64,000 bases of DNA from Anolis carolinensis (Eukaryota): NCBI RefSeq assembly GCF_035594765.1, contig NC_085842.1, forward strand, positions 306,017,749-306,081,748. Direction: 5' to 3'. The notes under the pieces were generated by a model. It was given only the letters and a program-made list of their open reading frames with translations, was not told where the DNA came from and ran no database searches. Each line of letters starts with the position of its first letter. Position 1 is the stretch's first letter. Shown one piece after another: positions 1 to 64,000 of this stretch. Both the position numbers and the translations under genes were made by a program.

Positions 1-241
1 TAAAACTTGTGGGTTTTTAAAATTTGTATCAAATAGTAGTATTTTAAAGAGATTAGCCTTTGTAATTTACTTTTTTGTTTACGCTAAAATATATATTTTA
101 ATTATGTTATTCCTTGCAAGCAGGTAACAAATTAATTCTTTTCTGATGTGTATACTGTGACAGTTAAACACCACCTGTCAAACAGGGAAGACAAAAAATA
201 ATTTTGGTTTCAATAAGTTTTGAACTTTGGTTACTAACATA

Positions 242-548
242 CAGTAGAGTCTCACTTATCCAAGCTAAACGGGCCGGCAGAAGCTTGGATAAGCGAATAT
301 CTTGGATAATAAGGCGGGATTAAGGAAAAGCCTATTAAACATCAAATTAGGTTATTATTTTACAAATTAAGCACTAAAACATCATGTTTTACAACAAATT
401 TGACGGAAAAAGCAGTTCAATACGCAGTAATGTTATATTGTAATTACTGTATTTACGAATTTAGCACCAAAATATCACGATATATTGAAAACATTGACTA
501 CAAAAATGGCTTGGATAATCCGAGGCTTGGATAAGTGAGACTCTACTG
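242..548. mobile_element. Tc1/mariner-type non-autonomous element (MITE)
   Basis: TIR CAGTAGAGTCTCACTTATCCAA, TA target duplication; six copies in the window. Confidence 0.9.
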
Positions 549-1683
549 TACCTGGACCGTTACAACATAACTTCCTCTAAAGTTAAAATATTGAATTTTG
601 GGATGGTTTAAGAAGCACATTTCTTTAATTTTAATGTGTGTTTCTTCATATGATTTTGTTTTTTTAAAAAAACCTTCCATCCTTTGTGTACAAATAAAAC
701 CTCTGACTTAAATCCAACAGATAGTTCTAGTTAGAGTAGAAATATCAAATCGATTGTTATTAAAGAGTAAGTCAATACTTATGCTAACCTCACTGATCCA
801 GTGGGCTTACTCTGATTGGAATTAGCAACTGGATTTAGGCCACCTTTTTGGATTATAAGTATTACACAGTAATATCTGCAAATGTTCTCTCCTCAACTAT
901 GGTATGTTTTTGGTCTTTAGGCATTGAATGTATTTTAGTTACTTAAATGTTGCAATTATGATTATTATATGGTTGAATAAGGAGCTTTGGTAAAGATTGC
1001 AGACAAAGGCAGTAAACAAAGAGTTGCAGTAAAGGCACCTTTGTCCGAAGAAAGTTTAAAATAAATTTAAACATGGGCATTGATTATTCTGTTAAGGAAG
1101 AAGGGATTAAAGTCAGATGTTGATATTCAACTAATCCTCTTTGCAACTGGGAAGAGGCATCACAACAAGAGAAAATTATAAGAACATATTGATTAAGGGC
1201 CATGCTTGGTTCCATTATCCAATCAGTTTAGATTTGTAATATCACCGGTTACAGTGTGCACTTTTTATGGCTTTAATTTTCTTTTCTGTAAGAGCAGAAA
1301 GGAGTTTATGCCAAGATAATACTCTGTATTGCATTGATGCCTGCAGGAAATGAATTGTCATGTAAAAGGTAATCGTGAGCCATAGGTCTTAAGTCTTCCG
1401 TTATCCCTAAAGCACAGTGAGGTTGTTTTGCTGTCTTGAAGGAGATTTCAGTTTCTTTCAAATTATGATATTATTTAAAGCTTTGGAAGATTTGGATTCA
1501 AATCATTCAATTCACTCATCTGCTTATTTTTTTCAAGAGTAGAAATGTGTGCTTAGAGAGGGATTAAGACTCCAGTCTTATTCAGGGACTTACTTTTGAG
1601 GAGACAAACATTAGATTGGCTTGTGAGATCTGAAATAATTTGCCAAATCAAATAGAACAATGTGGTTAAATGTATTCCATTCT

Positions 1684-2100
1684 GTTGTCGAAGGCTTTCA
1701 TAGCTGGAATCACCGGGTTGCTGTGAGTTTTCTGGGTTGTATGGCCATGTTCCAGAAGTATTCTCTCCTGAAGCTTCACCCACACCTATGGCAGGCATCC
1801 TAAGGGTTGTGAGGTGTTGGAAACTAGGCAAGTGGGGTATATATATCTGTGGAATGTTCAGGGTGGGAAAAATAACTCTTGTCTGCCTGAGGCAAGTTTG
1901 AATGTTGTTTGTCCAGCTTGATTAGCATTGAGTAGCCTGGCAGCTTCAACGCCTGGCTGTTCCCTGCCTGGGGGAATTCTTTGTTGTTTTAAAATCAGGA
2001 CAGTAAATAAAGAACAACACTCAGAGGACAGGGGAATTCCAGACATGAAACAATCAGGTTAACACCTCCCAACAAAGGATTCCCCCAGGAAAGAAACTGG
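1684..2100. mobile_element. Penelope-like retroelement fragment (family assignment from recall)
   Basis: gtcgaaggctttcatagctggaatcac...tatggccatgttccagaag is shared with the 47851, 48889 and 49644 copies. Confidence 0.6.
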
Positions 2101-2196
2101 ACTTTTCAAATTGACTTAAGGAGACCTACAAATAAAAGATTCAGAAAGCCAAGAGTTGCTGGTGCTGAGAACTGGTTTTTCTTTCTTTCCTTCCAG

Positions 2197-2350
2197 AAAT
2201 TCCATCGGAGAAGCTCTAAAGCTAGTCAGTGGTATTCAGCATGCTGGGTCAGTTGGGGGAGTCTATGAAACAACCCAGCACTTCAATGACATCAAGGATC
2301 ATCTCCATGTCGTAAAGAGGGACATCGAACATCTAGTCCAGAGAAATGTG
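2197..2350 (+). CDS. LMAN1: LMAN1 (ERGIC-53) internal coding exon, third from last
   Basis: ttccAG acceptor at 2195-2196 and GT donor at 2351. Translates NSIGEALKLVSGIQHAGSVGGVYETTQHFNDIKDHLHVVKRDIEHLVQRNV, matching the LMAN1 stalk region. Confidence 0.95.
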
Positions 2351-2508
2351 GTACTGTTTTCTGTGTCTTATGTTCAAGCAGTTTAGTGAGTCCATACGCT
2401 GTCATTCAGGGACCAATTTGCAACCTTGGGAATAGGTGTCAAAACGTGCTGAACAAATGGATTAGAGCTGCGTGATCGCTACTTTTATAGATAGCTATGT
2501 CTCCATAA

Positions 2509-2650
2509 GGAGCCCCGGTGGCGAAGTGTGTTAAAGCATTGAGCTGCTGAACTTGCAGACCGAATGGTCCCAGGTTCAAACCCCGGGAGCGGCAGGAGTG
2601 GCCGCTGTTAGCTCCAGCTTCTGCCAACCTAGCAGTTCGAAAACATGCAG
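2509..2650 (+). mobile_element. Sauria-type SINE, 5' part
   Basis: ggagccccggtggcg head; ctccagcttctgccaacctagcagttcgaaaacatgc core. Confidence 0.85.
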
Positions 2651-4146
2651 TTGAGGACAATTTTTCATTTTACTGCTGAGTGATTTCTGTACAACTGACT
2701 TGGTTCATGATAGCATTGCCAGTTAGCATGTGTGCAGGAAGCAATATCTATAAGAACAGGCTGGAGCATCATAATGTGCTTATAGTTCATGGTTGAGTCA
2801 CTCTTCTAGTCTTGCAAATCACGTCCAGAGAAGGCAGCATTCCACACATTTGTTTCACATAAGATATTGGTTTTTAAGTGTGTTTTTACGATCGTTTGTT
2901 TTACTATATTTTGTATTAGATGTGGCATTAATCTTGCCTTTATGTAAGACCGCTCTGGGTCCCCCTGGGGAAGAAGAGCGTTATATAAATTAAATAAATA
3001 AATGACTTAGAAAAGGAAGGAGAAACTCTCCTAAAATCCAGAAGGGTTGCTGCTCCTTCACCTGAAGCAGGGTTGTTCCAACACAATTTGCTATTGAAGC
3101 AGAAGAGATGAGATTCCTCCCCCCCCCCCTTTCAATGTGCAGAAGCTAAGAGGAATAGGATTTGGATCCTAACTCAATACTGGTGTTCTTTAATTTCATG
3201 TGAGGGCAATAGACTAGTTCAGGAGGACCAAAATAAACCATTTAACATGCGTAAGTGTGTCTTCCCATAAAGGGAAAGAGCTAGGGAGTTGAGTGTAAAC
3301 AGTGAGGACTATCATCCTGTAGTCACCTCACATCTTGTGGAACCCTACATGCTTCCATATTACATGCTCCATGATTCCATTTAAACTGCTGCATCTGCAT
3401 CCCGTAAAATCTTGGGGTTTGTATTTTGTAAGGCACAAAGCTCTCTGGCTGAGAATGCTAAATGTCCCTCTCTAAATTACAAATCTCAGCTGTCCAGATG
3501 CTGGAGCCAAAGCAGTTTACATTATAATGTTATAGTGTCAAAAGTGCCCCTGTTTTGTTGATTTGTTGCAAACGTGTCTCGTTCCCTTCCTCATCCATAC
3601 TGCCAAATAACATCTTGAAGTGCCAGAAACTCTGTGAAAGGCAAAATCTGCAGCCCTGCATTCTCCCTGTGTTAGGCTTGGGCAAACTTCAATCCTCGAG
3701 GTTTTTTAGACCTCTGGCTATTAGGAATTGTGGGAGTTGGTCCAAAACACCTGGAGGGTCGAAGTTTACCCATGCCTGCCCTATGTCATCTCCAAGGCCT
3801 TTTTATGAAACCATCTGTAGGGAAAGGGTTGGAATTGACATGTCTGTGTTCTAGAAGGTAGGCAAATGATGGCTTCAGAACACTGTTTGATTTTGCCTAT
3901 AGGGGGAAAAACATATTCCCTTACATTCTGGCTAGGGATCTTTCAAAACTGGGAGTCAGTGTTGTGTTGTTGTCCAGATTTACCCTTCAAGGGTAAGGCT
4001 CGCTTTCTCCTATATTATTGCATGTATTTCACCATCAGATTAAGTCTTGCATTCTCTTATATGGAAGTACATTATAAATAACTCTAAAAAAATACATACT
4101 GGGTTTATTCCTGCTGAAAAATAATTTCTACCATCTTGTTTTGTAG

Positions 4147-4268
4147 CCATCAAATGAAAAACCCAAATGTCCAGAGCTGCCACAGTTTCCATCTTGTTTA
4201 TCTACGACACACTTTTTTGTATTTGTAGCAGTCCAAACGTTATTGTTCATTGGTTACATCATGTATAG
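4147..4268 (+). CDS. LMAN1: LMAN1 penultimate coding exon (luminal cysteines and transmembrane helix)
   Basis: ttgtAG acceptor and GTAAG donor. Translates PSNEKPKCPELPQFPSCLSTTHFFVFVAVQTLLFIGYIMY(R), in phase with both neighbouring exons. Confidence 0.96.
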
Positions 4269-4808
4269 GTAAGCAGCTATTGTGAATGTTTTTGCAAATC
4301 ACTTCTGAGTTATTCCTTGCCTAGGAAACCCTATGGAATTCATGGAGTCACCATAAAGTCAACCATTAGGGAATTTGAAGATGCATGTACACACACACAC
4401 ACAATAGTGTGGTAGAGTTGAATTGAATTAGTGGCCCACAAGCATGAAACAATGCTCCAGAAGAAGGCATCAGCAAGTGTAGAGAAACTTAAAATAACAT
4501 TACAGCAGATGTAAAAATAATGGGTTTCTTAGTCACTGAAGGAATACCGATTCATCTTATCAATTATTCATTCATTTGCTCAGTTCATCTTTCTATCTTT
4601 CTTTTAAGAAAGGGACTGAATGTGACATACAATCAAATAGAATAAATACAATTAAAACATAGCAGAGATAACAGCATTGTCAATTTAAAAGAGAATTTGA
4701 GAACATTGCTCATCCTTCTGCAACAAGTGAGGTCAGCTGCCAAAGTATACTGACCCAGGAAGCCCCTCCCCCTCCCCTTGGTGAAAATGTCCCCTTGTTC
4801 TCTAGAGC

Positions 4809-5072
4809 ACTGCTGCTTAAACTGAGGGTCTGGACCTCAAAGGGGTCTTAGCATAATGTTAGGGTCCCAAATGTTGGCAACCTCGTGGCTGTTTTAGACA
4901 TTTACATGAATTTGTTGTGCAGTGTTTACATGGTCTCTGCAGAAAATGCTTCAACTGTACTTCATAAAAAAGAAAAACCAGCCTGTTTAGCGAGCCTTGC
5001 AAGTGTTTGTTTGTTATCAGTAAATGTCTTGGGCCAAAAGGGGTCATGAGTGGAAAAGTCTAAGAAGTCCTG
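4809..5072. mobile_element. Degraded hAT-type element
   Basis: Flanked by near-identical 8-mers ctctagag/ctctacag, with weak TIRs. Confidence 0.55.
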
Positions 5073-5354
5073 CTCTACAGCACTTTCTCAACCTTTTTCT
5101 GGCCATGGCCCACTTCTGGCCTTGTTTATTTACTTTTGGTCCTTCTGTCTTACCCAGGACATCCCAAGGGGGGCACAGGTGAAAATCACATATTTACTAA
5201 CAAAACATTTTAATGGCCACCTTTCTAGGTTTTGCTGTGCAGAGCAGCATATAAACAAGTTTAGTTCATTTGCAGCGAGGTTATGAACTTACCCTTATAT
5301 TACCATTGCATTCAGAGAACATGCTTGTTTCCTTGCCATTAAGGTAGGCAGTTA

Positions 5355-5800
5355 GAATCATAGCATTGGGAGAAACCACAGTGGCCATGTAGTCTAACCT
5401 CATTCTGCCATACAGCAATACACAGTCAAAACCCTCCTGACAAATGGCCATCCAGCCTCTGTTTGAAAACCTTCAAAGAAGGAGACTCCATTAAACTCTG
5501 GCAGTGTATTCCATTGTCAAACTCCTCTTACTGTTAAGAAGTGCTTCCTAATATTTAGATATAATCTCTTCCTGATGTTTGAACCCTGATGTCTTAGGCT
5601 CAAGAGGAGCAGCAAACAAGCTTACTTTATCTTCAGCATGACATGGTTATCATGTCACCTCTTAGATTTCTCTTCTCCAGACTAAATATACCCAGCTCCC
5701 TACGCTGCTCTTCATAGGGCTTCAAGGTTTTCAAGCCCTTTCCCATTTGGCGCAACCTTCCTTCTTGAATTGTGGTGCCCAGAATTGGACAAAGTATCCC
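5355..5800 (-). mobile_element. Degraded CR1 3' fragment
   Basis: Similar to 36010-36520 (tagaatcata..., atggccatccagcctctg). Confidence 0.8.
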
Positions 5801-5895
5801 CTCTCTTGGGAGGCGCTCCCTCCCAAAAGAAATACAGCTGGCTGTTTTTAAGAAGGTTTTGCTCAGCTTTCAGTTGAAGATAGGTATTATATATA

Positions 5896-6235
5896 CAGTA
5901 GAGTCTAGCTTATCCAAGCTTCGCTTATCCAATGTTCTGTATTATCCAACGTAGTTTGCCTTTTAGTAGTCAATGTTTTTGTAGTCAATTTTTCAATACA
6001 TTGCGAAATTTTGGTGCTAAATTCATAAATACAGTAATTATTACATAACGTTATCGTGTACTGAACTGCTTTTTCTATCAATTTGTTGTAAAGCATGATG
6101 TTTTGGTGCTCAATTTGTAAAATCATAACATAATGTGATGTTTAATAGGCTTTTCCTTAGTCCCTCCTTATCCAACATTTTCGCTTATCCAATGTTCTGC
6201 CGGCCCGTTTATGTTGGATAAGTGAGACTTTACTG
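5896..6235. mobile_element. Tc1/mariner-type MITE, same family, opposite orientation
   Basis: Same TIRs and TA flanks. Confidence 0.9.
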
Positions 6236-6435
6236 TACTATTTTTTGCTACTGGTTTAACTTAAGTCAGTTTTTTTTTAAAAGCCTGGTTACATTATTTT
6301 TTTTTATTGATGTGGAATGGTACACTTTGTATTTGAAGCCACACTTGAAGGAAGTGCTTTTGAAAGGCCGCTAAGAAACGCATTTAAAATACATTTAATT
6401 TCATTTGACTAATTTATCTCTCTCTGTTTGTGCAG

Positions 6436-6472
6436 ATCTCAGCAAGAAGCAGCAGCGAAGAAGTTCTTTTGA
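6436..6472 (+). CDS. LMAN1: LMAN1 last coding exon (KKFF sorting tail)
   Basis: tgcAG acceptor. Translates (R)SQQEAAAKKFF then TGA at 6470-6472; KKFF is the diagnostic ERGIC-53 C-terminus. Confidence 0.96.
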
Positions 6473-8012
6473 TGACCAGTTTGCATTTCAGTAGGCATAT
6501 GCAGAGCATTATGTGAGCTGCAAATGAGGGAAACTTTAGTGTTGAAAATGCTTCAATATTTTCAAATTCTTGAGTTTTTGCTGCATACGTGGAATCTGGG
6601 ATGAAAAGGCAAAATTAACAATGAGAACTGTGGCAAAAATGGGACAAGTCGTAACTCTGTCCTTGAGTTTCCCAGAGAAGCTGGAATGAAGCCCCTTACT
6701 CTACTGTCCCAATACTTCCATGGAAGAATATCATGAAGAGAACTCACCCACATTACTTTATTATTATTATTATCTGGTTTTGAAAGGTGCGGTGGCCAGG
6801 AAGATTTACTGTCATATACTTGTTTCAGATCTGATTGGCAGGATGGAGATCTTAAAATTTCATTGTTCTTCAGGTTTTATGGAAAGATGTCTCCAAACCT
6901 TGGCAGATGGTGTGGGAAATTTCAAGTTGTTTTAGGCCTGCCTTTCCTCGCTGAAAAATGAGCAGAAACAGCAGTTACCAACAGACATTTGAATGAGAAG
7001 AAATCTCTAGAGCAATAGTTCAGTCCTCAGTGGGGTTTTCTTTCATGAAGGGAAAAATCTACAGGAAATTGTAGTCTTTTCCAGCATGGCTTGATATAGT
7101 TCTTTATACTTTTGACACTGATCATACTTTTCCAAAGGTGTCCTTTAACCTCTCTTCAAGGAAGAGATTTTAGCTTGCATGACTTTAGAATTCACCTTGG
7201 CGAGAATATGAGGGTGGCCTCTTAAAAATCAAAATACCTACTGGACATGTTTTATTGAACCCTTCAGAAAGACACTATCATCTCCAAAGCATTGTGTTCA
7301 ATAACCCAGAAGCATTTCCTAAACACTTCACAGTGTTCCTACAAATTTTCCCTCCACTAATCCTTTCTTATTCTCCCACTGCTAATCCCAGATCAGTATT
7401 GTATTTAAAAAGCCACAAGTATTTTGTCTGCCAGCTTTTTTCATGTAAACATTCTTAGGGAGGTCCTGAAATAGGAAATATTAATGAATCCCAGCCTTAT
7501 CTTTGGCTGGTTACTTGTGCTGCCTTCAAGTTTACATGATCAAAGTATCCCATATCCTTAAATTGGATTCAGATGTGACTGGAACTCCTCTAAATGGGGT
7601 GTTTAGCAAAAGGCAACTGTAGTCTACAGCTTGTCAACTCCTCAAAGCCCCTGTTAATTGGGTCAGTGGTGAGGCATTCTGGGAATTGTGGTCCATCAGT
7701 ATCTGGAGGGTCCGCATTTTGGGAATGACTCTTCTACCGCATTCAGTATTACGTACATTGAAGTCATTGTCCCTGACGACTCTGAGGAAAAGAAGAAATC
7801 TATGCAATGGAGACCTGGTTTTCAAAAACCCTTCCACCAATCCCAGCTATGACATTGGTAGCAGTAGTACATCTGAAGGAAGAACCTGCTGCTTTGCAAA
7901 TAGGGATAGATTAGCAAAGACCAGCAGCAACAACAAAAGGGCAAATAGCTCGTCCAGTTCCACACCAGCAAGATTTTGTTTTTATAAATGCCTTGGAAAA
8001 ATGACTGTAGAA

Positions 8013-8018
8013 AATAAA
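8013..8018 (+). terminator. Candidate LMAN1 poly(A) signal; an alternative AATAAA lies at 8991-8996
   Basis: AATAAA hexamer in repeat-poor sequence downstream of the stop. The site actually used cannot be determined. Confidence 0.3.
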
Positions 8019-10952
8019 AAGCTGTCATTGTAAGAATGATCTGCTGCTCAAGTGATTGTTAATGTTGGATTTTTGGCCTTCGGCTTCCTTGCACCAGCAC
8101 CAAAGAAAATGCCACCTTGACCGTAGAAAGGGATTTTTCGGTGCTTTTAATTTTATAAGAACTGATTCTATTGGTCCCCCACCTTTTGAGGGGAGGGGGA
8201 ATATATTTGGGGAAATGTGAATCCCTGTGTAGATAACATTTTTATTTTATTTTCAATATGCCAATTTTCCCAGATGTGATGCTTTCAATTTGAATATTAA
8301 AATATTGAAGCAACCACCATTGTATCTTGTGTTCCAATCAGCTGAAACCAGGCTTCAAAGTAATTTACAGGCTAGAATTAATGCTACAGCTAGGCTTTGG
8401 TGATGGAATACTACAACATTGCAGCCTTGGCCTTTATTTTTAGTGGAAGAAATTCAAAATAGGCTCCTTTGAAAAAGGTAGCATTCTTCCAAGCAGATGC
8501 ATCTGTCACCTTGTTAGGAAAAATGCAGGGATTTCCTACCTAATCCTTTCCATGTCTGGACACCTACATGGGATAATTGTGACTAAGCCAGTTTAGTCTG
8601 ACTTGAAATAGGTATATTAAGCAAGCGCATTGTCAAATTTAAATATTCACATTTCAAACACTGTCTTGAAGTCCGAGCGCAGGTTGGATTCCCATCAGAT
8701 CATGATTCTAGGAATGCTCTCTTATTCTGCAAAAGACTATTTGGAGCAGCACTTCTAACTAATATGTGTATGCACATCTTTAAATTGCTGCAGATGTTAA
8801 TAATACTTTAATGCCACAAACTCAAAGGATATCAAATGGGATGTATTAAACCATTGTTGCATATGGTAGCGCTGATGGGGATTGCTGAAAGTAAAGAACA
8901 CCTGCAGATGAACTCCACTTGTTATTTTGTGGAAATACTGCTGAAGAGAATTGTATTGTCAACTAAAGTGGTTTCAGAATTAGATATTTTAATAAATACA
9001 TATTTTAGCACCTGGAAAGAGTGGAAAGAGTTGCAAGAGCCTTTATTAGGGTTTCTCACTTATACTTTGCATAATTTTAAAAGCATGTTAAAATACAAAT
9101 CAAGATCCTAAAAGATATAAATGCTTAATCAGTTGAGATGCTATATGTCTCTGACAAGGCATCTCTGATTGATAAGCTGTTCCCTATTTTTTTTTTTAAA
9201 GTAGTACTCTTCTTGAAGAGAATATTCAGTTTCTGCAATATGCACGTAATGAATACTGCCCTCTGACTGTTGATATCTTCTAGCCCTCAACTCTGTATTT
9301 TAAATGCTTACAGCTTGTGTGTCCCTGTGCTTCCTAGCCCATTTTTTTTCTTTTTGGGGAGAATTTACTAGCATTCAATATGTTTGGTACATAAAGCAAA
9401 GTTAAACTATTAGGGAATAATTTTCATCCAAGATGCTATCTTATGTCGAAAGGAAAGTTCACATCTACTGATGGACAAGTGATAAGTGTAGATTACTGAA
9501 CATCCTGTACTATTTTTTTAAAAGGAGTAGGGTGTGCTTTAATTAGAAAGGTACTAAAGGGCATTAAAGGATTAGCCAAGGATGACTCCTCCCATATGTT
9601 CAGTAGCGTTGTGGCGCTGTGCAGAAATCCATTTGCACAGAAATCATTTGAATGGTTATTAAAGCTGTACCAAGAATTGTTAGGCTATTTTCTATTAATA
9701 TCCCACAAACATTATACTAGACCAAAATTTCCTTGTCTTAAAGAAATTATAGGGTATGTAGATAGGCTACAAAAGCCTATTAGTCATGTATTAAATTTCA
9801 CTCAAATCATGCATATCCACCTACATAAAGATTTAGAGTGGTGCTATTGTAAACCTAGAAGTAAAATTGCCTACTTATGTGATCATAGGGCATCTTCCAA
9901 GTGCCCTCCAAACCTAGATGCATTTCTATGATCATTTTTAGTTTGTAAGTCTTTTCAGCCAACTGGTTTGAGTACTGGACTATGACTGTCACTAGTGTTC
10001 GATTCCCCTTTCAGCCATGGAAACCCACTTGGTCACATTGGGCAAGTCACACACTCTCAGCCCCAGGAAATTCCATATGAGGTCACAACAATGCATTTTT
10101 CTCCCAGTGTGTTGCATTTCTGACTTCTCAAACCAGCTGTTTTATCACTTGCCTTTTTGCCATGGTTTTGTTTCCCATTACCAGTTTTTTTCTGAAGCCC
10201 ATGAAGCCTGATCCAGGGATGCTTAGTGAGTGCAAACACCTGCCAGGAAGAGAAAATAAGCTTTTGTAAATTAATAGCATCACCTTGCATCTGCTCTTAA
10301 CCTGGATAAGAGGTACCAGTTTAGAAGGAACCCTGGTGCTTTGGATTATTTTCTTACTGGAAGGGCAAAACTAACAAACCTCTACTGTTCTATACTTTAA
10401 TGCACAACCTTTTGCCTCTGATGCATCTCACTGAACAATTTCTGGGCATGATCTTAGTAATGCTTGCTAAGGTCAGGAGGCTTGTGCTTTTCCCCCCGTC
10501 CCAGCACATCCTGGTCACTGTTTCTGATCTGTTTCTGAATGGAGGGACTTGCCACTATGGACAGTACTTACTGTTTTATACATGGAGGCTGCCCATTCAA
10601 AGCTTAGAATTGTTGTATTGGATGAAAACTTGCCATTAAATTATTATAGAGCCCCGCTTTATCATAACCAGTAGCAGCCAGCTGGCAGTTTCCACGTTTG
10701 TGGAGAAACGAATTCATGCCACATTTTAGCAGCAGCTAGATTGAAAAGAGCTCTCCAAGGTATTAGAATACGGTTCAGCACTTCATAGAACTTCTTTGAA
10801 GCTTGGATTCATACGTCTATTGATAACTGCTGCCATTCACTAGCATTTGCTTAAAGATATCCTGACATAGGAAGGTATATTGACTTCTGCGGTGGCTTGT
10901 TCTGCAGCCAGAAAAAAAATACATACCATTAGGGAAGATCATTAGTTTAAGG

Positions 10953-11102
10953 CAGTGGTTCTCAACCTGTGGGTTCTCAACCTGTGGGTCCCCAGCTATT
11001 TTGGCCTACAACTCCCAGAAATCCCTACCAGTTTACCAGCTGTTGAGATTTCTGGGAGTTGAAGGCTGAAACATCTGGGGACCCACAGGTTGAGAACCAC
11101 TG
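10953..11102. mobile_element. hAT-type MITE
   Basis: TIR CAGTGGTTCTCAACCTGTGGG; 8-bp TSD gtttaagg/gcttaagg. Confidence 0.88.
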
Positions 11103-11629
11103 GCTTAAGGCTTTTTCTTATAATTTGAAATCTACAACAGCAAAAAATAAGCTTGCTCTGCCAATACAGGACAACTCTGTATGTTTTAAGACTCATACAT
11201 TGCATTTGTGCAAACTTATCTATCTCCTTCGATTATTCTTCATAGAAACCTTTTTTTTCCAGCCGCCTCAACATCTGTTGTCCTGTGCTGGATATGCTCT
11301 ACTTTGTTGATAGCCTTCCTAAATTGGGCCAAGATCTGAACATAACCCACCCATGGTGACCTCATACCACTATTTCTCTTCATTTGGGTCCTATAGTTTT
11401 GTTGATGTGCCTATAATTGCATACAACTGTTTAGATGTCACATTGTACAGGTGATCCAGTCTTGTGCATTGGTACCACTGTTTTGTAGGTTTTAGATTTT
11501 TTTACATTGTACATTACAAACTAGTTTAATTTCTTCCTATCAATTTCTTCCTACCAGTTTTCTGCACTGTCCAGGTTTCAAACCTGGACAGAAAAACTGG
11601 AAGTACAATGCCATGGATGATTCAAGGGA

Positions 11630-11913
11630 GATATTGACAATCTGGAATGTGCCCAGAGGAGGGCAATTAAAATGATTAAGGGTCTGGAGAACAAGCCTTA
11701 TGAAGAGCGGCTTAAAGAGCTGGGCATGTTTAGCCTGCAGAAGAGAAGGCTTTCTGCCCAGAGTGTGGTTGAGGCTCCTTCTTTGGAGGCTTTTAAGGAG
11801 AGGCTGGATGGCCATCTGTTGGGGGTGCTTTGAATGCAATTTTCCTACTTCTTGGCAGGGGGTTGGACTGGATGGCCTATGAGGTCTCTTCCAACTCTAT
11901 GATTCTATGATTC
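11630..11913 (+). mobile_element. CR1 3' fragment with an internal deletion
   Basis: Encodes [19 protein letters not shown] and ends in the ctatgattctatgatt tail. Confidence 0.85.
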
Positions 11914-12349
11914 AGATGACAGTATTCCAATGTACATTTGCCATAAATTCTTCAGTGGCCATCTGCAATCCATCTAAGCGCTTGAAAGAGCACATCAGAC
12001 TGAAATCCAGTGCCCTGTGGGATATAACAATGTTAATAGATGAAAAGATTGATTCCTTTTTAATGAAGAATCCTATCATTCCATCTGCTATCTCTTTGCT
12101 TCCTGTCTAGCCAACATGATTTGCTGACCCATTTCACTACATGGATGTAATCAATTGGATCCTACCACTTAACCAGAGCAACATATCCACCAAGTAGACT
12201 CCATTTACTTATTCGTGCCTCTGTGTCTCAAAACAAAGAAAACTAACATTGTCTTAATATCTATCGTGACTCTTTTTTTAAAAAAAATGGAAATTGGCTT
12301 AAGGTATTAATATAAAAAGTAGGTAGCTGCATCTAATGATTTTTTCCTC

Positions 12350-12410
12350 TGAGTAATCTGAACCATCTGCCTCTGGATACTAAGGACTTCACTGCCTTAA
12401 TCCAGATTAT
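12350..12410 (+). promoter_or_regulatory. CPLX4 proximal promoter motifs: K50 homeodomain (CRX/OTX2-type) sites and an E-box
   Basis: TAATCT (~12354), CATCTG (12364-12369) and TAATCC-A-GATTA (12398-12409), about 200-260 bp upstream of the CPLX4 ATG. CPLX4 is a retinal ribbon-synapse gene. Confidence 0.5.
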
Positions 12411-12610
12411 GGCTGACAAACTGTTTTTGGCATACAGTTTTCGCTAGCACGGTGCCCTTCACCAGCTTCTCCAGGACTGTAGGAAATTCCATTTGCCGAC
12501 TAGTTTATTCTTTTCTTTCGTGGTGGTGTTTCCCCCTGTTTATCGGTCGTATTCCAAATTTGTTGTTCAGTGTGCGAGGAGGGCATTTCTGAAGGCAAAA
12601 GAAGAAGAAA

Positions 12611-12777
12611 ATGGCTTTCCTAATGAAAAGCATGCTGAGCAACCAGGTGAAAAATTTGGGACTTGGAGGAGGGGGCGAAGAAAAAACAGAGGATGCCGCT
12701 CCAAGCGACCCGGCTGCAGCAGCCGGAATGACCAGGGAAGAGTATGAGGAGTATCAGAAGCAAGTCATCGAAGAAAA
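12611..12777 (+). CDS. CPLX4: Complexin-4 coding exon 1
   Basis: ATG at 12611. Translates [55 protein letters not shown](K); GTAAGT donor at 12778. Not present in the ORF track in this frame. Confidence 0.96.
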
Positions 12778-15700
12778 GTAAGTGCACTGCCTCGTATTGT
12801 CTGCACGTAACCGACTCAGATGGTCACAGTTCACAAGGGACTAAAACCACAGGGAGGAGATGGGGGCTCTCTCCATGCTATTGACTCTCAAGGAGCTCCT
12901 TTGATATCTCCCTCCTATTATAAAATGACATCCTTGCATTTAAATTTTCTTTCAGCAGATTTTTAGGAAAAGGAGACGTAACTATCCCAGATACTTTCTC
13001 TATAACAAGTGAAAAATGTGATATATTTGTGCTTAGTGTTTCACGCTGTCTCTAGAATAGACTTTCTGAAAATAGTTTGTGTGGATAAATTTTGTCTTCT
13101 CCTTCCTCAGACAGATCTTCAAATTTTATTTCTATAAACTGATTTAATTGTGTGACCTTTTTCTTTTTATAGAAAACATAGAGCTAACGTTCCATGTTAC
13201 ATGAGTTTGCTTAAATTGTATAAACAGCTTAAGTTGACCTCCTTTGCCACCAAGATTCAAGGCCCTTATGCAAAAGAATAAATAAAATGGAAGTGTCTTT
13301 CTTTTCTTTTACCAAAACCATTCGTAAATGATCATTGCAAGTATTTTTGTTTCCCTTCCCATCTAATAAGCTCCATATTTGTTTAAAAAGCAATTGCTAG
13401 TTTCAAGTTGTATACACATGTTTTTTCTCTCTTTAAAATTGATTGCCAAATAATTGTAATAATATCAAGAATCTATGTGTCGGATAATGCAGAACATCAC
13501 AAAAAAATTCCATGAAAATATAGCAGCCCATCACTAATAGTGCGGCCACAAAAGCAATTGTAATTTCAAACCTCCGCTACATCATTTCACTAATGATCAA
13601 TTACATAATGGTCGGCTAAATCCCACATCTAAGATGATTATGGGTGAAAGGTTAATGACCTATGGAATTTAAGACATGCTGGGGCTATATTTAGAAGTAA
13701 CTGGTTTGTGACGTGGACTTGGAAACGTATAGCATCTGAAGTGCAACTTTTTAATATTTGGAACTCAGTTGATAGCAATGATGTTTCTGGGGTGGCATCC
13801 GTTCAAAGCCTGGAATGAGCAGATTCTGCATATAATGAGGACTCCTTTCAATAATGCCTTTAATAATGCAATTGCATTCAAACCTAAATTGTGTTTCCTC
13901 TAAGCGGAAACCAGAATTAATGTGCTTTTCAAGACTGGAATTAAATGTTGTATTCAGAGCAACCTATAGAAACGTAAGCAGCTGTTACATAAATTGTTGA
14001 TGAAAACAAGGGTACGTGAAGATAGCTGTAAACCCCCCCTTTTCTCCTGATAATACCCCAATTTTATAGCTGCACAGACTGAGTTTCACAAGGGTGAAAT
14101 GACATGCCAAAGGTCATCCAGTGACTCAGTGGCTCAGGTGGATTTAATCCCACGTGACTCTCCTATGTTCTGTTTGTTTCCCTTATTTTGTGCATTTCCT
14201 CCATTTGTCAGTGCTCGAAGCATAGCAATAAAGTAAAAAATTAGTGAAGTGTGCAAAAGGTTAGTGAGAGGAAAAAGCCTCAAATAATATATAACCCAGT
14301 AATGAGTGTTGTCTGGCAACCAAAGTGACACAATTACAACACAAAAAAGCTTAATTGAGGCTGTAGCCACACTGTACAATTAGCGCAGCTTGACCCCACA
14401 TTAACTGTCATGGCTCAATACTACGGAATTCTAGGAACTAGTTTTGTGAGGTAGTTATCCTTGTCTGTCATGGAGCTCTGGTGCCACAACAAACTCCAAA
14501 TCCCAGGGTCCCAGAGGATGGGGTTACCACTGTTGCAATACTATCAAACTGCTGTAATTTTGCAGTATTAGATGGCATCTGAGGCTGTATCTATACTGCA
14601 GAATTAATGCAGTTTGACACTACTTGAACTGTCATGATTCAATGCTATGGACTCATAGAAGCTGCAGTTTGGTGATGCACCATCACTCTGGCAGGCGAGA
14701 CTTAGCCTTTGTATAAACAGAGCCTTTTATACAAAGGCTTTGTATAAGCCTTTGTATAAAACTACTCCTCTCATGGTTCCATAGCATTGAGCCATGGCAC
14801 CAATTCTATGGTGTAGATGTACCCTGTGTTTCATATTGATTCATTTTTGTCACTGAACTATTTTTGAGTGACTTTGTTACATGCTAATAGAGATCCACAT
14901 TGCCACTAACTAACTTTTTTGGACTACAATAATGTTTGTGTGGTAGGGGAAGTTTGGGAGTTGCAGTCCCAAAAGTGACTTTGTCAAGATCTGGTGCAGC
15001 ATCTAACATCCAACAGTGACCAAACAGATGCCACAAAGAATCCCAATCTCACCAGGTAGTGTTCATTAGTAGTCTGCAAAGGCAAGGAACCTGTGACCTC
15101 AACCTAGTTGCAAACTCTGTTTGCTTTGCCTTCAGTTCCATCCATCATTGGCCTGTGGCCCACAACAGAATACTCCAGACCATGCAAAGCTTTCCTACCT
15201 CAAAACACTGCCTCCAAACATGAAAGTGTAGCTCAACCATGGGAAATGTGCAATCCTCCACATGCTGTTGGACTCTGGTTTTTATTAGCCAATGGTGAGG
15301 AATGATAGAAGTTCAAGTTGTAGAAGGCTAGATGGTCCCCATCCTTGGTTTAAAATAGCAAACCCAATGTCTGCAATTTGCTTTGTGCACCTAAGAAGAG
15401 TATGATATGATATGTACTGATTCTCAAGAAGGAAATCATCTGGGTTCAACATATTTGAAAATCACTAACCACACGGACAACCAGTTTTGACAAACCCATG
15501 GAAGGGGAAGGGTGCATCTACAATGTAGAATTAATCCAGTTTGACACTATTTTAAGTGCTGTGGTTCAATGCTGTGGAGTCCTATGAATTATAGGTACAA
15601 ACACTTTTAGACAGAGAAGGCTAAAGGCCTTCTGAAACTACAAAGTCCATGTTTCTATCGCATTAAGGCATGGCAGTAAAAGTGTCAAACTGCATTAATT

Positions 15701-16315
15701 GTGCAGTGCAGATACACCCAAAATGATGTAATATACCATACTTATCAATCTCACCTCCATATTTATTTTCTTGTATCCCATTTATCGCAGATACCATTTG
15801 CTCAGGAAGAGCAGAAGGCTAAAATAGACCTTATTTTATCTATCAGACCTTGCCCCTAGGATTGCATACATGTTGAAATCCTGACCTGTGTCAAATTTAA
15901 GACATTTTATGGCTTTATCCAAAAATGTGTATTCTAACAATTATATCAACCTTGATATTTAGTATTTTTTTCTGTAATTTGGAAGTCTTTTATAATCTGA
16001 GGCCATCAGCTCTACTTAGCCTATGTAGAAACATGCCTGGCCCTTGTTCATGTGTAGTAAACAGGGCAATCATGAAGCAAAAGCAGAAGAAGGAATGCTC
16101 CTTTGCTCAATCCTAACATTTCACACAGATTACACCATGGCCTTCTACATGTCACAGATGAAATCTGGATATTTGGCCAAGTAACATCCAAGTGTGGTCA
16201 AAGTGGCAAAATGGATTAATGGGGATGAAGACATAAGCCAGGAAAGGCTGCAGCAGTTTGCTTTTGCCTGAGTCTTCTGATGTGGGCAATATTCTGCTCT
16301 CTTCTCTTTAATGAA

Positions 16316-16625
16316 TTGCCTCTGGTGGTGCAGCGGGTTAAACCGTTGAACTGCTGAACTTGTTGACCAAAAGGTTGGCAGTTCGAATCCGAGGAATGGG
16401 GTGACATCCTGCTGTTAGACCCAGCTTCTGTCAACCTAGCAGTTCAAAAACATGCAAATGTGAGTAGATCAATATGTACTGCTCTGGCAGGAAGGGAACA
16501 GTACTTGGTCACATGGCCTTGGAGGCGTCTGTGGACAATGCCGGCTCTTTGGCTTAGAAATGGAGATGAGCGCCAACCCCCAGAGTCAGACACGACTGGA
16601 CCTAATGTCGGGAAAACCTTTACCT
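16316..16625 (+). mobile_element. Sauria-type SINE
   Basis: Core as above, with an ACCTTTACCT tail. Confidence 0.85.
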
Positions 16626-17905
16626 AAACTGCTTTCGTACTTTGACATCAAACATAAAGGCATAAACAGTTATAGGAGTGGGGCAGAATGCAAATTGTAT
16701 CCCTTCTCTAAAGAACATGTGTTCAAATCAAGGCTCACAGGTTGAATCCAATCATTTTATGTGGCCCTCTGGATGCTGGGCTACAAGTTCTGTATTCCTT
16801 ATCATGGACATCATGACTAGAGCTGATGTGAGTTGTGATACAGGCTGCAATTTGTTATGTTTGATCAGCATAGTGGGGTTTGAGTTTAGATACAAGGCAT
16901 GTGAATATGATGTCTGACTTTAAGATGCCCTTGAACCTTTCCCTCAAGTGGTGCAGTTCATACCCACATGGCAAATAATCAAAAGGATGGGAGTTGTTGA
17001 TCACTAACATCTGGGGACCCAATTTGGGTAAAAGCTAAAGAACACTGACTATGTAAAAATAATTACAGTTATCCCTCAGTATTCATGGATTCTCTGTCCA
17101 TGGATTCAACGAACCTTTGAAGGCAACCATAAGGCTGTTGTGGCTCTCAATGAAAATGAGTTTGGCACCTTTGCCCAAAAGTGTCAGCGGGCTGGGCAAG
17201 GAGGTAGAAGTCTTTCCTATATTTGCTGTGGCCAGTTAGCATTGATGTGTGAAAGCAATCAATGTGCTTACCAAAAATCAGTTTCCCTGAGTTTAAAACT
17301 CTCCCTGAGAAAATGGCTTTTGTTACAGATACTGTAGCAAGGACACTGGTATTAATAGACAGACAGACAGACAGACAGACAGATTTTCTTGTTCAGAGAC
17401 TGTAGCTGTAAACCCAGTCAGCAAGGGAAAGGGTTGCAGCTGTGCACAAAGGTTGGTGCACATGGGATTGGAGAGATCAGAAGAGAACTGAGCAGCACTT
17501 CAGAAATATTTGTATAGTAGAAGGATGTGCAGAGCGAGTTTTGAACATGTCTACCTGTCCACTCAGTAGAAATGTCTGGTGCTGGCTTGACAGCTGAGGT
17601 GGTCAATTAAATGATGGATGAATTAGCCCTTGCCTTCCTCTCAGGATGAGAGTGTGTGATTTACCCAAGGCAATCCAGTGGATTTTTATGGCTGAGTGGT
17701 GATTTGAACCCTACTGCCCTAGAAGCCTAGTCCAGCACTCAGCCCACAACACCATGCTGGATCTTCTGGACCTTCCATTCAACCCTGGTGCAGTAATTAC
17801 TTGTTGCCACCCATACACATGAGATGTGAAAGGGAGACTGGAATAATCCTATATATACATGGGGATTCTGGCTGGGGAATCATGGTCAAATCACATCTCT
17901 CTAGC

Positions 17906-18609
17906 ATAGCATTTCTCAACCGGGGGGTCGCAAAGGGAGTTCAGAGGAGTTGGCAAAGACCAGTATTTTCTGTTGGTCGTGGGGGTTTTGTGTGGAAAGT
18001 TTGGTCCAATTCTGTCATTGGTGGGATTCAATGGACTCTTTGATTGTGGGTGAACTATAAATCCCAGCAACTACAACTCCCAAATGTCAAAGCCTATTTT
18101 CCCCAAATTCCACCAGTTTTCAAATTTTGTCATATTGAGTATTTGTGCCAAGTTTGGTCCAGATCCATCATTGTTTGAGTCCACAGTGCTCTCTGGATGT
18201 AGGAGAACTACAACTCCCATATTCAAGCTCAATGCCCACCAAACCCTTTCCTGTTGGTCATGGGAGTTCTGTGTGCCAAGTTTGGTTCAATTCCATTGTT
18301 GGTGGAGTTCAGAATGCTCTTTGATTGTAGGTGAACTTTAAATCCCAGCAACTAAAACTCCTAAATGACAAAATTATTCCCCCCCCCCCAACCTCACCAG
18401 TATTCAAATTTTGGCGTTTCAGCTATTTGTGCCAAATTTGGTCCAGTGAATGAAAATACATCCTGCATATCAGATATTTACATTACAATTCATAACAGTA
18501 GCAAAGTGAGTTATGAAGTAGCAAGGAAGCTAATTTTATGGTTGGGGGTCACCACAACATGAGGAACTGTATTAAGGGGTCACAGCATTAGGAAGGTTGA
18601 GAACCACGG
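17906..18609. mobile_element. hAT-type non-autonomous element with internal repeats
   Basis: Ends ttctcaacc...ggttgagaac; repeated aaatcccagcaactacaactcc units. Confidence 0.75.
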
Positions 18610-18636
18610 CTCTAACACGTGCCCACTGCTTCTTCT

Positions 18637-18770
18637 TAGAATCATAGAGTTGGAAGAGACCACGTGGGCCATCTAGTCCAACCCCCTGCCATGCAGGAAA
18701 GCACAATTGAAGTATCCCTGACAGATGGCCATCCAGCCTCTAATTTAAAAGTTTCCAAGGAAGGAGATGT
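18637..18770 (-). mobile_element. Short CR1 3' end
   Basis: tagaatcatagagttggaagagaccac... matches the CR1 tail at 36020. Confidence 0.8.
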
Positions 18771-19409
18771 AAACATTCCCTCACCAATTTTTATTTCAAA
18801 ATCCCCACAATTGGAATAAGCTAAAAATCTACCATAGGATAGAGGTGAGAGCTACCTACTGATGACTTGTAGCTTCCACATCAATGAGATGGTGACCTGC
18901 CTTAGATTTTATTTTGAAGGCATTATCCAAGGGGTTGATCCATATCTGTAAAATAAGTAGCTTTTTGGATAACTCTTTTAAAGGCGAGACTGAACTCTGG
19001 AATGAGTTTGCCATTCCACTGAAATGGAAGGAAGCCTCATACTACCCAACTGTCCCAATTTAGCAGAGACAGTCCTGATTTTCAGCTGCTTTTAAAATGT
19101 CCCAGTTTTTTCCTCTTTCCACTTCCTCTCTTTATCCTCCTCTTACTTCACTTGCAAGCTGGGTTAGGGTGCAAATGTAGCTTGCAGTCCATTAACTCAG
19201 CATGGAGGAGAGGAGGAGGCAGAGCCTTGTCCTTCCCAGTAGACTCAGGTGAAAGCAAACTGCTGCAGCCGGTCTTAACTTGTGTGGCTTCCTTATTGCT
19301 GTATTACCATTATGATTACAGTCTGATATTGCTTGGCCACAAGCATCCCAACCTTCATCTGTGAAATGTTGGAGGGTTCCCACTGTATCTACCTCACTTA
19401 TGTGAGGTT

Positions 19410-19620
19410 GGGCTGTGGCGCAGGCTGGCTGGCAACCAGCTGCAACAAATCACTCTGACCAAGAGGTCATGAGTTCGAGGCCCGCCCATGCCTGTGTCTG
19501 TCTCTGTTCTATGTTATGGCATTGAATGTTTGCCTTATATGTGCAATGTGATCCGCCCTGAGTCCCCTTCGGGGTGAGAAGGGTGGAATATAAATACTGT
19601 AAATAAAATAAAATAAATAA
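19410..19620 (+). mobile_element. SINE with (TAAA)n tail; further copies at 24610-24833 (-) and 26866-27107 (+)
   Basis: Three similar copies: gggctgtggcgcaggctg...ccgccctgagtccccttcggggtgagaagggcggaatataaat. Confidence 0.85.
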
Positions 19621-20747
19621 ATTATGTGTGCTGGTCCCAAGCCAAACTGGAACAATAGCATGTCAAGCTGTAATGTAATTCTTAAAGTAGTATTTGCTGA
19701 ACATTGTAATGGTGAGAGTAGACATTATGAAGCCAAGTCCAGAGACAGGCAACTCTTCTAGTAGATCTTACCTGATTCTTACCTTTAAAGCCCTAAATGG
19801 CTTGGGTCCAGACTATTTGATGAACTGCATCTCCCACTATAGGACAACTTGGACAGTGTGGTCATTGGAGGAGGCCCTGCTCTCAGTCCCACTCCCGTCC
19901 CAAGCATGGCTGGTGGGAACGAGAGAAAGGGTCTTCTCCATGACTCACTGGCTTACGAGGAGGAGGAATAGATGGTAATACTATCATTATACCTCTAATT
20001 TGTAGCTACTATCCGTATCTGTGCCCTGTTCGCCCCACCAGCTCAATGGACATCTTGAGCAATGCTCAACCTATTTGCCCCCAAGGAACTGGGAATGCTT
20101 CTGTTTGATGCTTGATGTTTTGTTTTATATCTGATATAACAGGTTGCGTTTTTAATTTAATTTTAGTTAAGTCATAATCTGTTTTTATATGTTGGGTTGT
20201 CAATTTTTGTTATTATGGGTGAACTGCTCTTGTTTGCCTTTTATGTTTGGAATCTGCCCTGGGTCCCTCTGGTGAGATAGGATGGAATATAAATAAATAA
20301 AGTTTATTATTTTTAGGGTGTCTTTATGTAGGTTCTGGACAGCCTTCCTTTGGAGGTGATTTACCCTTTATTCTTTCTGTACCAATTCAAAGGTTGGATT
20401 AGATAGTTTATGAGATCTCCTCTATCTCCATGAGTATATCTCCATGACTATGCTATTATTATGGCTTGGCATTGCATTATTTGTCATTGCTCTGTATTCA
20501 AGGACCCTGGGATCTGTAGTTTGGCAAGGTATCCAGAATTATCTGTTGGAGAGCTCTAACCCACTCCTCTTACTACAATTCACCTTACTATAAATCCTAG
20601 TATTCTGTAATGTAAACAGTTGAAATAGTAGTTAAAGTGGTACCTACCTACCAAGCAGCTATAACTGTTATAGTGTACACATGCTCTTACCAGCCAGTAG
20701 TAGGGTGTTCAGTTTATGGTTACAAAGCATTTTCTTTTTGCTTTTAG

Positions 20748-20835
20748 AATGGAAAGAGATGCAGCCTTTGCACAAAAAAAGGCTGAGAGGGCTGTCCTGA
20801 GGGTCCATATGCGAGAGAAGTACAGACTTCCAAAG
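20748..20835 (+). CDS. CPLX4: Complexin-4 coding exon 2 (SNARE-binding central helix)
   Basis: ttttAG acceptor. Translates [29 protein letters not shown]; GTAAG donor at 20836. Confidence 0.96.
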
Positions 20836-21916
20836 GTAAGAAACTTTTCTAAAGTAACATATTGTTGCTGTTGTTATATTCCTTTATATTCCACCTTTCC
20901 TCTCCCCTACCAATGCAGATCAAAAACCGACAGAAACCGTCATTTTAGCATGCATGCAGTAAGATTCCCACATCTATAGGGGATATGCTCTTAGCTGGAC
21001 CTCAGTTATATAAAACTACAGATAGGTCATGGACCATTGAATTAATTCTGGTCCCAGCATGCCACAGAGTTGCAGTGGAGGACCTAGAGATTCAGAGATA
21101 GATATCATCTCGAGGAATTTGTTAGGATCCCCAACACAACTCTATAGTTACTTCTGGCTGAATTATATTATATAATTGTCTTCAGGTGCTAGGAAAATCC
21201 TAGAGAGACCTGAGTGTGGGTGAAACCACAGATATGGGTGCTATGTTTATGGGAGTCTTACTGTGTACCCCACAGAGTTAAAACATTTGAAATTAATTAA
21301 ATGAATATTTTTAAGAAACAAAATAGAAATTGGAAGTTTTCACTTGCTGGAAGAAGAAGAACAAGGAAAGAGGCATCCTAGCCTTGCCTGAAGACTGGAA
21401 GCAGCCACCAAGAAGTCCCTTTCCATCTTTCCCACCAAGCAGGGAAATGGGATAAATAAAAGGGCCTCCCCCAAAACGTTTGGCACTTGAATTAGTGAAT
21501 GGGTTCATGTAGCACATTTATGTCTTACATTTCATACAACTGTTATTTAGCCTCATATGGTAACTTGGGAATCCTGAGACTTTTGAGGGGCTGTAAGTCC
21601 CCAAACTCTGCTTTATGCATGCTTCAAGGATATGGACCTCCTTTCGCAGAGAGACTAGACTGGTTCACTCCAAGCTGTCTTCCCAGTGGCAGGCAAAGAG
21701 GTGTTTTCAATAGTTTGGTGATTGCTCATGGGAAAAAGCTTTTAATGGTGTTGTATATTATCTCAACTTTTTTACTTTTTGTGTTTACTTCTCTCTATAT
21801 TTTAATAATAGATTCATGTTTTATGTCACTCTCACCAATTTGGGATCATACTGAAGTTTCCAGGCCAAACCTGAGACCAAGGGACATCCCCTGGTGATGT
21901 CCATAAGTATTATATA

Positions 21917-21993
21917 CAGGGTGTTTGAAAAAGAACTCCCTAGTTTTAAGTATAATTACATTAAAACTAGGGAGTTCTTTTTCAAACACCCTG
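21917..21993. mobile_element. 77-bp palindromic mariner-type MITE
   Basis: 33-bp perfect inverted repeats CAGGGTGTTTGAAAAAGAACTCCCTAGTTTTAA, 11-bp spacer, TA flanks. Confidence 0.88.
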
Positions 21994-22599
21994 TATTAAG
22001 TGCCAACCAAAGTTGCCCACAGCTTGTCATTCAGATAGAACACATGAACACAAATACACAAATACCTTATCTTCCTGTTTGAAAGTTAAAATAGAAGCCT
22101 TTGCTAAAAGGACTGTTTCCAGGTGTGATAAGAAATATATTAATCAGGCCGATTTTCTTCTAGCCAGAAATGAATACAGAGCAGAGTGGGAGGTGAGCCC
22201 TGGCACTACAACAACTGTAAGGGAAGAAAAGGAAAAGGAAGCCAACTTCTCTAGGAGATGTAATTCTGTGGTTAAGTTGTGTGATTATTTTTACCTGAAA
22301 GAACACCTCTCTAGGAACTCTCAATTTTTCCGTGCAATTCTGTGATTAATGTCTGATGAAACATGATGTCGGATATCTAATGTATAGGAGGAATTTCCCC
22401 AGCATTGGCCATGATTCAACCTCTGTTAAACATTTGTATCGTACTACCTTGGCAGCTACCTCTCCACAAAAGTCAATATTGACATTGAAATACAACACCA
22501 TCTTAGCTCTACTCCAGAAACATTATTTTTGTGGCAGAAACTGTGCTAAATTGGTGGAGACTCAAAAAAAACAAAATGTGTTATATAATATATATATAG

Positions 22600-23055
22600 C
22601 ATGACATCGTCTGATGGAAGCTGGCTGGAAAGTGTTCATGAATCTGTGGGTGAGTTGGAGTCTGAGGAGGAGACTTTGCTAGTACCCACATTCCAGGAGA
22701 GGCGAAAGGAAACAGAGCAGAGACATTGTTCAGTTAGATTAGCTGCCAGAAATGCAGCTGAGTAATTAAGAACTGCCCTAGCAGCTGTGTGGGGACCCAG
22801 GGCTATAAAAGCAGAAGCAGGTGCAGCCAGCTCTTGCTGGTAACAAACTGACTCTAATGCCTTCACTCTCTGTGTGTGCCTGCTCCAAGTCTGCATCTGG
22901 ATTTATGCCTGTTTCTTTGTCTGAAGTAAGACTTCCTGGCTTTCTTTTGCATTATTTCACTGAATGTACTGCACTTTATGTTTTGCTGAAGTAAAGCAGC
23001 TTTCATTTACTTACCACAGTGTCTTAAGGCTGTTCTTGAAAGACAAAACAGGACA
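22600..23055 (+). mobile_element. LTR-like element
   Basis: TATAAAA near 22804, AGTAAA near 22990, ends in ...GGACA. No TSD found, so the boundaries are approximate. Confidence 0.45.
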
Positions 23056-23209
23056 GTATCATTGCAACTGTTCTAATCTTCTGATTAGAAGAATTAGGTG
23101 CTTGTGAAGCACCCGTAGTAGTAAATTCTAAACCATCACAACATTCTTGAAGGGCCCAGATTTTGGAAGGCTAGCACTATTTTTTACAGCTCTAGAGAGC
23201 TCTTTTTTT

Positions 23210-23384
23210 GCAGTGGAACTCTCTGCCCCGGAGTGTGGTGGAGGCTCCTTCTTTGGAGACTTTTAAGCAGAGGCTGGATGGCCATCTATTGCGGGTGCTT
23301 TGAATGTGATTTTCCTGCTTCTTGGCAAGGGGTTGGACTGGATAGCCCACAAGGTCCCTTCCAACTCTATGATTCTATGATTCT
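23210..23384 (+). mobile_element. Short CR1 3' end
   Basis: Matches the 3' end of the 36-37 kb element and has an ATTCTATG tail. Confidence 0.85.
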
Positions 23385-24395
23385 TTAAGTATACACCTCT
23401 GTGAGGTCTTTAGAGCCATGCATTATGGGTTGAGGGACCTGTATAATTTTCCAATTATATGTATATGATTGTAACCCTGGATTACAAATCCTGCATTTCA
23501 TGATGTAAAATATAGTCACAATATTCTTAAACAATAATATATTTTTAAGTTTCTAAGGTGCTGTGATTCTCTCTTTTTGTGCATAGGTTTAAAATTCTGT
23601 CCCTCGTTAACAAATAAATTAATACCCCAGATCATTTCAAAATGAATGTCTTCATAGTGAAAACTGGAAAGAGGAATGTCTTGAAGTGGATGCCATTGAA
23701 CAGGACATCTTTTGCTTTATATAAATGTGAAACATTTCATATCATCAGACCAGAACATCGCGTGACAGCAGTCTGTAGCTGAACAACACAGTGGAGTTAC
23801 AGCTTGGTTATTAGGTTTTAACAGCTGGACTTAGAATCTAAGTATAGAATCTAAGTATAGATGGTTAGGCTGTGTTACTTTCTGTCTTTATTTTGTACTC
23901 TAATCATCAGCATCCAGGGCATATTAGTATGTCAGCTTCTTTTCAGAAAATATTGTTCATCAGTCGACATGTACTATAGGTGTTTGTTTAGATACCCAAG
24001 AGAGTAAGTCTGCAGCGTGGAAAAGTAGTTTTGGACTACAGGTCTAAAAATCCCCAGCCAGTAGGGCCAGTTAATTAGGACACACAATTCTTCAGAGCAG
24101 AGGACAACCTTTGACCCTACAAATATTTTTGACGATGGACCCCTAAATCCCTTACCATATATCGTACAACACTTCACAGATGGAAAGTGGAAAATATTGT
24201 GGACTGTATCTCCCATAATCCCTGACCACATACCCATCAGAATTTTCACAGGGAAACTGTGACAAATGTAGCCAAACAACATAGAATATGGTCAAGATGA
24301 CAAAAGTTTTTAATGATGAAGGACACATATGCTTAGACAGGAATCATGCACTGTCTTAACAGGAATCTTGGCAGGAACACAGTGGGAGGAAACGT

Positions 24396-24581
24396 TCACT
24401 CTCTTCTTGAGCTTAATTTAGATTTCATTTCTCTCCTATAAGATGCTATAACATACAACTTCATGTATTTGCTGATCTTGTGGTTGTTTTTCACCAACTC
24501 TGCAAGCAATTCTTGAATCTTCTTGATCGATTCGTTATTTGGTCCTGAAGCAAGTACAATCTCGGTCTTGTCCTGACTGGG
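24396..24581 (-). CDS. Nested family, copy A exon 2 (C-terminally truncated)
   Basis: tttttctcAG acceptor, phase 0. PSQDKTEIV...KSKLSSRRE*. The stop results from a ~17-nt deletion relative to copies B and D; spliced product 171 aa. Confidence 0.7.
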   Translation of the reverse strand, partial: PSQDKTEIVLASGPNNESIKKIQELLAELVKNNHKISKYMKLYVIASYRREMKSKLSSRRE

Positions 24582-25309
24582 CTGAGAAAAATGACAAAAC
24601 AAAATCATTGTTTATTTATTTATTTATTTACAGCATTTATATTCCGCCCTTCTCACCCCAAAGGGGACTCAGGGCGGATCACATTGCACACATAAAGGCA
24701 AACATTCAATGCCATAACATAGAACAGAGACAGAGACAAGACGCAGGCACGGGCTGGCCTCGAACTCATGACCTCTTGGTCCGAGTGATTTGTTGCAGCT
24801 GGCTTGCTTTCCAGCCTGCGCCACAGCCCGGCCTTATCAAACATAACGGGGGGAAACATGCATAGAGGTCTATCAAAATTGCCATTTGGTTTTTACTAGT
24901 TGTAGACTTTACTTTCGAGTCTTGCTCACAGCCTATAGATCATCCCTTTCCCAACTCCTGCTCCCAGCTTCATCCCAAGGTTTCACTTTCTTCTTACTCC
25001 ATTCTCTGAGGTTGCATCTACACTGTAGAATTACTGCAGTTTTACACCAGTTTAATACTGTGGTGCAATCCTATGGGATTCTGGAAGTTGTAGTTTCACA
25101 AGGTTTTTAGAGTTCTAATGTCTCACCTTCTACAACACCCAGGATTGCATAGCATTGAGCCATGAGAGTTAAAGTTGTATCAAATTGATATTTTCACTAA
25201 TTCCTTGGAATCTGTGGCCATGCAAAAACATAATAAAATATGTTGGATCTCTAATTACAAATGCGTAGACCATCTCCTTCAATATATTATTCATACATAC
25301 AAGTCTTAC

Positions 25310-25639
25310 CTTGGTGTTTTTAATGTGTCGCATTAAAAGGCGGAATATTAAAAAAACAATAATTGTAATGAGTAGCTCTGTACCAATAGCAGCCAACTTC
25401 TCTAGGCACCTTTTGGAAAAGACTAGGTCAGAAATACTGTGACATATTTGACAGGCTGAGCTATAAAGACTGTTAGATGGTGTGCCCATCAAAAGTTGCT
25501 CTCCTTCCTTTTCTCTTGTACGAAAAACAACAATTGTGAGAGCTGGTTCCTCACAACTGAAAATATCCTGAAATAAAAAGACTAAAGAGAGGAAGAGGGT
25601 TCCCAAGAGAAGCACATAGAAAGCGCCTGGAAGGGCCAT
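25310..25639 (-). CDS. Nested membrane-protein family, copy A exon 1 (signal peptide and TM helix)
   Basis: ATG in AGCATGG context, 110 codons ending RHIKNTK, GTAAG donor at 25309. Homologous to copies B-E. Confidence 0.78.
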
Positions 25640-25704
25640 GCTGCTGCCTTAAAAACAATTTCTCCCCCAGAAACATTTAGAATAGGAAGCCTTTAATGTA
25701 GGCG

Positions 25705-25800
25705 CATCAGCCAATCAGGCGTGGGGAAATTCTATGAGGTCATAAAGGGGTCTTTATGAGAAATAGTCTATGATGCCATTGATACCTCAAGGGAGGAACT
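25705..25800 (-). promoter_or_regulatory. Conserved upstream block of copy A; homologues at ~43280-43370, 47690-47770, 54430-54520 and 58190-58270
   Basis: AAATTCTATGAGGTCATAAAGG (+ strand) lies 81-96 bp upstream of each ATG (variant CGATGTCA in D). A CCAAT box (CAGCCAAT) is present in A, B and D. Confidence 0.55.
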
Positions 25801-25811
25801 AGGTCAAGGTG

Positions 25812-26676
25812 TGTGATGACTCATGGGCCTTGTAGTCCTGTTCCTAGTACTATTGTGGCAGATGAAGAAGAAAACATGGGATTTTCGCCGGTTCACCCAG
25901 AGCCGGAGTCTCCTCACTTGCAGGATGTTGACATTTGCCCTCAAGAATTCAGCCAAACAGGCCTTGGGCAGAACTCCCCCCCGTTTTCCCGGAGGGACAA
26001 TTATAATAGAGATAGAGGAGCGAGGGAGGCTAATCGCAGGAGCCTGAGAATCGCTGCCAAACAAATGGCTGATTAGGTCTGCTTCCCTTGGGAAATTCTA
26101 AGGAGTCATGCATCTGGACAGAGTTGGGTTTCGTTTCTCGTTCTCTAGGGAAAGAGTTCTGTTGGCGGGAAAACGAGACCCAATATAGGTGTTTGTCGCA
26201 AGGGAAACTTTGCGGAGTCAATTGATCAGCTTGAGGAGAAAGATCGTGTGTGGACTTCGTAATCCCTGTTCCCTGCTTCCTGGATCAAGTTTCAAGTCTA
26301 GCCTTGTCTCATGTTTTGCCACGGACTTTGTTCATGCTTCATGTTTGCCTCATTTCAAGCCTTGGATCAAGTCAAGAATTAAGTTTAATTCCAGCCCTGT
26401 TGTCAAGCTTCATTGGACTTTAAAGACTCTGTTATTTCCCCACACTATTGCTTGGCAAGGTGTGTGTTTCGGTCAAGTGGATTAAAACTTTGAACTCTAA
26501 TATCTTATATTGGACAATACATTTCTGGACTATATTTGACCTCACCTGAAAGGTCTACTTCTGAACTTTATTCTTCACTTGTTTTTATTGATTTTATATA
26601 TTTCTTTAATAAAGATATTAGATAGTTTCTGGCCTCTGTGCAAGGTTATTGGTGCTCTGCAGCCTGGATCCTGACA
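25812..26676 (+). mobile_element. Solo LTR (865 bp)
   Basis: TG...CA ends, perfect 5-bp TSD AGGTG, AATAAA near 26608; empty site in the copy B and D flanks. Confidence 0.85.
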
Positions 26677-27072
26677 AGGTGTAATATGGAAAGACAGCTA
26701 AAACCAGGAATATCCACCTCCTTCTAAGAACACATTTTTACACTTGTCAAGTCAGAAAGGAGACAAGCTTTCATTTCTTTAGTTCCCATTCTATATTGAT
26801 CTAAACAAAAGTACATAAAATAGTATATGCAGTTTGTAAATGGATGACATTACGTTAAAGGGGCCCGGGCTGTGGCGCAGGCTGTTGAGCAACCAGCTGC
26901 AGCCAGTGCAACAAATCACTCTGACCAAAAGGTAATGAGTTCGAGACCAGCTCGGAGCCCCGTGTTTGTCTTTGTTCTATGTTAAGGCATTGAATGTTCG
27001 CCTTATATGTGTAATGTGATCCGCTCTGAGTCCCCTTCGGGGTGAGAAGGGCGGAATATAAATACTGTAAAA

Positions 27073-27107
<35 letters not shown>

Positions 27108-27423
27108 AGTACATAATTGTAGTTCATGTGTAAAAGCAATTTTGGGGGGAAGGCAGTTAGCTGTCATTTTAAAATGTATTTTAATATTTTAGTACGTGCA
27201 TTGTTTTAATTCATATTGTGTCACATTTGTTGGCACGGGCTTTGAGTCCCTACTGAGAAAAAGGTGTGTTAAAATAACAATAACAACAAGAACAATGAAA
27301 TACAGATAGCCTGAGAGATGAGTTTACACTAGGGCTTCCAGTACAGGAACATCCTTGATATTCCTAGACCAAAACAGGGGACAGACCCAGTGATATCGTA
27401 AAGTGTGATGCATTTACAGAATA

Positions 27424-27746
27424 CAGTAGAGTCTCACTTATCCAACATAAACGGGCCAGCAGAACGTTGGATAAGTGAATATGTTGGATAATAAGGAGAG
27501 ATTAAGGAAAAGCCTATTAAACATCAAATTAGGTTATGATTTTACAAATTAAGCACCAAAACATCATGTTATACAACAAATTTGACAGAAAAAGTAGTTC
27601 AATAAGCAGTAATGTTATGTTGTAATTACTGTATTTACAAAATTAGCACCAAAATATCACGATATATTGAAAACATTGACTACAAAAATGCGTTGGCTAA
27701 TCCAGAACGTTGGATAAGTGAGTGTTGGATAAGTGAGACTCTACTG
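27424..27746. mobile_element. Tc1/mariner-type MITE, same family
   Basis: Same TIRs and TA flanks; absent at the paralogous site near 43815. Confidence 0.9.
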
Positions 27747-30700
27747 TACATATTTCTCTTTAGGAGGTTATGACAGAAACCATAAAGGGGCCATTCTTAG
27801 TTCAGGGTGAAATGAATAGATTATTCTTCCTCACCCCCATAGGGAGATGGAATAAGGAAGATTTAATCTAGACTACTTGCTTGGGTGGAGATCACCAAGA
27901 AATACCAGAAGCCATAGGTTATATTTCTAGGCTTGACACCTCTAAATATTCCTTACAGAGGCCACAGCAGTTTGCTTTACCTCAATCTGTCAAGAAGGAC
28001 AAGATTCCACATATGTTTTTTCTACCCTCTTCCATCTATGTTTGCCTCATATGTTAGTAAAGTAAATATTACACAGTGCTTGCAATGCTTTTCACTCTAA
28101 GGAGACTATTTGCACTAGAAAAGTGGTTCCCAAGCTTTGGTCCTCCAGTTGTTTGGGACTTCAACTCCCAGAAGCCCTAGCCAGCTTAGTCAACGGTCAG
28201 GAATTCTAGGAGTTGAAGTCCAAAAATCTGGAGGACCAAAGGTTTGGGATCACTGCACTAGAACTATTTGATTTGAAACATCTCTGATAAGAATTCTGCT
28301 CCAATTGTACACAGAGGTTGCTATGTTTGGGGGGGGGGGGCAGTGTTGCTTACAAAATAAGTTTTTGGGGTGGGTGGGATGATATCATGGGAGATGTGGT
28401 TACAAAAATGTAGCTATGTGACTTGGCAACTCTGTATTTAATATTGTGAAAGAAATGTTTCTATAGCTTTCCAAGGTTTCTACCATGGATAAATTGTTTA
28501 AAACACTATCAATAATGCTATCAATAAAACTATGAATATTTGGTTGCTGTGTAAGTATGGCAATATGTTGACTCTGGATTTTTGTGTATAAATGGGTTTT
28601 CTATTTTTTAGGTAGGGTTCAACATAAATGAATAAATAAATAGATACGTGCTCATGCAAATCAGGCTTCACCTCGCCCTAGAAGCCCAGATGAGTAAATC
28701 GAGGCTGTCATCCTTTGGCCATAGCTTAATAAATGATTCACTAGAAAGGTCAATCCTGGTTGGAAAAGTGGAGGGTAGTAAGAAAAGAGATAGGATAACG
28801 CTGAATCAAGAAAAACATGGCTCTATGTGGGCAAGAGCTGACAAGGTGACACAAAGGTCTCTCATTCTTCTGGTCACCATACATTGACATTGATTTGAAG
28901 GCAGCAACAAGGGTTCAACACCTTGGCTACTTCATTTAAATTTCACATTCAAATCTAAAGGGGAATCACTGCCACATCAACATAGAAACCATCAACCATC
29001 ACTGAACAAGATGAAGGAAAAGCTAGTATATTCTGAATAAATTAAAACATGGGGACATCGTCACACCACACAAAAGGGACACAGACAGACAATAATATTA
29101 GATAGGGACTGACTGATGAATAAGGAAACAGTTGGATGCTATAGTCCCAAAGTTTGTTGTTTGTTATCAGTTGCCATTAAGTCCACTTTGACTTATAGCA
29201 ACCCTGTGCACAGGAGACATCCAAGTAACTCTTTCATCAATAACACTGCTCAGGTTTTGTAGATTTATTGTAATGGCTCTCTTGATAGAATCTATCTGTA
29301 TTGTGGTCACAATCACAAGCATTATTGTCTAATCAGTCATCTTCTCACAATATGTCCCAGGGTATGCTAGTCTCAATTTAGTCATCTTGACTTCAAGAGA
29401 GAGTTAAGGCTTGATTTGCTCTTGAACTCATTCATTTGTCTTTTTGGCAAACTATGATGTCCATAGTGCTTTTGTGCATTTCAAGTGAGTACATGCAAAG
29501 TGCAGAAGAATTTCTTCATTCAGATTTGTTGACATATAACTCTCATCCCATTATCCCCCAGTAAGCATAACCATGAAGATGACATATCTGATTGGGCAGC
29601 AGGATATCAGGAATCACATTGTTCATACATAAAGCTCAGCAGCTTTCTTGCCTCTCATTTTTAAAATGTTTGCAATGCCCTTCCACTCAGATAAGTGATT
29701 ACACTACTGTATTATTAATATACCTTCCCCATTTTAGCAGTCAATTTAATCCAATGGTAATATAAGCAAAATTCTAGGCCATATGACACTATGGGACAAG
29801 GATTAAAACCAAAATCATCTCACTGCATTTTTACTTATTTCATATATCTCCGAAAGTCATATTTATGCTGCTTTGTGATTCTGCTAACAAAGGTCCCCTA
29901 AAGTGGTTTACGTAATCAAGCCAGACAAAGCTTCATCAGATAGCAATAAATTAAAACTAAGCCATTCATGTTCAAAGGAGGAGAGTTAAACCTTCAATCC
30001 TTTATTTTAAAAATATTAAAAGACAAACAGAAAAAACATGCATTTTACCACCACCACCACGCTCCCCAACATCATCAGGGAAAAAGTTCCTCTTGCCTCC
30101 TTTGGGAGGGAGTTTTATAAGTGGGAATTCTATGGATGCACATTGCAAAGTCAAGCTTTTCTCAAGGAAACTTGGGAACTAGAGTTCTTTGAGAGCCAGT
30201 CTGTAGAGGCAGCATGGTGATGTGACTCGAATGTTAGACTACAGCTCTGTGAGATTAGGATTTGAACCCCTGCTTGGTCAAGGAAACCCACTGTGTGTCA
30301 TTGGGGATGTCACATTCTTTCCTCCTCAGATGAAGGCAAAGGCAAATCTGTATCCTATACAAATCTTGCCAAGAAAACTCTACATTGATGGTATCGTGAC
30401 TTTAGAATTTGACATAACTTGGAAATGACTTGAAGGCACACAACAACAACAAAACAACAACAACAGATTATAAGAACGCTCTGTGTGCATGGGATTATGA
30501 TTCCACAAATCCTTTGAGGAGCTGCTGGGCACAGGCCCAATCTGATCCACAAGCCGATTGCTCTTGTCTCTCCCTTTCCCAAATTATTTATCTCCAATCT
30601 CTGCAGGTCTCCTGAGAAGTTATTTCTCTAAGCAGCATCACGCAAATCTCATGAGAATTTCTCCGCCTGGGTTTTGATAATTTAAGTTGATGACCACCCT

Positions 30701-31131
30701 GAAAAAATGGTTCAGACTTAAGCATAGATTTGTCACATCACTAACATGGAAGCTGCCACCACAATTCCCCGTACCAGAACAGAAGGTTTAGATTCCAGGT
30801 CCCAGAAACTACAGCCAGTCTAAGGAGCAATTGATTGTGGAGACTGTCATCCCAAGCATTTGGAAGTCCGAATGTGGATTCCAGCACCCTCAAATGGAAG
30901 CTCTTTGGGCATTTTTAATTGTCAAGTGAGGCTTTGTACAGGTTAAGAATTCCATACCCAGAAACCCAAAATGATCAAATAACGAATATTGTCAAACTGG
31001 ATGGCCAAGGTAGTGACACATTTACTTTGTGATGATCTTAGTTTTGTGCATATTTTTAAAGAAGTATGCATTTCATGTTTAGAATTGGGTCTCATCTCCA
31101 AGATATTTCATTATGTATATATCTGCAAATA

Positions 31132-31442
31132 CAGTAGAGTCTCACTTATCCAACGTTCTGGATTATCCAATGCATTTTTGTAGTCAATGTTTTCAATACA
31201 TCGTGATATTTGGGTGCTAAATTTGTAAATACAGTAATTACTACATAGCATTACTGCGTATTGGACTACTTTTTCTGTCAAATTTGTTGTATAGCATGAT
31301 GTTTTCATGCTTAATTTGTAAAATCATAACCTAATTTGATGTTTAATAGGCTTTTCCTTAATCCCCCCCCCTTATTATCCAACATAGTCACTTATCCAAC
31401 ATTCTGCCGGCCCGTTTATGTTGGATAAGTGAGACTCTACTG
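31132..31442. mobile_element. Tc1/mariner-type MITE, same family
   Basis: Same TIRs and TA flanks. Confidence 0.9.
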
Positions 31443-34400
31443 TATTAGTATTCCAAAATGGGGGGATTCCAAATCTAAAACACTTTGGGAGAAGACTATT
31501 CAATCTATAGTGGACTGCATTTCTTATAGTTCAGAGGACGAGGGGACAAATACTAGTTCCATTTCTAAAGTTGAACCCATTTTGACCTGTAAAACCAGTA
31601 CTACTCAATGAGGAGGTCCATGGACCTGTGCCAACCCATGAAGTATTGGCTACCAATCGATGATAAGTTTCTATGGAAAAAAGAAACAGTTGTACTCAAT
31701 GGGCAGCTATATGATGCCAGTTCTGGGCACACTGAAGGAAAACGCTTGCTGTTCCTGCACATCAGAAAGCTTAAAAACACTGATGTAAATCATTTGGATT
31801 AGAGACCATCTGGGTGATGTATGAAAGCAGCTCTGAGCTCTGTAGAGAAAGGGCGAGGCATGTGGATAATTGATAAATAGATCAAAGCACATAGATGCTA
31901 GATTTTTTTTAAAAGCTCACACACATTCAGTATTTACATGGTGAAGAATCAAGGAGGAAGCAGGAATTGAATATTAGGTATTTCAAAACTTTTTAAAAAA
32001 CAGACTTTGAGTCAAGAAATACTTTTAATAAATTTAAAATTCCCATGGCCAAGCTTAATCACTTTAACATCTGGCCTGGAATCCTGTTGCTGTCTTATGC
32101 ATGTACAAGTTCCCTCATGGAAGTGGTTGGAATCCAATGCAGAAGAGTCATATTCAGGTCACTGCAACAGAAGTAGAATTATGCATGCTGTACTATTGCA
32201 CATAAATGCATTGTATGCATTGATGTGAGATCACTTAGTACATGGTTGTACATGGTTGCACATTTACATAATGTGTGCTGATGCTTGTGCTTATTTGGTT
32301 GTGCTTCTGTTTTCCAACAGCACAATTCACCAATGTGAATTTGCACACCAGCTTCGTAACTACGACTGTACAGTTACGATCTGTCTTCTTGATGTAGGAT
32401 CTCAGTCCTGATCTGAGTGGAAGAAATCTAAAGTGATTAATAGGGATAAACTCTGTTGGAATTGCTTGTTACCCTTAAGAATGCTTACAGAGCAAAGGAA
32501 ATCAATGAAACATTAGCTAAGACAGGGAAAACCATTGCTAGATTTTCACAATATGACCCAGTCCTGAATGAGAATAATGGTATATATACGCCAGAAAAGT
32601 TCTATCATATATAGTAGGAATGCCTGCTAACCAAGTTGGTATTTTATTATAAAATATCTTTAATTCCATTAAAATGTTTATTTCATGAATGCAAACAAAT
32701 AAATCTACTCATTTCCTCTGATTTTAACTGCTGTTTTTAAATATGATAGCTCAATTTTGTTTAAATTGGGATTAATGTTTAGGTGTATTCTCCTTTACTC
32801 CTTATAAGCCACATTGCATCCTGCAATGTAAACAAACAAACAAACAAACTGTTATGCTTTTCTCTTGAGTTAAAGAGATCAATTAAATAACTAATGTCTT
32901 AAGGAATTAGCATCCTATAAGGCTATCACAGCTGTTAGGATTTTTCCTTTATATTTATTTCTATTTATTTATTAGTTAACCAGTTTAATAATATTTTGTG
33001 TGACTCTTATTAAAAGACTAAGAGCCATAAGAAGGAAGAGAGGAAGAGGCTGTGGGCTCCCCCTTTATCCCCATCAACAATAACCACCTGGAGAACAGAG
33101 TGAGGATGCTTATGGGTCACTGGGCTACCATCTTCCACACAATAGGAAGATATATAGTGGACATATCATGAGACGGCATGACTCACTATAAAAGTCAATA
33201 ATGCTCGGTAAGGCAGAAGGTAGTAGGAAAAGATGAAGACAGAATTACAGATGGATAACCTTATTCAAGGAGCTTGTGGTCCTGACATTGTAAGATCTGA
33301 ACAGGTTGTTGAGGACAGGAGATCTCTCATTCATAAGGTCATCAGAAACTGAACTCAATTTTATGGCAATTAGCAGCAACAAACTTGGGTTAACAATAGG
33401 ATTTGCGCAGGGACTGTACAGTAGGGCTGTAAATTATGTGAAGAATATTGGAAATTACAACGTTCTTCAAGCCTCCTCTAGTAATTTGTTAATCTATTAT
33501 TCTATTTGCTTTCTGTTTTATATGTACGTTCTGATATGCAGCTTCTTTTGCTCTATGTTTCCTGAGAAGTTGTGGGAGGGGCTGCAGACCACATGATCTG
33601 ATCTTAGACTGCTCAGACCTCAGACTCCATTTTAGATTCTTCTTAGACTTTGGACTACTAAGAGCAAACACCTGTTCTTGTTGTAAGAAAAATGCCCTAT
33701 GCCATCTGCACAGAGAAACTATCTCAAACATATCTGAAAGGGGGCTGATAAACTATGTATCTGTGTTATGCTGAACACATGAAGGATGTGAGTAAACCAA
33801 ATATGTTATTTTACCAAAGCCTATTTCATTTTTGTCTCTTAAGTGCATGATATAAAACTAGTTGTTTTTATGGGAGAGTAGATATATTTTTGGCCACTGA
33901 ATAACTCTTCTGAAACTCCGCTATTTTGTGCATAGGCATATTTTCTGTTTTCCTAACAGATCAGACAATAGGTTCAGTCTAACAACTGAAGAAATTGCCT
34001 TGCACATTACATTTGGTTGTATACTATATGAGAAGATTCTACTCAAATGGGTTTTTGCCTCTTTTCTGAAAGATTGAACTTTTCCAAAAAGTTATGATCT
34101 ACAAATGGCTATGTCTTGGACTTCTGAGTGAAGCATACTATAGAAAATACCTAGAGCTCTCTAGAGCTGATATTCCCAAATTTTGCAGCAATCTCTAATT
34201 GCATTTCAATTCAGCATTTGAGCAGAAACAAGGAATACACATAGCTGGGTTTCAACTCTGGAGAACAGGGTTCAAGTCAGGGGATGCTGTGGTTTTTAGT
34301 TTTGAATATGTTTTTATGGATTTTAACTGAATTTTAAAATAGCAATGATCCCTTAAGGAACCACATGTAATACACCAATATGTAATCAGTGCAATACGTT

Positions 34401-36008
34401 TTTACACTGATTACATATAGATTATCTATATAAAATAGAGCTCAGTAACATTGGGCTCTTCAGATGCTTGGGGCATTAACCTCCATTTGCCCCAGTCAGC
34501 ATGGCGGATGCTAAGAGATTATGAGAGTTTTCATCCAAGACAGCTGGTAGCCCATTGGCCACTTTCCACTGGAATAAAAGAATGTTAGTACTTAGCTATT
34601 CACATTGTTCCTCAAGTTCGTTATTTTTTAAAATTGAATTGGAAATTTATCCAAAGAGATGGCCCCATTAAGGGAATGGGCATTTTTCTCCACCCTTATA
34701 GCTTCTCTATAAATTAAGATGAAGTAATGAAATTAACAACCTACAGGGCGCTCAACACATTCAGAAATGTCCTCAGGTAACCAATTACCAAGTCCTCGGG
34801 GCACTTCATTCATAATTGCTTAGGGGTTACAATCACGGAGGCTATGGAACAGCAGGGAAAAAAGAGTTAAACTTCGGCCCATGGGCAAGCACCTTATTAA
34901 GACTCAACTTAAAGAAAAGTTAAGGAAAAATCTTCCCAGGAGCTGTCAACTCTTGTCAGGTTCACTTGGCCAAAATGAAGGTTCAGGAACCAGTTCTCTG
35001 AGGGTGCAGGAAGCGGGTTAAGCCTTTGGCATCCTATTTCGATTGCAAGCCATGCTCCTTAGATTGAAATGAAGAAATGAACTTGTAGGAAACATGATGT
35101 CATTGTCACAGGCTTTGTACCCTGGCACTCAGAGGTTGCTTTGAGCCAAACACTGGCAACCGTGGGGAGAAGATTTTTGTCTGTTGATGGCCAACTGCTG
35201 ACAGCAGGTGAAACTGGGTACCAGGGAGGCAAAATGACATTGTTGCCCTCAAAAGCAAAATCTGTCCTTTCCCTAGTGAATTTACCCTTCAGTCCCTACA
35301 TGTCTAACATTGCAGAAAATAAGACAATGGATAGTGTTCACACCAAGAACTCTTATATTTGCCATGTTTGAATTTCCTTGTAACTTTGCCTGCCCCTTTC
35401 TTGAAATGCCAAAACTGAAATTTTATGTTACTGCAATGCTAGAAATTTAAGGGGAAATTCATCGTGGAGGCAGCATTCTTAGCAAATGGCAAATGTTACA
35501 GATATACAGCTTTTCTACAGGATCATTTTGCTGTATCCCATCAATATAGGGAAAGACTATGGCATTATAAGGAGAAGATTTTATATTCAGATCCTGGAAT
35601 CCACTCCTTCCTCCCTCCCTCCCTCCCTCCCTCCCTTCCTTCCTTCCTTCCTTACTTACTTACTTAAAAAGGATCAAGGAAAGACCTTCTGGTTGACACT
35701 CTGGAAGACAGAGCAATTAATTTTCTACTACAGATGCAGGTTCCCTCCTAGCTTCCTGTAATATCCAGAAGTAACACCGGTGAGATTAAGATAATTTCTG
35801 GACCTGAGCCTGCTTGCTGCATCCAGACCAATAAAGTCATCAATCCATTCTGCTTCAGCACAGTTTAGTTTGCTACAGAAGGATGCTCTGCTCAGATTGT
35901 TGTGTATGAAACTCAAGCTAAAGATGTTGAAATTTCTGGATCTGATATCAGAACAAAGCTGAATACACCGGATTCTGAATTCAGAATCCAGTTATTTTCA
36001 GACAACAT

Positions 36009-37764
36009 AGAATCATAGAATCATAGAATAGTAGAGTTGGAAGAGACCACATGGGCCATCCAGTCCAACCCCCTGCTAAGAAGCAGGAAATCGCATTCAA
36101 AGCACCCCCGACAGATGGCCATCCAGCCTCTGCTTAAAAGCCTCCAAAGAAGGAGCCTCCACCACGGCCCCGGGGAGAGAGTTCCACTGTCGAACAGCTC
36201 TCACAGTGAGGAAGTTCTTCCTGATGTTCAGGTGGAATCTCCTTTCCTGTAGTTTGAAGCCATTGTTCCGTGTCCTAGTCTGCAGGGCAGCAGAAAACAA
36301 GCTTGCTCCCTCCTCCCTATGACTTCCCTTCACATATTTGTACATGGCTATCATGTCTCCTCTCAGCCTTCTCTTCTGCAGGCTAAACATGCCCAGCTCT
36401 TTAAGCCGCTCCTCATAGGGCTTGTTCTCCAGACCCTTAATCATTTTAGTCGCCCTCCTCTGGACGCTTTCCAGCTTGTCAGCATCTCCCTTCAACTGTG
36501 GTGCCCAAAATTGGACACAGTATTCCAGGTGTGGTCTGACCAAGGCAGAATAGAGGGGGAGCATGACTTCCCTGGATCTAGACGCTATTCCCCTATTGAT
36601 GCAGGCCAGAATCCCATTGGCTTTTTTAGCAGCCGCATCACATTGTTGGCTCATGTTTAACTTGTTGTCCACAAGGACTCCAAGGTCTTTTTCGCACACA
36701 CTGCTGTCAAGCCAGGCGTCCCCCATTCTGTATCTTTGATTTCCATTTTTTCTGCCGAAGTGAAGTATCTTGCATTTGTCCCTGTTGAACTTCATTTTGT
36801 TAGTTTTGGCCCATCTCTCTAGTCTGTCAAGATCGTTTTGAATTCTGCTCCTGTCTTCTGGAGTGTTAGCTATCCCTCCCAGTTTTGTGTCGTCTGCAAA
36901 CTTGATGATCGTGCCTTCTAACCCTTCGTCTAAGTCGTTAATAAAGATGTTGAACAGAACTGGGCCCAGGACAGAACCCTGCGGCATTCCACTTGTCACT
37001 TCTTTCCATGATGAAGGCGACGCATTGGTGAGCACCCTTTGGGTTCGTTCGCTTAGCCAATTACAGATCCACCTAACCGTAGTTTTGTCTAGCCCACATT
37101 TTACTAGTTTGTTTGCCAGAAGGTCGTGGGGGACTTTGTCGAAGGCCTTACTGAAATCCAGGTACGCTACATCCACAGCATTCCCTGTATCGACCCAACT
37201 TGTAACTCTATCGAAAAAAGAGATCAGATTAGTCTGGCATGACTTGTTTTTGGTAAATCCGTGTTGACTATTAGCAATGACCGCATTTGTTTCTAAGTGT
37301 TCGCAGACCACTTCCTTAATGATCTTTTCCAGAATTTTGCCTGGTATTGATGTGAGGCTGACCGGACGGTAATTGTTTGGGTCGTTCTTTTTTCCCTTCT
37401 TGAAGATAGGGACCACATTCGCCCTCCTCCAATCTGCTGGGACTTCTCCCGTTCTCCAAGAACTCTCGAAGATAATTGCCAGTGGTTCTGAAATAACTTC
37501 CGCTAGTTCCTTCAGTAGTCTTGGATGTAGCTGATCTGGCCCTGGGGACTTGAATTCGTTTAGAGTGGCCAGGTGTTCCTGGACAACTTGTTTCCCTATT
37601 TGGGGTTGGATTTCCCCCAATCCTTCGTCCATTCCATGTTGCTGAGGTTGAAGGTGGCTTTCTTTTTGTGAGAAGACCGAGGCAAAGAAGGCATTAAGTA
37701 GTTCTGCCTTTTCCCTGTCCCCTGTCGCCATCACCCCATCTTCTCCTTGCAATGGCCCTATCGT
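36009..37764 (-). mobile_element. CR1 LINE, 5'-truncated, with uninterrupted ORF2 reverse-transcriptase region
   Basis: 557-aa frame with [29 protein letters not shown] and FADD motifs; (ATTCTATG)n 3' tail; CAACAT flanks both ends. Confidence 0.97.
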
Positions 37765-39576
37765 CAACATTCTTCATAGAGACAATGCTGAAATAATCCA
37801 TGGAAGATAGTTTGGCGTATATGTCAAGCCTGCAGAAATCACCAGGTCCCACCTGATCTTGGAAGCTAAGCATGGTTAGTACTGGGATGGGAAGCCTCCA
37901 ATGAATACCAAACACTGTATGCTATTTTTCAGGGAACAATCTGACAACACCACCTATAAAATAAATGGATTGCCACAGGTCAACAAGTGACTTGAAGGCA
38001 CACACAAAGAAAGAAAGGAAAGCTTATATGAGATACACTTGTGTTCACATCCCCACAGTACTATGAAACTTTCTGAGCCTAAACCACTTATCACAATTAA
38101 GAGTAAAATGGAATGACCTCCAATACATTGCTTTAGGTTTCTTATAAGGATAGAATATGTATATAATGATTTAACTGTGTTTTACAATTTGGTCTAAAGC
38201 AATGCAATACACTTTTGGTTAAAATGATGTCTATTTTAAAAAAATTAATAGCTTTCAGAAGATATCTCCAGGATTTACTGTGCAAGAGGCCCTGGGTTTT
38301 GGTGCAAGACTTAAACCTCCAGGGGTATTTGGGGCAGTCTTATATGACAAAACATGTCCTTAATGAACCTTAATCCTATTAATGGGATTGTCAGGGCAGA
38401 TTTGTCATTGAAAAGATGTTTTCATCCATGAGACTTATAGCTTGTTCATAAGTGAAACTACTCCATTGGTATGGAAAGGGAATAGAATGGTAAATATCAC
38501 TCCGTATGAGATTTGAAATATGCAGTGGCTGTCTTTGCTACATGTTTATATGGTTGTTTTGTAGGAAAATGCACATCTATCCAAAGCTAGTCCACAAGAA
38601 TTTGTGGCTTCATCACTCCCTAGGACCCCTGCTTAGACATTGCAAACATTATTGAACCCATAAAGTTGTATTATTTTCACTCAGAAACATAACCTTTGTC
38701 TTGCTTTTTATTTGGAAACACTGAACTGAAAAGGTAGGATGCTACTCTCCAGAAGCATCCTCCGTCTAGTTTCATCCAAACTTTTAACAATTGTCTTTGT
38801 TACATTATTTGCCAAGGATGTATTTTAAAATATTTTCAATATTATCAGTATTGTTACGTTTAATATATTGCAGGCCTGTAGGCCCATCTTCATGTCCATC
38901 AATGATGGGCAGGCATAGCTGCCAAGGCCTTTTCTTCTCCTGAAGGAAGTAACATACAGCCCAATCCTTATTTATATTCCAATTAAATTAATCTTTAAAA
39001 AGTTGTGATTCCACGTTTTGGTAAAGGGATGGTGCTACATTATTACACCGTTGCTCTCTTTAGTTTTGTTCTTGTACATTTTCTTTTGTATTGGCTGGGA
39101 TTGCTTTTCTTGAGTGAACTGAGAGGCCTTTACCATTGAAGGTAGCATATACTGTATATTTCTCAGACAAATAAAGGGTTATGCAAACAACTGAAAGGAA
39201 GCAGATGCTAAAGCCAAATATTTTCAACAGGGGATGTGTGTTACTCTGTTCTTAGGGCAAGACACCTTTGCACCTCAAATCATAAAGTGGAAGAACCGAA
39301 CCTGACTTTTTTGCCAATTGTGTGGCTGCAATTGGCTGTCTTTTCTTTTCTTGAATATATGCATGTAATTAGCTGCTTTGGGAAGGCTTGGGCATGAAAA
39401 CTCTGGAGGTGAGATGAGAAAGAGTTTAACTCTCTTTCACTTACGTCCACAATCCTGTTCATAGGACAAGACTGATGTTGGTTCTTTATTCCCAATTCCT
39501 TATTTGCACAAATCAAAACCACAATCTTCAAGGCCTCCACTAGTTGAGTTTTGTTGGAGGAAGTTGTTCATAGCTA

Positions 39577-39990
39577 CCGTGTTTCCCCGAAAATAAGACA
39601 GTGTCTTATATTAATTTTTGCTCCCAAAGATGTGCTAGGTCTTATTTTCAAGGGACGTCTTATTTTTCCATGAAGAAGAATTCACATTTATTGTTGAACA
39701 AAAAATGAACATTTATTATATACTGTACAGTAGTTGTCATCACAACATAACCAGACAAACTGTGAATCCTATCAAGATTTTCTTGTTACTACCATTATTT
39801 CCATGTACAACTGGTATGTACATTTACCAATCCTGCATGCTATGGTGTTCTGTTTGGCAGGCACTGGGCATGCTACCAAACAAAAACTTTGCTAGGTCTT
39901 ACTTTCGGGGGAAGTGTTATATTTAGCAATTCAGCCAAACTTCTACTAGGTCTTATTTTTCGGGGATGTCTTATTTTCAGGGAAACAGGG
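39577..39990. mobile_element. pogo/Tigger-like non-autonomous DNA transposon
   Basis: TIR CCGTGTTTCCCCGAAAATAAGAC with internal TCTTATTTT repeats; empty paralogous site near 50350. Confidence 0.82.
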
Positions 39991-41834
39991 AATTGGAGCT
40001 GCCCATGGTTTGAAAGGACTTGTGTGAGCTTCCATAGCTTATGTCCAGATTATCTAAAATATGCTTATCTTCTTATGTGAGCCACCTTAGGCTTTAAAGA
40101 TCCTTCGGAAAGGGCTTTCTGCAAGTCCCATCAGCTGGCCCTCTCCCTCTCCTTTAACAATACTTTTTAAATTTGAACTAACATTTGTTGATAAAGTAGC
40201 TATGAGGAAAGCTCTTCAATTGTGTGTGTGATATATGCTATCTTTTACATGACTTTATATGGTTTAAATATATGATTACATGTTGTTGTTGTTGTTGTTG
40301 TTGTGTGCCACCAGAGTACATGATGCAGAACAAGTGAATTCATTAAAATGGGATTTTAAGTCCAATGCTGTTATCACTGTGCCGTGCTGGATCTCAAGCG
40401 AATGGGCACTGGGGATGACAATGTTAAGGAAGAGGTCGACACACTCAAGGCTCATTGAGAGCATCTTGCAGAAGCCCATCCATGTCATCTTAACCTGGAA
40501 ATTACACTGATGCAGTGGTCTGGTCACAATGTTAAGGAAATCCTTTGCTTCCCTCTCCAGAACCTCTGGGCCCTTCTGCACAGCCATATAATCCAGAATA
40601 TCAAGGCAGAATAACCCACAGTATCTACTTTGAGTTGGGTTATCTGAGTCCAGAGTGCCATATAATCCAGTTCAAAGCAGATAATGTGGGATTTTATTCA
40701 GCTGTGTGTAAGGGGCCTAAGTCCCCAATGAAGCATTCAAAAATGCTGCTGTTGCCTGCAATCTGCGTCTATATAGCTAGAAGAATATCTGAGGACTTTG
40801 CTTAGTATTATGAACTATCTAAAATGTGAAAAATGTTGCGTAAGACTACAACTCCCAGAATGTTCCACAGGAGTAGCAATCCACAGAAGTGTTCTATTGC
40901 CACCCAGTTCCTGCAACAACAGGACATGGGACCACTGCTTTTGTTTTTTCTAAGAAACTGGGATTAAGGGTGGGACTGAATCTGTTAAGACTCTTTACTT
41001 TGGCAAAATTGGAGCACAGATCCATCAGAAGTTCATTCCATATTAAATGTATTTAATAGATCTGCATATGTTTGCTAACAGCAGCACAAAAATAGGACAC
41101 ATGAAATACAGCTCAGGGCTCACAATGCCACCTCGTGGTGGAAAACAGGTTCCCCTTCTACAGTAATCCAGAAAAAAAGAGATTTGCCTGAAACTGAAGA
41201 GCCGAAAAAGAACCATGTACGTATACACTTAAATGTTTTTATCCTGCCCTTTTATCATAAGAGCTCAAGAGTGTCCAACCAGGAAGACAATACAAGCAAT
41301 TCAAACTATTCCAAATTCCAATTGATCAATAAATAATCAAAGCAAGATGACATGCTAATCAATTCAATCAAATTGAAAGAACTAACTGGGTAAAAGAGAT
41401 GAAGCCATGTGCCTGGTTAAAAGCAAATTAGGCAGCAAATGCTTTAATAAAGAGCCATGTCTTGACTTGGGGCCGAAAAGCAACAAATATTGGGGCCATT
41501 CAGCTCCCAGGGGAAGGCATTCTGCAAGTGGGTGGCCACAGCCAAGAAGGCCCTCTTCCACATCCCCTACCCAGTTATTTCATACTTCCAACTGTCCTCA
41601 TTTGGCAAAGACAGTCCTAAATCATAATTTATTAGCTCACTGTTTCAGCTGCTTTAAAATGTCCCAGCTTCTCCTCCTCCTTACGTCCATCCTTGAAATT
41701 TAGAGACCAAAACATGAGGTGGTACCTGGTAATGTCATAAAGCATTATATACACACAGAACACTTTTTTGGAGTTTATGACAAAAACCATGAAGGGGCTA
41801 TTCCCAGATCAAGTTGAAATGAATAGATTATTCG

Positions 41835-41912
41835 GTCGACAGGAAGCTCTGGCGTGGACTGGTCCATGAGGTCACGAAGAGTCGGAGACGACTAAACGAC
41901 TGAGCAGCAGCA
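41835..41912 (+). mobile_element. RTE-clade LINE extreme 3' end; older RTE remnants at ~28650-28910, 29150-29480 and 33140-33380
   Basis: ctggcgtggactggtccatgaggtcacgaagagtcgga...cgact; absent from the paralog near 53020. Confidence 0.7.
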
Positions 41913-42138
41913 CTTAGGGAGATGGGACCAAGAACATAACCTAGTCTACTTGCTTGGATGGAAAACCACCAATGAATACTGGAAGATGTAGGCTACCAAG
42001 CACAATCTTTAATTTTCATCTCAATGCATACTGAGCTCCACATTGGGGCTTTGGTCACTTGTGGTGTCATTGACAGAACTGCTTGTAACATGAAAGATGT
42101 TGGAACATGGTAAGAGGGAAGCTTTCTGGGCTTGAGGT

Positions 42139-42393
42139 TCATGCACTGTCTTGACCAGAATCATGGCAGGAACACACTGGGAGGAACCATTCACTCTCCG
42201 TTTCATAGTTCTTTCTTCTTCTCCTTAATTTAGATTCCGTTTCTTTCCTGTAATGTCCCATAACATACAGCTTCATGGTTTTTTTGATATTGTGGGTGTT
42301 TTTCACCAATTGTTCAAGCATTTCTTGATTTTTCTGGGTCGAGTCGTTATTCGGATCTGATGCAATTACTATCTTGTTCATGTCCTGACTGGG
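42139..42393 (-). CDS. Nested family, copy B exon 2
   Basis: tttttttcAG acceptor. PSQDMNKIV...FLPVCSCHDSGQDSA*; spliced product 194 aa. ATTAAA on the - strand at 42008-42013. Confidence 0.8.
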   Translation of the reverse strand, partial: PSQDMNKIVIASDPNNDSTQKNQEMLEQLVKNTHNIKKTMKLYVMGHYRKETESKLRRRRKNYETESEWFLPVCSCHDSGQDSA

Positions 42394-42880
42394 CTGAAAA
42401 AAATGACAAAACAATATGATTGTTATCAAACATAAGGGGAAAAATATACATAGAGGTTTATCAAAATCGCCATTGTGTTTTTACTAGTTGTAGACTTTCT
42501 TTGGAGTCTTGCTCACAGCCTATACATTATCCCTTTCCAAACTCCTGCCCCATCTTCATCCCAGTTTCAATTTCTAATGAGGTTTCATCTACACTGTAGA
42601 ATTACTGCAGTTTTACACCAGTTTAATACTGTGGCGCAATCCTATGGGATTCTGGAAGTTGTAGTTTTACAAGGTTTTTAGAATGCTAATGTCTCACCTT
42701 CTACAACACCCAGGATTGCATAGCATTGAGCCATGAGAGTTAAAGTCATATCAAATTAATATTTTCACTAATTCCTTGGAATCTGTGGCCATGCAAAAAC
42801 ATAATAAAATATGTTGGATCTCTAATTACAAATGCGTAGACCATCTCCTTCAATATATTATTCATACATACAAGTCTTAC

Positions 42881-43210
42881 CTTGGTGTTTTTAATGTGTC
42901 GCATTAAAAGGCGGAATATTAAAAAAACAATAATTGTAACGAGTAGCTCTGTACCAATAGCATCCAACTTCTCTAGGCACCTTTTGGAAAATACTAGGTC
43001 AAAAATACTGTGACATATTTGACAGGCTGAGCCATAAAGACTGTTAGATGGTGCTCCCATTGAAAGTTGCTCTGCTTCCCGTTCTGTTGTATCGAAAGCA
43101 GCATTTGTGGAGGCTGATTCCTCACCACTGAAAGCATCCTGTAAAAAGAAGACTGAAGAGAGGAAGATGGTTCCCAAGAGAAGCACATAGGAAGAGCCTG
43201 GAAGAGTCAT
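42881..43210 (-). CDS. Nested family, copy B exon 1
   Basis: ATG at 43210 (MTLPGSSYVLLLG...), 110 codons ending RHIKNTK, GTAAG donor at 42880. Confidence 0.8.
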
Positions 43211-43881
43211 GCTGCTGCTCCAGGAATAATTTCTCCCCCAGAACAAATTATGATAAGAGGCCTTTAAAATAGGTGCATCAGCCAATCAGGTGTGGGGAAA
43301 TTCTATGAGGTCATAAAGGGGTCTTTATTAGAAATAGTTTATGATGCCATTGATATCTCAAGGGAGCAGCCAAGGTTTAAGTATGGAGAGATATCTAAAA
43401 CCAGGAAGATCTACCTCCCTCTAAAAACACATTTTTACACTTGTCAAGTGAAGGATGACAAGCTTTCATTTCTGTAGTTCCTTTTCCATAGTGAACTAAG
43501 CAAAAGAACATAAAAGAGTATATGCAGTTTGTAAATAGATGACATTAGATTAAGAAGTCTATAATTGTAGTTCATTTGTAAATGTAGTTTTGGGAGAATG
43601 CAATTGGTTGTCATTTTAAAATGTATTTTAATATTTTAGTAGAGTTCCATTGTTTTAATTTGCTGCTACAACAACAACAACAACAGCAGCAAAAGAATAC
43701 ACATAGCCCGAGAGACTGGTTTACACTAGGGTTTCCAGTACAGGAACATCCTTGATATTCCTAGACCAAAACGTGGGACAGACCCAGTGATGTAATAAAG
43801 TGTTATGTACACACAGAACACATATTCCTTTTTAGGAATTATGACAGAAACCATAAATGGGCTCTTCTCAGATCAGAGTGA

Positions 43882-44872
43882 TGTTGCACCCCTAGGCTGC
43901 AGAGACACCTCAAAACCACATTGGAGCCCCAGAATATAGGCAAAACAAGCGGTTTATTGAAGATTATATACAAGCAGTAGCAAATTAATTCAAAGTCAAT
44001 GCAATAAGGTTTTAGTCCACAAGGTACAAGTTTCTTGAGAATGTTGAAGCTAGAGTCTCTAAAAGTCACTTAGGGAAACAGAGTTCAAACAGGATATCAA
44101 AATGAATCCAAATAAGTTATCAAAATTAGTCCAAAGCACAGGATCAAACTAGAATGCAGGGAATCAAACACCAAAAGTAATCCCAATGCTAGAACACAAG
44201 GCAGGATCTTAACTGGAGCAGGAAATCCAAACTGCAAACTTACTCGAACAAGAACTAGATAAGCTAAGATCTTCAATAGTGAGGACAAGGACTGGAACAA
44301 GGCACAGAGCATAAAACTGCATGAATTGGCATGGAAGTTCACAGGAACATGGGACAGGATTCTTGAAGCATGAAACTGAGATTTCTCTTCCTCGATGAGC
44401 AAAGTTGTCACCTCTGAATCTCTCAGAGAAAGCAGTCCTTCTTAAGGGTAAGCTCAAGGCCTCTTCCCATGAGAAAACTGCTCATTATTCTTTTTCAATA
44501 ACAATTGCTTACTGCGCCTGAAAGTATCCCTTTCCCTCTGTTGCTGATTTATCGCTTTCTTTCTGTCATTAATCTTATCACTTCCAGAATCCAAACTAGA
44601 ATGCCCATCTCGCAAAAGAAGGTCCAATCTTGACTCCTTCAAAGAACGCAGTTCAAGCCGCCTGCTTGAAACCATTATGTTCTCTGGTCCCAGAATCCAC
44701 CGGGACAGACTCTGGCTGGCTTGGAACAGCAGTCTCATCTGGCTGCATAGGAACAGGAATCTCAGGCCCAAACCCAGAATCTCCTGACAGGCCAGGTGCA
44801 GGGACAATCACAGGTTGAACAGGTCCCACTGCAGGTTCACCTGACAGCTCAGATGGAGGCTGGGCTATAACA
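43882..44872 (-). mobile_element. Solo LTR-like insertion (~990 bp)
   Basis: TGTT...AACA ends with a degenerate 5-bp TSD; absent at the paralogous site near 27805. Confidence 0.75.
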
Positions 44873-45498
44873 GGTGCAATGAATAGATTATTCTTCCTCA
44901 TCCCCATAGGGAGATGGAATAAGGAACATTTAAGCTAGACTACTTGCTTGCATAGAAGATCATCAACAAATACCAGAAGCCATAGGTTACATTTCAAGGC
45001 TTGCCCCCTCTAAATATTCCTTGCCTAGGAAAAACCTCTGAAATGCATGGAATCACCATGAGTTGATATGCGAGTTGAAGGCACATGAATAAACTACTTC
45101 TAGGCAAAATGACGCAGAAAATGAGACCATAGTGACTCATCAACTGGGAGTGAAAGAGGAAGCTAGGTAAATTATTGGCATTATTAGTAGTAGTATTGTA
45201 TATCCTACTTCTGGAATCTAGTTAGAACAGGCATGGGTAAACTTCGGTCCTCCCGGTGTTTTGGACTTAACGCCCACAATTCCTGACAGTCTCAGGCCCC
45301 TTCCTTTTTCCCCTCATCTGCCCATGCCTGAGTTAGAAGGACGGATGTACAGCTAATAAAACATCATATTGTTGCATTTGAAAACGAAGTCCAATAGTTT
45401 CACTTCACTGGCACCCATGGGGATTGGTAGATGCTGAACACATGTAGTTTCTGGTTGCTTGAGATTTCCTATTTAAAATAGGCCTATTATTATACCTA

Positions 45499-45800
45499 GG
45501 AGCCCCGGTGGTGAAGTGTGTTAAAGCACTGAGCTGTTGAACTTGCAGACCTAAAGGTCCCAGGTTCAAATCCCGGGAGCGGTGTGAGCGCTTGCTGTTA
45601 ACTCCAGCTTCTGCCAACCTAGCAGTTCGAAAACATGCCAATAGGTACCGCTCCGGTGGGAAGGTAAGGGCGCTCCGTGCAGTCATGCCGGCCACATGAC
45701 CTTGGAGGTGTCTACGGACAACGCCGGCTCTTCGGCTTAGAAATGGAGATGAGCACCAACCCCCAGACTGGACTTAACATCAAGGGAAAACCTTTACCTA
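45499..45800 (+). mobile_element. Sauria-type SINE
   Basis: Full head, core and ACCTTTACC tail. Confidence 0.88.
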
Positions 45801-46236
45801 ATATTATAACTTATTCTATATCATACCATCAACTGTGTATTGATTTGATATAAATATTGGAATGCAGTAATAGAAAACAAAGATAAACTTTATTAAGGTA
45901 ATACAGTGTAACTATTTTTCTGTATTATTAAAAACAGCTTAAAAAATTAAATATTTCTTCATTTTTTTCCAGTTGCTTGAACATTCTGGTTGCTTGGATT
46001 CTAGTTAACTGAGAGTCTACTATATTAACAGTTTAGTATAAGTGACATGGCCTAGGATAACAGGTTCATATGAAAAGCTACAGCATAGTTTTCCAAGTAT
46101 AATCTTTAATATTAATATCAACATGTGTTAAGTTTTGCGTTGAGGCTTGACTTGTCGTTTGCATTGTCATTTACAGAACTGCTTGTAACACGAAGGATTG
46201 GCGCTTGGGAAGAGGGAGGCTTTCCAGTCTAGAGGT

Positions 46237-46488
46237 TCATTCACTCTCTTGACCGGAATCAGAGCAGTAACACATTGGGAGTGAAGCCTCGCTCTCGGTT
46301 TTATAAATCTTTCTAATTGCTCTTAATTTAGATTTCTGTTCTTTCTTCTTAAGGCGTATGGCATACTTCATGTATTTATTGATCATATAGGTGTTTTTCA
46401 CCAACTGTTCAAGGATTTCTTTATTGTTCTGGGTCAATTCATATTTCACTTCTGCAGGAGCTGGTGTTTCAGTCATGGCCTGACTGAG
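46237..46488 (-). CDS. Nested family, copy C exon 2
   Basis: tttttctcAG acceptor. LSQAMTETP...LPMCYCSDSGQESE*; spliced product 190 aa. ATTAAA on the - strand at 46105-46110. Confidence 0.8.
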   Translation of the reverse strand, partial: LSQAMTETPAPAEVKYELTQNNKEILEQLVKNTYMINKYMKYAIRLKKKEQKSKLRAIRKIYKTESEASLPMCYCSDSGQESE

Positions 46489-46813
46489 CTGAGAAAAACA
46501 ACAAAACAAGACCATTGTATCAACTTAAGGATAAATAAATAAATAAATAAATAAATAGAGGTTTATCAAAATTGCAATTTCTCTCTATCTTTGTGTCTCT
46601 TAATAGAAGCTTGATGTGTAGATAGTAAGTATAGAAAGCACAGACTAAAGTGACATTTTCTCAAAGTGTCAGTCTGGTGTTAAATACAGGGAGGAGACCT
46701 GTAAAAAGTGCTGCAACGCTTTTTAAGGTTCTTCTTGCAGCCTTAGAGAACAATGTAAATACATTTTCATTAGAAATATGCAAATAAAATAAAATATGTG
46801 CGACACTCTAATG

Positions 46814-46902
46814 CAGGGGTCCCCAAACTTTTTAAGCAAGGGGCCAGTTCATGATCCTTCGGACCATTGGAAGGCCGGACTATAGTTGGCCACTGAGCAA
46901 TA

Positions 46903-46944
<42 letters not shown>

Positions 46945-47057
46945 GAGGGTTGGAAGAGATCCCTTGGGCCATTTAGTCTAACCCCCTTCTGCCTCTGTGC
47001 ACCAAAAGCACAAGCAAAGCATCCCTGACAGATGGCCACCCAGCCTCAATATTAATA

Positions 47058-47112
<55 letters not shown>

Positions 47113-47240
47113 GTTGTAAGAGAAGAAGAGACCCCTTGGGTCATTTAGCCCAACCCCCTTCTGCCCTTGTGCCGTGGGGGCTAGATAAATGGCTTCGATG
47201 GGCCGCATCCGGCCCCCGGGCTTTAGTTTGGGGACCACTG
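46814..47240. mobile_element. hAT-type element carrying (TAA)n tracts, in the copy C intron
   Basis: TIR CAGGGGTCCCCAAACT...AGTTTGGGGACCACTG; perfect 8-bp TSD CTCTAATG. Confidence 0.9.
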
Positions 47241-47294
47241 CTCTAATGTGTGGGCCATACCCTTCATTGTATAATGTATACATATAAATCTTAC

Positions 47295-47615
47295 CTTAAC
47301 ATTTTTCATGTGTTTCAGCAAAATGCATAGTATAGATAAACCAATAACTGTAATGAGTAGCACTGCACTGCTAACATACAACATCTGTAGGCTCCTTTTG
47401 GTAATTTCTAAGAAAAAAATACTGCGGAATATTTGGCAGACTGAGCCATAAAGACCATCAGATGTCTCTCTCTTCAAATATTGCTCTGTTTCCTGTGCCA
47501 TTGCTGACAAATCAAAGCCAATCATTGCCCAGGCAGGTTTTTCATCACTGAGGACGTTCTGCAGGAAGACTGCAGTTCCCAAGAGCAGCATATAAGAACG
47601 GCCTCCAAGAATCAT
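47295..47615 (-). CDS. Nested family, copy C exon 1 (divergent subfamily)
   Basis: ATG at 47615 (MILGGRSYMLLLG...), 107 codons ending KHMKNVK, GTAAG donor at 47294. Confidence 0.8.
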
Positions 47616-47850
47616 CCCTACTGTGTGTTGGTCAACCAGAAGTAATTGTGTTAGAGATTCTTCAATATGGGAACATCTTCAGCCATGGAAAAATTCTATG
47701 AGGTCATAAAGGTCTCCTGATCTTTATTAGAAGTAGTCCAGGATGTCACTAATACCTTAAGGGAGCAACCCAAGATAGATAAAATTCTTAAACATATTTA
47801 CATATTGCTGCTCGTAAATGACAAACAGTTTGGGAAAGTATGTTGATATC

Positions 47851-48058
47851 GTGTTGTCGAAGGCTTTCATTGCCAGGATCACAGAGTTGTTGTATGTTTT
47901 CCGGGCTGTATGGCCATGCTCCAGAAGTATTCTCTCCTGACGTTTCGCCCACATCAATGGCAGGCATCCTCAGGATGCCTGCCATAGATGTGGGTGAAAC
48001 GTCATGAGATAAGACTTCTAGAGCATGGCCATACAGCCTGGAAAACATACAACAACCC
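47851..48058. mobile_element. Penelope-like fragment in inverted (palindromic) arrangement
   Basis: 12-bp TSD TATGTTGATATC; empty site in the paralog near 58355. Confidence 0.75.
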
Positions 48059-49377
48059 TATGTTGATATCTTACAAATCATGTATTTTAAAAGGATTTCA
48101 TGAGATACCATATGTTGTGCTTCCATACATTTGAGTATTACGATTTCTCAGTCTTTTTCTCTAATAAGGGGTTGGTTACCCGCTGTTTTGCTAATCACAC
48201 TGAGCTGTGTCACAAAAAGATGCATATCTAAATGAAATGTTTGGAAAGCTCTGATTTAGAAAATATGAATGCTTCTGCTAGTTTTTCAAACTGCTCCTGG
48301 TGATCTTTCCCCTACTCAGCCCCTTCCTCCCAAGAAAACCCAGATACTTTTTAAACCTGCTCCCAGTAAACCCCCACTTAGGGCCCTTCCACACTGCCAT
48401 ATGATGCAGAATATCAATGCAGACAATCCACAATATCTGCTTTGAACTGGATTATCTGAGCCCACATTGCTATACAATCCAGTTCAATGTGGATTTTATA
48501 TAGCTGTGTGGAAAGGGCCTTAGAGAATGAAAACTGTATACTCTGGGACAGGCCATGAGATATGGCAACTCTAGTTGTCACCATCAGCATGCAGCAGGTT
48601 GCCTGATTTGGTAGCTTTAGGATGGCACGGAGTTTTAGGTTTTTTCTACATTGCCCTATATCTCAGAATCTGATCACAGGTTATCTGCTTTGAACTGGAT
48701 TATATGAGTCTCCACTGCCAAATAATTTGGGATAAGCAGATAATCTGGGATCGGATCCTGGGATATAGGAACAGTGTAGAAGGGGTCTCAGTCTTACCAT
48801 TCCTATGTCCTCTTTTGTACCATTTTGGCCGAAATCGCAATTTGCTGAGAAAGCAATGACCGATCGGAGCAGCAGAGCTCGTCTGATTGTGTTATTGAAG
48901 GCTTTCATGGCTGGAACCACAAGGTTGTTGTGTTTTTTTCCAGGCTGTATGGTCATTTTCCAAACATGGAACATGGCCATACAGCCTGGAAAACACACTG
49001 AATATTGAATGTGTTTTCCAGGCTGTATGGCCATGTTCCATGTTTGAATATTCAGTTAAGACAAGATTGGCATAGGAAATGGTCTTGTTTAATAGATAAA
49101 AAAGAAGGAAAAGATAGGTACAGAACTTTAAATCAGGCCTTCCAGACAATTAAATCAATATATTGATTCAAGTAACCCAGTTGACAGTGGGAAGAGGGTG
49201 GTAAGGGTGGGTGGGATGGGGGGTTTAAAGGGGCAATTAATTAAGATATGCGGTAAAGAGAATCACAATTGGAACCTGTATCCCAGCCATAAAGATTGTA
49301 AATAGTTTGTATGTTATCTTTTAGATGGCTAAGGTATGCAGTGTATTGTTTTGTTATCTGTATGAAAAATAAAAAAG

Positions 49378-49379
49378 TA

Positions 49380-49430
<51 letters not shown>
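49378..49430. repeat. (TAA)n microsatellite
   Basis: Direct inspection. Others: (GACA)n at 17357-17382 and (CCCT/CCTT/ACTT)n at 35604-35665. Confidence 0.95.
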
Positions 49431-49643
49431 CAGCCTGGAAAACACACAACAACCCATCTTGTCTGATTTTCAATATTTTCAGTTTTGTTATGTTTAACAT
49501 ATTGCATGACTGTAGGCCCATCTTCATGACCATCAGTGATGGGCAGGCATCACTGCCAGGGCCTTTTGTTTGGCATTCTTTCCCCTATAAGAAGTAACAC
49601 ACAGCCCAATCCTTGTTTGTGTTCAAATTAATCTTTCAAAAGT

Positions 49644-49858
49644 GTTGTTTAAGGCTTTCATAGCTGGAATCACAGGGTTGATGTGTGTTTCTCGGGCTGT
49701 ATGGCCATGTTCCAGAAGTATTCTCTCCTGACATTTCATCCACATCTATGGCAGGTACTTCACAATCTCTGAGGATGCCTGCCATAGATGTGGGCGAAAC
49801 AAGAGATAATACTTCTGGAACATGGCCATACAGCTTGGAAAACACACAACAACCCTCC
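49644..49858. mobile_element. Penelope-like palindromic fragment
   Basis: TSD AATCTTTCAAAAGT; empty site near 38990. Confidence 0.75.
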
Positions 49859-50449
49859 AATCTTTCAAAAGTTGGGATTCCAGATTTTGGTAAAGGGACA
49901 GTGCTGCATTATTACACTGTTGTTCAGATTAATAAGGGGTTATACAAACTACTGAAAGGGAACAGATGCTAAAGCCACATATTGTTAGCAGGGGAAATGT
50001 GTTATTCTGTTCTTAGGGCAAGAAACCTTTGCACAAAATATAAAATGGAAGAACCAAACCTGATTTTTTGCTAATTGTGTGGCTGCAGTTGGCTTTCTTT
50101 TCTTTCTTTTTAAAATATATGTATGCAAATAGCTGCTTTGGGGAAGCTTCTGGAAAGCAGCCTTGAGCAGGAAAACTCTGGAGGTGAGATGAGAAAGAGT
50201 TTAACTCTCTTTCACTTACTTCCACAATTCTTTTCATAAGACAAGACTGATGTCAGTTCTTTATTCCCAATTCCTTATTTTCACAAATCAATATTGCATC
50301 TTCAAGGCCTTCACTAGTTCTGAGCTTTGATGGAAGAAGTTGTCCACAGCTATTGGAGCTGCCCATGGTTTGAAAGGGCCTGTGTGAGCTTCCATAGCTT
50401 AGGTCCAGATTACCTAAAATATGCTTATCTTCTTATATGAGCCATCTTG

Positions 50450-51965
50450 TGTTTTTTTCTTCCTCTTCATTCCGCTTTCTTTTCTATTTATTTATTTCTT
50501 TCTTTATTAAAATAGACGTGCATCTATGTTTGTTGCGTACAGTATATTTTCCAGCTGTCAGTGTTTCATTTGTACAAAGAAGAGCATTATAGATTCTAAA
50601 TTAACAACCGCTTCCTCCTTATCGACAGTCTTATAGGATTCACTATATACCTTTTTAGTTTGCTATTTTTATTAAGATATTTTATCACTGGATCCCATTC
50701 ATTAACAAAGTACTCCAACTCTTCTCCTCTTAAGAGTACAGTTATTGTACTCTTGTATTTTTCCCATTCCTCTAAGGGAGGTACAGTAGAACCCCGGTTA
50801 TCCGAGATAAAGGGAAGGGCCCAATCTCGGATAACCAAATGGCTCGGATAGGGCAAGGGCTCTCTGAGGGACATCTCCCCAGATCTTCCTCAGCTCCGCC
50901 CTTGCTGGAGGGGGGGGGGGTTCCTCCAGCAATGGCCTGGCTGAGGAAAACCCGTGGCACGCTCACCACCCCTTGGAGGGACGGTTAACCAGAGCTCTCC
51001 TGTATCTGTAAGGATTTCCAATATCTAGCAGATGCTGTTCAAGCTGCCACTGTCATGTAAAATCATTTTTTCCTGAATTTCTTGTCTAGTTCTTTGTCTT
51101 GCATGTTAGGAGCCCCCAGTGGTGCAATGGATTTAGCCCTTGTGCTGGCAGGACTGCTGACTGAAAGGTCAGTGGTTCAAATCCAAGGAGCCGGGTGAGC
51201 TCCAGCTTTCCATGCGCGGACATCCGGGCATCCCCTGGGCAAAATCCTTGCAGATGGCCAGTTCTCTCACACCAGAAGTGACTTGCAGTTTCTCAAGTCA
51301 CTCCTGACACAAAAAAAGAAATCGGGCATGTTCAAAAGGTACATTTGTGGTGTCATTTCGAAGTTCGTACGTAGTATCTTTTCATGGTATACATGAATCT
51401 GTTTCCAGTAGTTTTTAACTTTGTTGCATGTCCACCACATTTGGCAAAATGTGCCTTTTTCTTTTCCACATTTCCAACATTTCTCAGTGCAGTGGTACAT
51501 CTTCGCTAATCTCTCTGGAGGGAGAAACCAACACAGATGCATTTTATAGACATTTTCCTTTAGGTTTTGGCATGCCGTGTATTTCATTCTTTTCCTCCAT
51601 ATCTTTTCCCATTGGTCTATTTTTATCTCTTGGCCTATGTCTTGGGCCCATCTAATCATTGAGTCTTTTACTACTTCCTCTTCCATGTACCAAGTCAGTA
51701 GATGTTTGTATATGTAAGATATAAGTCCTTTTGGTTTCTAGAACATAGCCACATTGAACCATGTTTTGGTCGTCTGGAAGCCCAAGGTTCTAAGTTGTTC
51801 TTTACATTTCTCATGCAGCTGTCTTTATAGAAGCCAATTGCATTTAGGGCTCATTTGGTTCAATTCTTCTAGCAATTTCACTTCTGGGTTTTCTAAGTCA
51901 GTCTGGATCAACTCCCTGCAGGTTAACCATTTCCCTTGTAGTATATTCTTCCTTTTGGCAAAGAT
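50450..51965 (-). mobile_element. L1-clade LINE 3' fragment with nested MITE (~50784-51002) and SINE (~51108-51317)
   Basis: ORF2 C-terminal Cys-rich region (CWKCGKEKGTFCQMWWTC); not present in duplication unit 1. Confidence 0.8.
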
Positions 51966-53258
51966 GGAGCATGAATCCATCAGAAATTCAATCCATATAA
52001 ATGCATTTAATAGATCTGCATATGTTTGCTAACAGCAGCATAAAAATAGGACTCATGAGATACAGCTCAGGGCCCACAATGCCACCTCGTGGTGGAGAAC
52101 TTTTAGCTTTTATTGAGTCGCATTAACCTTACCATCTGTCTTGTTGAGTAGCTTGCAATAATTGTATTAGATGAATGTTTTAAAATATGTACTAAGTTCT
52201 CTGTGATTGTATAATTGTTTTATAGATTTTTAAAATATATGTACATTGTTTTACATTGTCTTTTACTCAATATGGTGAACCACTTTGGGTCCTTTTTTAG
52301 GGAGAAAAGCAGGATACAAATAAAGATGTATTGTTGTTATAACAGTAATCTATAATAATCCAGAAAAAAAGAGATTTACTGGAAAGTGAAGGTCCACAAA
52401 AGAGTGATGTAGGTATATACTTAAATGTTTTTATCCTGCCCTTATATCATAAGAGGTCAGGAGTGGCCAACCAAGAAGACAATACAAGCAATTCAAACCA
52501 TTCCAAATTCCAATCAATAAATAATCAAGACAGGATGACAGTTTATCAATTCAATCAAGTTGAAAGAACTAACTGGGTAAAAGGAATGAAGCCATGTGCC
52601 TGTTTAAAAGCATATTAGACACCAAATGCTTTAATAAAGAGCCTTGTGTTGATGTGGGACCAAAAAGCAACAAAGGTTGGTGCCATTCAGTTCCCAGGGG
52701 AAGCCATTCTACAAGTGGGTGGCCACAGCCAAAAAGGCCCCCTTCCACGTCCTCCACCCAATTATTTCATACTTCCAACTGTCCCGATTTGGCAGAGACA
52801 GTCCTGATTCATAATTTATTAGCCCACTGTTTCAGCTACTTTCAAATGTCCCAGCTTCTCCTCCTTCATCCATCCTTGAGATTTAGAGACCAAAACATGT
52901 CATGGTGCCTGATGATGTCATAAAACATTATAGACACATAGAACACATTTTCTTTTTTGGGGAGATTGTGATAACCATGAGGGGGCTGTTCCCAGATCAA
53001 GTTGCAATTAATAGATTATTCCTTCTCACCCACATAGGGAGATGGGACCAGGAACATCATCTAGACTACTTGCTTGGATGGAAGACCACCAATGAATACT
53101 GGAAGCTGTAGGCTACCAAGCACAATCTTTAATTTTCATCTCAATGCATGCTGAGCTCCACATTGAGGCTTTGGTCACTTATGGTGCCATTTACAGAACT
53201 GCTTGTAACATGAAAGATGTTGGAACATGGGAAGAGGGAAGCTTTCTGGGCTTGAGAT

Positions 53259-53513
53259 TCATGCACTGTCTTGACAGGAATCATGGCAGGAACACACTGG
53301 GAGAAAATGGTCACTCTCCGTTTCATAGTTCTTTCTTCTTCTGCTTATTCTACATTTCATTTCTTTCCTGTAATGTCCTATAACATACAACTTCATGTAT
53401 TTGTTGATTTTGTGGGTGTTTTTCACCAGCTGTTCAAGCATTTCTCGATTGTTCTGGGTCAATTCGTTATTAGGTCCTGAAGCAGGTACTATCTTGGTCA
53501 TGCCCTGATTGGC
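53259..53513 (-). CDS. Nested family, copy D exon 2
   Basis: ttttttcAG acceptor. ANQGMTKIV...FLPVCSCHDSCQDSA*; spliced product 187 aa. ATTAAA on the - strand at 53128-53133. Confidence 0.8.
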   Translation of the reverse strand, partial: ANQGMTKIVPASGPNNELTQNNREMLEQLVKNTHKINKYMKLYVIGHYRKEMKCRISRRRKNYETESDHFLPVCSCHDSCQDSA

Positions 53514-54051
53514 CTGAAAAAACTGACAAAACAAGATCATTGTTATCAAACATAAGGGGGAAAACATGCATAGAGGTTTATCAAAATCGCCATTGTGTTT
53601 TTACTAGTTGTAGACTTTACTTTGGAGTCCTGCTCATAGCCTATATATCGTCCATTTTCCAACTCCTGCCCCCAGTTTGTTTTCTTATGTCTCCGTTCTA
53701 TGAGGTTGCAACTAAACTGTAGAATTACTGCAGTTTTACACCATTTTACCTGCTATGGTTCAATGCTATACGGAGGACAGCAGGAGAAGGAGCCCAAGCC
53801 ACCCTTCGATGCCAGCCTCCTCCAGAGTTGTAATTTCACAAGGTATTTAGAGTTGGGATGTCTCACCTTTCTACAGAACCCAGGATTCCATAGCATTGAG
53901 CCATGAGAGCTAAAGTAGTGTCAAATTCATATTTTCACTAATTCCTTGGAATCCTTGGCCATGCAAAAACATAATAAAATATGTAGGAAGCTCTAATTAC
54001 AAATGTGTAGCCCATCCCCTTCAATATATAATTCATACATACAAATCTTAC

Positions 54052-54360
54052 CTTGATGGTTTTAATGTGTCTCAGCAAAAGGCAGAGTATAACCAAACCA
54101 ATAATTGTAACGAGTAGCACTTTACCACTAGCATACAAGTTCTCTAGGCCAAAAATACTATGGAATATTTGACCAACTGAGCCATAAAGACTGTTAGATG
54201 GTGCTCCCATTGAAAGTTGATCTCCTTCCTGTTTCTTTGTATCGAAAGCAACATTTGCCCAGGTTGGTTTCTCACAATAGACAGCATCCTGATGCAAGAA
54301 GACTGAAGAGAAGATGGCTCCCAAGAGAAGCACATAATAGGAAGGGCCTGAAAGGACCAT
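54052..54360 (-). CDS. Nested family, copy D exon 1
   Basis: ATG at 54360 (MVLSGPSYYVLLLG...), 103 codons ending RHIKTIK, GTAAG donor at 54051. Indels relative to copy B keep the frame. Confidence 0.8.
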
Positions 54361-55339
54361 GATGCTGGCCCAGAAATGATTTCTCCCCCAGAAATGATTA
54401 GGATAGGAAGCCTTTAATACAGGTGCATCAGCCAATAAGGTGTGGAGAAATTCTACGATGTCATAAAGGAGTCTTTATAAGAAATAATCTGTAATGCTAT
54501 TGATGCCTCAAGGGAGCAACCAGACCAAGGTTTAAGTATGGAGAGATAGCTAAAACCAGGAATATCTATCTTTATACACTTGTCAAGTGAGAAGGGAGAC
54601 AAGCTTTCATTTCTTTAGTTCCCATTCCTTACTGAACTAAGCAAAAGAACATTAAAGAGTATATGCAGTTTGTAAATAGATGACATTAGATTTAAAAGTA
54701 TGTAATTGTAGTTTTGCAGTTTTGCGGAGAATGCAATAGGTTGTGATTTTAAAATGTGTTTTGATATTTTAGTACAATTGCATTGTTTTAATTTATATCA
54801 TGTCACATTTGCCATCCCACCCTTGCAATAAGAGACCAGATAATTTTGTGGATTGAAATATGGCCAACATTTATTTAAACTGTTATCTGAATTAACTTTT
54901 TTGACTTGCAAAATATAACTTAAGGGGCATGAACCTGGTATGTTTTTAAGCCGAGTTAGTGGCCTTCCCTGACCTACCCTTCAGCTAAACTGGGTGAAAG
55001 ACTTGAATCCCCGGATGTAGTCAAGTTTAGTGTCTCCAGGTTGACCACTCAGGAAAATATACGAAGACTTCTGTCCCAAGTCAAAAGGATTTTACGGAGC
55101 CAGAACTCTCCCCATTTTAAAGGCCATTTCCGTTCCGTTGGCTGTTTTCTGTCACAGATTAGGGGTACACGCCACTTTACCCCTATATCCCACCAGACTA
55201 ATAAATGGCCTTAATGCCCCTTTGCAAGTCCCCTAGGAACTGGTGATTGCCTGCATCCGAGAGATGGATACTGTGAAGTCTTGGCCCTGCCTTTTCCTCT
55301 CCTTTGCTTTAGTTCCCTATGTTTAGGTTTTCCCAATAG

Positions 55340-55620
55340 TGCTGCAAATCATTTGCAAAGACACTGAGTTTATCTTTCAAAAAGTGTGTCTATACACAGA
55401 TAACATGATAGTCTTAGGCTGTCTCAAAAACTCCATCAAAAGATTCAAAATATATGTAGCAAATAGAATATACAAGATCCTGTCTTGTTCCCAGCCATAT
55501 CACTGGATCCACATTGCCACAGAAGAGAATCCTGCAGATATTGCTTCCAGAGGTCTATCTGCCCAGAAGTTGCATCATTCCAGCTGACTGTCAAGTCCCA
55601 AGTGCCTTGCAGATCAAATC
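55340..55620 (+). mobile_element. BEL/Pao LTR-retrotransposon pol (RNase H) fragment
   Basis: YTDNMIVLG...RFKIYVANRI...WIHIATEENPADIASRG is the typical BEL/Pao RNase H signature. Confidence 0.85.
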
Positions 55621-55735
55621 CTAGCTCATACCAAGGACTCGCTGCATTTGTCATATGCAAAAATGTATTTTGAAGACTAAAGGCCGATGAGTTTTAAGGT
55701 GTTTCTTCTTTTGTTGCTCTAAAACTATTATTTAA

Positions 55736-55958
55736 TTATTTTCCTCTCCTTTTTTCCCTCCTCCCCTCCCCTTTTTCTTTCTTGCCTTTCCCCTTTCTCC
55801 CTCTCTCCCTTCTTCTTGACCAGGAATCATGGCAGGAACACACTGGGAGGAAACGGTCACTCTCCCTTTCATAGTTCTTTCTTCTTCTGCTTAATTTAGA
55901 TTTCATTTCTTTCTTGTAATGTCCTATAACATACAACTTCATATTTTTGTTGATCTTG
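55736..55958 (-). pseudogene. Nested family relic F: 3' half of exon 2 only
   Basis: MKLYVIGHYKKEMKSKLSRRRKNYERESDRFLPVCSCHDS is B/D-like. No acceptor, exon 1 or promoter is present, and it is fused to upstream-flank sequence. Confidence 0.8.
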
Positions 55959-56316
55959 GCTCTGCATTTTTGTATGCAGATGACATTAGATTAAAAAGTA
56001 CATAATTGTAGTTCATTTGTAAATGCAGTTTTGGGAGGAAGGCAATTAGCTGTCACTTTATAATGTATTTTTTTAATAATTTACTACAGTACAATTGCAT
56101 TGCTTTAATTTATATTGAGTCCCATTCGCCATCCCACCCTTGCAATAAGAGACCAGACAACAGTGTAGATTGAAACATGGACAATTTTTATTTAAAACAT
56201 GTGAATTAACTTTACACCTCCCCTTTTCCCTACTCCCTCCCCCTCCCCCCACTCAAACTCCCCCAACCTCCCCTCCCCCTCCCCACCCCCTCACCCTTTT
56301 TACCCTTCACTTACTC

Positions 56317-56628
56317 TCACACCCCTCTTCTCTTTTTCCCTCCTCCCCTCCCCTTTTTCTTTCTTGCCTTTCCCCTTTCTCCCTCTCTCCCTTCTTCTTG
56401 ACCAGAACTGGGGGAGAAACACACTTGGATTGAATCCTCGCTCTCATAGATCTTTCTTATTATTAATTGAGTTTGCAGTATTTTCCTTTCAACACGAAGG
56501 ATGTCCTTCATACATGTGTTCATTTCACTGGTGCTTTTCAGCAACTCTTCCAGTATGTTTGTACGGTGCTTTCTCCATTCATGTTCCGCTTCTAAAGCGC
56601 CTTGTCTCTCTCTCGTGTCCTGACTGGC
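56317..56628 (-). CDS. Nested family, copy E exon 2 with a basic Gly/Arg/Lys tail
   Basis: tttttcccAG acceptor. Open frame ASQDTRERQGALEAEHEWRKHRTNILEELLKSTSEMN...SSGQEEGREGERGKARKKKGRGGGKKRRGV*; spliced product 199 aa. AATAAA on the - strand at 56187-56192. Confidence 0.72.
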   Translation of the reverse strand, partial: ASQDTRERQGALEAEHEWRKHRTNILEELLKSTSEMNTCMKDILRVERKILQTQLIIRKIYESEDSIQVCFSPSSGQEEGREGERGKARKKKGRGGGKKRRGV

Positions 56629-56924
56629 CTGGGAAAAATGACAAACAAGATCATTGTATTAACGTAAGGAAAAAATAAATAAATAGAGGTTTATCACAAT
56701 GACCATTTTGTTTTACTCTCCCTATCTTTGTGCCTCTTAACAGAAGCTTGATGTGTAGATAGTAAGCATAGAAAGCACAGACTAAAGTGACATTTTCTCA
56801 AAGTGTCAGTCTGGCGTTAAATACAGGGAGGAGACCGGTAAAAAGTGCTGTAACCTTTGTGGAAGGTTCTTCTTGCAGGTGTAGAGAACAATACAAATAC
56901 ATTTTCATTAGAAATATGCAAATA

Positions 56925-57525
56925 CAGTAGAGTCTCACTTATCCAACATAAAAAGGCCGGCAGAATGTTGGATAAGCGAATATGTTGGATGTTTGTTTTT
57001 CGTGTCAGGAGCAACCGGAGTTGCTTCTGGAGTGAGACTTGGCCGTCTGCAAGGACGTTGCCCAGGGGACGCCCGGATGTTTTGATGTTTTACCATCCTT
57101 GTGGGAGGCTTCTCTCATGTCCCCGCATGGAGCTGGAGCTGATAGAGGGAGCTCATCTACACTCTCCCCGGGTGGGATTCGAACCTGGCAGCTTTCAGGT
57201 CAGCAACCCAACCTTCAAGTCACGAGGCTTTTATCCCCTAGGCCACCGGAGGCTCCTAATATGTTGGATAATAAGGAGGGATTAAGGAAAAAGCCTATTA
57301 AACATCAAATTAGGTACGATTTTACAAATTAAGAACCAAAACATCATGTTATACAACAAATTTGACAGAAAAAGTAGTTCAATACGCAGTAATGCTATGT
57401 AGTAATTACTGTATTTACGAATTTAGCACCAAAATATCACGATGTATTGAAAACATTGACAAAAAATTGCGTTGGATAATCCAGAACGTTGGATAAGCGA
57501 GTGTTGGATAAGTGAGACTCTACTG
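56925..57525. mobile_element. Tc1/mariner-type MITE with a nested SINE (56991-57257, - strand)
   Basis: TIRs and TA flanks; the inner SINE is flanked by the 12-bp duplication AATATGTTGGAT. Confidence 0.9.
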
Positions 57526-57588
57526 TAAAATAAAATGTGTGAGACACTCAAATGGGTGGACCATACTGTTCATTGTATAATGCATATA

Positions 57589-57818
57589 CAGTAGAGTCTC
57601 ACTAATCCAAGCTAAACGGGCCGGCAGAAGCTTGGATAAGCGAATATCTTGGATTATAAGGACTGATCAAGGAAAAGCCTATTAAACATCAAATTAGGTT
57701 ATGATTTTACAAATTAAGCACCAAAATATCACGATATATTGGAAACATTGACTACAAAAATGGCTTGGATTATCCAGAGGCTTGGACAAGCGAGGCTTGG
57801 ATTAGTGAGACTCTACTG
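57589..57818. mobile_element. Tc1/mariner-type MITE, internally deleted, in the copy E intron
   Basis: TIRs and TA flanks; ends about 13 nt from the copy E splice donor. Confidence 0.88.
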
Positions 57819-57832
57819 TATATAAATCTTAC

Positions 57833-58120
57833 CTTAATGTTTTTCTTGTGTTTCTGTGAAATGTAAATGATTGCTGTGTCAATCACTATGATAAGTATTA
57901 ATGCACCATAAATATACATCTCTGTGGTCATTTCTGTCAAATCTAAACCAAAAATGCTGGTGAAGACATTGGAAGGATCCCTCTCCGAAAGTTGCTCTTG
58001 TTCCTGTGGTGGCAAATCAAAGGCTGTTGTTGCCCAGGATGGTGTTTCGTAACTGAGAACAGTCTGTAGGAAGACTACAGTTCCCAAGAGAAGCATATAA
58101 GAACAGCCTCCAAAAGTCAT
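57833..58120 (-). CDS. Nested family, copy E exon 1 (most divergent)
   Basis: ATG at 58120 (MTFGGCSYMLLLG...), 96 codons ending KHKKNIK, GTAAG donor at 57832. Confidence 0.75.
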
Positions 58121-58427
58121 CCTTACTGTATGGTAGTCAACCAGAAATACTTCCGTTAGAGAAGCGTCAATATGAGAACATCAGGCCTGGAGAAATTCTA
58201 TGAGGTCATAAAGGTCTGCTGATCTTTATAAGAAGTCAATGATGTCACGAATACATCAAGGCAGCAGCCCAAGAGAGAGATGGGGGTGGGGAGAGAACAT
58301 ATCTTGCACATATTTACATATTGCTACTCATAAATGACAATCAGTTTGGGAAAGTATGTTGATATCTTACAAATCATGTTTTTTAAAAAAAGGCTTTCAT
58401 GAGATACTGTGTGTTGTGCTTCTATAG

Positions 58428-58670
58428 TAAAGGTAAAGGTTTCCCTTGGACATTAAGTCTAGTCGTGCCTGACTCTGGGGGTTGGTGCTCATCTCCATTT
58501 CTAAGTGGAAGAGCCGGCATTGTCCGTAGACACCTCCAAGGTCATGTGGCCGGCATGACTGCATGGAGCGCCGTTACCTTCCCGCCGGAGCGGTATCTAT
58601 TGATCTACTCACATTGGCATGTTTTCGAACTGCTAAGTTGGCAGAAGCTGGAGCTAGCAGAGGGTGCTCA
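58428..58670 (-). mobile_element. Sauria-type SINE, 3' part
   Basis: aaaggtaaaggt tail and core on the - strand. Confidence 0.85.
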
Positions 58671-58878
58671 TTCCATACTTCTCTGCAATCACACTATATT
58701 GCTGTTTTGGTGATAGACAAACCCACAGTCATTCTTCCACACCACCATACTAATCCAAAGAAATAAATCCAACCACATTTGGTTCAACTGGCACTTGGAA
58801 GTCATCATTTGTTAAGTCAGTTGTTTATTTTTACCAAAATATAACTCAATAGAGGTCCCATCTTGTTTGATAATTATA

Positions 58879-59200
58879 GGGTAAAGGTAAAGGTTTCCTC
58901 TGACATTAAGTCCAGTCGTGACCGACTCTGGGGGTTGGTGCTCATCTCCATTTCTAAGTGGAAGAGCCGGCATTGTCCGTAGACATCTCCAAGGTCATGT
59001 GACTGAACGGAGTGCCGTTGCTTTCCCGCCAGAACGATACCTATTGATTGACTCACATTTGCATGTTTTGAACTGCTAGGTTGGCAGAAGAAGGGGCTAA
59101 CAGCAGGAGCTCACCCTGCTCCCCAGATTCAAACCACCAACCTTTTAGTCAGCAAGTCCAACAGCTCAGCGGTTTAACCTGCTGCACTATCAGGGGCTCC
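58879..59200 (-). mobile_element. Sauria-type SINE
   Basis: ggtaaaggtaaagg tail through to the ggggctcc head. Confidence 0.85.
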
Positions 59201-61484
59201 TATGTACTTCCATAAATTTCATTATTACGATTTCTGCATCCTTTTCTCTCATAAGGGATTGGTTAATCACTAGTTGGCTAATCACACTGAGCTACTGTGT
59301 CCGAAATGATGCATGTCTAAATGATGCATGAAATGTTTGGAAAATAATTATCTGAGCCCACACTGCCATATAATCCAGTTCAATGTGGATTTTATGCAGC
59401 TGTATGGAAAGGGCCTTAGAAAATGAAAACTGAATACTTGAGGACAGGCCATGAGATCTGGCAACCCTAGTTGTCACCATCAGCATGCAGCAGGTTGCCT
59501 GATTTGGTAGTTTTGGGGTGGCATGGAGTTTTAGGCTCCTTCTACACTGCCCTATATCTCAGGATCTGCTTTGAACTGGATTATATGAGTCTCCACTGCC
59601 AAATAATCTGGGCTAAACAGATAATCTGGGATCAGATCCTGGGATATAGGACCAGTGTAGAAGGAGCCTCAGTCTTGCCATTCCTCTGACCTCTTTTGTA
59701 CCATTTTGGCTGAAATCACAATTGGCTGAGAAAGCAATGACCGGAGCAGCAGAGCGCTTGTCTGATTTAACAGCCAGTTCTTACTTTTTGGTATGCCCTT
59801 GAACAAGTGCTGTGATTAACGGTTTCTTATGAGACTATAATTTCATTTATATGGTGTGAGAAACTATGCTCCCATTGAGCAGGTGGCAAAACAAAGAAGG
59901 CATCAAATGAAGTAGAGGGTTACTTTGGTCTGGTAAGAGCCTTCAGAGAACTGTTTCGCTCTCTTGGCATGCCCTGAAAATGTAACGAAGCGAGCCAGAT
60001 TTACATTTCTGTGTAATTTTCTTTTATTGTTCATTATTTTACCTCTCGGGCCATAACAAAAAAAAAGTATGCAGTCTGGCAAATATGATGTAGTGGAAAA
60101 ATGAATGGGGTAGTAAACATGGATTGGAATACAAGGGGGGAGTCGTCAGGAAAAGTGACTCATGCTGCTTTTAATAATTAGGGGGAAGCAGGTAACTTGT
60201 TAGAAAGGAAGAGGACCTGGGTTTCCAATCCTCCGCAGCTGTTATTACTGTCCTTTTGAGTTAGCCCTTTCCACTACTTCCCAAGTGAAAACATTTCATT
60301 GCCAATTAAGCTACATCCCCCACAAGCTTCTTCTAGCTTTAATTTGCAGCAATTCAAGAGCTCCGTGTTTTAACTTAGTCAGTATTCCTGTAACAGTAAG
60401 AAGGAACACACAAGCATGAATAGACGCCAGCAAGCGGACTCCTGCCAAACAGTCCCGATTCAGTTAATAGTAGGAGCCAGATGTGGTGGATTATTTCCCT
60501 CCATCCATTTCTGCCAGTGGTTGGCTTGCTGCTTTCTTATCTTGAAGGTATAATTCAGAGCTCCAAACCAGTTAACATTTCATGAGAAATATTGAGGGCT
60601 TGAGAAAGGGGTGGAAATCCAACCTTCTTCATCCTATTAGCTTTACCAGGAGTGTAGCTACAGGAAAGGGGAGGCAAAAAGAAAGCATGCATTTCCCAAT
60701 ACAAATCACCAAATGAAATGTTCCTTCCATCTCCAAATGTCTAGCATTGTAGAGAGTGAAAAACAGAAAATCATTCATATTTAGACATGTTATTTTTGTT
60801 GTGTGCCTTGGGGTCTCCAATTTATGGAGATCCCAAGACAGAACTATCGTGGGGTTTCTTTGGTGAGAGTCACTTATATTTGCTTGGTAACTTTGCCTGC
60901 TACACCTTTTCTTTCGATACCTAAACTGTATTTCCAAATGCCCAACAGCATAAAAGGTGGATGGATTACAGTTCAGCTCTTTGCTCCTCCTCTGTCATAT
61001 ACATCACAGTCCTCTCTGATGGGTTACCTAGGGATATATGCTATTATGTTCCTCGGGACTATCAATTTCACCACCTCCTCCTTTTTTTCATATAGCACCA
61101 TTCCTGTAGATAGTGCTTTACGGGTAAAAGAACTACATTTCCCAGCCCTCAGGCTTAAAGTCTAATTAAGGCATACCACAAAAGTAAGAGGAGATTAAGT
61201 TCAGTAGATTCTGCGTTCTCCTGAGACAAGGGCACTTGCAGTTGGGATGGATGGAGGACTTTCCTCTGCTTCTACAGCTAGGCATGATGACCTGTGGCTG
61301 CCTCTCCTTCTCTCCCTCCAAGGCCTGAGCATTGGCCATCAGGATGGACAGAGGTCCCTTTCATCCCTTTCTGGGCCTAAGCATGATGGAGGTCATCTGC
61401 TTCTGTGCTTCTGTAAATATGGGTGGCGCATTATGGGACATTCCATGCCAAGTGGTCTAAAATTTTAGAAGTTCCTGTCAGTGT

Positions 61485-62018
61485 GAGATGACAAAGGGTG
61501 GTAAGATATCTTAAAGGTACTATTGATTATTGTCTAGTATTTGGAAACAATGGGGAAGATATTGTTTTGCTGACAGTTCTTTTGCTACTGATCAGGAGTG
61601 TAGATCTGTCTCAGGTATAATTGTAAAATTTGCTGATAATATGTTAGTATGGCGATCTCATAAACAGAACAATGTAGCACGTAGTACCACCGAGTCAGAA
61701 TATGCTGCTTTATGCAAAGTCATAAATGAGATCCAATGGCTACAACAGCTAATGTAGGAGAGCAGTGTAAAACTCCTATTGTGATTAAAGAGGATTCACA
61801 AGCCTGTGTTGCAATGACAGAAATTAAAAATCTAAAAAACCAGAACCAAGTATATAGGAGTCAGATATCACATAGTAAAGCAAATGATTGATGAAAATTT
61901 AGTTAAGTTACAATATTGTCCTACCGAATCCAATGTAGCAGACATTCTGACAAAGCCTTTACTACCTTCCAAACATGTAGAGTTGAGAAAACAATTGAAT
62001 GTAATGAATGTACAATAA
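61485..62018 (+). mobile_element. Ty1/Copia pol RNase H remnant (frameshifted)
   Basis: RYLKGT, ADSSFA..RSVSG, WRSHKQNNVARSTTESEY, RTKYIGVRYH and NVADILTKPL motifs across frames. Confidence 0.9.
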
Positions 62019-62029
62019 GTTGATCCATA

Positions 62030-62698
62030 TGTGTTTAGGTAGTGAAGCTTCACCTTGCTATATACACCAAACTGCACACCAGTTGAAATCTTTTCAGTTT
62101 ATTAGAAACTAGATGATAAAAAGTTCTTTAAAAAGCAAAAGTAAAGTTCCAAAAGTTAGTCACAAAATAAAGCCTTCGAGAATAATTCAGGAAATCACAA
62201 GGAATAAACAAAGTCCCATTAGAGCATGACAAAGTCCCAGGAACATGAACACATAGGCTGCAAGATAATGCAGGAAAACGAGAGCTTGCTTCTTGGTTGA
62301 ATGAAAGTTGCTTTGACAAATGTTTGTCTCCAAACAAATTGCTTTAATACCCTTTGCAAAACATGAAAAAATTTCTCTGGCCTCTAACCTCCCTCTTGTT
62401 TGCGATTCTCACACTCCTCCGAACCCTGAATTCCAAATGGTCCACTCGATCCAAAGAGCTCGTTTCATCAAGGTCAGCCTGCTCATTAGTTTGCTGAGCC
62501 TCGTTATCAGAGTGAGAACTGTCCTCCTTTTCTAAGTCAGTTTGCACCTGGTTAGTTTCAGTATCATCAGCATCATTCCTTGCTATGGGAAAATGAACTT
62601 GCACTCTCTGTTCCTCATTTTCTAAAGCAGGGACATTTTGAACCTGAATCCCATCATCCTCATCAGAGTCAATCTGAGATTCCAATTGAGTCACAACA
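62030..62698 (-). mobile_element. LTR-like element
   Basis: Starts TGTTG on the - strand, AATAAA (-) near 62098, organised like the 25812 LTR. The left boundary is approximate. Confidence 0.6.
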
Positions 62699-62726
62699 TA
62701 TTATGCTTGTGCTGGACATAATACTG

Positions 62727-63308
62727 CCAAATTTGCAACTACCCAGCATCTATAATCACCCTGTGGGAGCGCTTCAAATTTTCACTTTTGGCACAAACGG
62801 TAAAATCTACCCAAGTTCGAAGCCAATTATTTAAAAGCGTCTATCTGAATGTGTTTGTAAATAGTGTCACCTGAAAGAGAAAATGTTGCTCTACAAGACT
62901 GATATGTTTTTGTTTTACAATGCAACCATTAAATATCAATTTACTCAGGTCAAATTATTATATATCACATTGAAACCAGCATCCTCATTGCCATAGGGGA
63001 CATGCCCAATAGCCATGGAGCAACTAGCAGGACCACGAGGATGCATTAAGCATAATGCATACATGCACAAAATATAACATACTTTGACCTAAGTAAATGG
63101 GTACTTAATTGTCACATTGCAAAACAAAAACATATCTGTCTTGTGGAGCAAAATTTCCTCTTTCAGATGATACTATTCACAGGCATATGTAGATGTTTTT
63201 TAAATAATTGTTTTTGAACTTTGGTAGATTTTACCATTTGTGCCAAAAGTGCCAAATTTGAAGAGATTCTGCAGGGCGGCTATAGATGCCAGATAGTTGC
63301 AAATTTGG
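62727..63308. repeat. Long degenerate inverted repeat (~240-bp arms), probably an old MITE
   Basis: 62727-62965 is the reverse complement of ~63070-63308, e.g. cacttttggcacaaacggtaaaatctacc vs ggtagattttaccatttgtgccaaaagtg. Confidence 0.85.
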
Positions 63309-63438
63309 GTTGATGGGCTAAATTAATTTAAATTTAAATGAAAATTAAATTACATCTTTAGTAACTGATACATATCTGTACTAATAGTTCTTCTGCTTTG
63401 TCTCTTTCTTTTTCATTCCCCCATCCCTCCCATCTCAG

Positions 63439-63666
63439 AGTGAAATGGATGAGAATCAAATCCAGATGGCTGGTGATGATGTGGATTTGCCAGAAGACCT
63501 CCAGAAAATGGTGGCTGAAGATCAAGTAGAAGAGGAAGACAAAGATTCTATTCTGGGACAGTTTCAGAACCTCCAAAATATGGACATGGACACTATCAAA
63601 GAGAAGGCCCAAGCTACTTTCACTGATATTAAGCAGAAAGCTGAAGATAAATGTTCTGTAATGTAG
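63439..63666 (+). CDS. CPLX4: Complexin-4 coding exon 3 (CaaX box)
   Basis: ctcAG acceptor. Translates [21 protein letters not shown]...KAEDKCSVM*. The three exons total 167+88+228=483 nt, i.e. 160 aa plus stop. Confidence 0.96.
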
Positions 63667-64000
63667 TAGAGACAGTGACAAGATCTGTGTACAGTTACTC
63701 ACTAGCCATGGATTGGTACGGCTACTCCCACTGCTCAATTGCCAGTTTGTATTTGTATGAGAAGTGTTTTGGGGTTTCCTTTCCAAATAATGTAAAACAA
63801 ACAAACAAATCAGATATATATCTACTGACAAAGAGCTGGTGGGATTCCAAAACTGCAGATGATGAGCCCAAAGCTCTGGCTACTGTTTAAAAAATAACTC
63901 TTTGCTTGGTGTTCACAAAAGAACCTCATACTTCCAGATTGTGAATGGCACGATAAAACTCACCTTGTTAAGTATGATAGAAGCCTTTTTAATGATTTTC

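Follow-up and report, generated by a model that had tools for sequence, protein, structure and literature searches.

TEX50-like genes in a five-unit antisense array within a complexin intron of the lizard Anolis carolinensis

The stretch of Anolis carolinensis DNA analysed here (64,000 nucleotides of contig NC_085842.1, called the window) contains an array of five homologous two-exon units on the minus strand, A to E, whose proteins are, as judged from their sequences, homologs of TEX50 (testis-expressed 50). The five units are very probably lineage-specific TEX50 paralogs, the gene having multiplied to at least seven copies plus fragments in this species. The array is a relocated and expanded branch of an already known family and not a new kind of gene. 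The preliminary description had presented it as unrecognised and matching no named gene, and had named a match to an already described family as what would speak against this; TEX50 is such a family, and that part of the description is withdrawn.

The host is a plus-strand complexin gene, three pieces of which tile the Pfam Synaphin profile:
12608 to 12778, plus strand: host coding exon 1 (E 5e-13, profile positions 1-49)
20749 to 20835, plus strand: host coding exon 2, approximate bounds (E 2e-10, profile positions 50-78)
63436 to 63666, plus strand: final coding exon of the host, its 5' bound approximate (Synaphin match at 63436-63663, E 4e-11, profile positions 79-142)

The last exon ends in a CAAX box (CSVM) and a stop codon, the called gene ends at window position 63666, and the NCBI gene spanning the array encodes a 160-aa Synaphin protein. 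Since the Synaphin pieces are tiled by the flanking plus-strand exons, the array sits in host intron 2, and its antisense nesting in intron 2 of a complexin gene, described earlier as CPLX4, is confirmed by this tiling and by the 160-aa gene. The host is probably complexin-4 rather than complexin-3, judging by the human protein; there is no evident link between the array and the function of this host.

The array shows the following features, all on the minus strand:
24347 to 24409: unit A, relic of the original C-terminal coding sequence, out of frame (tblastn and DNA alignment)
24396 to 24581: unit A exon 2, with a 17-nt deletion seen in the DNA alignment with B and D
25310 to 25639: unit A exon 1, open frame of 110 codons
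42139 to 42393: unit B exon 2, 84 codons and stop, residues 111-194 of NCBI LOC134296785 (P0001)
42881 to 43210: unit B exon 1, open, 110 codons, residues 1-110 of the same protein
43269 to 43369: unit B conserved upstream block with a TATAAAG-like box, TGACCTCA at 43306-43313 and an ATTGG box (seven-way alignment)
45960 to 46236: unit C 3' UTR, extent of the RNA contig (X6 record 31 spans 45960-46488)
46237 to 46488: unit C exon 2, open, 83 codons and stop, covered by the spliced contig
47295 to 47615: unit C exon 1, open, 107 codons, NCBI LOC134295872 (P0003)
47616 to 47681: unit C 5' UTR, extent of the RNA contig (X6 record 31 spans 47295-47681)
53259 to 53522: unit D exon 2, starting at 53513 (preliminary description) or 53522 (NCBI)
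54052 to 54360: unit D exon 1, open, 103 codons, residues 1-103 of NCBI LOC107983323 (P0016)
55823 to 55957: orphan exon-2 fragment with no exon 1, an A/B/D-type 3' half fused to an E-type tail
56317 to 56628: unit E exon 2, open, 103 codons and stop, with a Gly/Lys/Arg-rich tail after SGQEEG
57833 to 58120: unit E exon 1, open, 96 codons

Re-translation at the coordinates and splice sites first proposed left all ten exon frames open. Exon 1 contains 110, 110, 107, 103 and 96 codons in A, B, C, D and E, and exon 2 contains 61, 84, 83, 84 and 103, each followed by a stop. All five donors are AAG|GTAAGA and all five acceptors are a pyrimidine-rich CAG, with introns of 728, 487, 806, 538 and 1204 nt in the same order. 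Identity to unit B among the units ranges from 42 to 78% in exon 1 and from 31 to 73% in exon 2. In unit D the NCBI acceptor lies 9 nt upstream of the one first chosen, which adds FFQ and gives 190 aa in place of 187. NCBI gene models already exist for B, C and D, named "uncharacterized protein"; A and E appear to lack annotation, as none of the genes called in the NCBI record (L005) lies at the E site and the protein search turned up no protein matching A. Bins of very high depth mark repeats within the B and C introns and the flanks, and the interval from A to B contains a reverse-transcriptase ORF. The tblastn search across the window detected no full copy beyond the five units; the preliminary description had missed the orphan fragment. 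This fragment lies below E, is 84% identical to residues 35-79 of unit D exon 2, and its arrangement recurs below LOC134296777 (L003), one of the copies outside the window.

Unit A is a frameshifted, decaying copy. Its exon 2 has lost 17 nt between 24404 and 24403, and the resulting frameshift leads to an early stop at 24396-24398. The 171-aa frame listed earlier is short because of this deletion and is no natural variant; its product lacks the conserved C-terminal motif, and the out-of-frame relic matches residues 173-193 of LOC107982358 in tblastn. Homology of unit A is truncated on both sides. The count of five intact genes was therefore too high, the four units B to E being intact. Identity reaches 97% over the stretch of A aligned with B 42621-43045, compared with 82% in the adjoining sequence; the 3' half of unit A exon 1 is nearly identical to B by gene conversion.

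Assignment to TEX50 is based on pairwise, profile and tree comparisons. In BLASTP, B and C match Varanus TEX50 end to end (E 6e-14 and 9e-19, respectively; 29-34% identity), and in hhalign the anole alignment matches an alignment of non-anole TEX50, made of reptile and monotreme sequences, with a probability of 99.6% (E 1.2e-23, 179 columns). A search of 1.84 billion proteins with a profile built from the five exon-2 pieces returned only anole paralogs, an unnamed Logan-run protein of 78 aa (P0005) and turtle TEX50 (E 1.6e-4), and the named proteins returned by the sequence and profile searches were TEX50 or TEX50-like only. Two coding exons and a phase-0 intron, which falls after the Lys closing the transmembrane (TM) stop-transfer, are common to Varanus, turtle (Mauremys) and platypus TEX50 and all anole copies; the coding sequence of mouse Tex50 likewise lies in exons 1 and 2 (PMC12435281). 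In the tree, the seven anole copies (the five window units and two from other places on this chromosome) form one clade (100/100), in agreement with the lineage expansion proposed earlier. This clade is sister to Varanus TEX50 (99/97), with turtles, crocodile and monotremes outside this group. The anole stem branch is long (1.07 changes per site) and, since identity is also only about 30%, the function of TEX50 may have shifted in the anole.

Anole copies resemble TEX50 (mouse Q9D5B7, Varanus komodoensis P0015, turtle P0007) in size (190-200 aa) and in layout: signal peptide, short ectodomain, one TM segment and a basic, helical tail about 85 aa long. Motifs common to both are PAW..V.(W/F)D, EQL, Q(I/L)... 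and CLE..Y and, on the C-terminal side, ML..LV.NT...KY(L/M)K, RKE..KL..(K/R)RK and (F/L)P.C. In unit B, exon 1 contains the signal-like N-terminus, the ectodomain, the TM helix and the basic stop-transfer, and exon 2 contains the cytoplasmic helix, the K/R cluster and an LPVC motif. Hydropathy peaks at residues 2-28 and 73-108, and the hydrophobic N-terminus with a TM segment at about 75-108 is as in turtle and platypus TEX50. These peaks and the helices of the structure model (6-27, 59-108 and 124-179) support the type I-like layout first proposed, with an N-terminal hydrophobic segment that would act as a signal peptide, one TM helix and a long cytoplasmic helix; in mouse TEX50 the signal peptide is 23 aa long and the TM segment spans 78-100 (PMC12435281). 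The TM helix, the ML..LV.NT..KY.K helix and the basic cluster persist in the anole copies. The (F/L)P.C motif, otherwise invariant, is kept as LPVC or LPMC in B, C and D, departs to IQVC in E and is lost by frameshift in A; E-type copies thus differ from TEX50 by the missing Pro of FP.C and by extra tails. FAM209, TEX46 and TMCO2, which are small spermatid single-pass membrane proteins, resemble the units in size and general layout, but an identity of this kind was rejected, as no sequence relation was detected and no Pfam family was significant for any exon piece or full-length model.

Units B and C are transcribed and spliced exactly at the predicted junctions, so that the earlier claim of expressed genes holds for these two. 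The evidence comes from one public run (X6), whose sample and tissue are coded; with 65 M letters, it is too small to be lizard genomic DNA. For unit C, one contig of 916 nt connects 47295 directly with 46488, skipping a minus-strand GT..AG intron. For unit B, an exon-only contig covers exon 1 with a loose end reading into exon 2, and another (42193-42395) covers exon 2 with a loose end reading the end of exon 1; an intron contig is about 200-fold shallower than the exon contigs. Equivalents of the unit B upstream block precede A, C, D and E. In A, B, C and E the ATG follows the TGACCTCA motif at a distance of 81-96 nt, and for both B and C the RNA contig stops 18 nt downstream of this motif. 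Each copy appears to have its own short putative promoter, which combines a TATA-like box with a CRE-like TGACCTCA.

The two other anole copies are 1.06 Mb (LOC134296777, the closest relative of unit E) and 5.7 Mb from the array. Elsewhere TEX50 is one copy, against at least seven in the anole, and it is likewise nested antisense within an intron of another gene, but this host is ANKRD45 next to PRDX6 and not complexin-4. In mouse, Tex50 is inside Ankrd45 with Prdx6 adjoining (PMC13264541), Varanus TEX50 has an Ank-repeat host and a neighbouring 224-aa peroxiredoxin, and turtle TEX50 has an Ank-repeat host. Since TEX50 is nested in ANKRD45 in all three, the anole site is derived. No Ank exons were found near the anole copy LOC107982358. 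This synteny is not kept in the anole, where the host is the Synaphin gene, so the anole copies are relocated paralogs or co-orthologs and not positional orthologs.

Across the anole copies, dN/dS ranges from 0.6 to 1.2, in line with the rapid evolution claimed earlier, and the frames are nonetheless kept. Three pairs show values of 0.60-0.62 with upper bootstrap bounds below 1: E/LOC134296777 (0.62, interval 0.42-0.96), C/E and C/LOC134296777. In the young clade of A, B, D and LOC107982358, values are 0.9-1.2 and the intervals span 1, so amino-acid constraint is not demonstrated there. Between B and D, exons are as divergent as flanks (p 0.14-0.16 vs 0.13), and three of three exon indels are multiples of three, against two of 15 in non-coding DNA. 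A neutral simulation gives a probability of an open frame of 0.15-0.28 for the young lineage and at most 0.006 for the old, and the chance of B and D both staying open is about 3e-4 (rates of about 0.03 for substitutions and 0.009 for indels). Units B, C, D and E keep intact frames, consistent with weak constraint. An array made mostly of decaying TEX50 duplicates, in which one or two copies work and the rest are young, still transcribed pseudogenes before any disabling mutation, is improbable. It would fit the frameshifted and truncated unit A, the orphan fragment, the dN/dS of about 1 among A, B, D and LOC107982358, the exons of B and D conserved no better than their flanks, and the lack of an NCBI gene at E and of a protein for A; but start codons, frames and splice sites are intact in B to E, the indel pattern and the joint chance of B and D argue against it, the older pairs stay at 0.6 with intervals below 1, and both copies examined in RNA yielded spliced transcripts.

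Origins outside TEX50 are far less probable still. A hitherto undescribed family of membrane proteins with no relation to a named gene could be suggested by the NCBI name "uncharacterized protein" and by Pfam, where no family was significant for any exon piece or full-length model of the units. However, Varanus, turtle and platypus TEX50 were likewise without a match, and the blank result carries no meaning since TEX50 itself has no Pfam model; the pairwise, profile and profile-profile comparisons, the common intron position and the tree all place the units inside TEX50, and the proposal was rejected. It is just as hard to credit that a transposable element spread within the intron and brought the units along, as cargo or as part of its own coding sequence. 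Copies dispersed over 5.7 Mb, and the repeats and reverse-transcriptase ORF between units, might suggest so, but this ORF is a separate insertion between A and B, homologs in other amniotes are a single-copy gene with conserved synteny, the anole copies are not retrocopies because introns are retained, and the ends of the duplication units differ, as expected of segmental duplication.

Mouse TEX50, a small single-pass type I membrane protein, is located in the posterior ring of the sperm head and interacts with SPEM3; male fertility, head-tail integrity and acrosome integrity all depend on it (PMC12435281, PMC13711846). The posterior-ring location and the SPEM3 interaction are known only for mouse, and SPEM3 is described as conserved among mammals, so this partner may not exist in lizards (PMC13711846). 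For the TEX50-like units of the anole, each copy would be transcribed antisense to the complexin-4 host and the proteins would be produced in spermatids and inserted into the membrane by way of the N-terminal signal and TM helix and, by analogy with the proposal for mouse TEX50, could tie the membrane to the perinuclear cytoskeleton through the long basic cytoplasmic helix.

Tandemly expanded, fast-evolving gene families are found among male reproductive genes, and the anole array resembles them in evolutionary mode only, with no sequence relation implied: tandem and dispersed duplication, gene conversion, dN/dS near 1, and birth and death of copies (A, the fragment). A tentative scenario, which we consider possible but rather doubtful, is that a single ancestral TEX50 left the ANKRD45 nest and multiplied to at least seven copies diversifying under sexual selection, in an arms race of a sperm-head family with gene conversion and copy birth and death; the canonical copy may be lost. 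The annotation can be corrected as well: the name TEX50-like can be given to five genes now listed as "uncharacterized LOC", and E (intact) and A (frameshifted) can be added as two copies that lack annotation. Mouse TEX50 was shown to be essential for male fertility and a posterior-ring component only in 2025-2026, and anole TEX50, relocated, with at least seven copies and a near-neutral amino-acid rate, is a natural experiment on which parts of the protein matter. If the arms-race scenario is true, copy-specific variants may shape lizard sperm-head architecture or sperm competition.

Units A to E, five homologous two-exon genes on the minus strand, are a new set of members of a known family, TEX50, and form a branch of it that has relocated, expanded and evolved fast. 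The preliminary description had taken them for an unknown family, a reading that gives way to the profile, BLASTP and profile-profile matches, which place the units in TEX50. With exon 1 of unit B as query, the search yielded two anole models of NCBI: LOC134296785 (194 aa), which is exactly the predicted spliced unit B, and LOC107982358 (193 aa), a sixth paralog beyond the window. An exon-2 profile built from the five unit pieces gave five matches among 1.84 billion representative proteins: LOC107982358, LOC134295872 (unit C), the E-like copy LOC134296777, P0005 (78 aa, unnamed, from a Logan run) and the Mauremys mutica turtle protein annotated as testis-expressed protein 50 isoform X2 (E 1.6e-4). 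A wider profile search added LOC107983323 (unit D) and the TEX50-like proteins of crocodile, platypus and echidna. Units B and C align end to end with turtle and Varanus TEX50 (29-34% identity, E 6e-14 and 9e-19), and when the anole proteins are compared profile to profile with eleven TEX50 proteins of Varanus, turtles, crocodile and monotremes, the probability reaches 99.6% (E 1.2e-23, 179 columns). Units A and E were searched and aligned as separate exon pieces, and the full-length B, C and D are the database proteins P0001, P0003 and P0016. In Pfam, neither the ten exon pieces nor the full-length NCBI models produced anything beyond sub-threshold noise, which is uninformative because TEX50 itself has no Pfam model. 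No mention of the anole LOC identifiers was found in the literature search, and the exact-sequence look-up of the turtle isoform (P0006) gave no matching contig. P0005, which at E 1e-5 scored better with the anole exon-2 profile than turtle TEX50, is encoded in a genomic Logan contig of run SRR31946008 (1456 nt) that contains a TEX50-like exon-1 end and, after an intron of ~890 nt, an exon 2 that is also TEX50-like.

The five open two-exon frames initially proposed are borne out: the translation is stop-free in 10 of 10 exon frames, and each unit shows an ATG, an AAG/GTAAGA donor and a pyrimidine-rich CAG acceptor. Intron lengths in A, B, C, D and E are 728, 487, 806, 538 and 1204 nt, and identity to unit B among the units ranges from 42 to 78% in exon 1 and from 31 to 73% in exon 2. 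In unit D two CAG acceptors lie in frame, 9 nt from each other (window 53514-53522); the NCBI model uses the upstream one, which adds FFQ, and the preliminary description used the downstream one. In the window, tblastn with all exon pieces and then with outside relatives as queries found no further full copy and one orphan exon-2 fragment, at 55823-55957. The host gene is recognised on the plus strand by three pieces matching the Pfam Synaphin profile:

12608-12778, plus strand, host gene piece 1, Synaphin profile positions 1-49
20749-20835, plus strand, host gene piece 2, Synaphin profile positions 50-78
63436-63663, plus strand, host gene piece 3, Synaphin profile positions 79-142

The last piece is closed by the CAAX box CSVM, and in the NCBI record a 160-aa Synaphin gene spans the region on the strand opposite to the units and ends at window 63666. 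The Synaphin-matching exons on both sides and the spanning gene thus place the family in coding intron 2 (~42.6 kb) of a complexin gene, as originally described. Judging by the human protein, this host is probably complexin-4 and not complexin-3. The window itself corresponds to positions 306,017,749-306,081,748 of Anolis carolinensis CM069368.1.

All anole copies, as well as TEX50 of Varanus, Mauremys and platypus, have two coding exons, and in each of them a phase-0 intron follows a lysine (AAG/GT) that closes the basic stretch behind the transmembrane helix. This position corresponds to residue 103-110, or to 125 in the N-terminally extended LOC134296777 model. The mouse Tex50 coding sequence is likewise split over two exons, and its product begins with a signal peptide of 23 aa and has its transmembrane segment at 78-100 (PMC12435281). 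The architecture first proposed for the units is supported by hydropathy, which shows an N-terminal hydrophobic segment and one transmembrane segment at ~73-108 in the anole proteins and equally in those of turtle and platypus, and for the cytoplasmic helix by a weak AlphaFold model (mean pLDDT 52.9), used for helix positions only, with helices at 6-27, 59-108 and, better supported, 124-179. For LOC134296777 the NCBI model (244 aa) places the start 36 codons ahead of the methionine aligned with the other copies, and this extension resembles the transmembrane segment. Directly upstream the locus contains a partial exon-1-like duplicate, 48% identical to residues 65-122, and this duplicate probably accounts for an artefactual N-terminus in the annotation; the extension and the duplicate concern 9893-10078 and 10001-10108 of the locus, L003.

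Transcription was followed with read contigs of public sequencing runs placed on window 42000-47800, which contains units B and C. At 65 M letters, run X6 is much too small for single-copy lizard DNA to assemble. It contains a 916-nt contig covering 45960-46488 and then 47295-47681, which skips exactly the predicted intron of unit C, with a CT..AC junction on the plus strand that is GT..AG on the minus strand. For unit B, X6 shows exon-only contigs (42193-42395, 42881-43056 and 43027-43288), at the loose ends of which the first bases of the other exon appear, and its sole intron contig is ~200-fold shallower. The spliced C contig and the B exon contigs show that both units give minus-strand transcripts with the predicted splicing, so the proposal that these are real genes stands. 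Between 42 and 47% of the sampled words of unit B are also present in three other runs of the same study. Runs X1, X3 and X10 show low-depth contigs crossing exon-intron borders; they look like DNA or unspliced material, uninformative on expression. In all four runs, contig depth rises up to ~10^6 in bins 45492-45879, 46850-47237, 42582-42775 and 43746-43939, which are high-copy repeats, two of them within the B and C introns.

About 130 nt before the ATG are conserved in units A to E and LOC107982358; the ATG annotated for LOC134296777 is further upstream, which makes that copy unalignable here. Read in gene sense, the block shows a TATAAAG-like box and TGACCTCA, and an ATTGG box is added in the A/B/D type. 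In A, B, C and E, TGACCTCA precedes the ATG by 81-96 nt, and D has a variant of it. The B and C RNA contigs both end 18 nt after it, which fits a start site just downstream, and this CRE-like element may drive spermatid expression.

In the maximum-likelihood tree, in which units A and E are represented by their exon-1 pieces only, the seven anole copies form one clade (100/100) with a stem of 1.07 changes per site, in agreement with the proposed lineage expansion, and its sister is Varanus TEX50 (99/97). The clade is divided in two subclades, one containing A, B, D and LOC107982358 and the other C with E and LOC134296777. The two copies outside the window are on the same chromosome, at ~300.31 Mb and ~305.00 Mb. 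Tex50 of mouse is within Ankrd45, with Prdx6 adjoining (PMC13264541). TEX50 of Varanus is antisense within an ankyrin-repeat gene adjoined by a 224-aa peroxiredoxin, and that of Mauremys is also antisense within an ankyrin-repeat gene. TEX50 is thus nested antisense in mouse, Varanus, Mauremys and anole, but the host differs in the anole, and the ankyrin-repeat host of the other three implies that the complexin-intron site is derived. Being small and equipped with its own promoter, TEX50 may tolerate intronic sites. Near LOC107982358 and LOC134296777, tblastx with the Varanus and turtle loci found no ANKRD45 exons, and only TEX50 and one repeat-like block matched. A block of 41-47% translated identity is common to the Varanus TEX50 locus (L004 15094-15679), the LOC107982358 locus (L001 12145-12722) and window 19757-19903, and is probably a repeat family and not a synteny marker. 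A C/E-type exon-1 fragment adjoins LOC107982358 upstream (L001 9269-9591, 300.3 Mb), so the dispersed loci also carry relics of tandem copies.

Pooled Nei-Gojobori counts on separate exon alignments gave dN/dS values of 0.9-1.2 in the young clade, where the bootstrap intervals include 1; values above 1 are not significant and positive selection is therefore not claimed. The pairs C/E, C/LOC134296777 and E/LOC134296777 show 0.60-0.62, with upper bounds below 1, and the anole copies against Varanus show 0.5. Between B and D the exons differ as much (p 0.14-0.16) as the flanks (0.13), and indels are multiples of three in 3/3 exon cases and 2/15 non-coding cases. In the neutral simulation a frame is kept open by chance with a probability of 0.15-0.28 in a young lineage and ≤0.006 in an old one. 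The multiple-of-three exon indels and this simulation indicate selection for intact frames alongside fast change of the amino-acid sequence. Over B 42621-43045, A and B have a conversion tract in common, with 97% identity compared with 82% in the adjacent sequence. Exon 2 of unit A has a 17-nt deletion between 24404 and 24403 that leads to a frameshift and a stop at 24396-24398; the former C-terminal coding sequence is out of frame but readable at 24347-24409. Homology of A to B and D extends from only ~120 nt before the ATG to just past exon 2. The orphan fragment below E consists of an A/B/D-type exon-2 half and an E-type tail, and the same arrangement is found below LOC134296777, which implies that the block was duplicated as a whole. 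The 16.5-kb gap between A and B contains a retroelement insertion, a 557-aa open frame (36097-37770, minus strand) in which Pfam recognises the reverse-transcriptase domain RVT_1 (E 2e-35).

In mouse, TEX50 is a single-pass membrane protein specific to the testis and present in late spermatids. It relocates from a ring around the acrosome to the posterior ring and binds SPEM3, and the integrity of the head-tail junction and the acrosome, as well as fertility, depends on it (PMC12435281, PMC13711846). By homology, the anole copies would be expressed in testis as spermatid membrane proteins, and their cytoplasmic helix would connect the membrane with perinuclear structures. Their multiplication and fast change would then be the usual dynamics of male reproductive genes.
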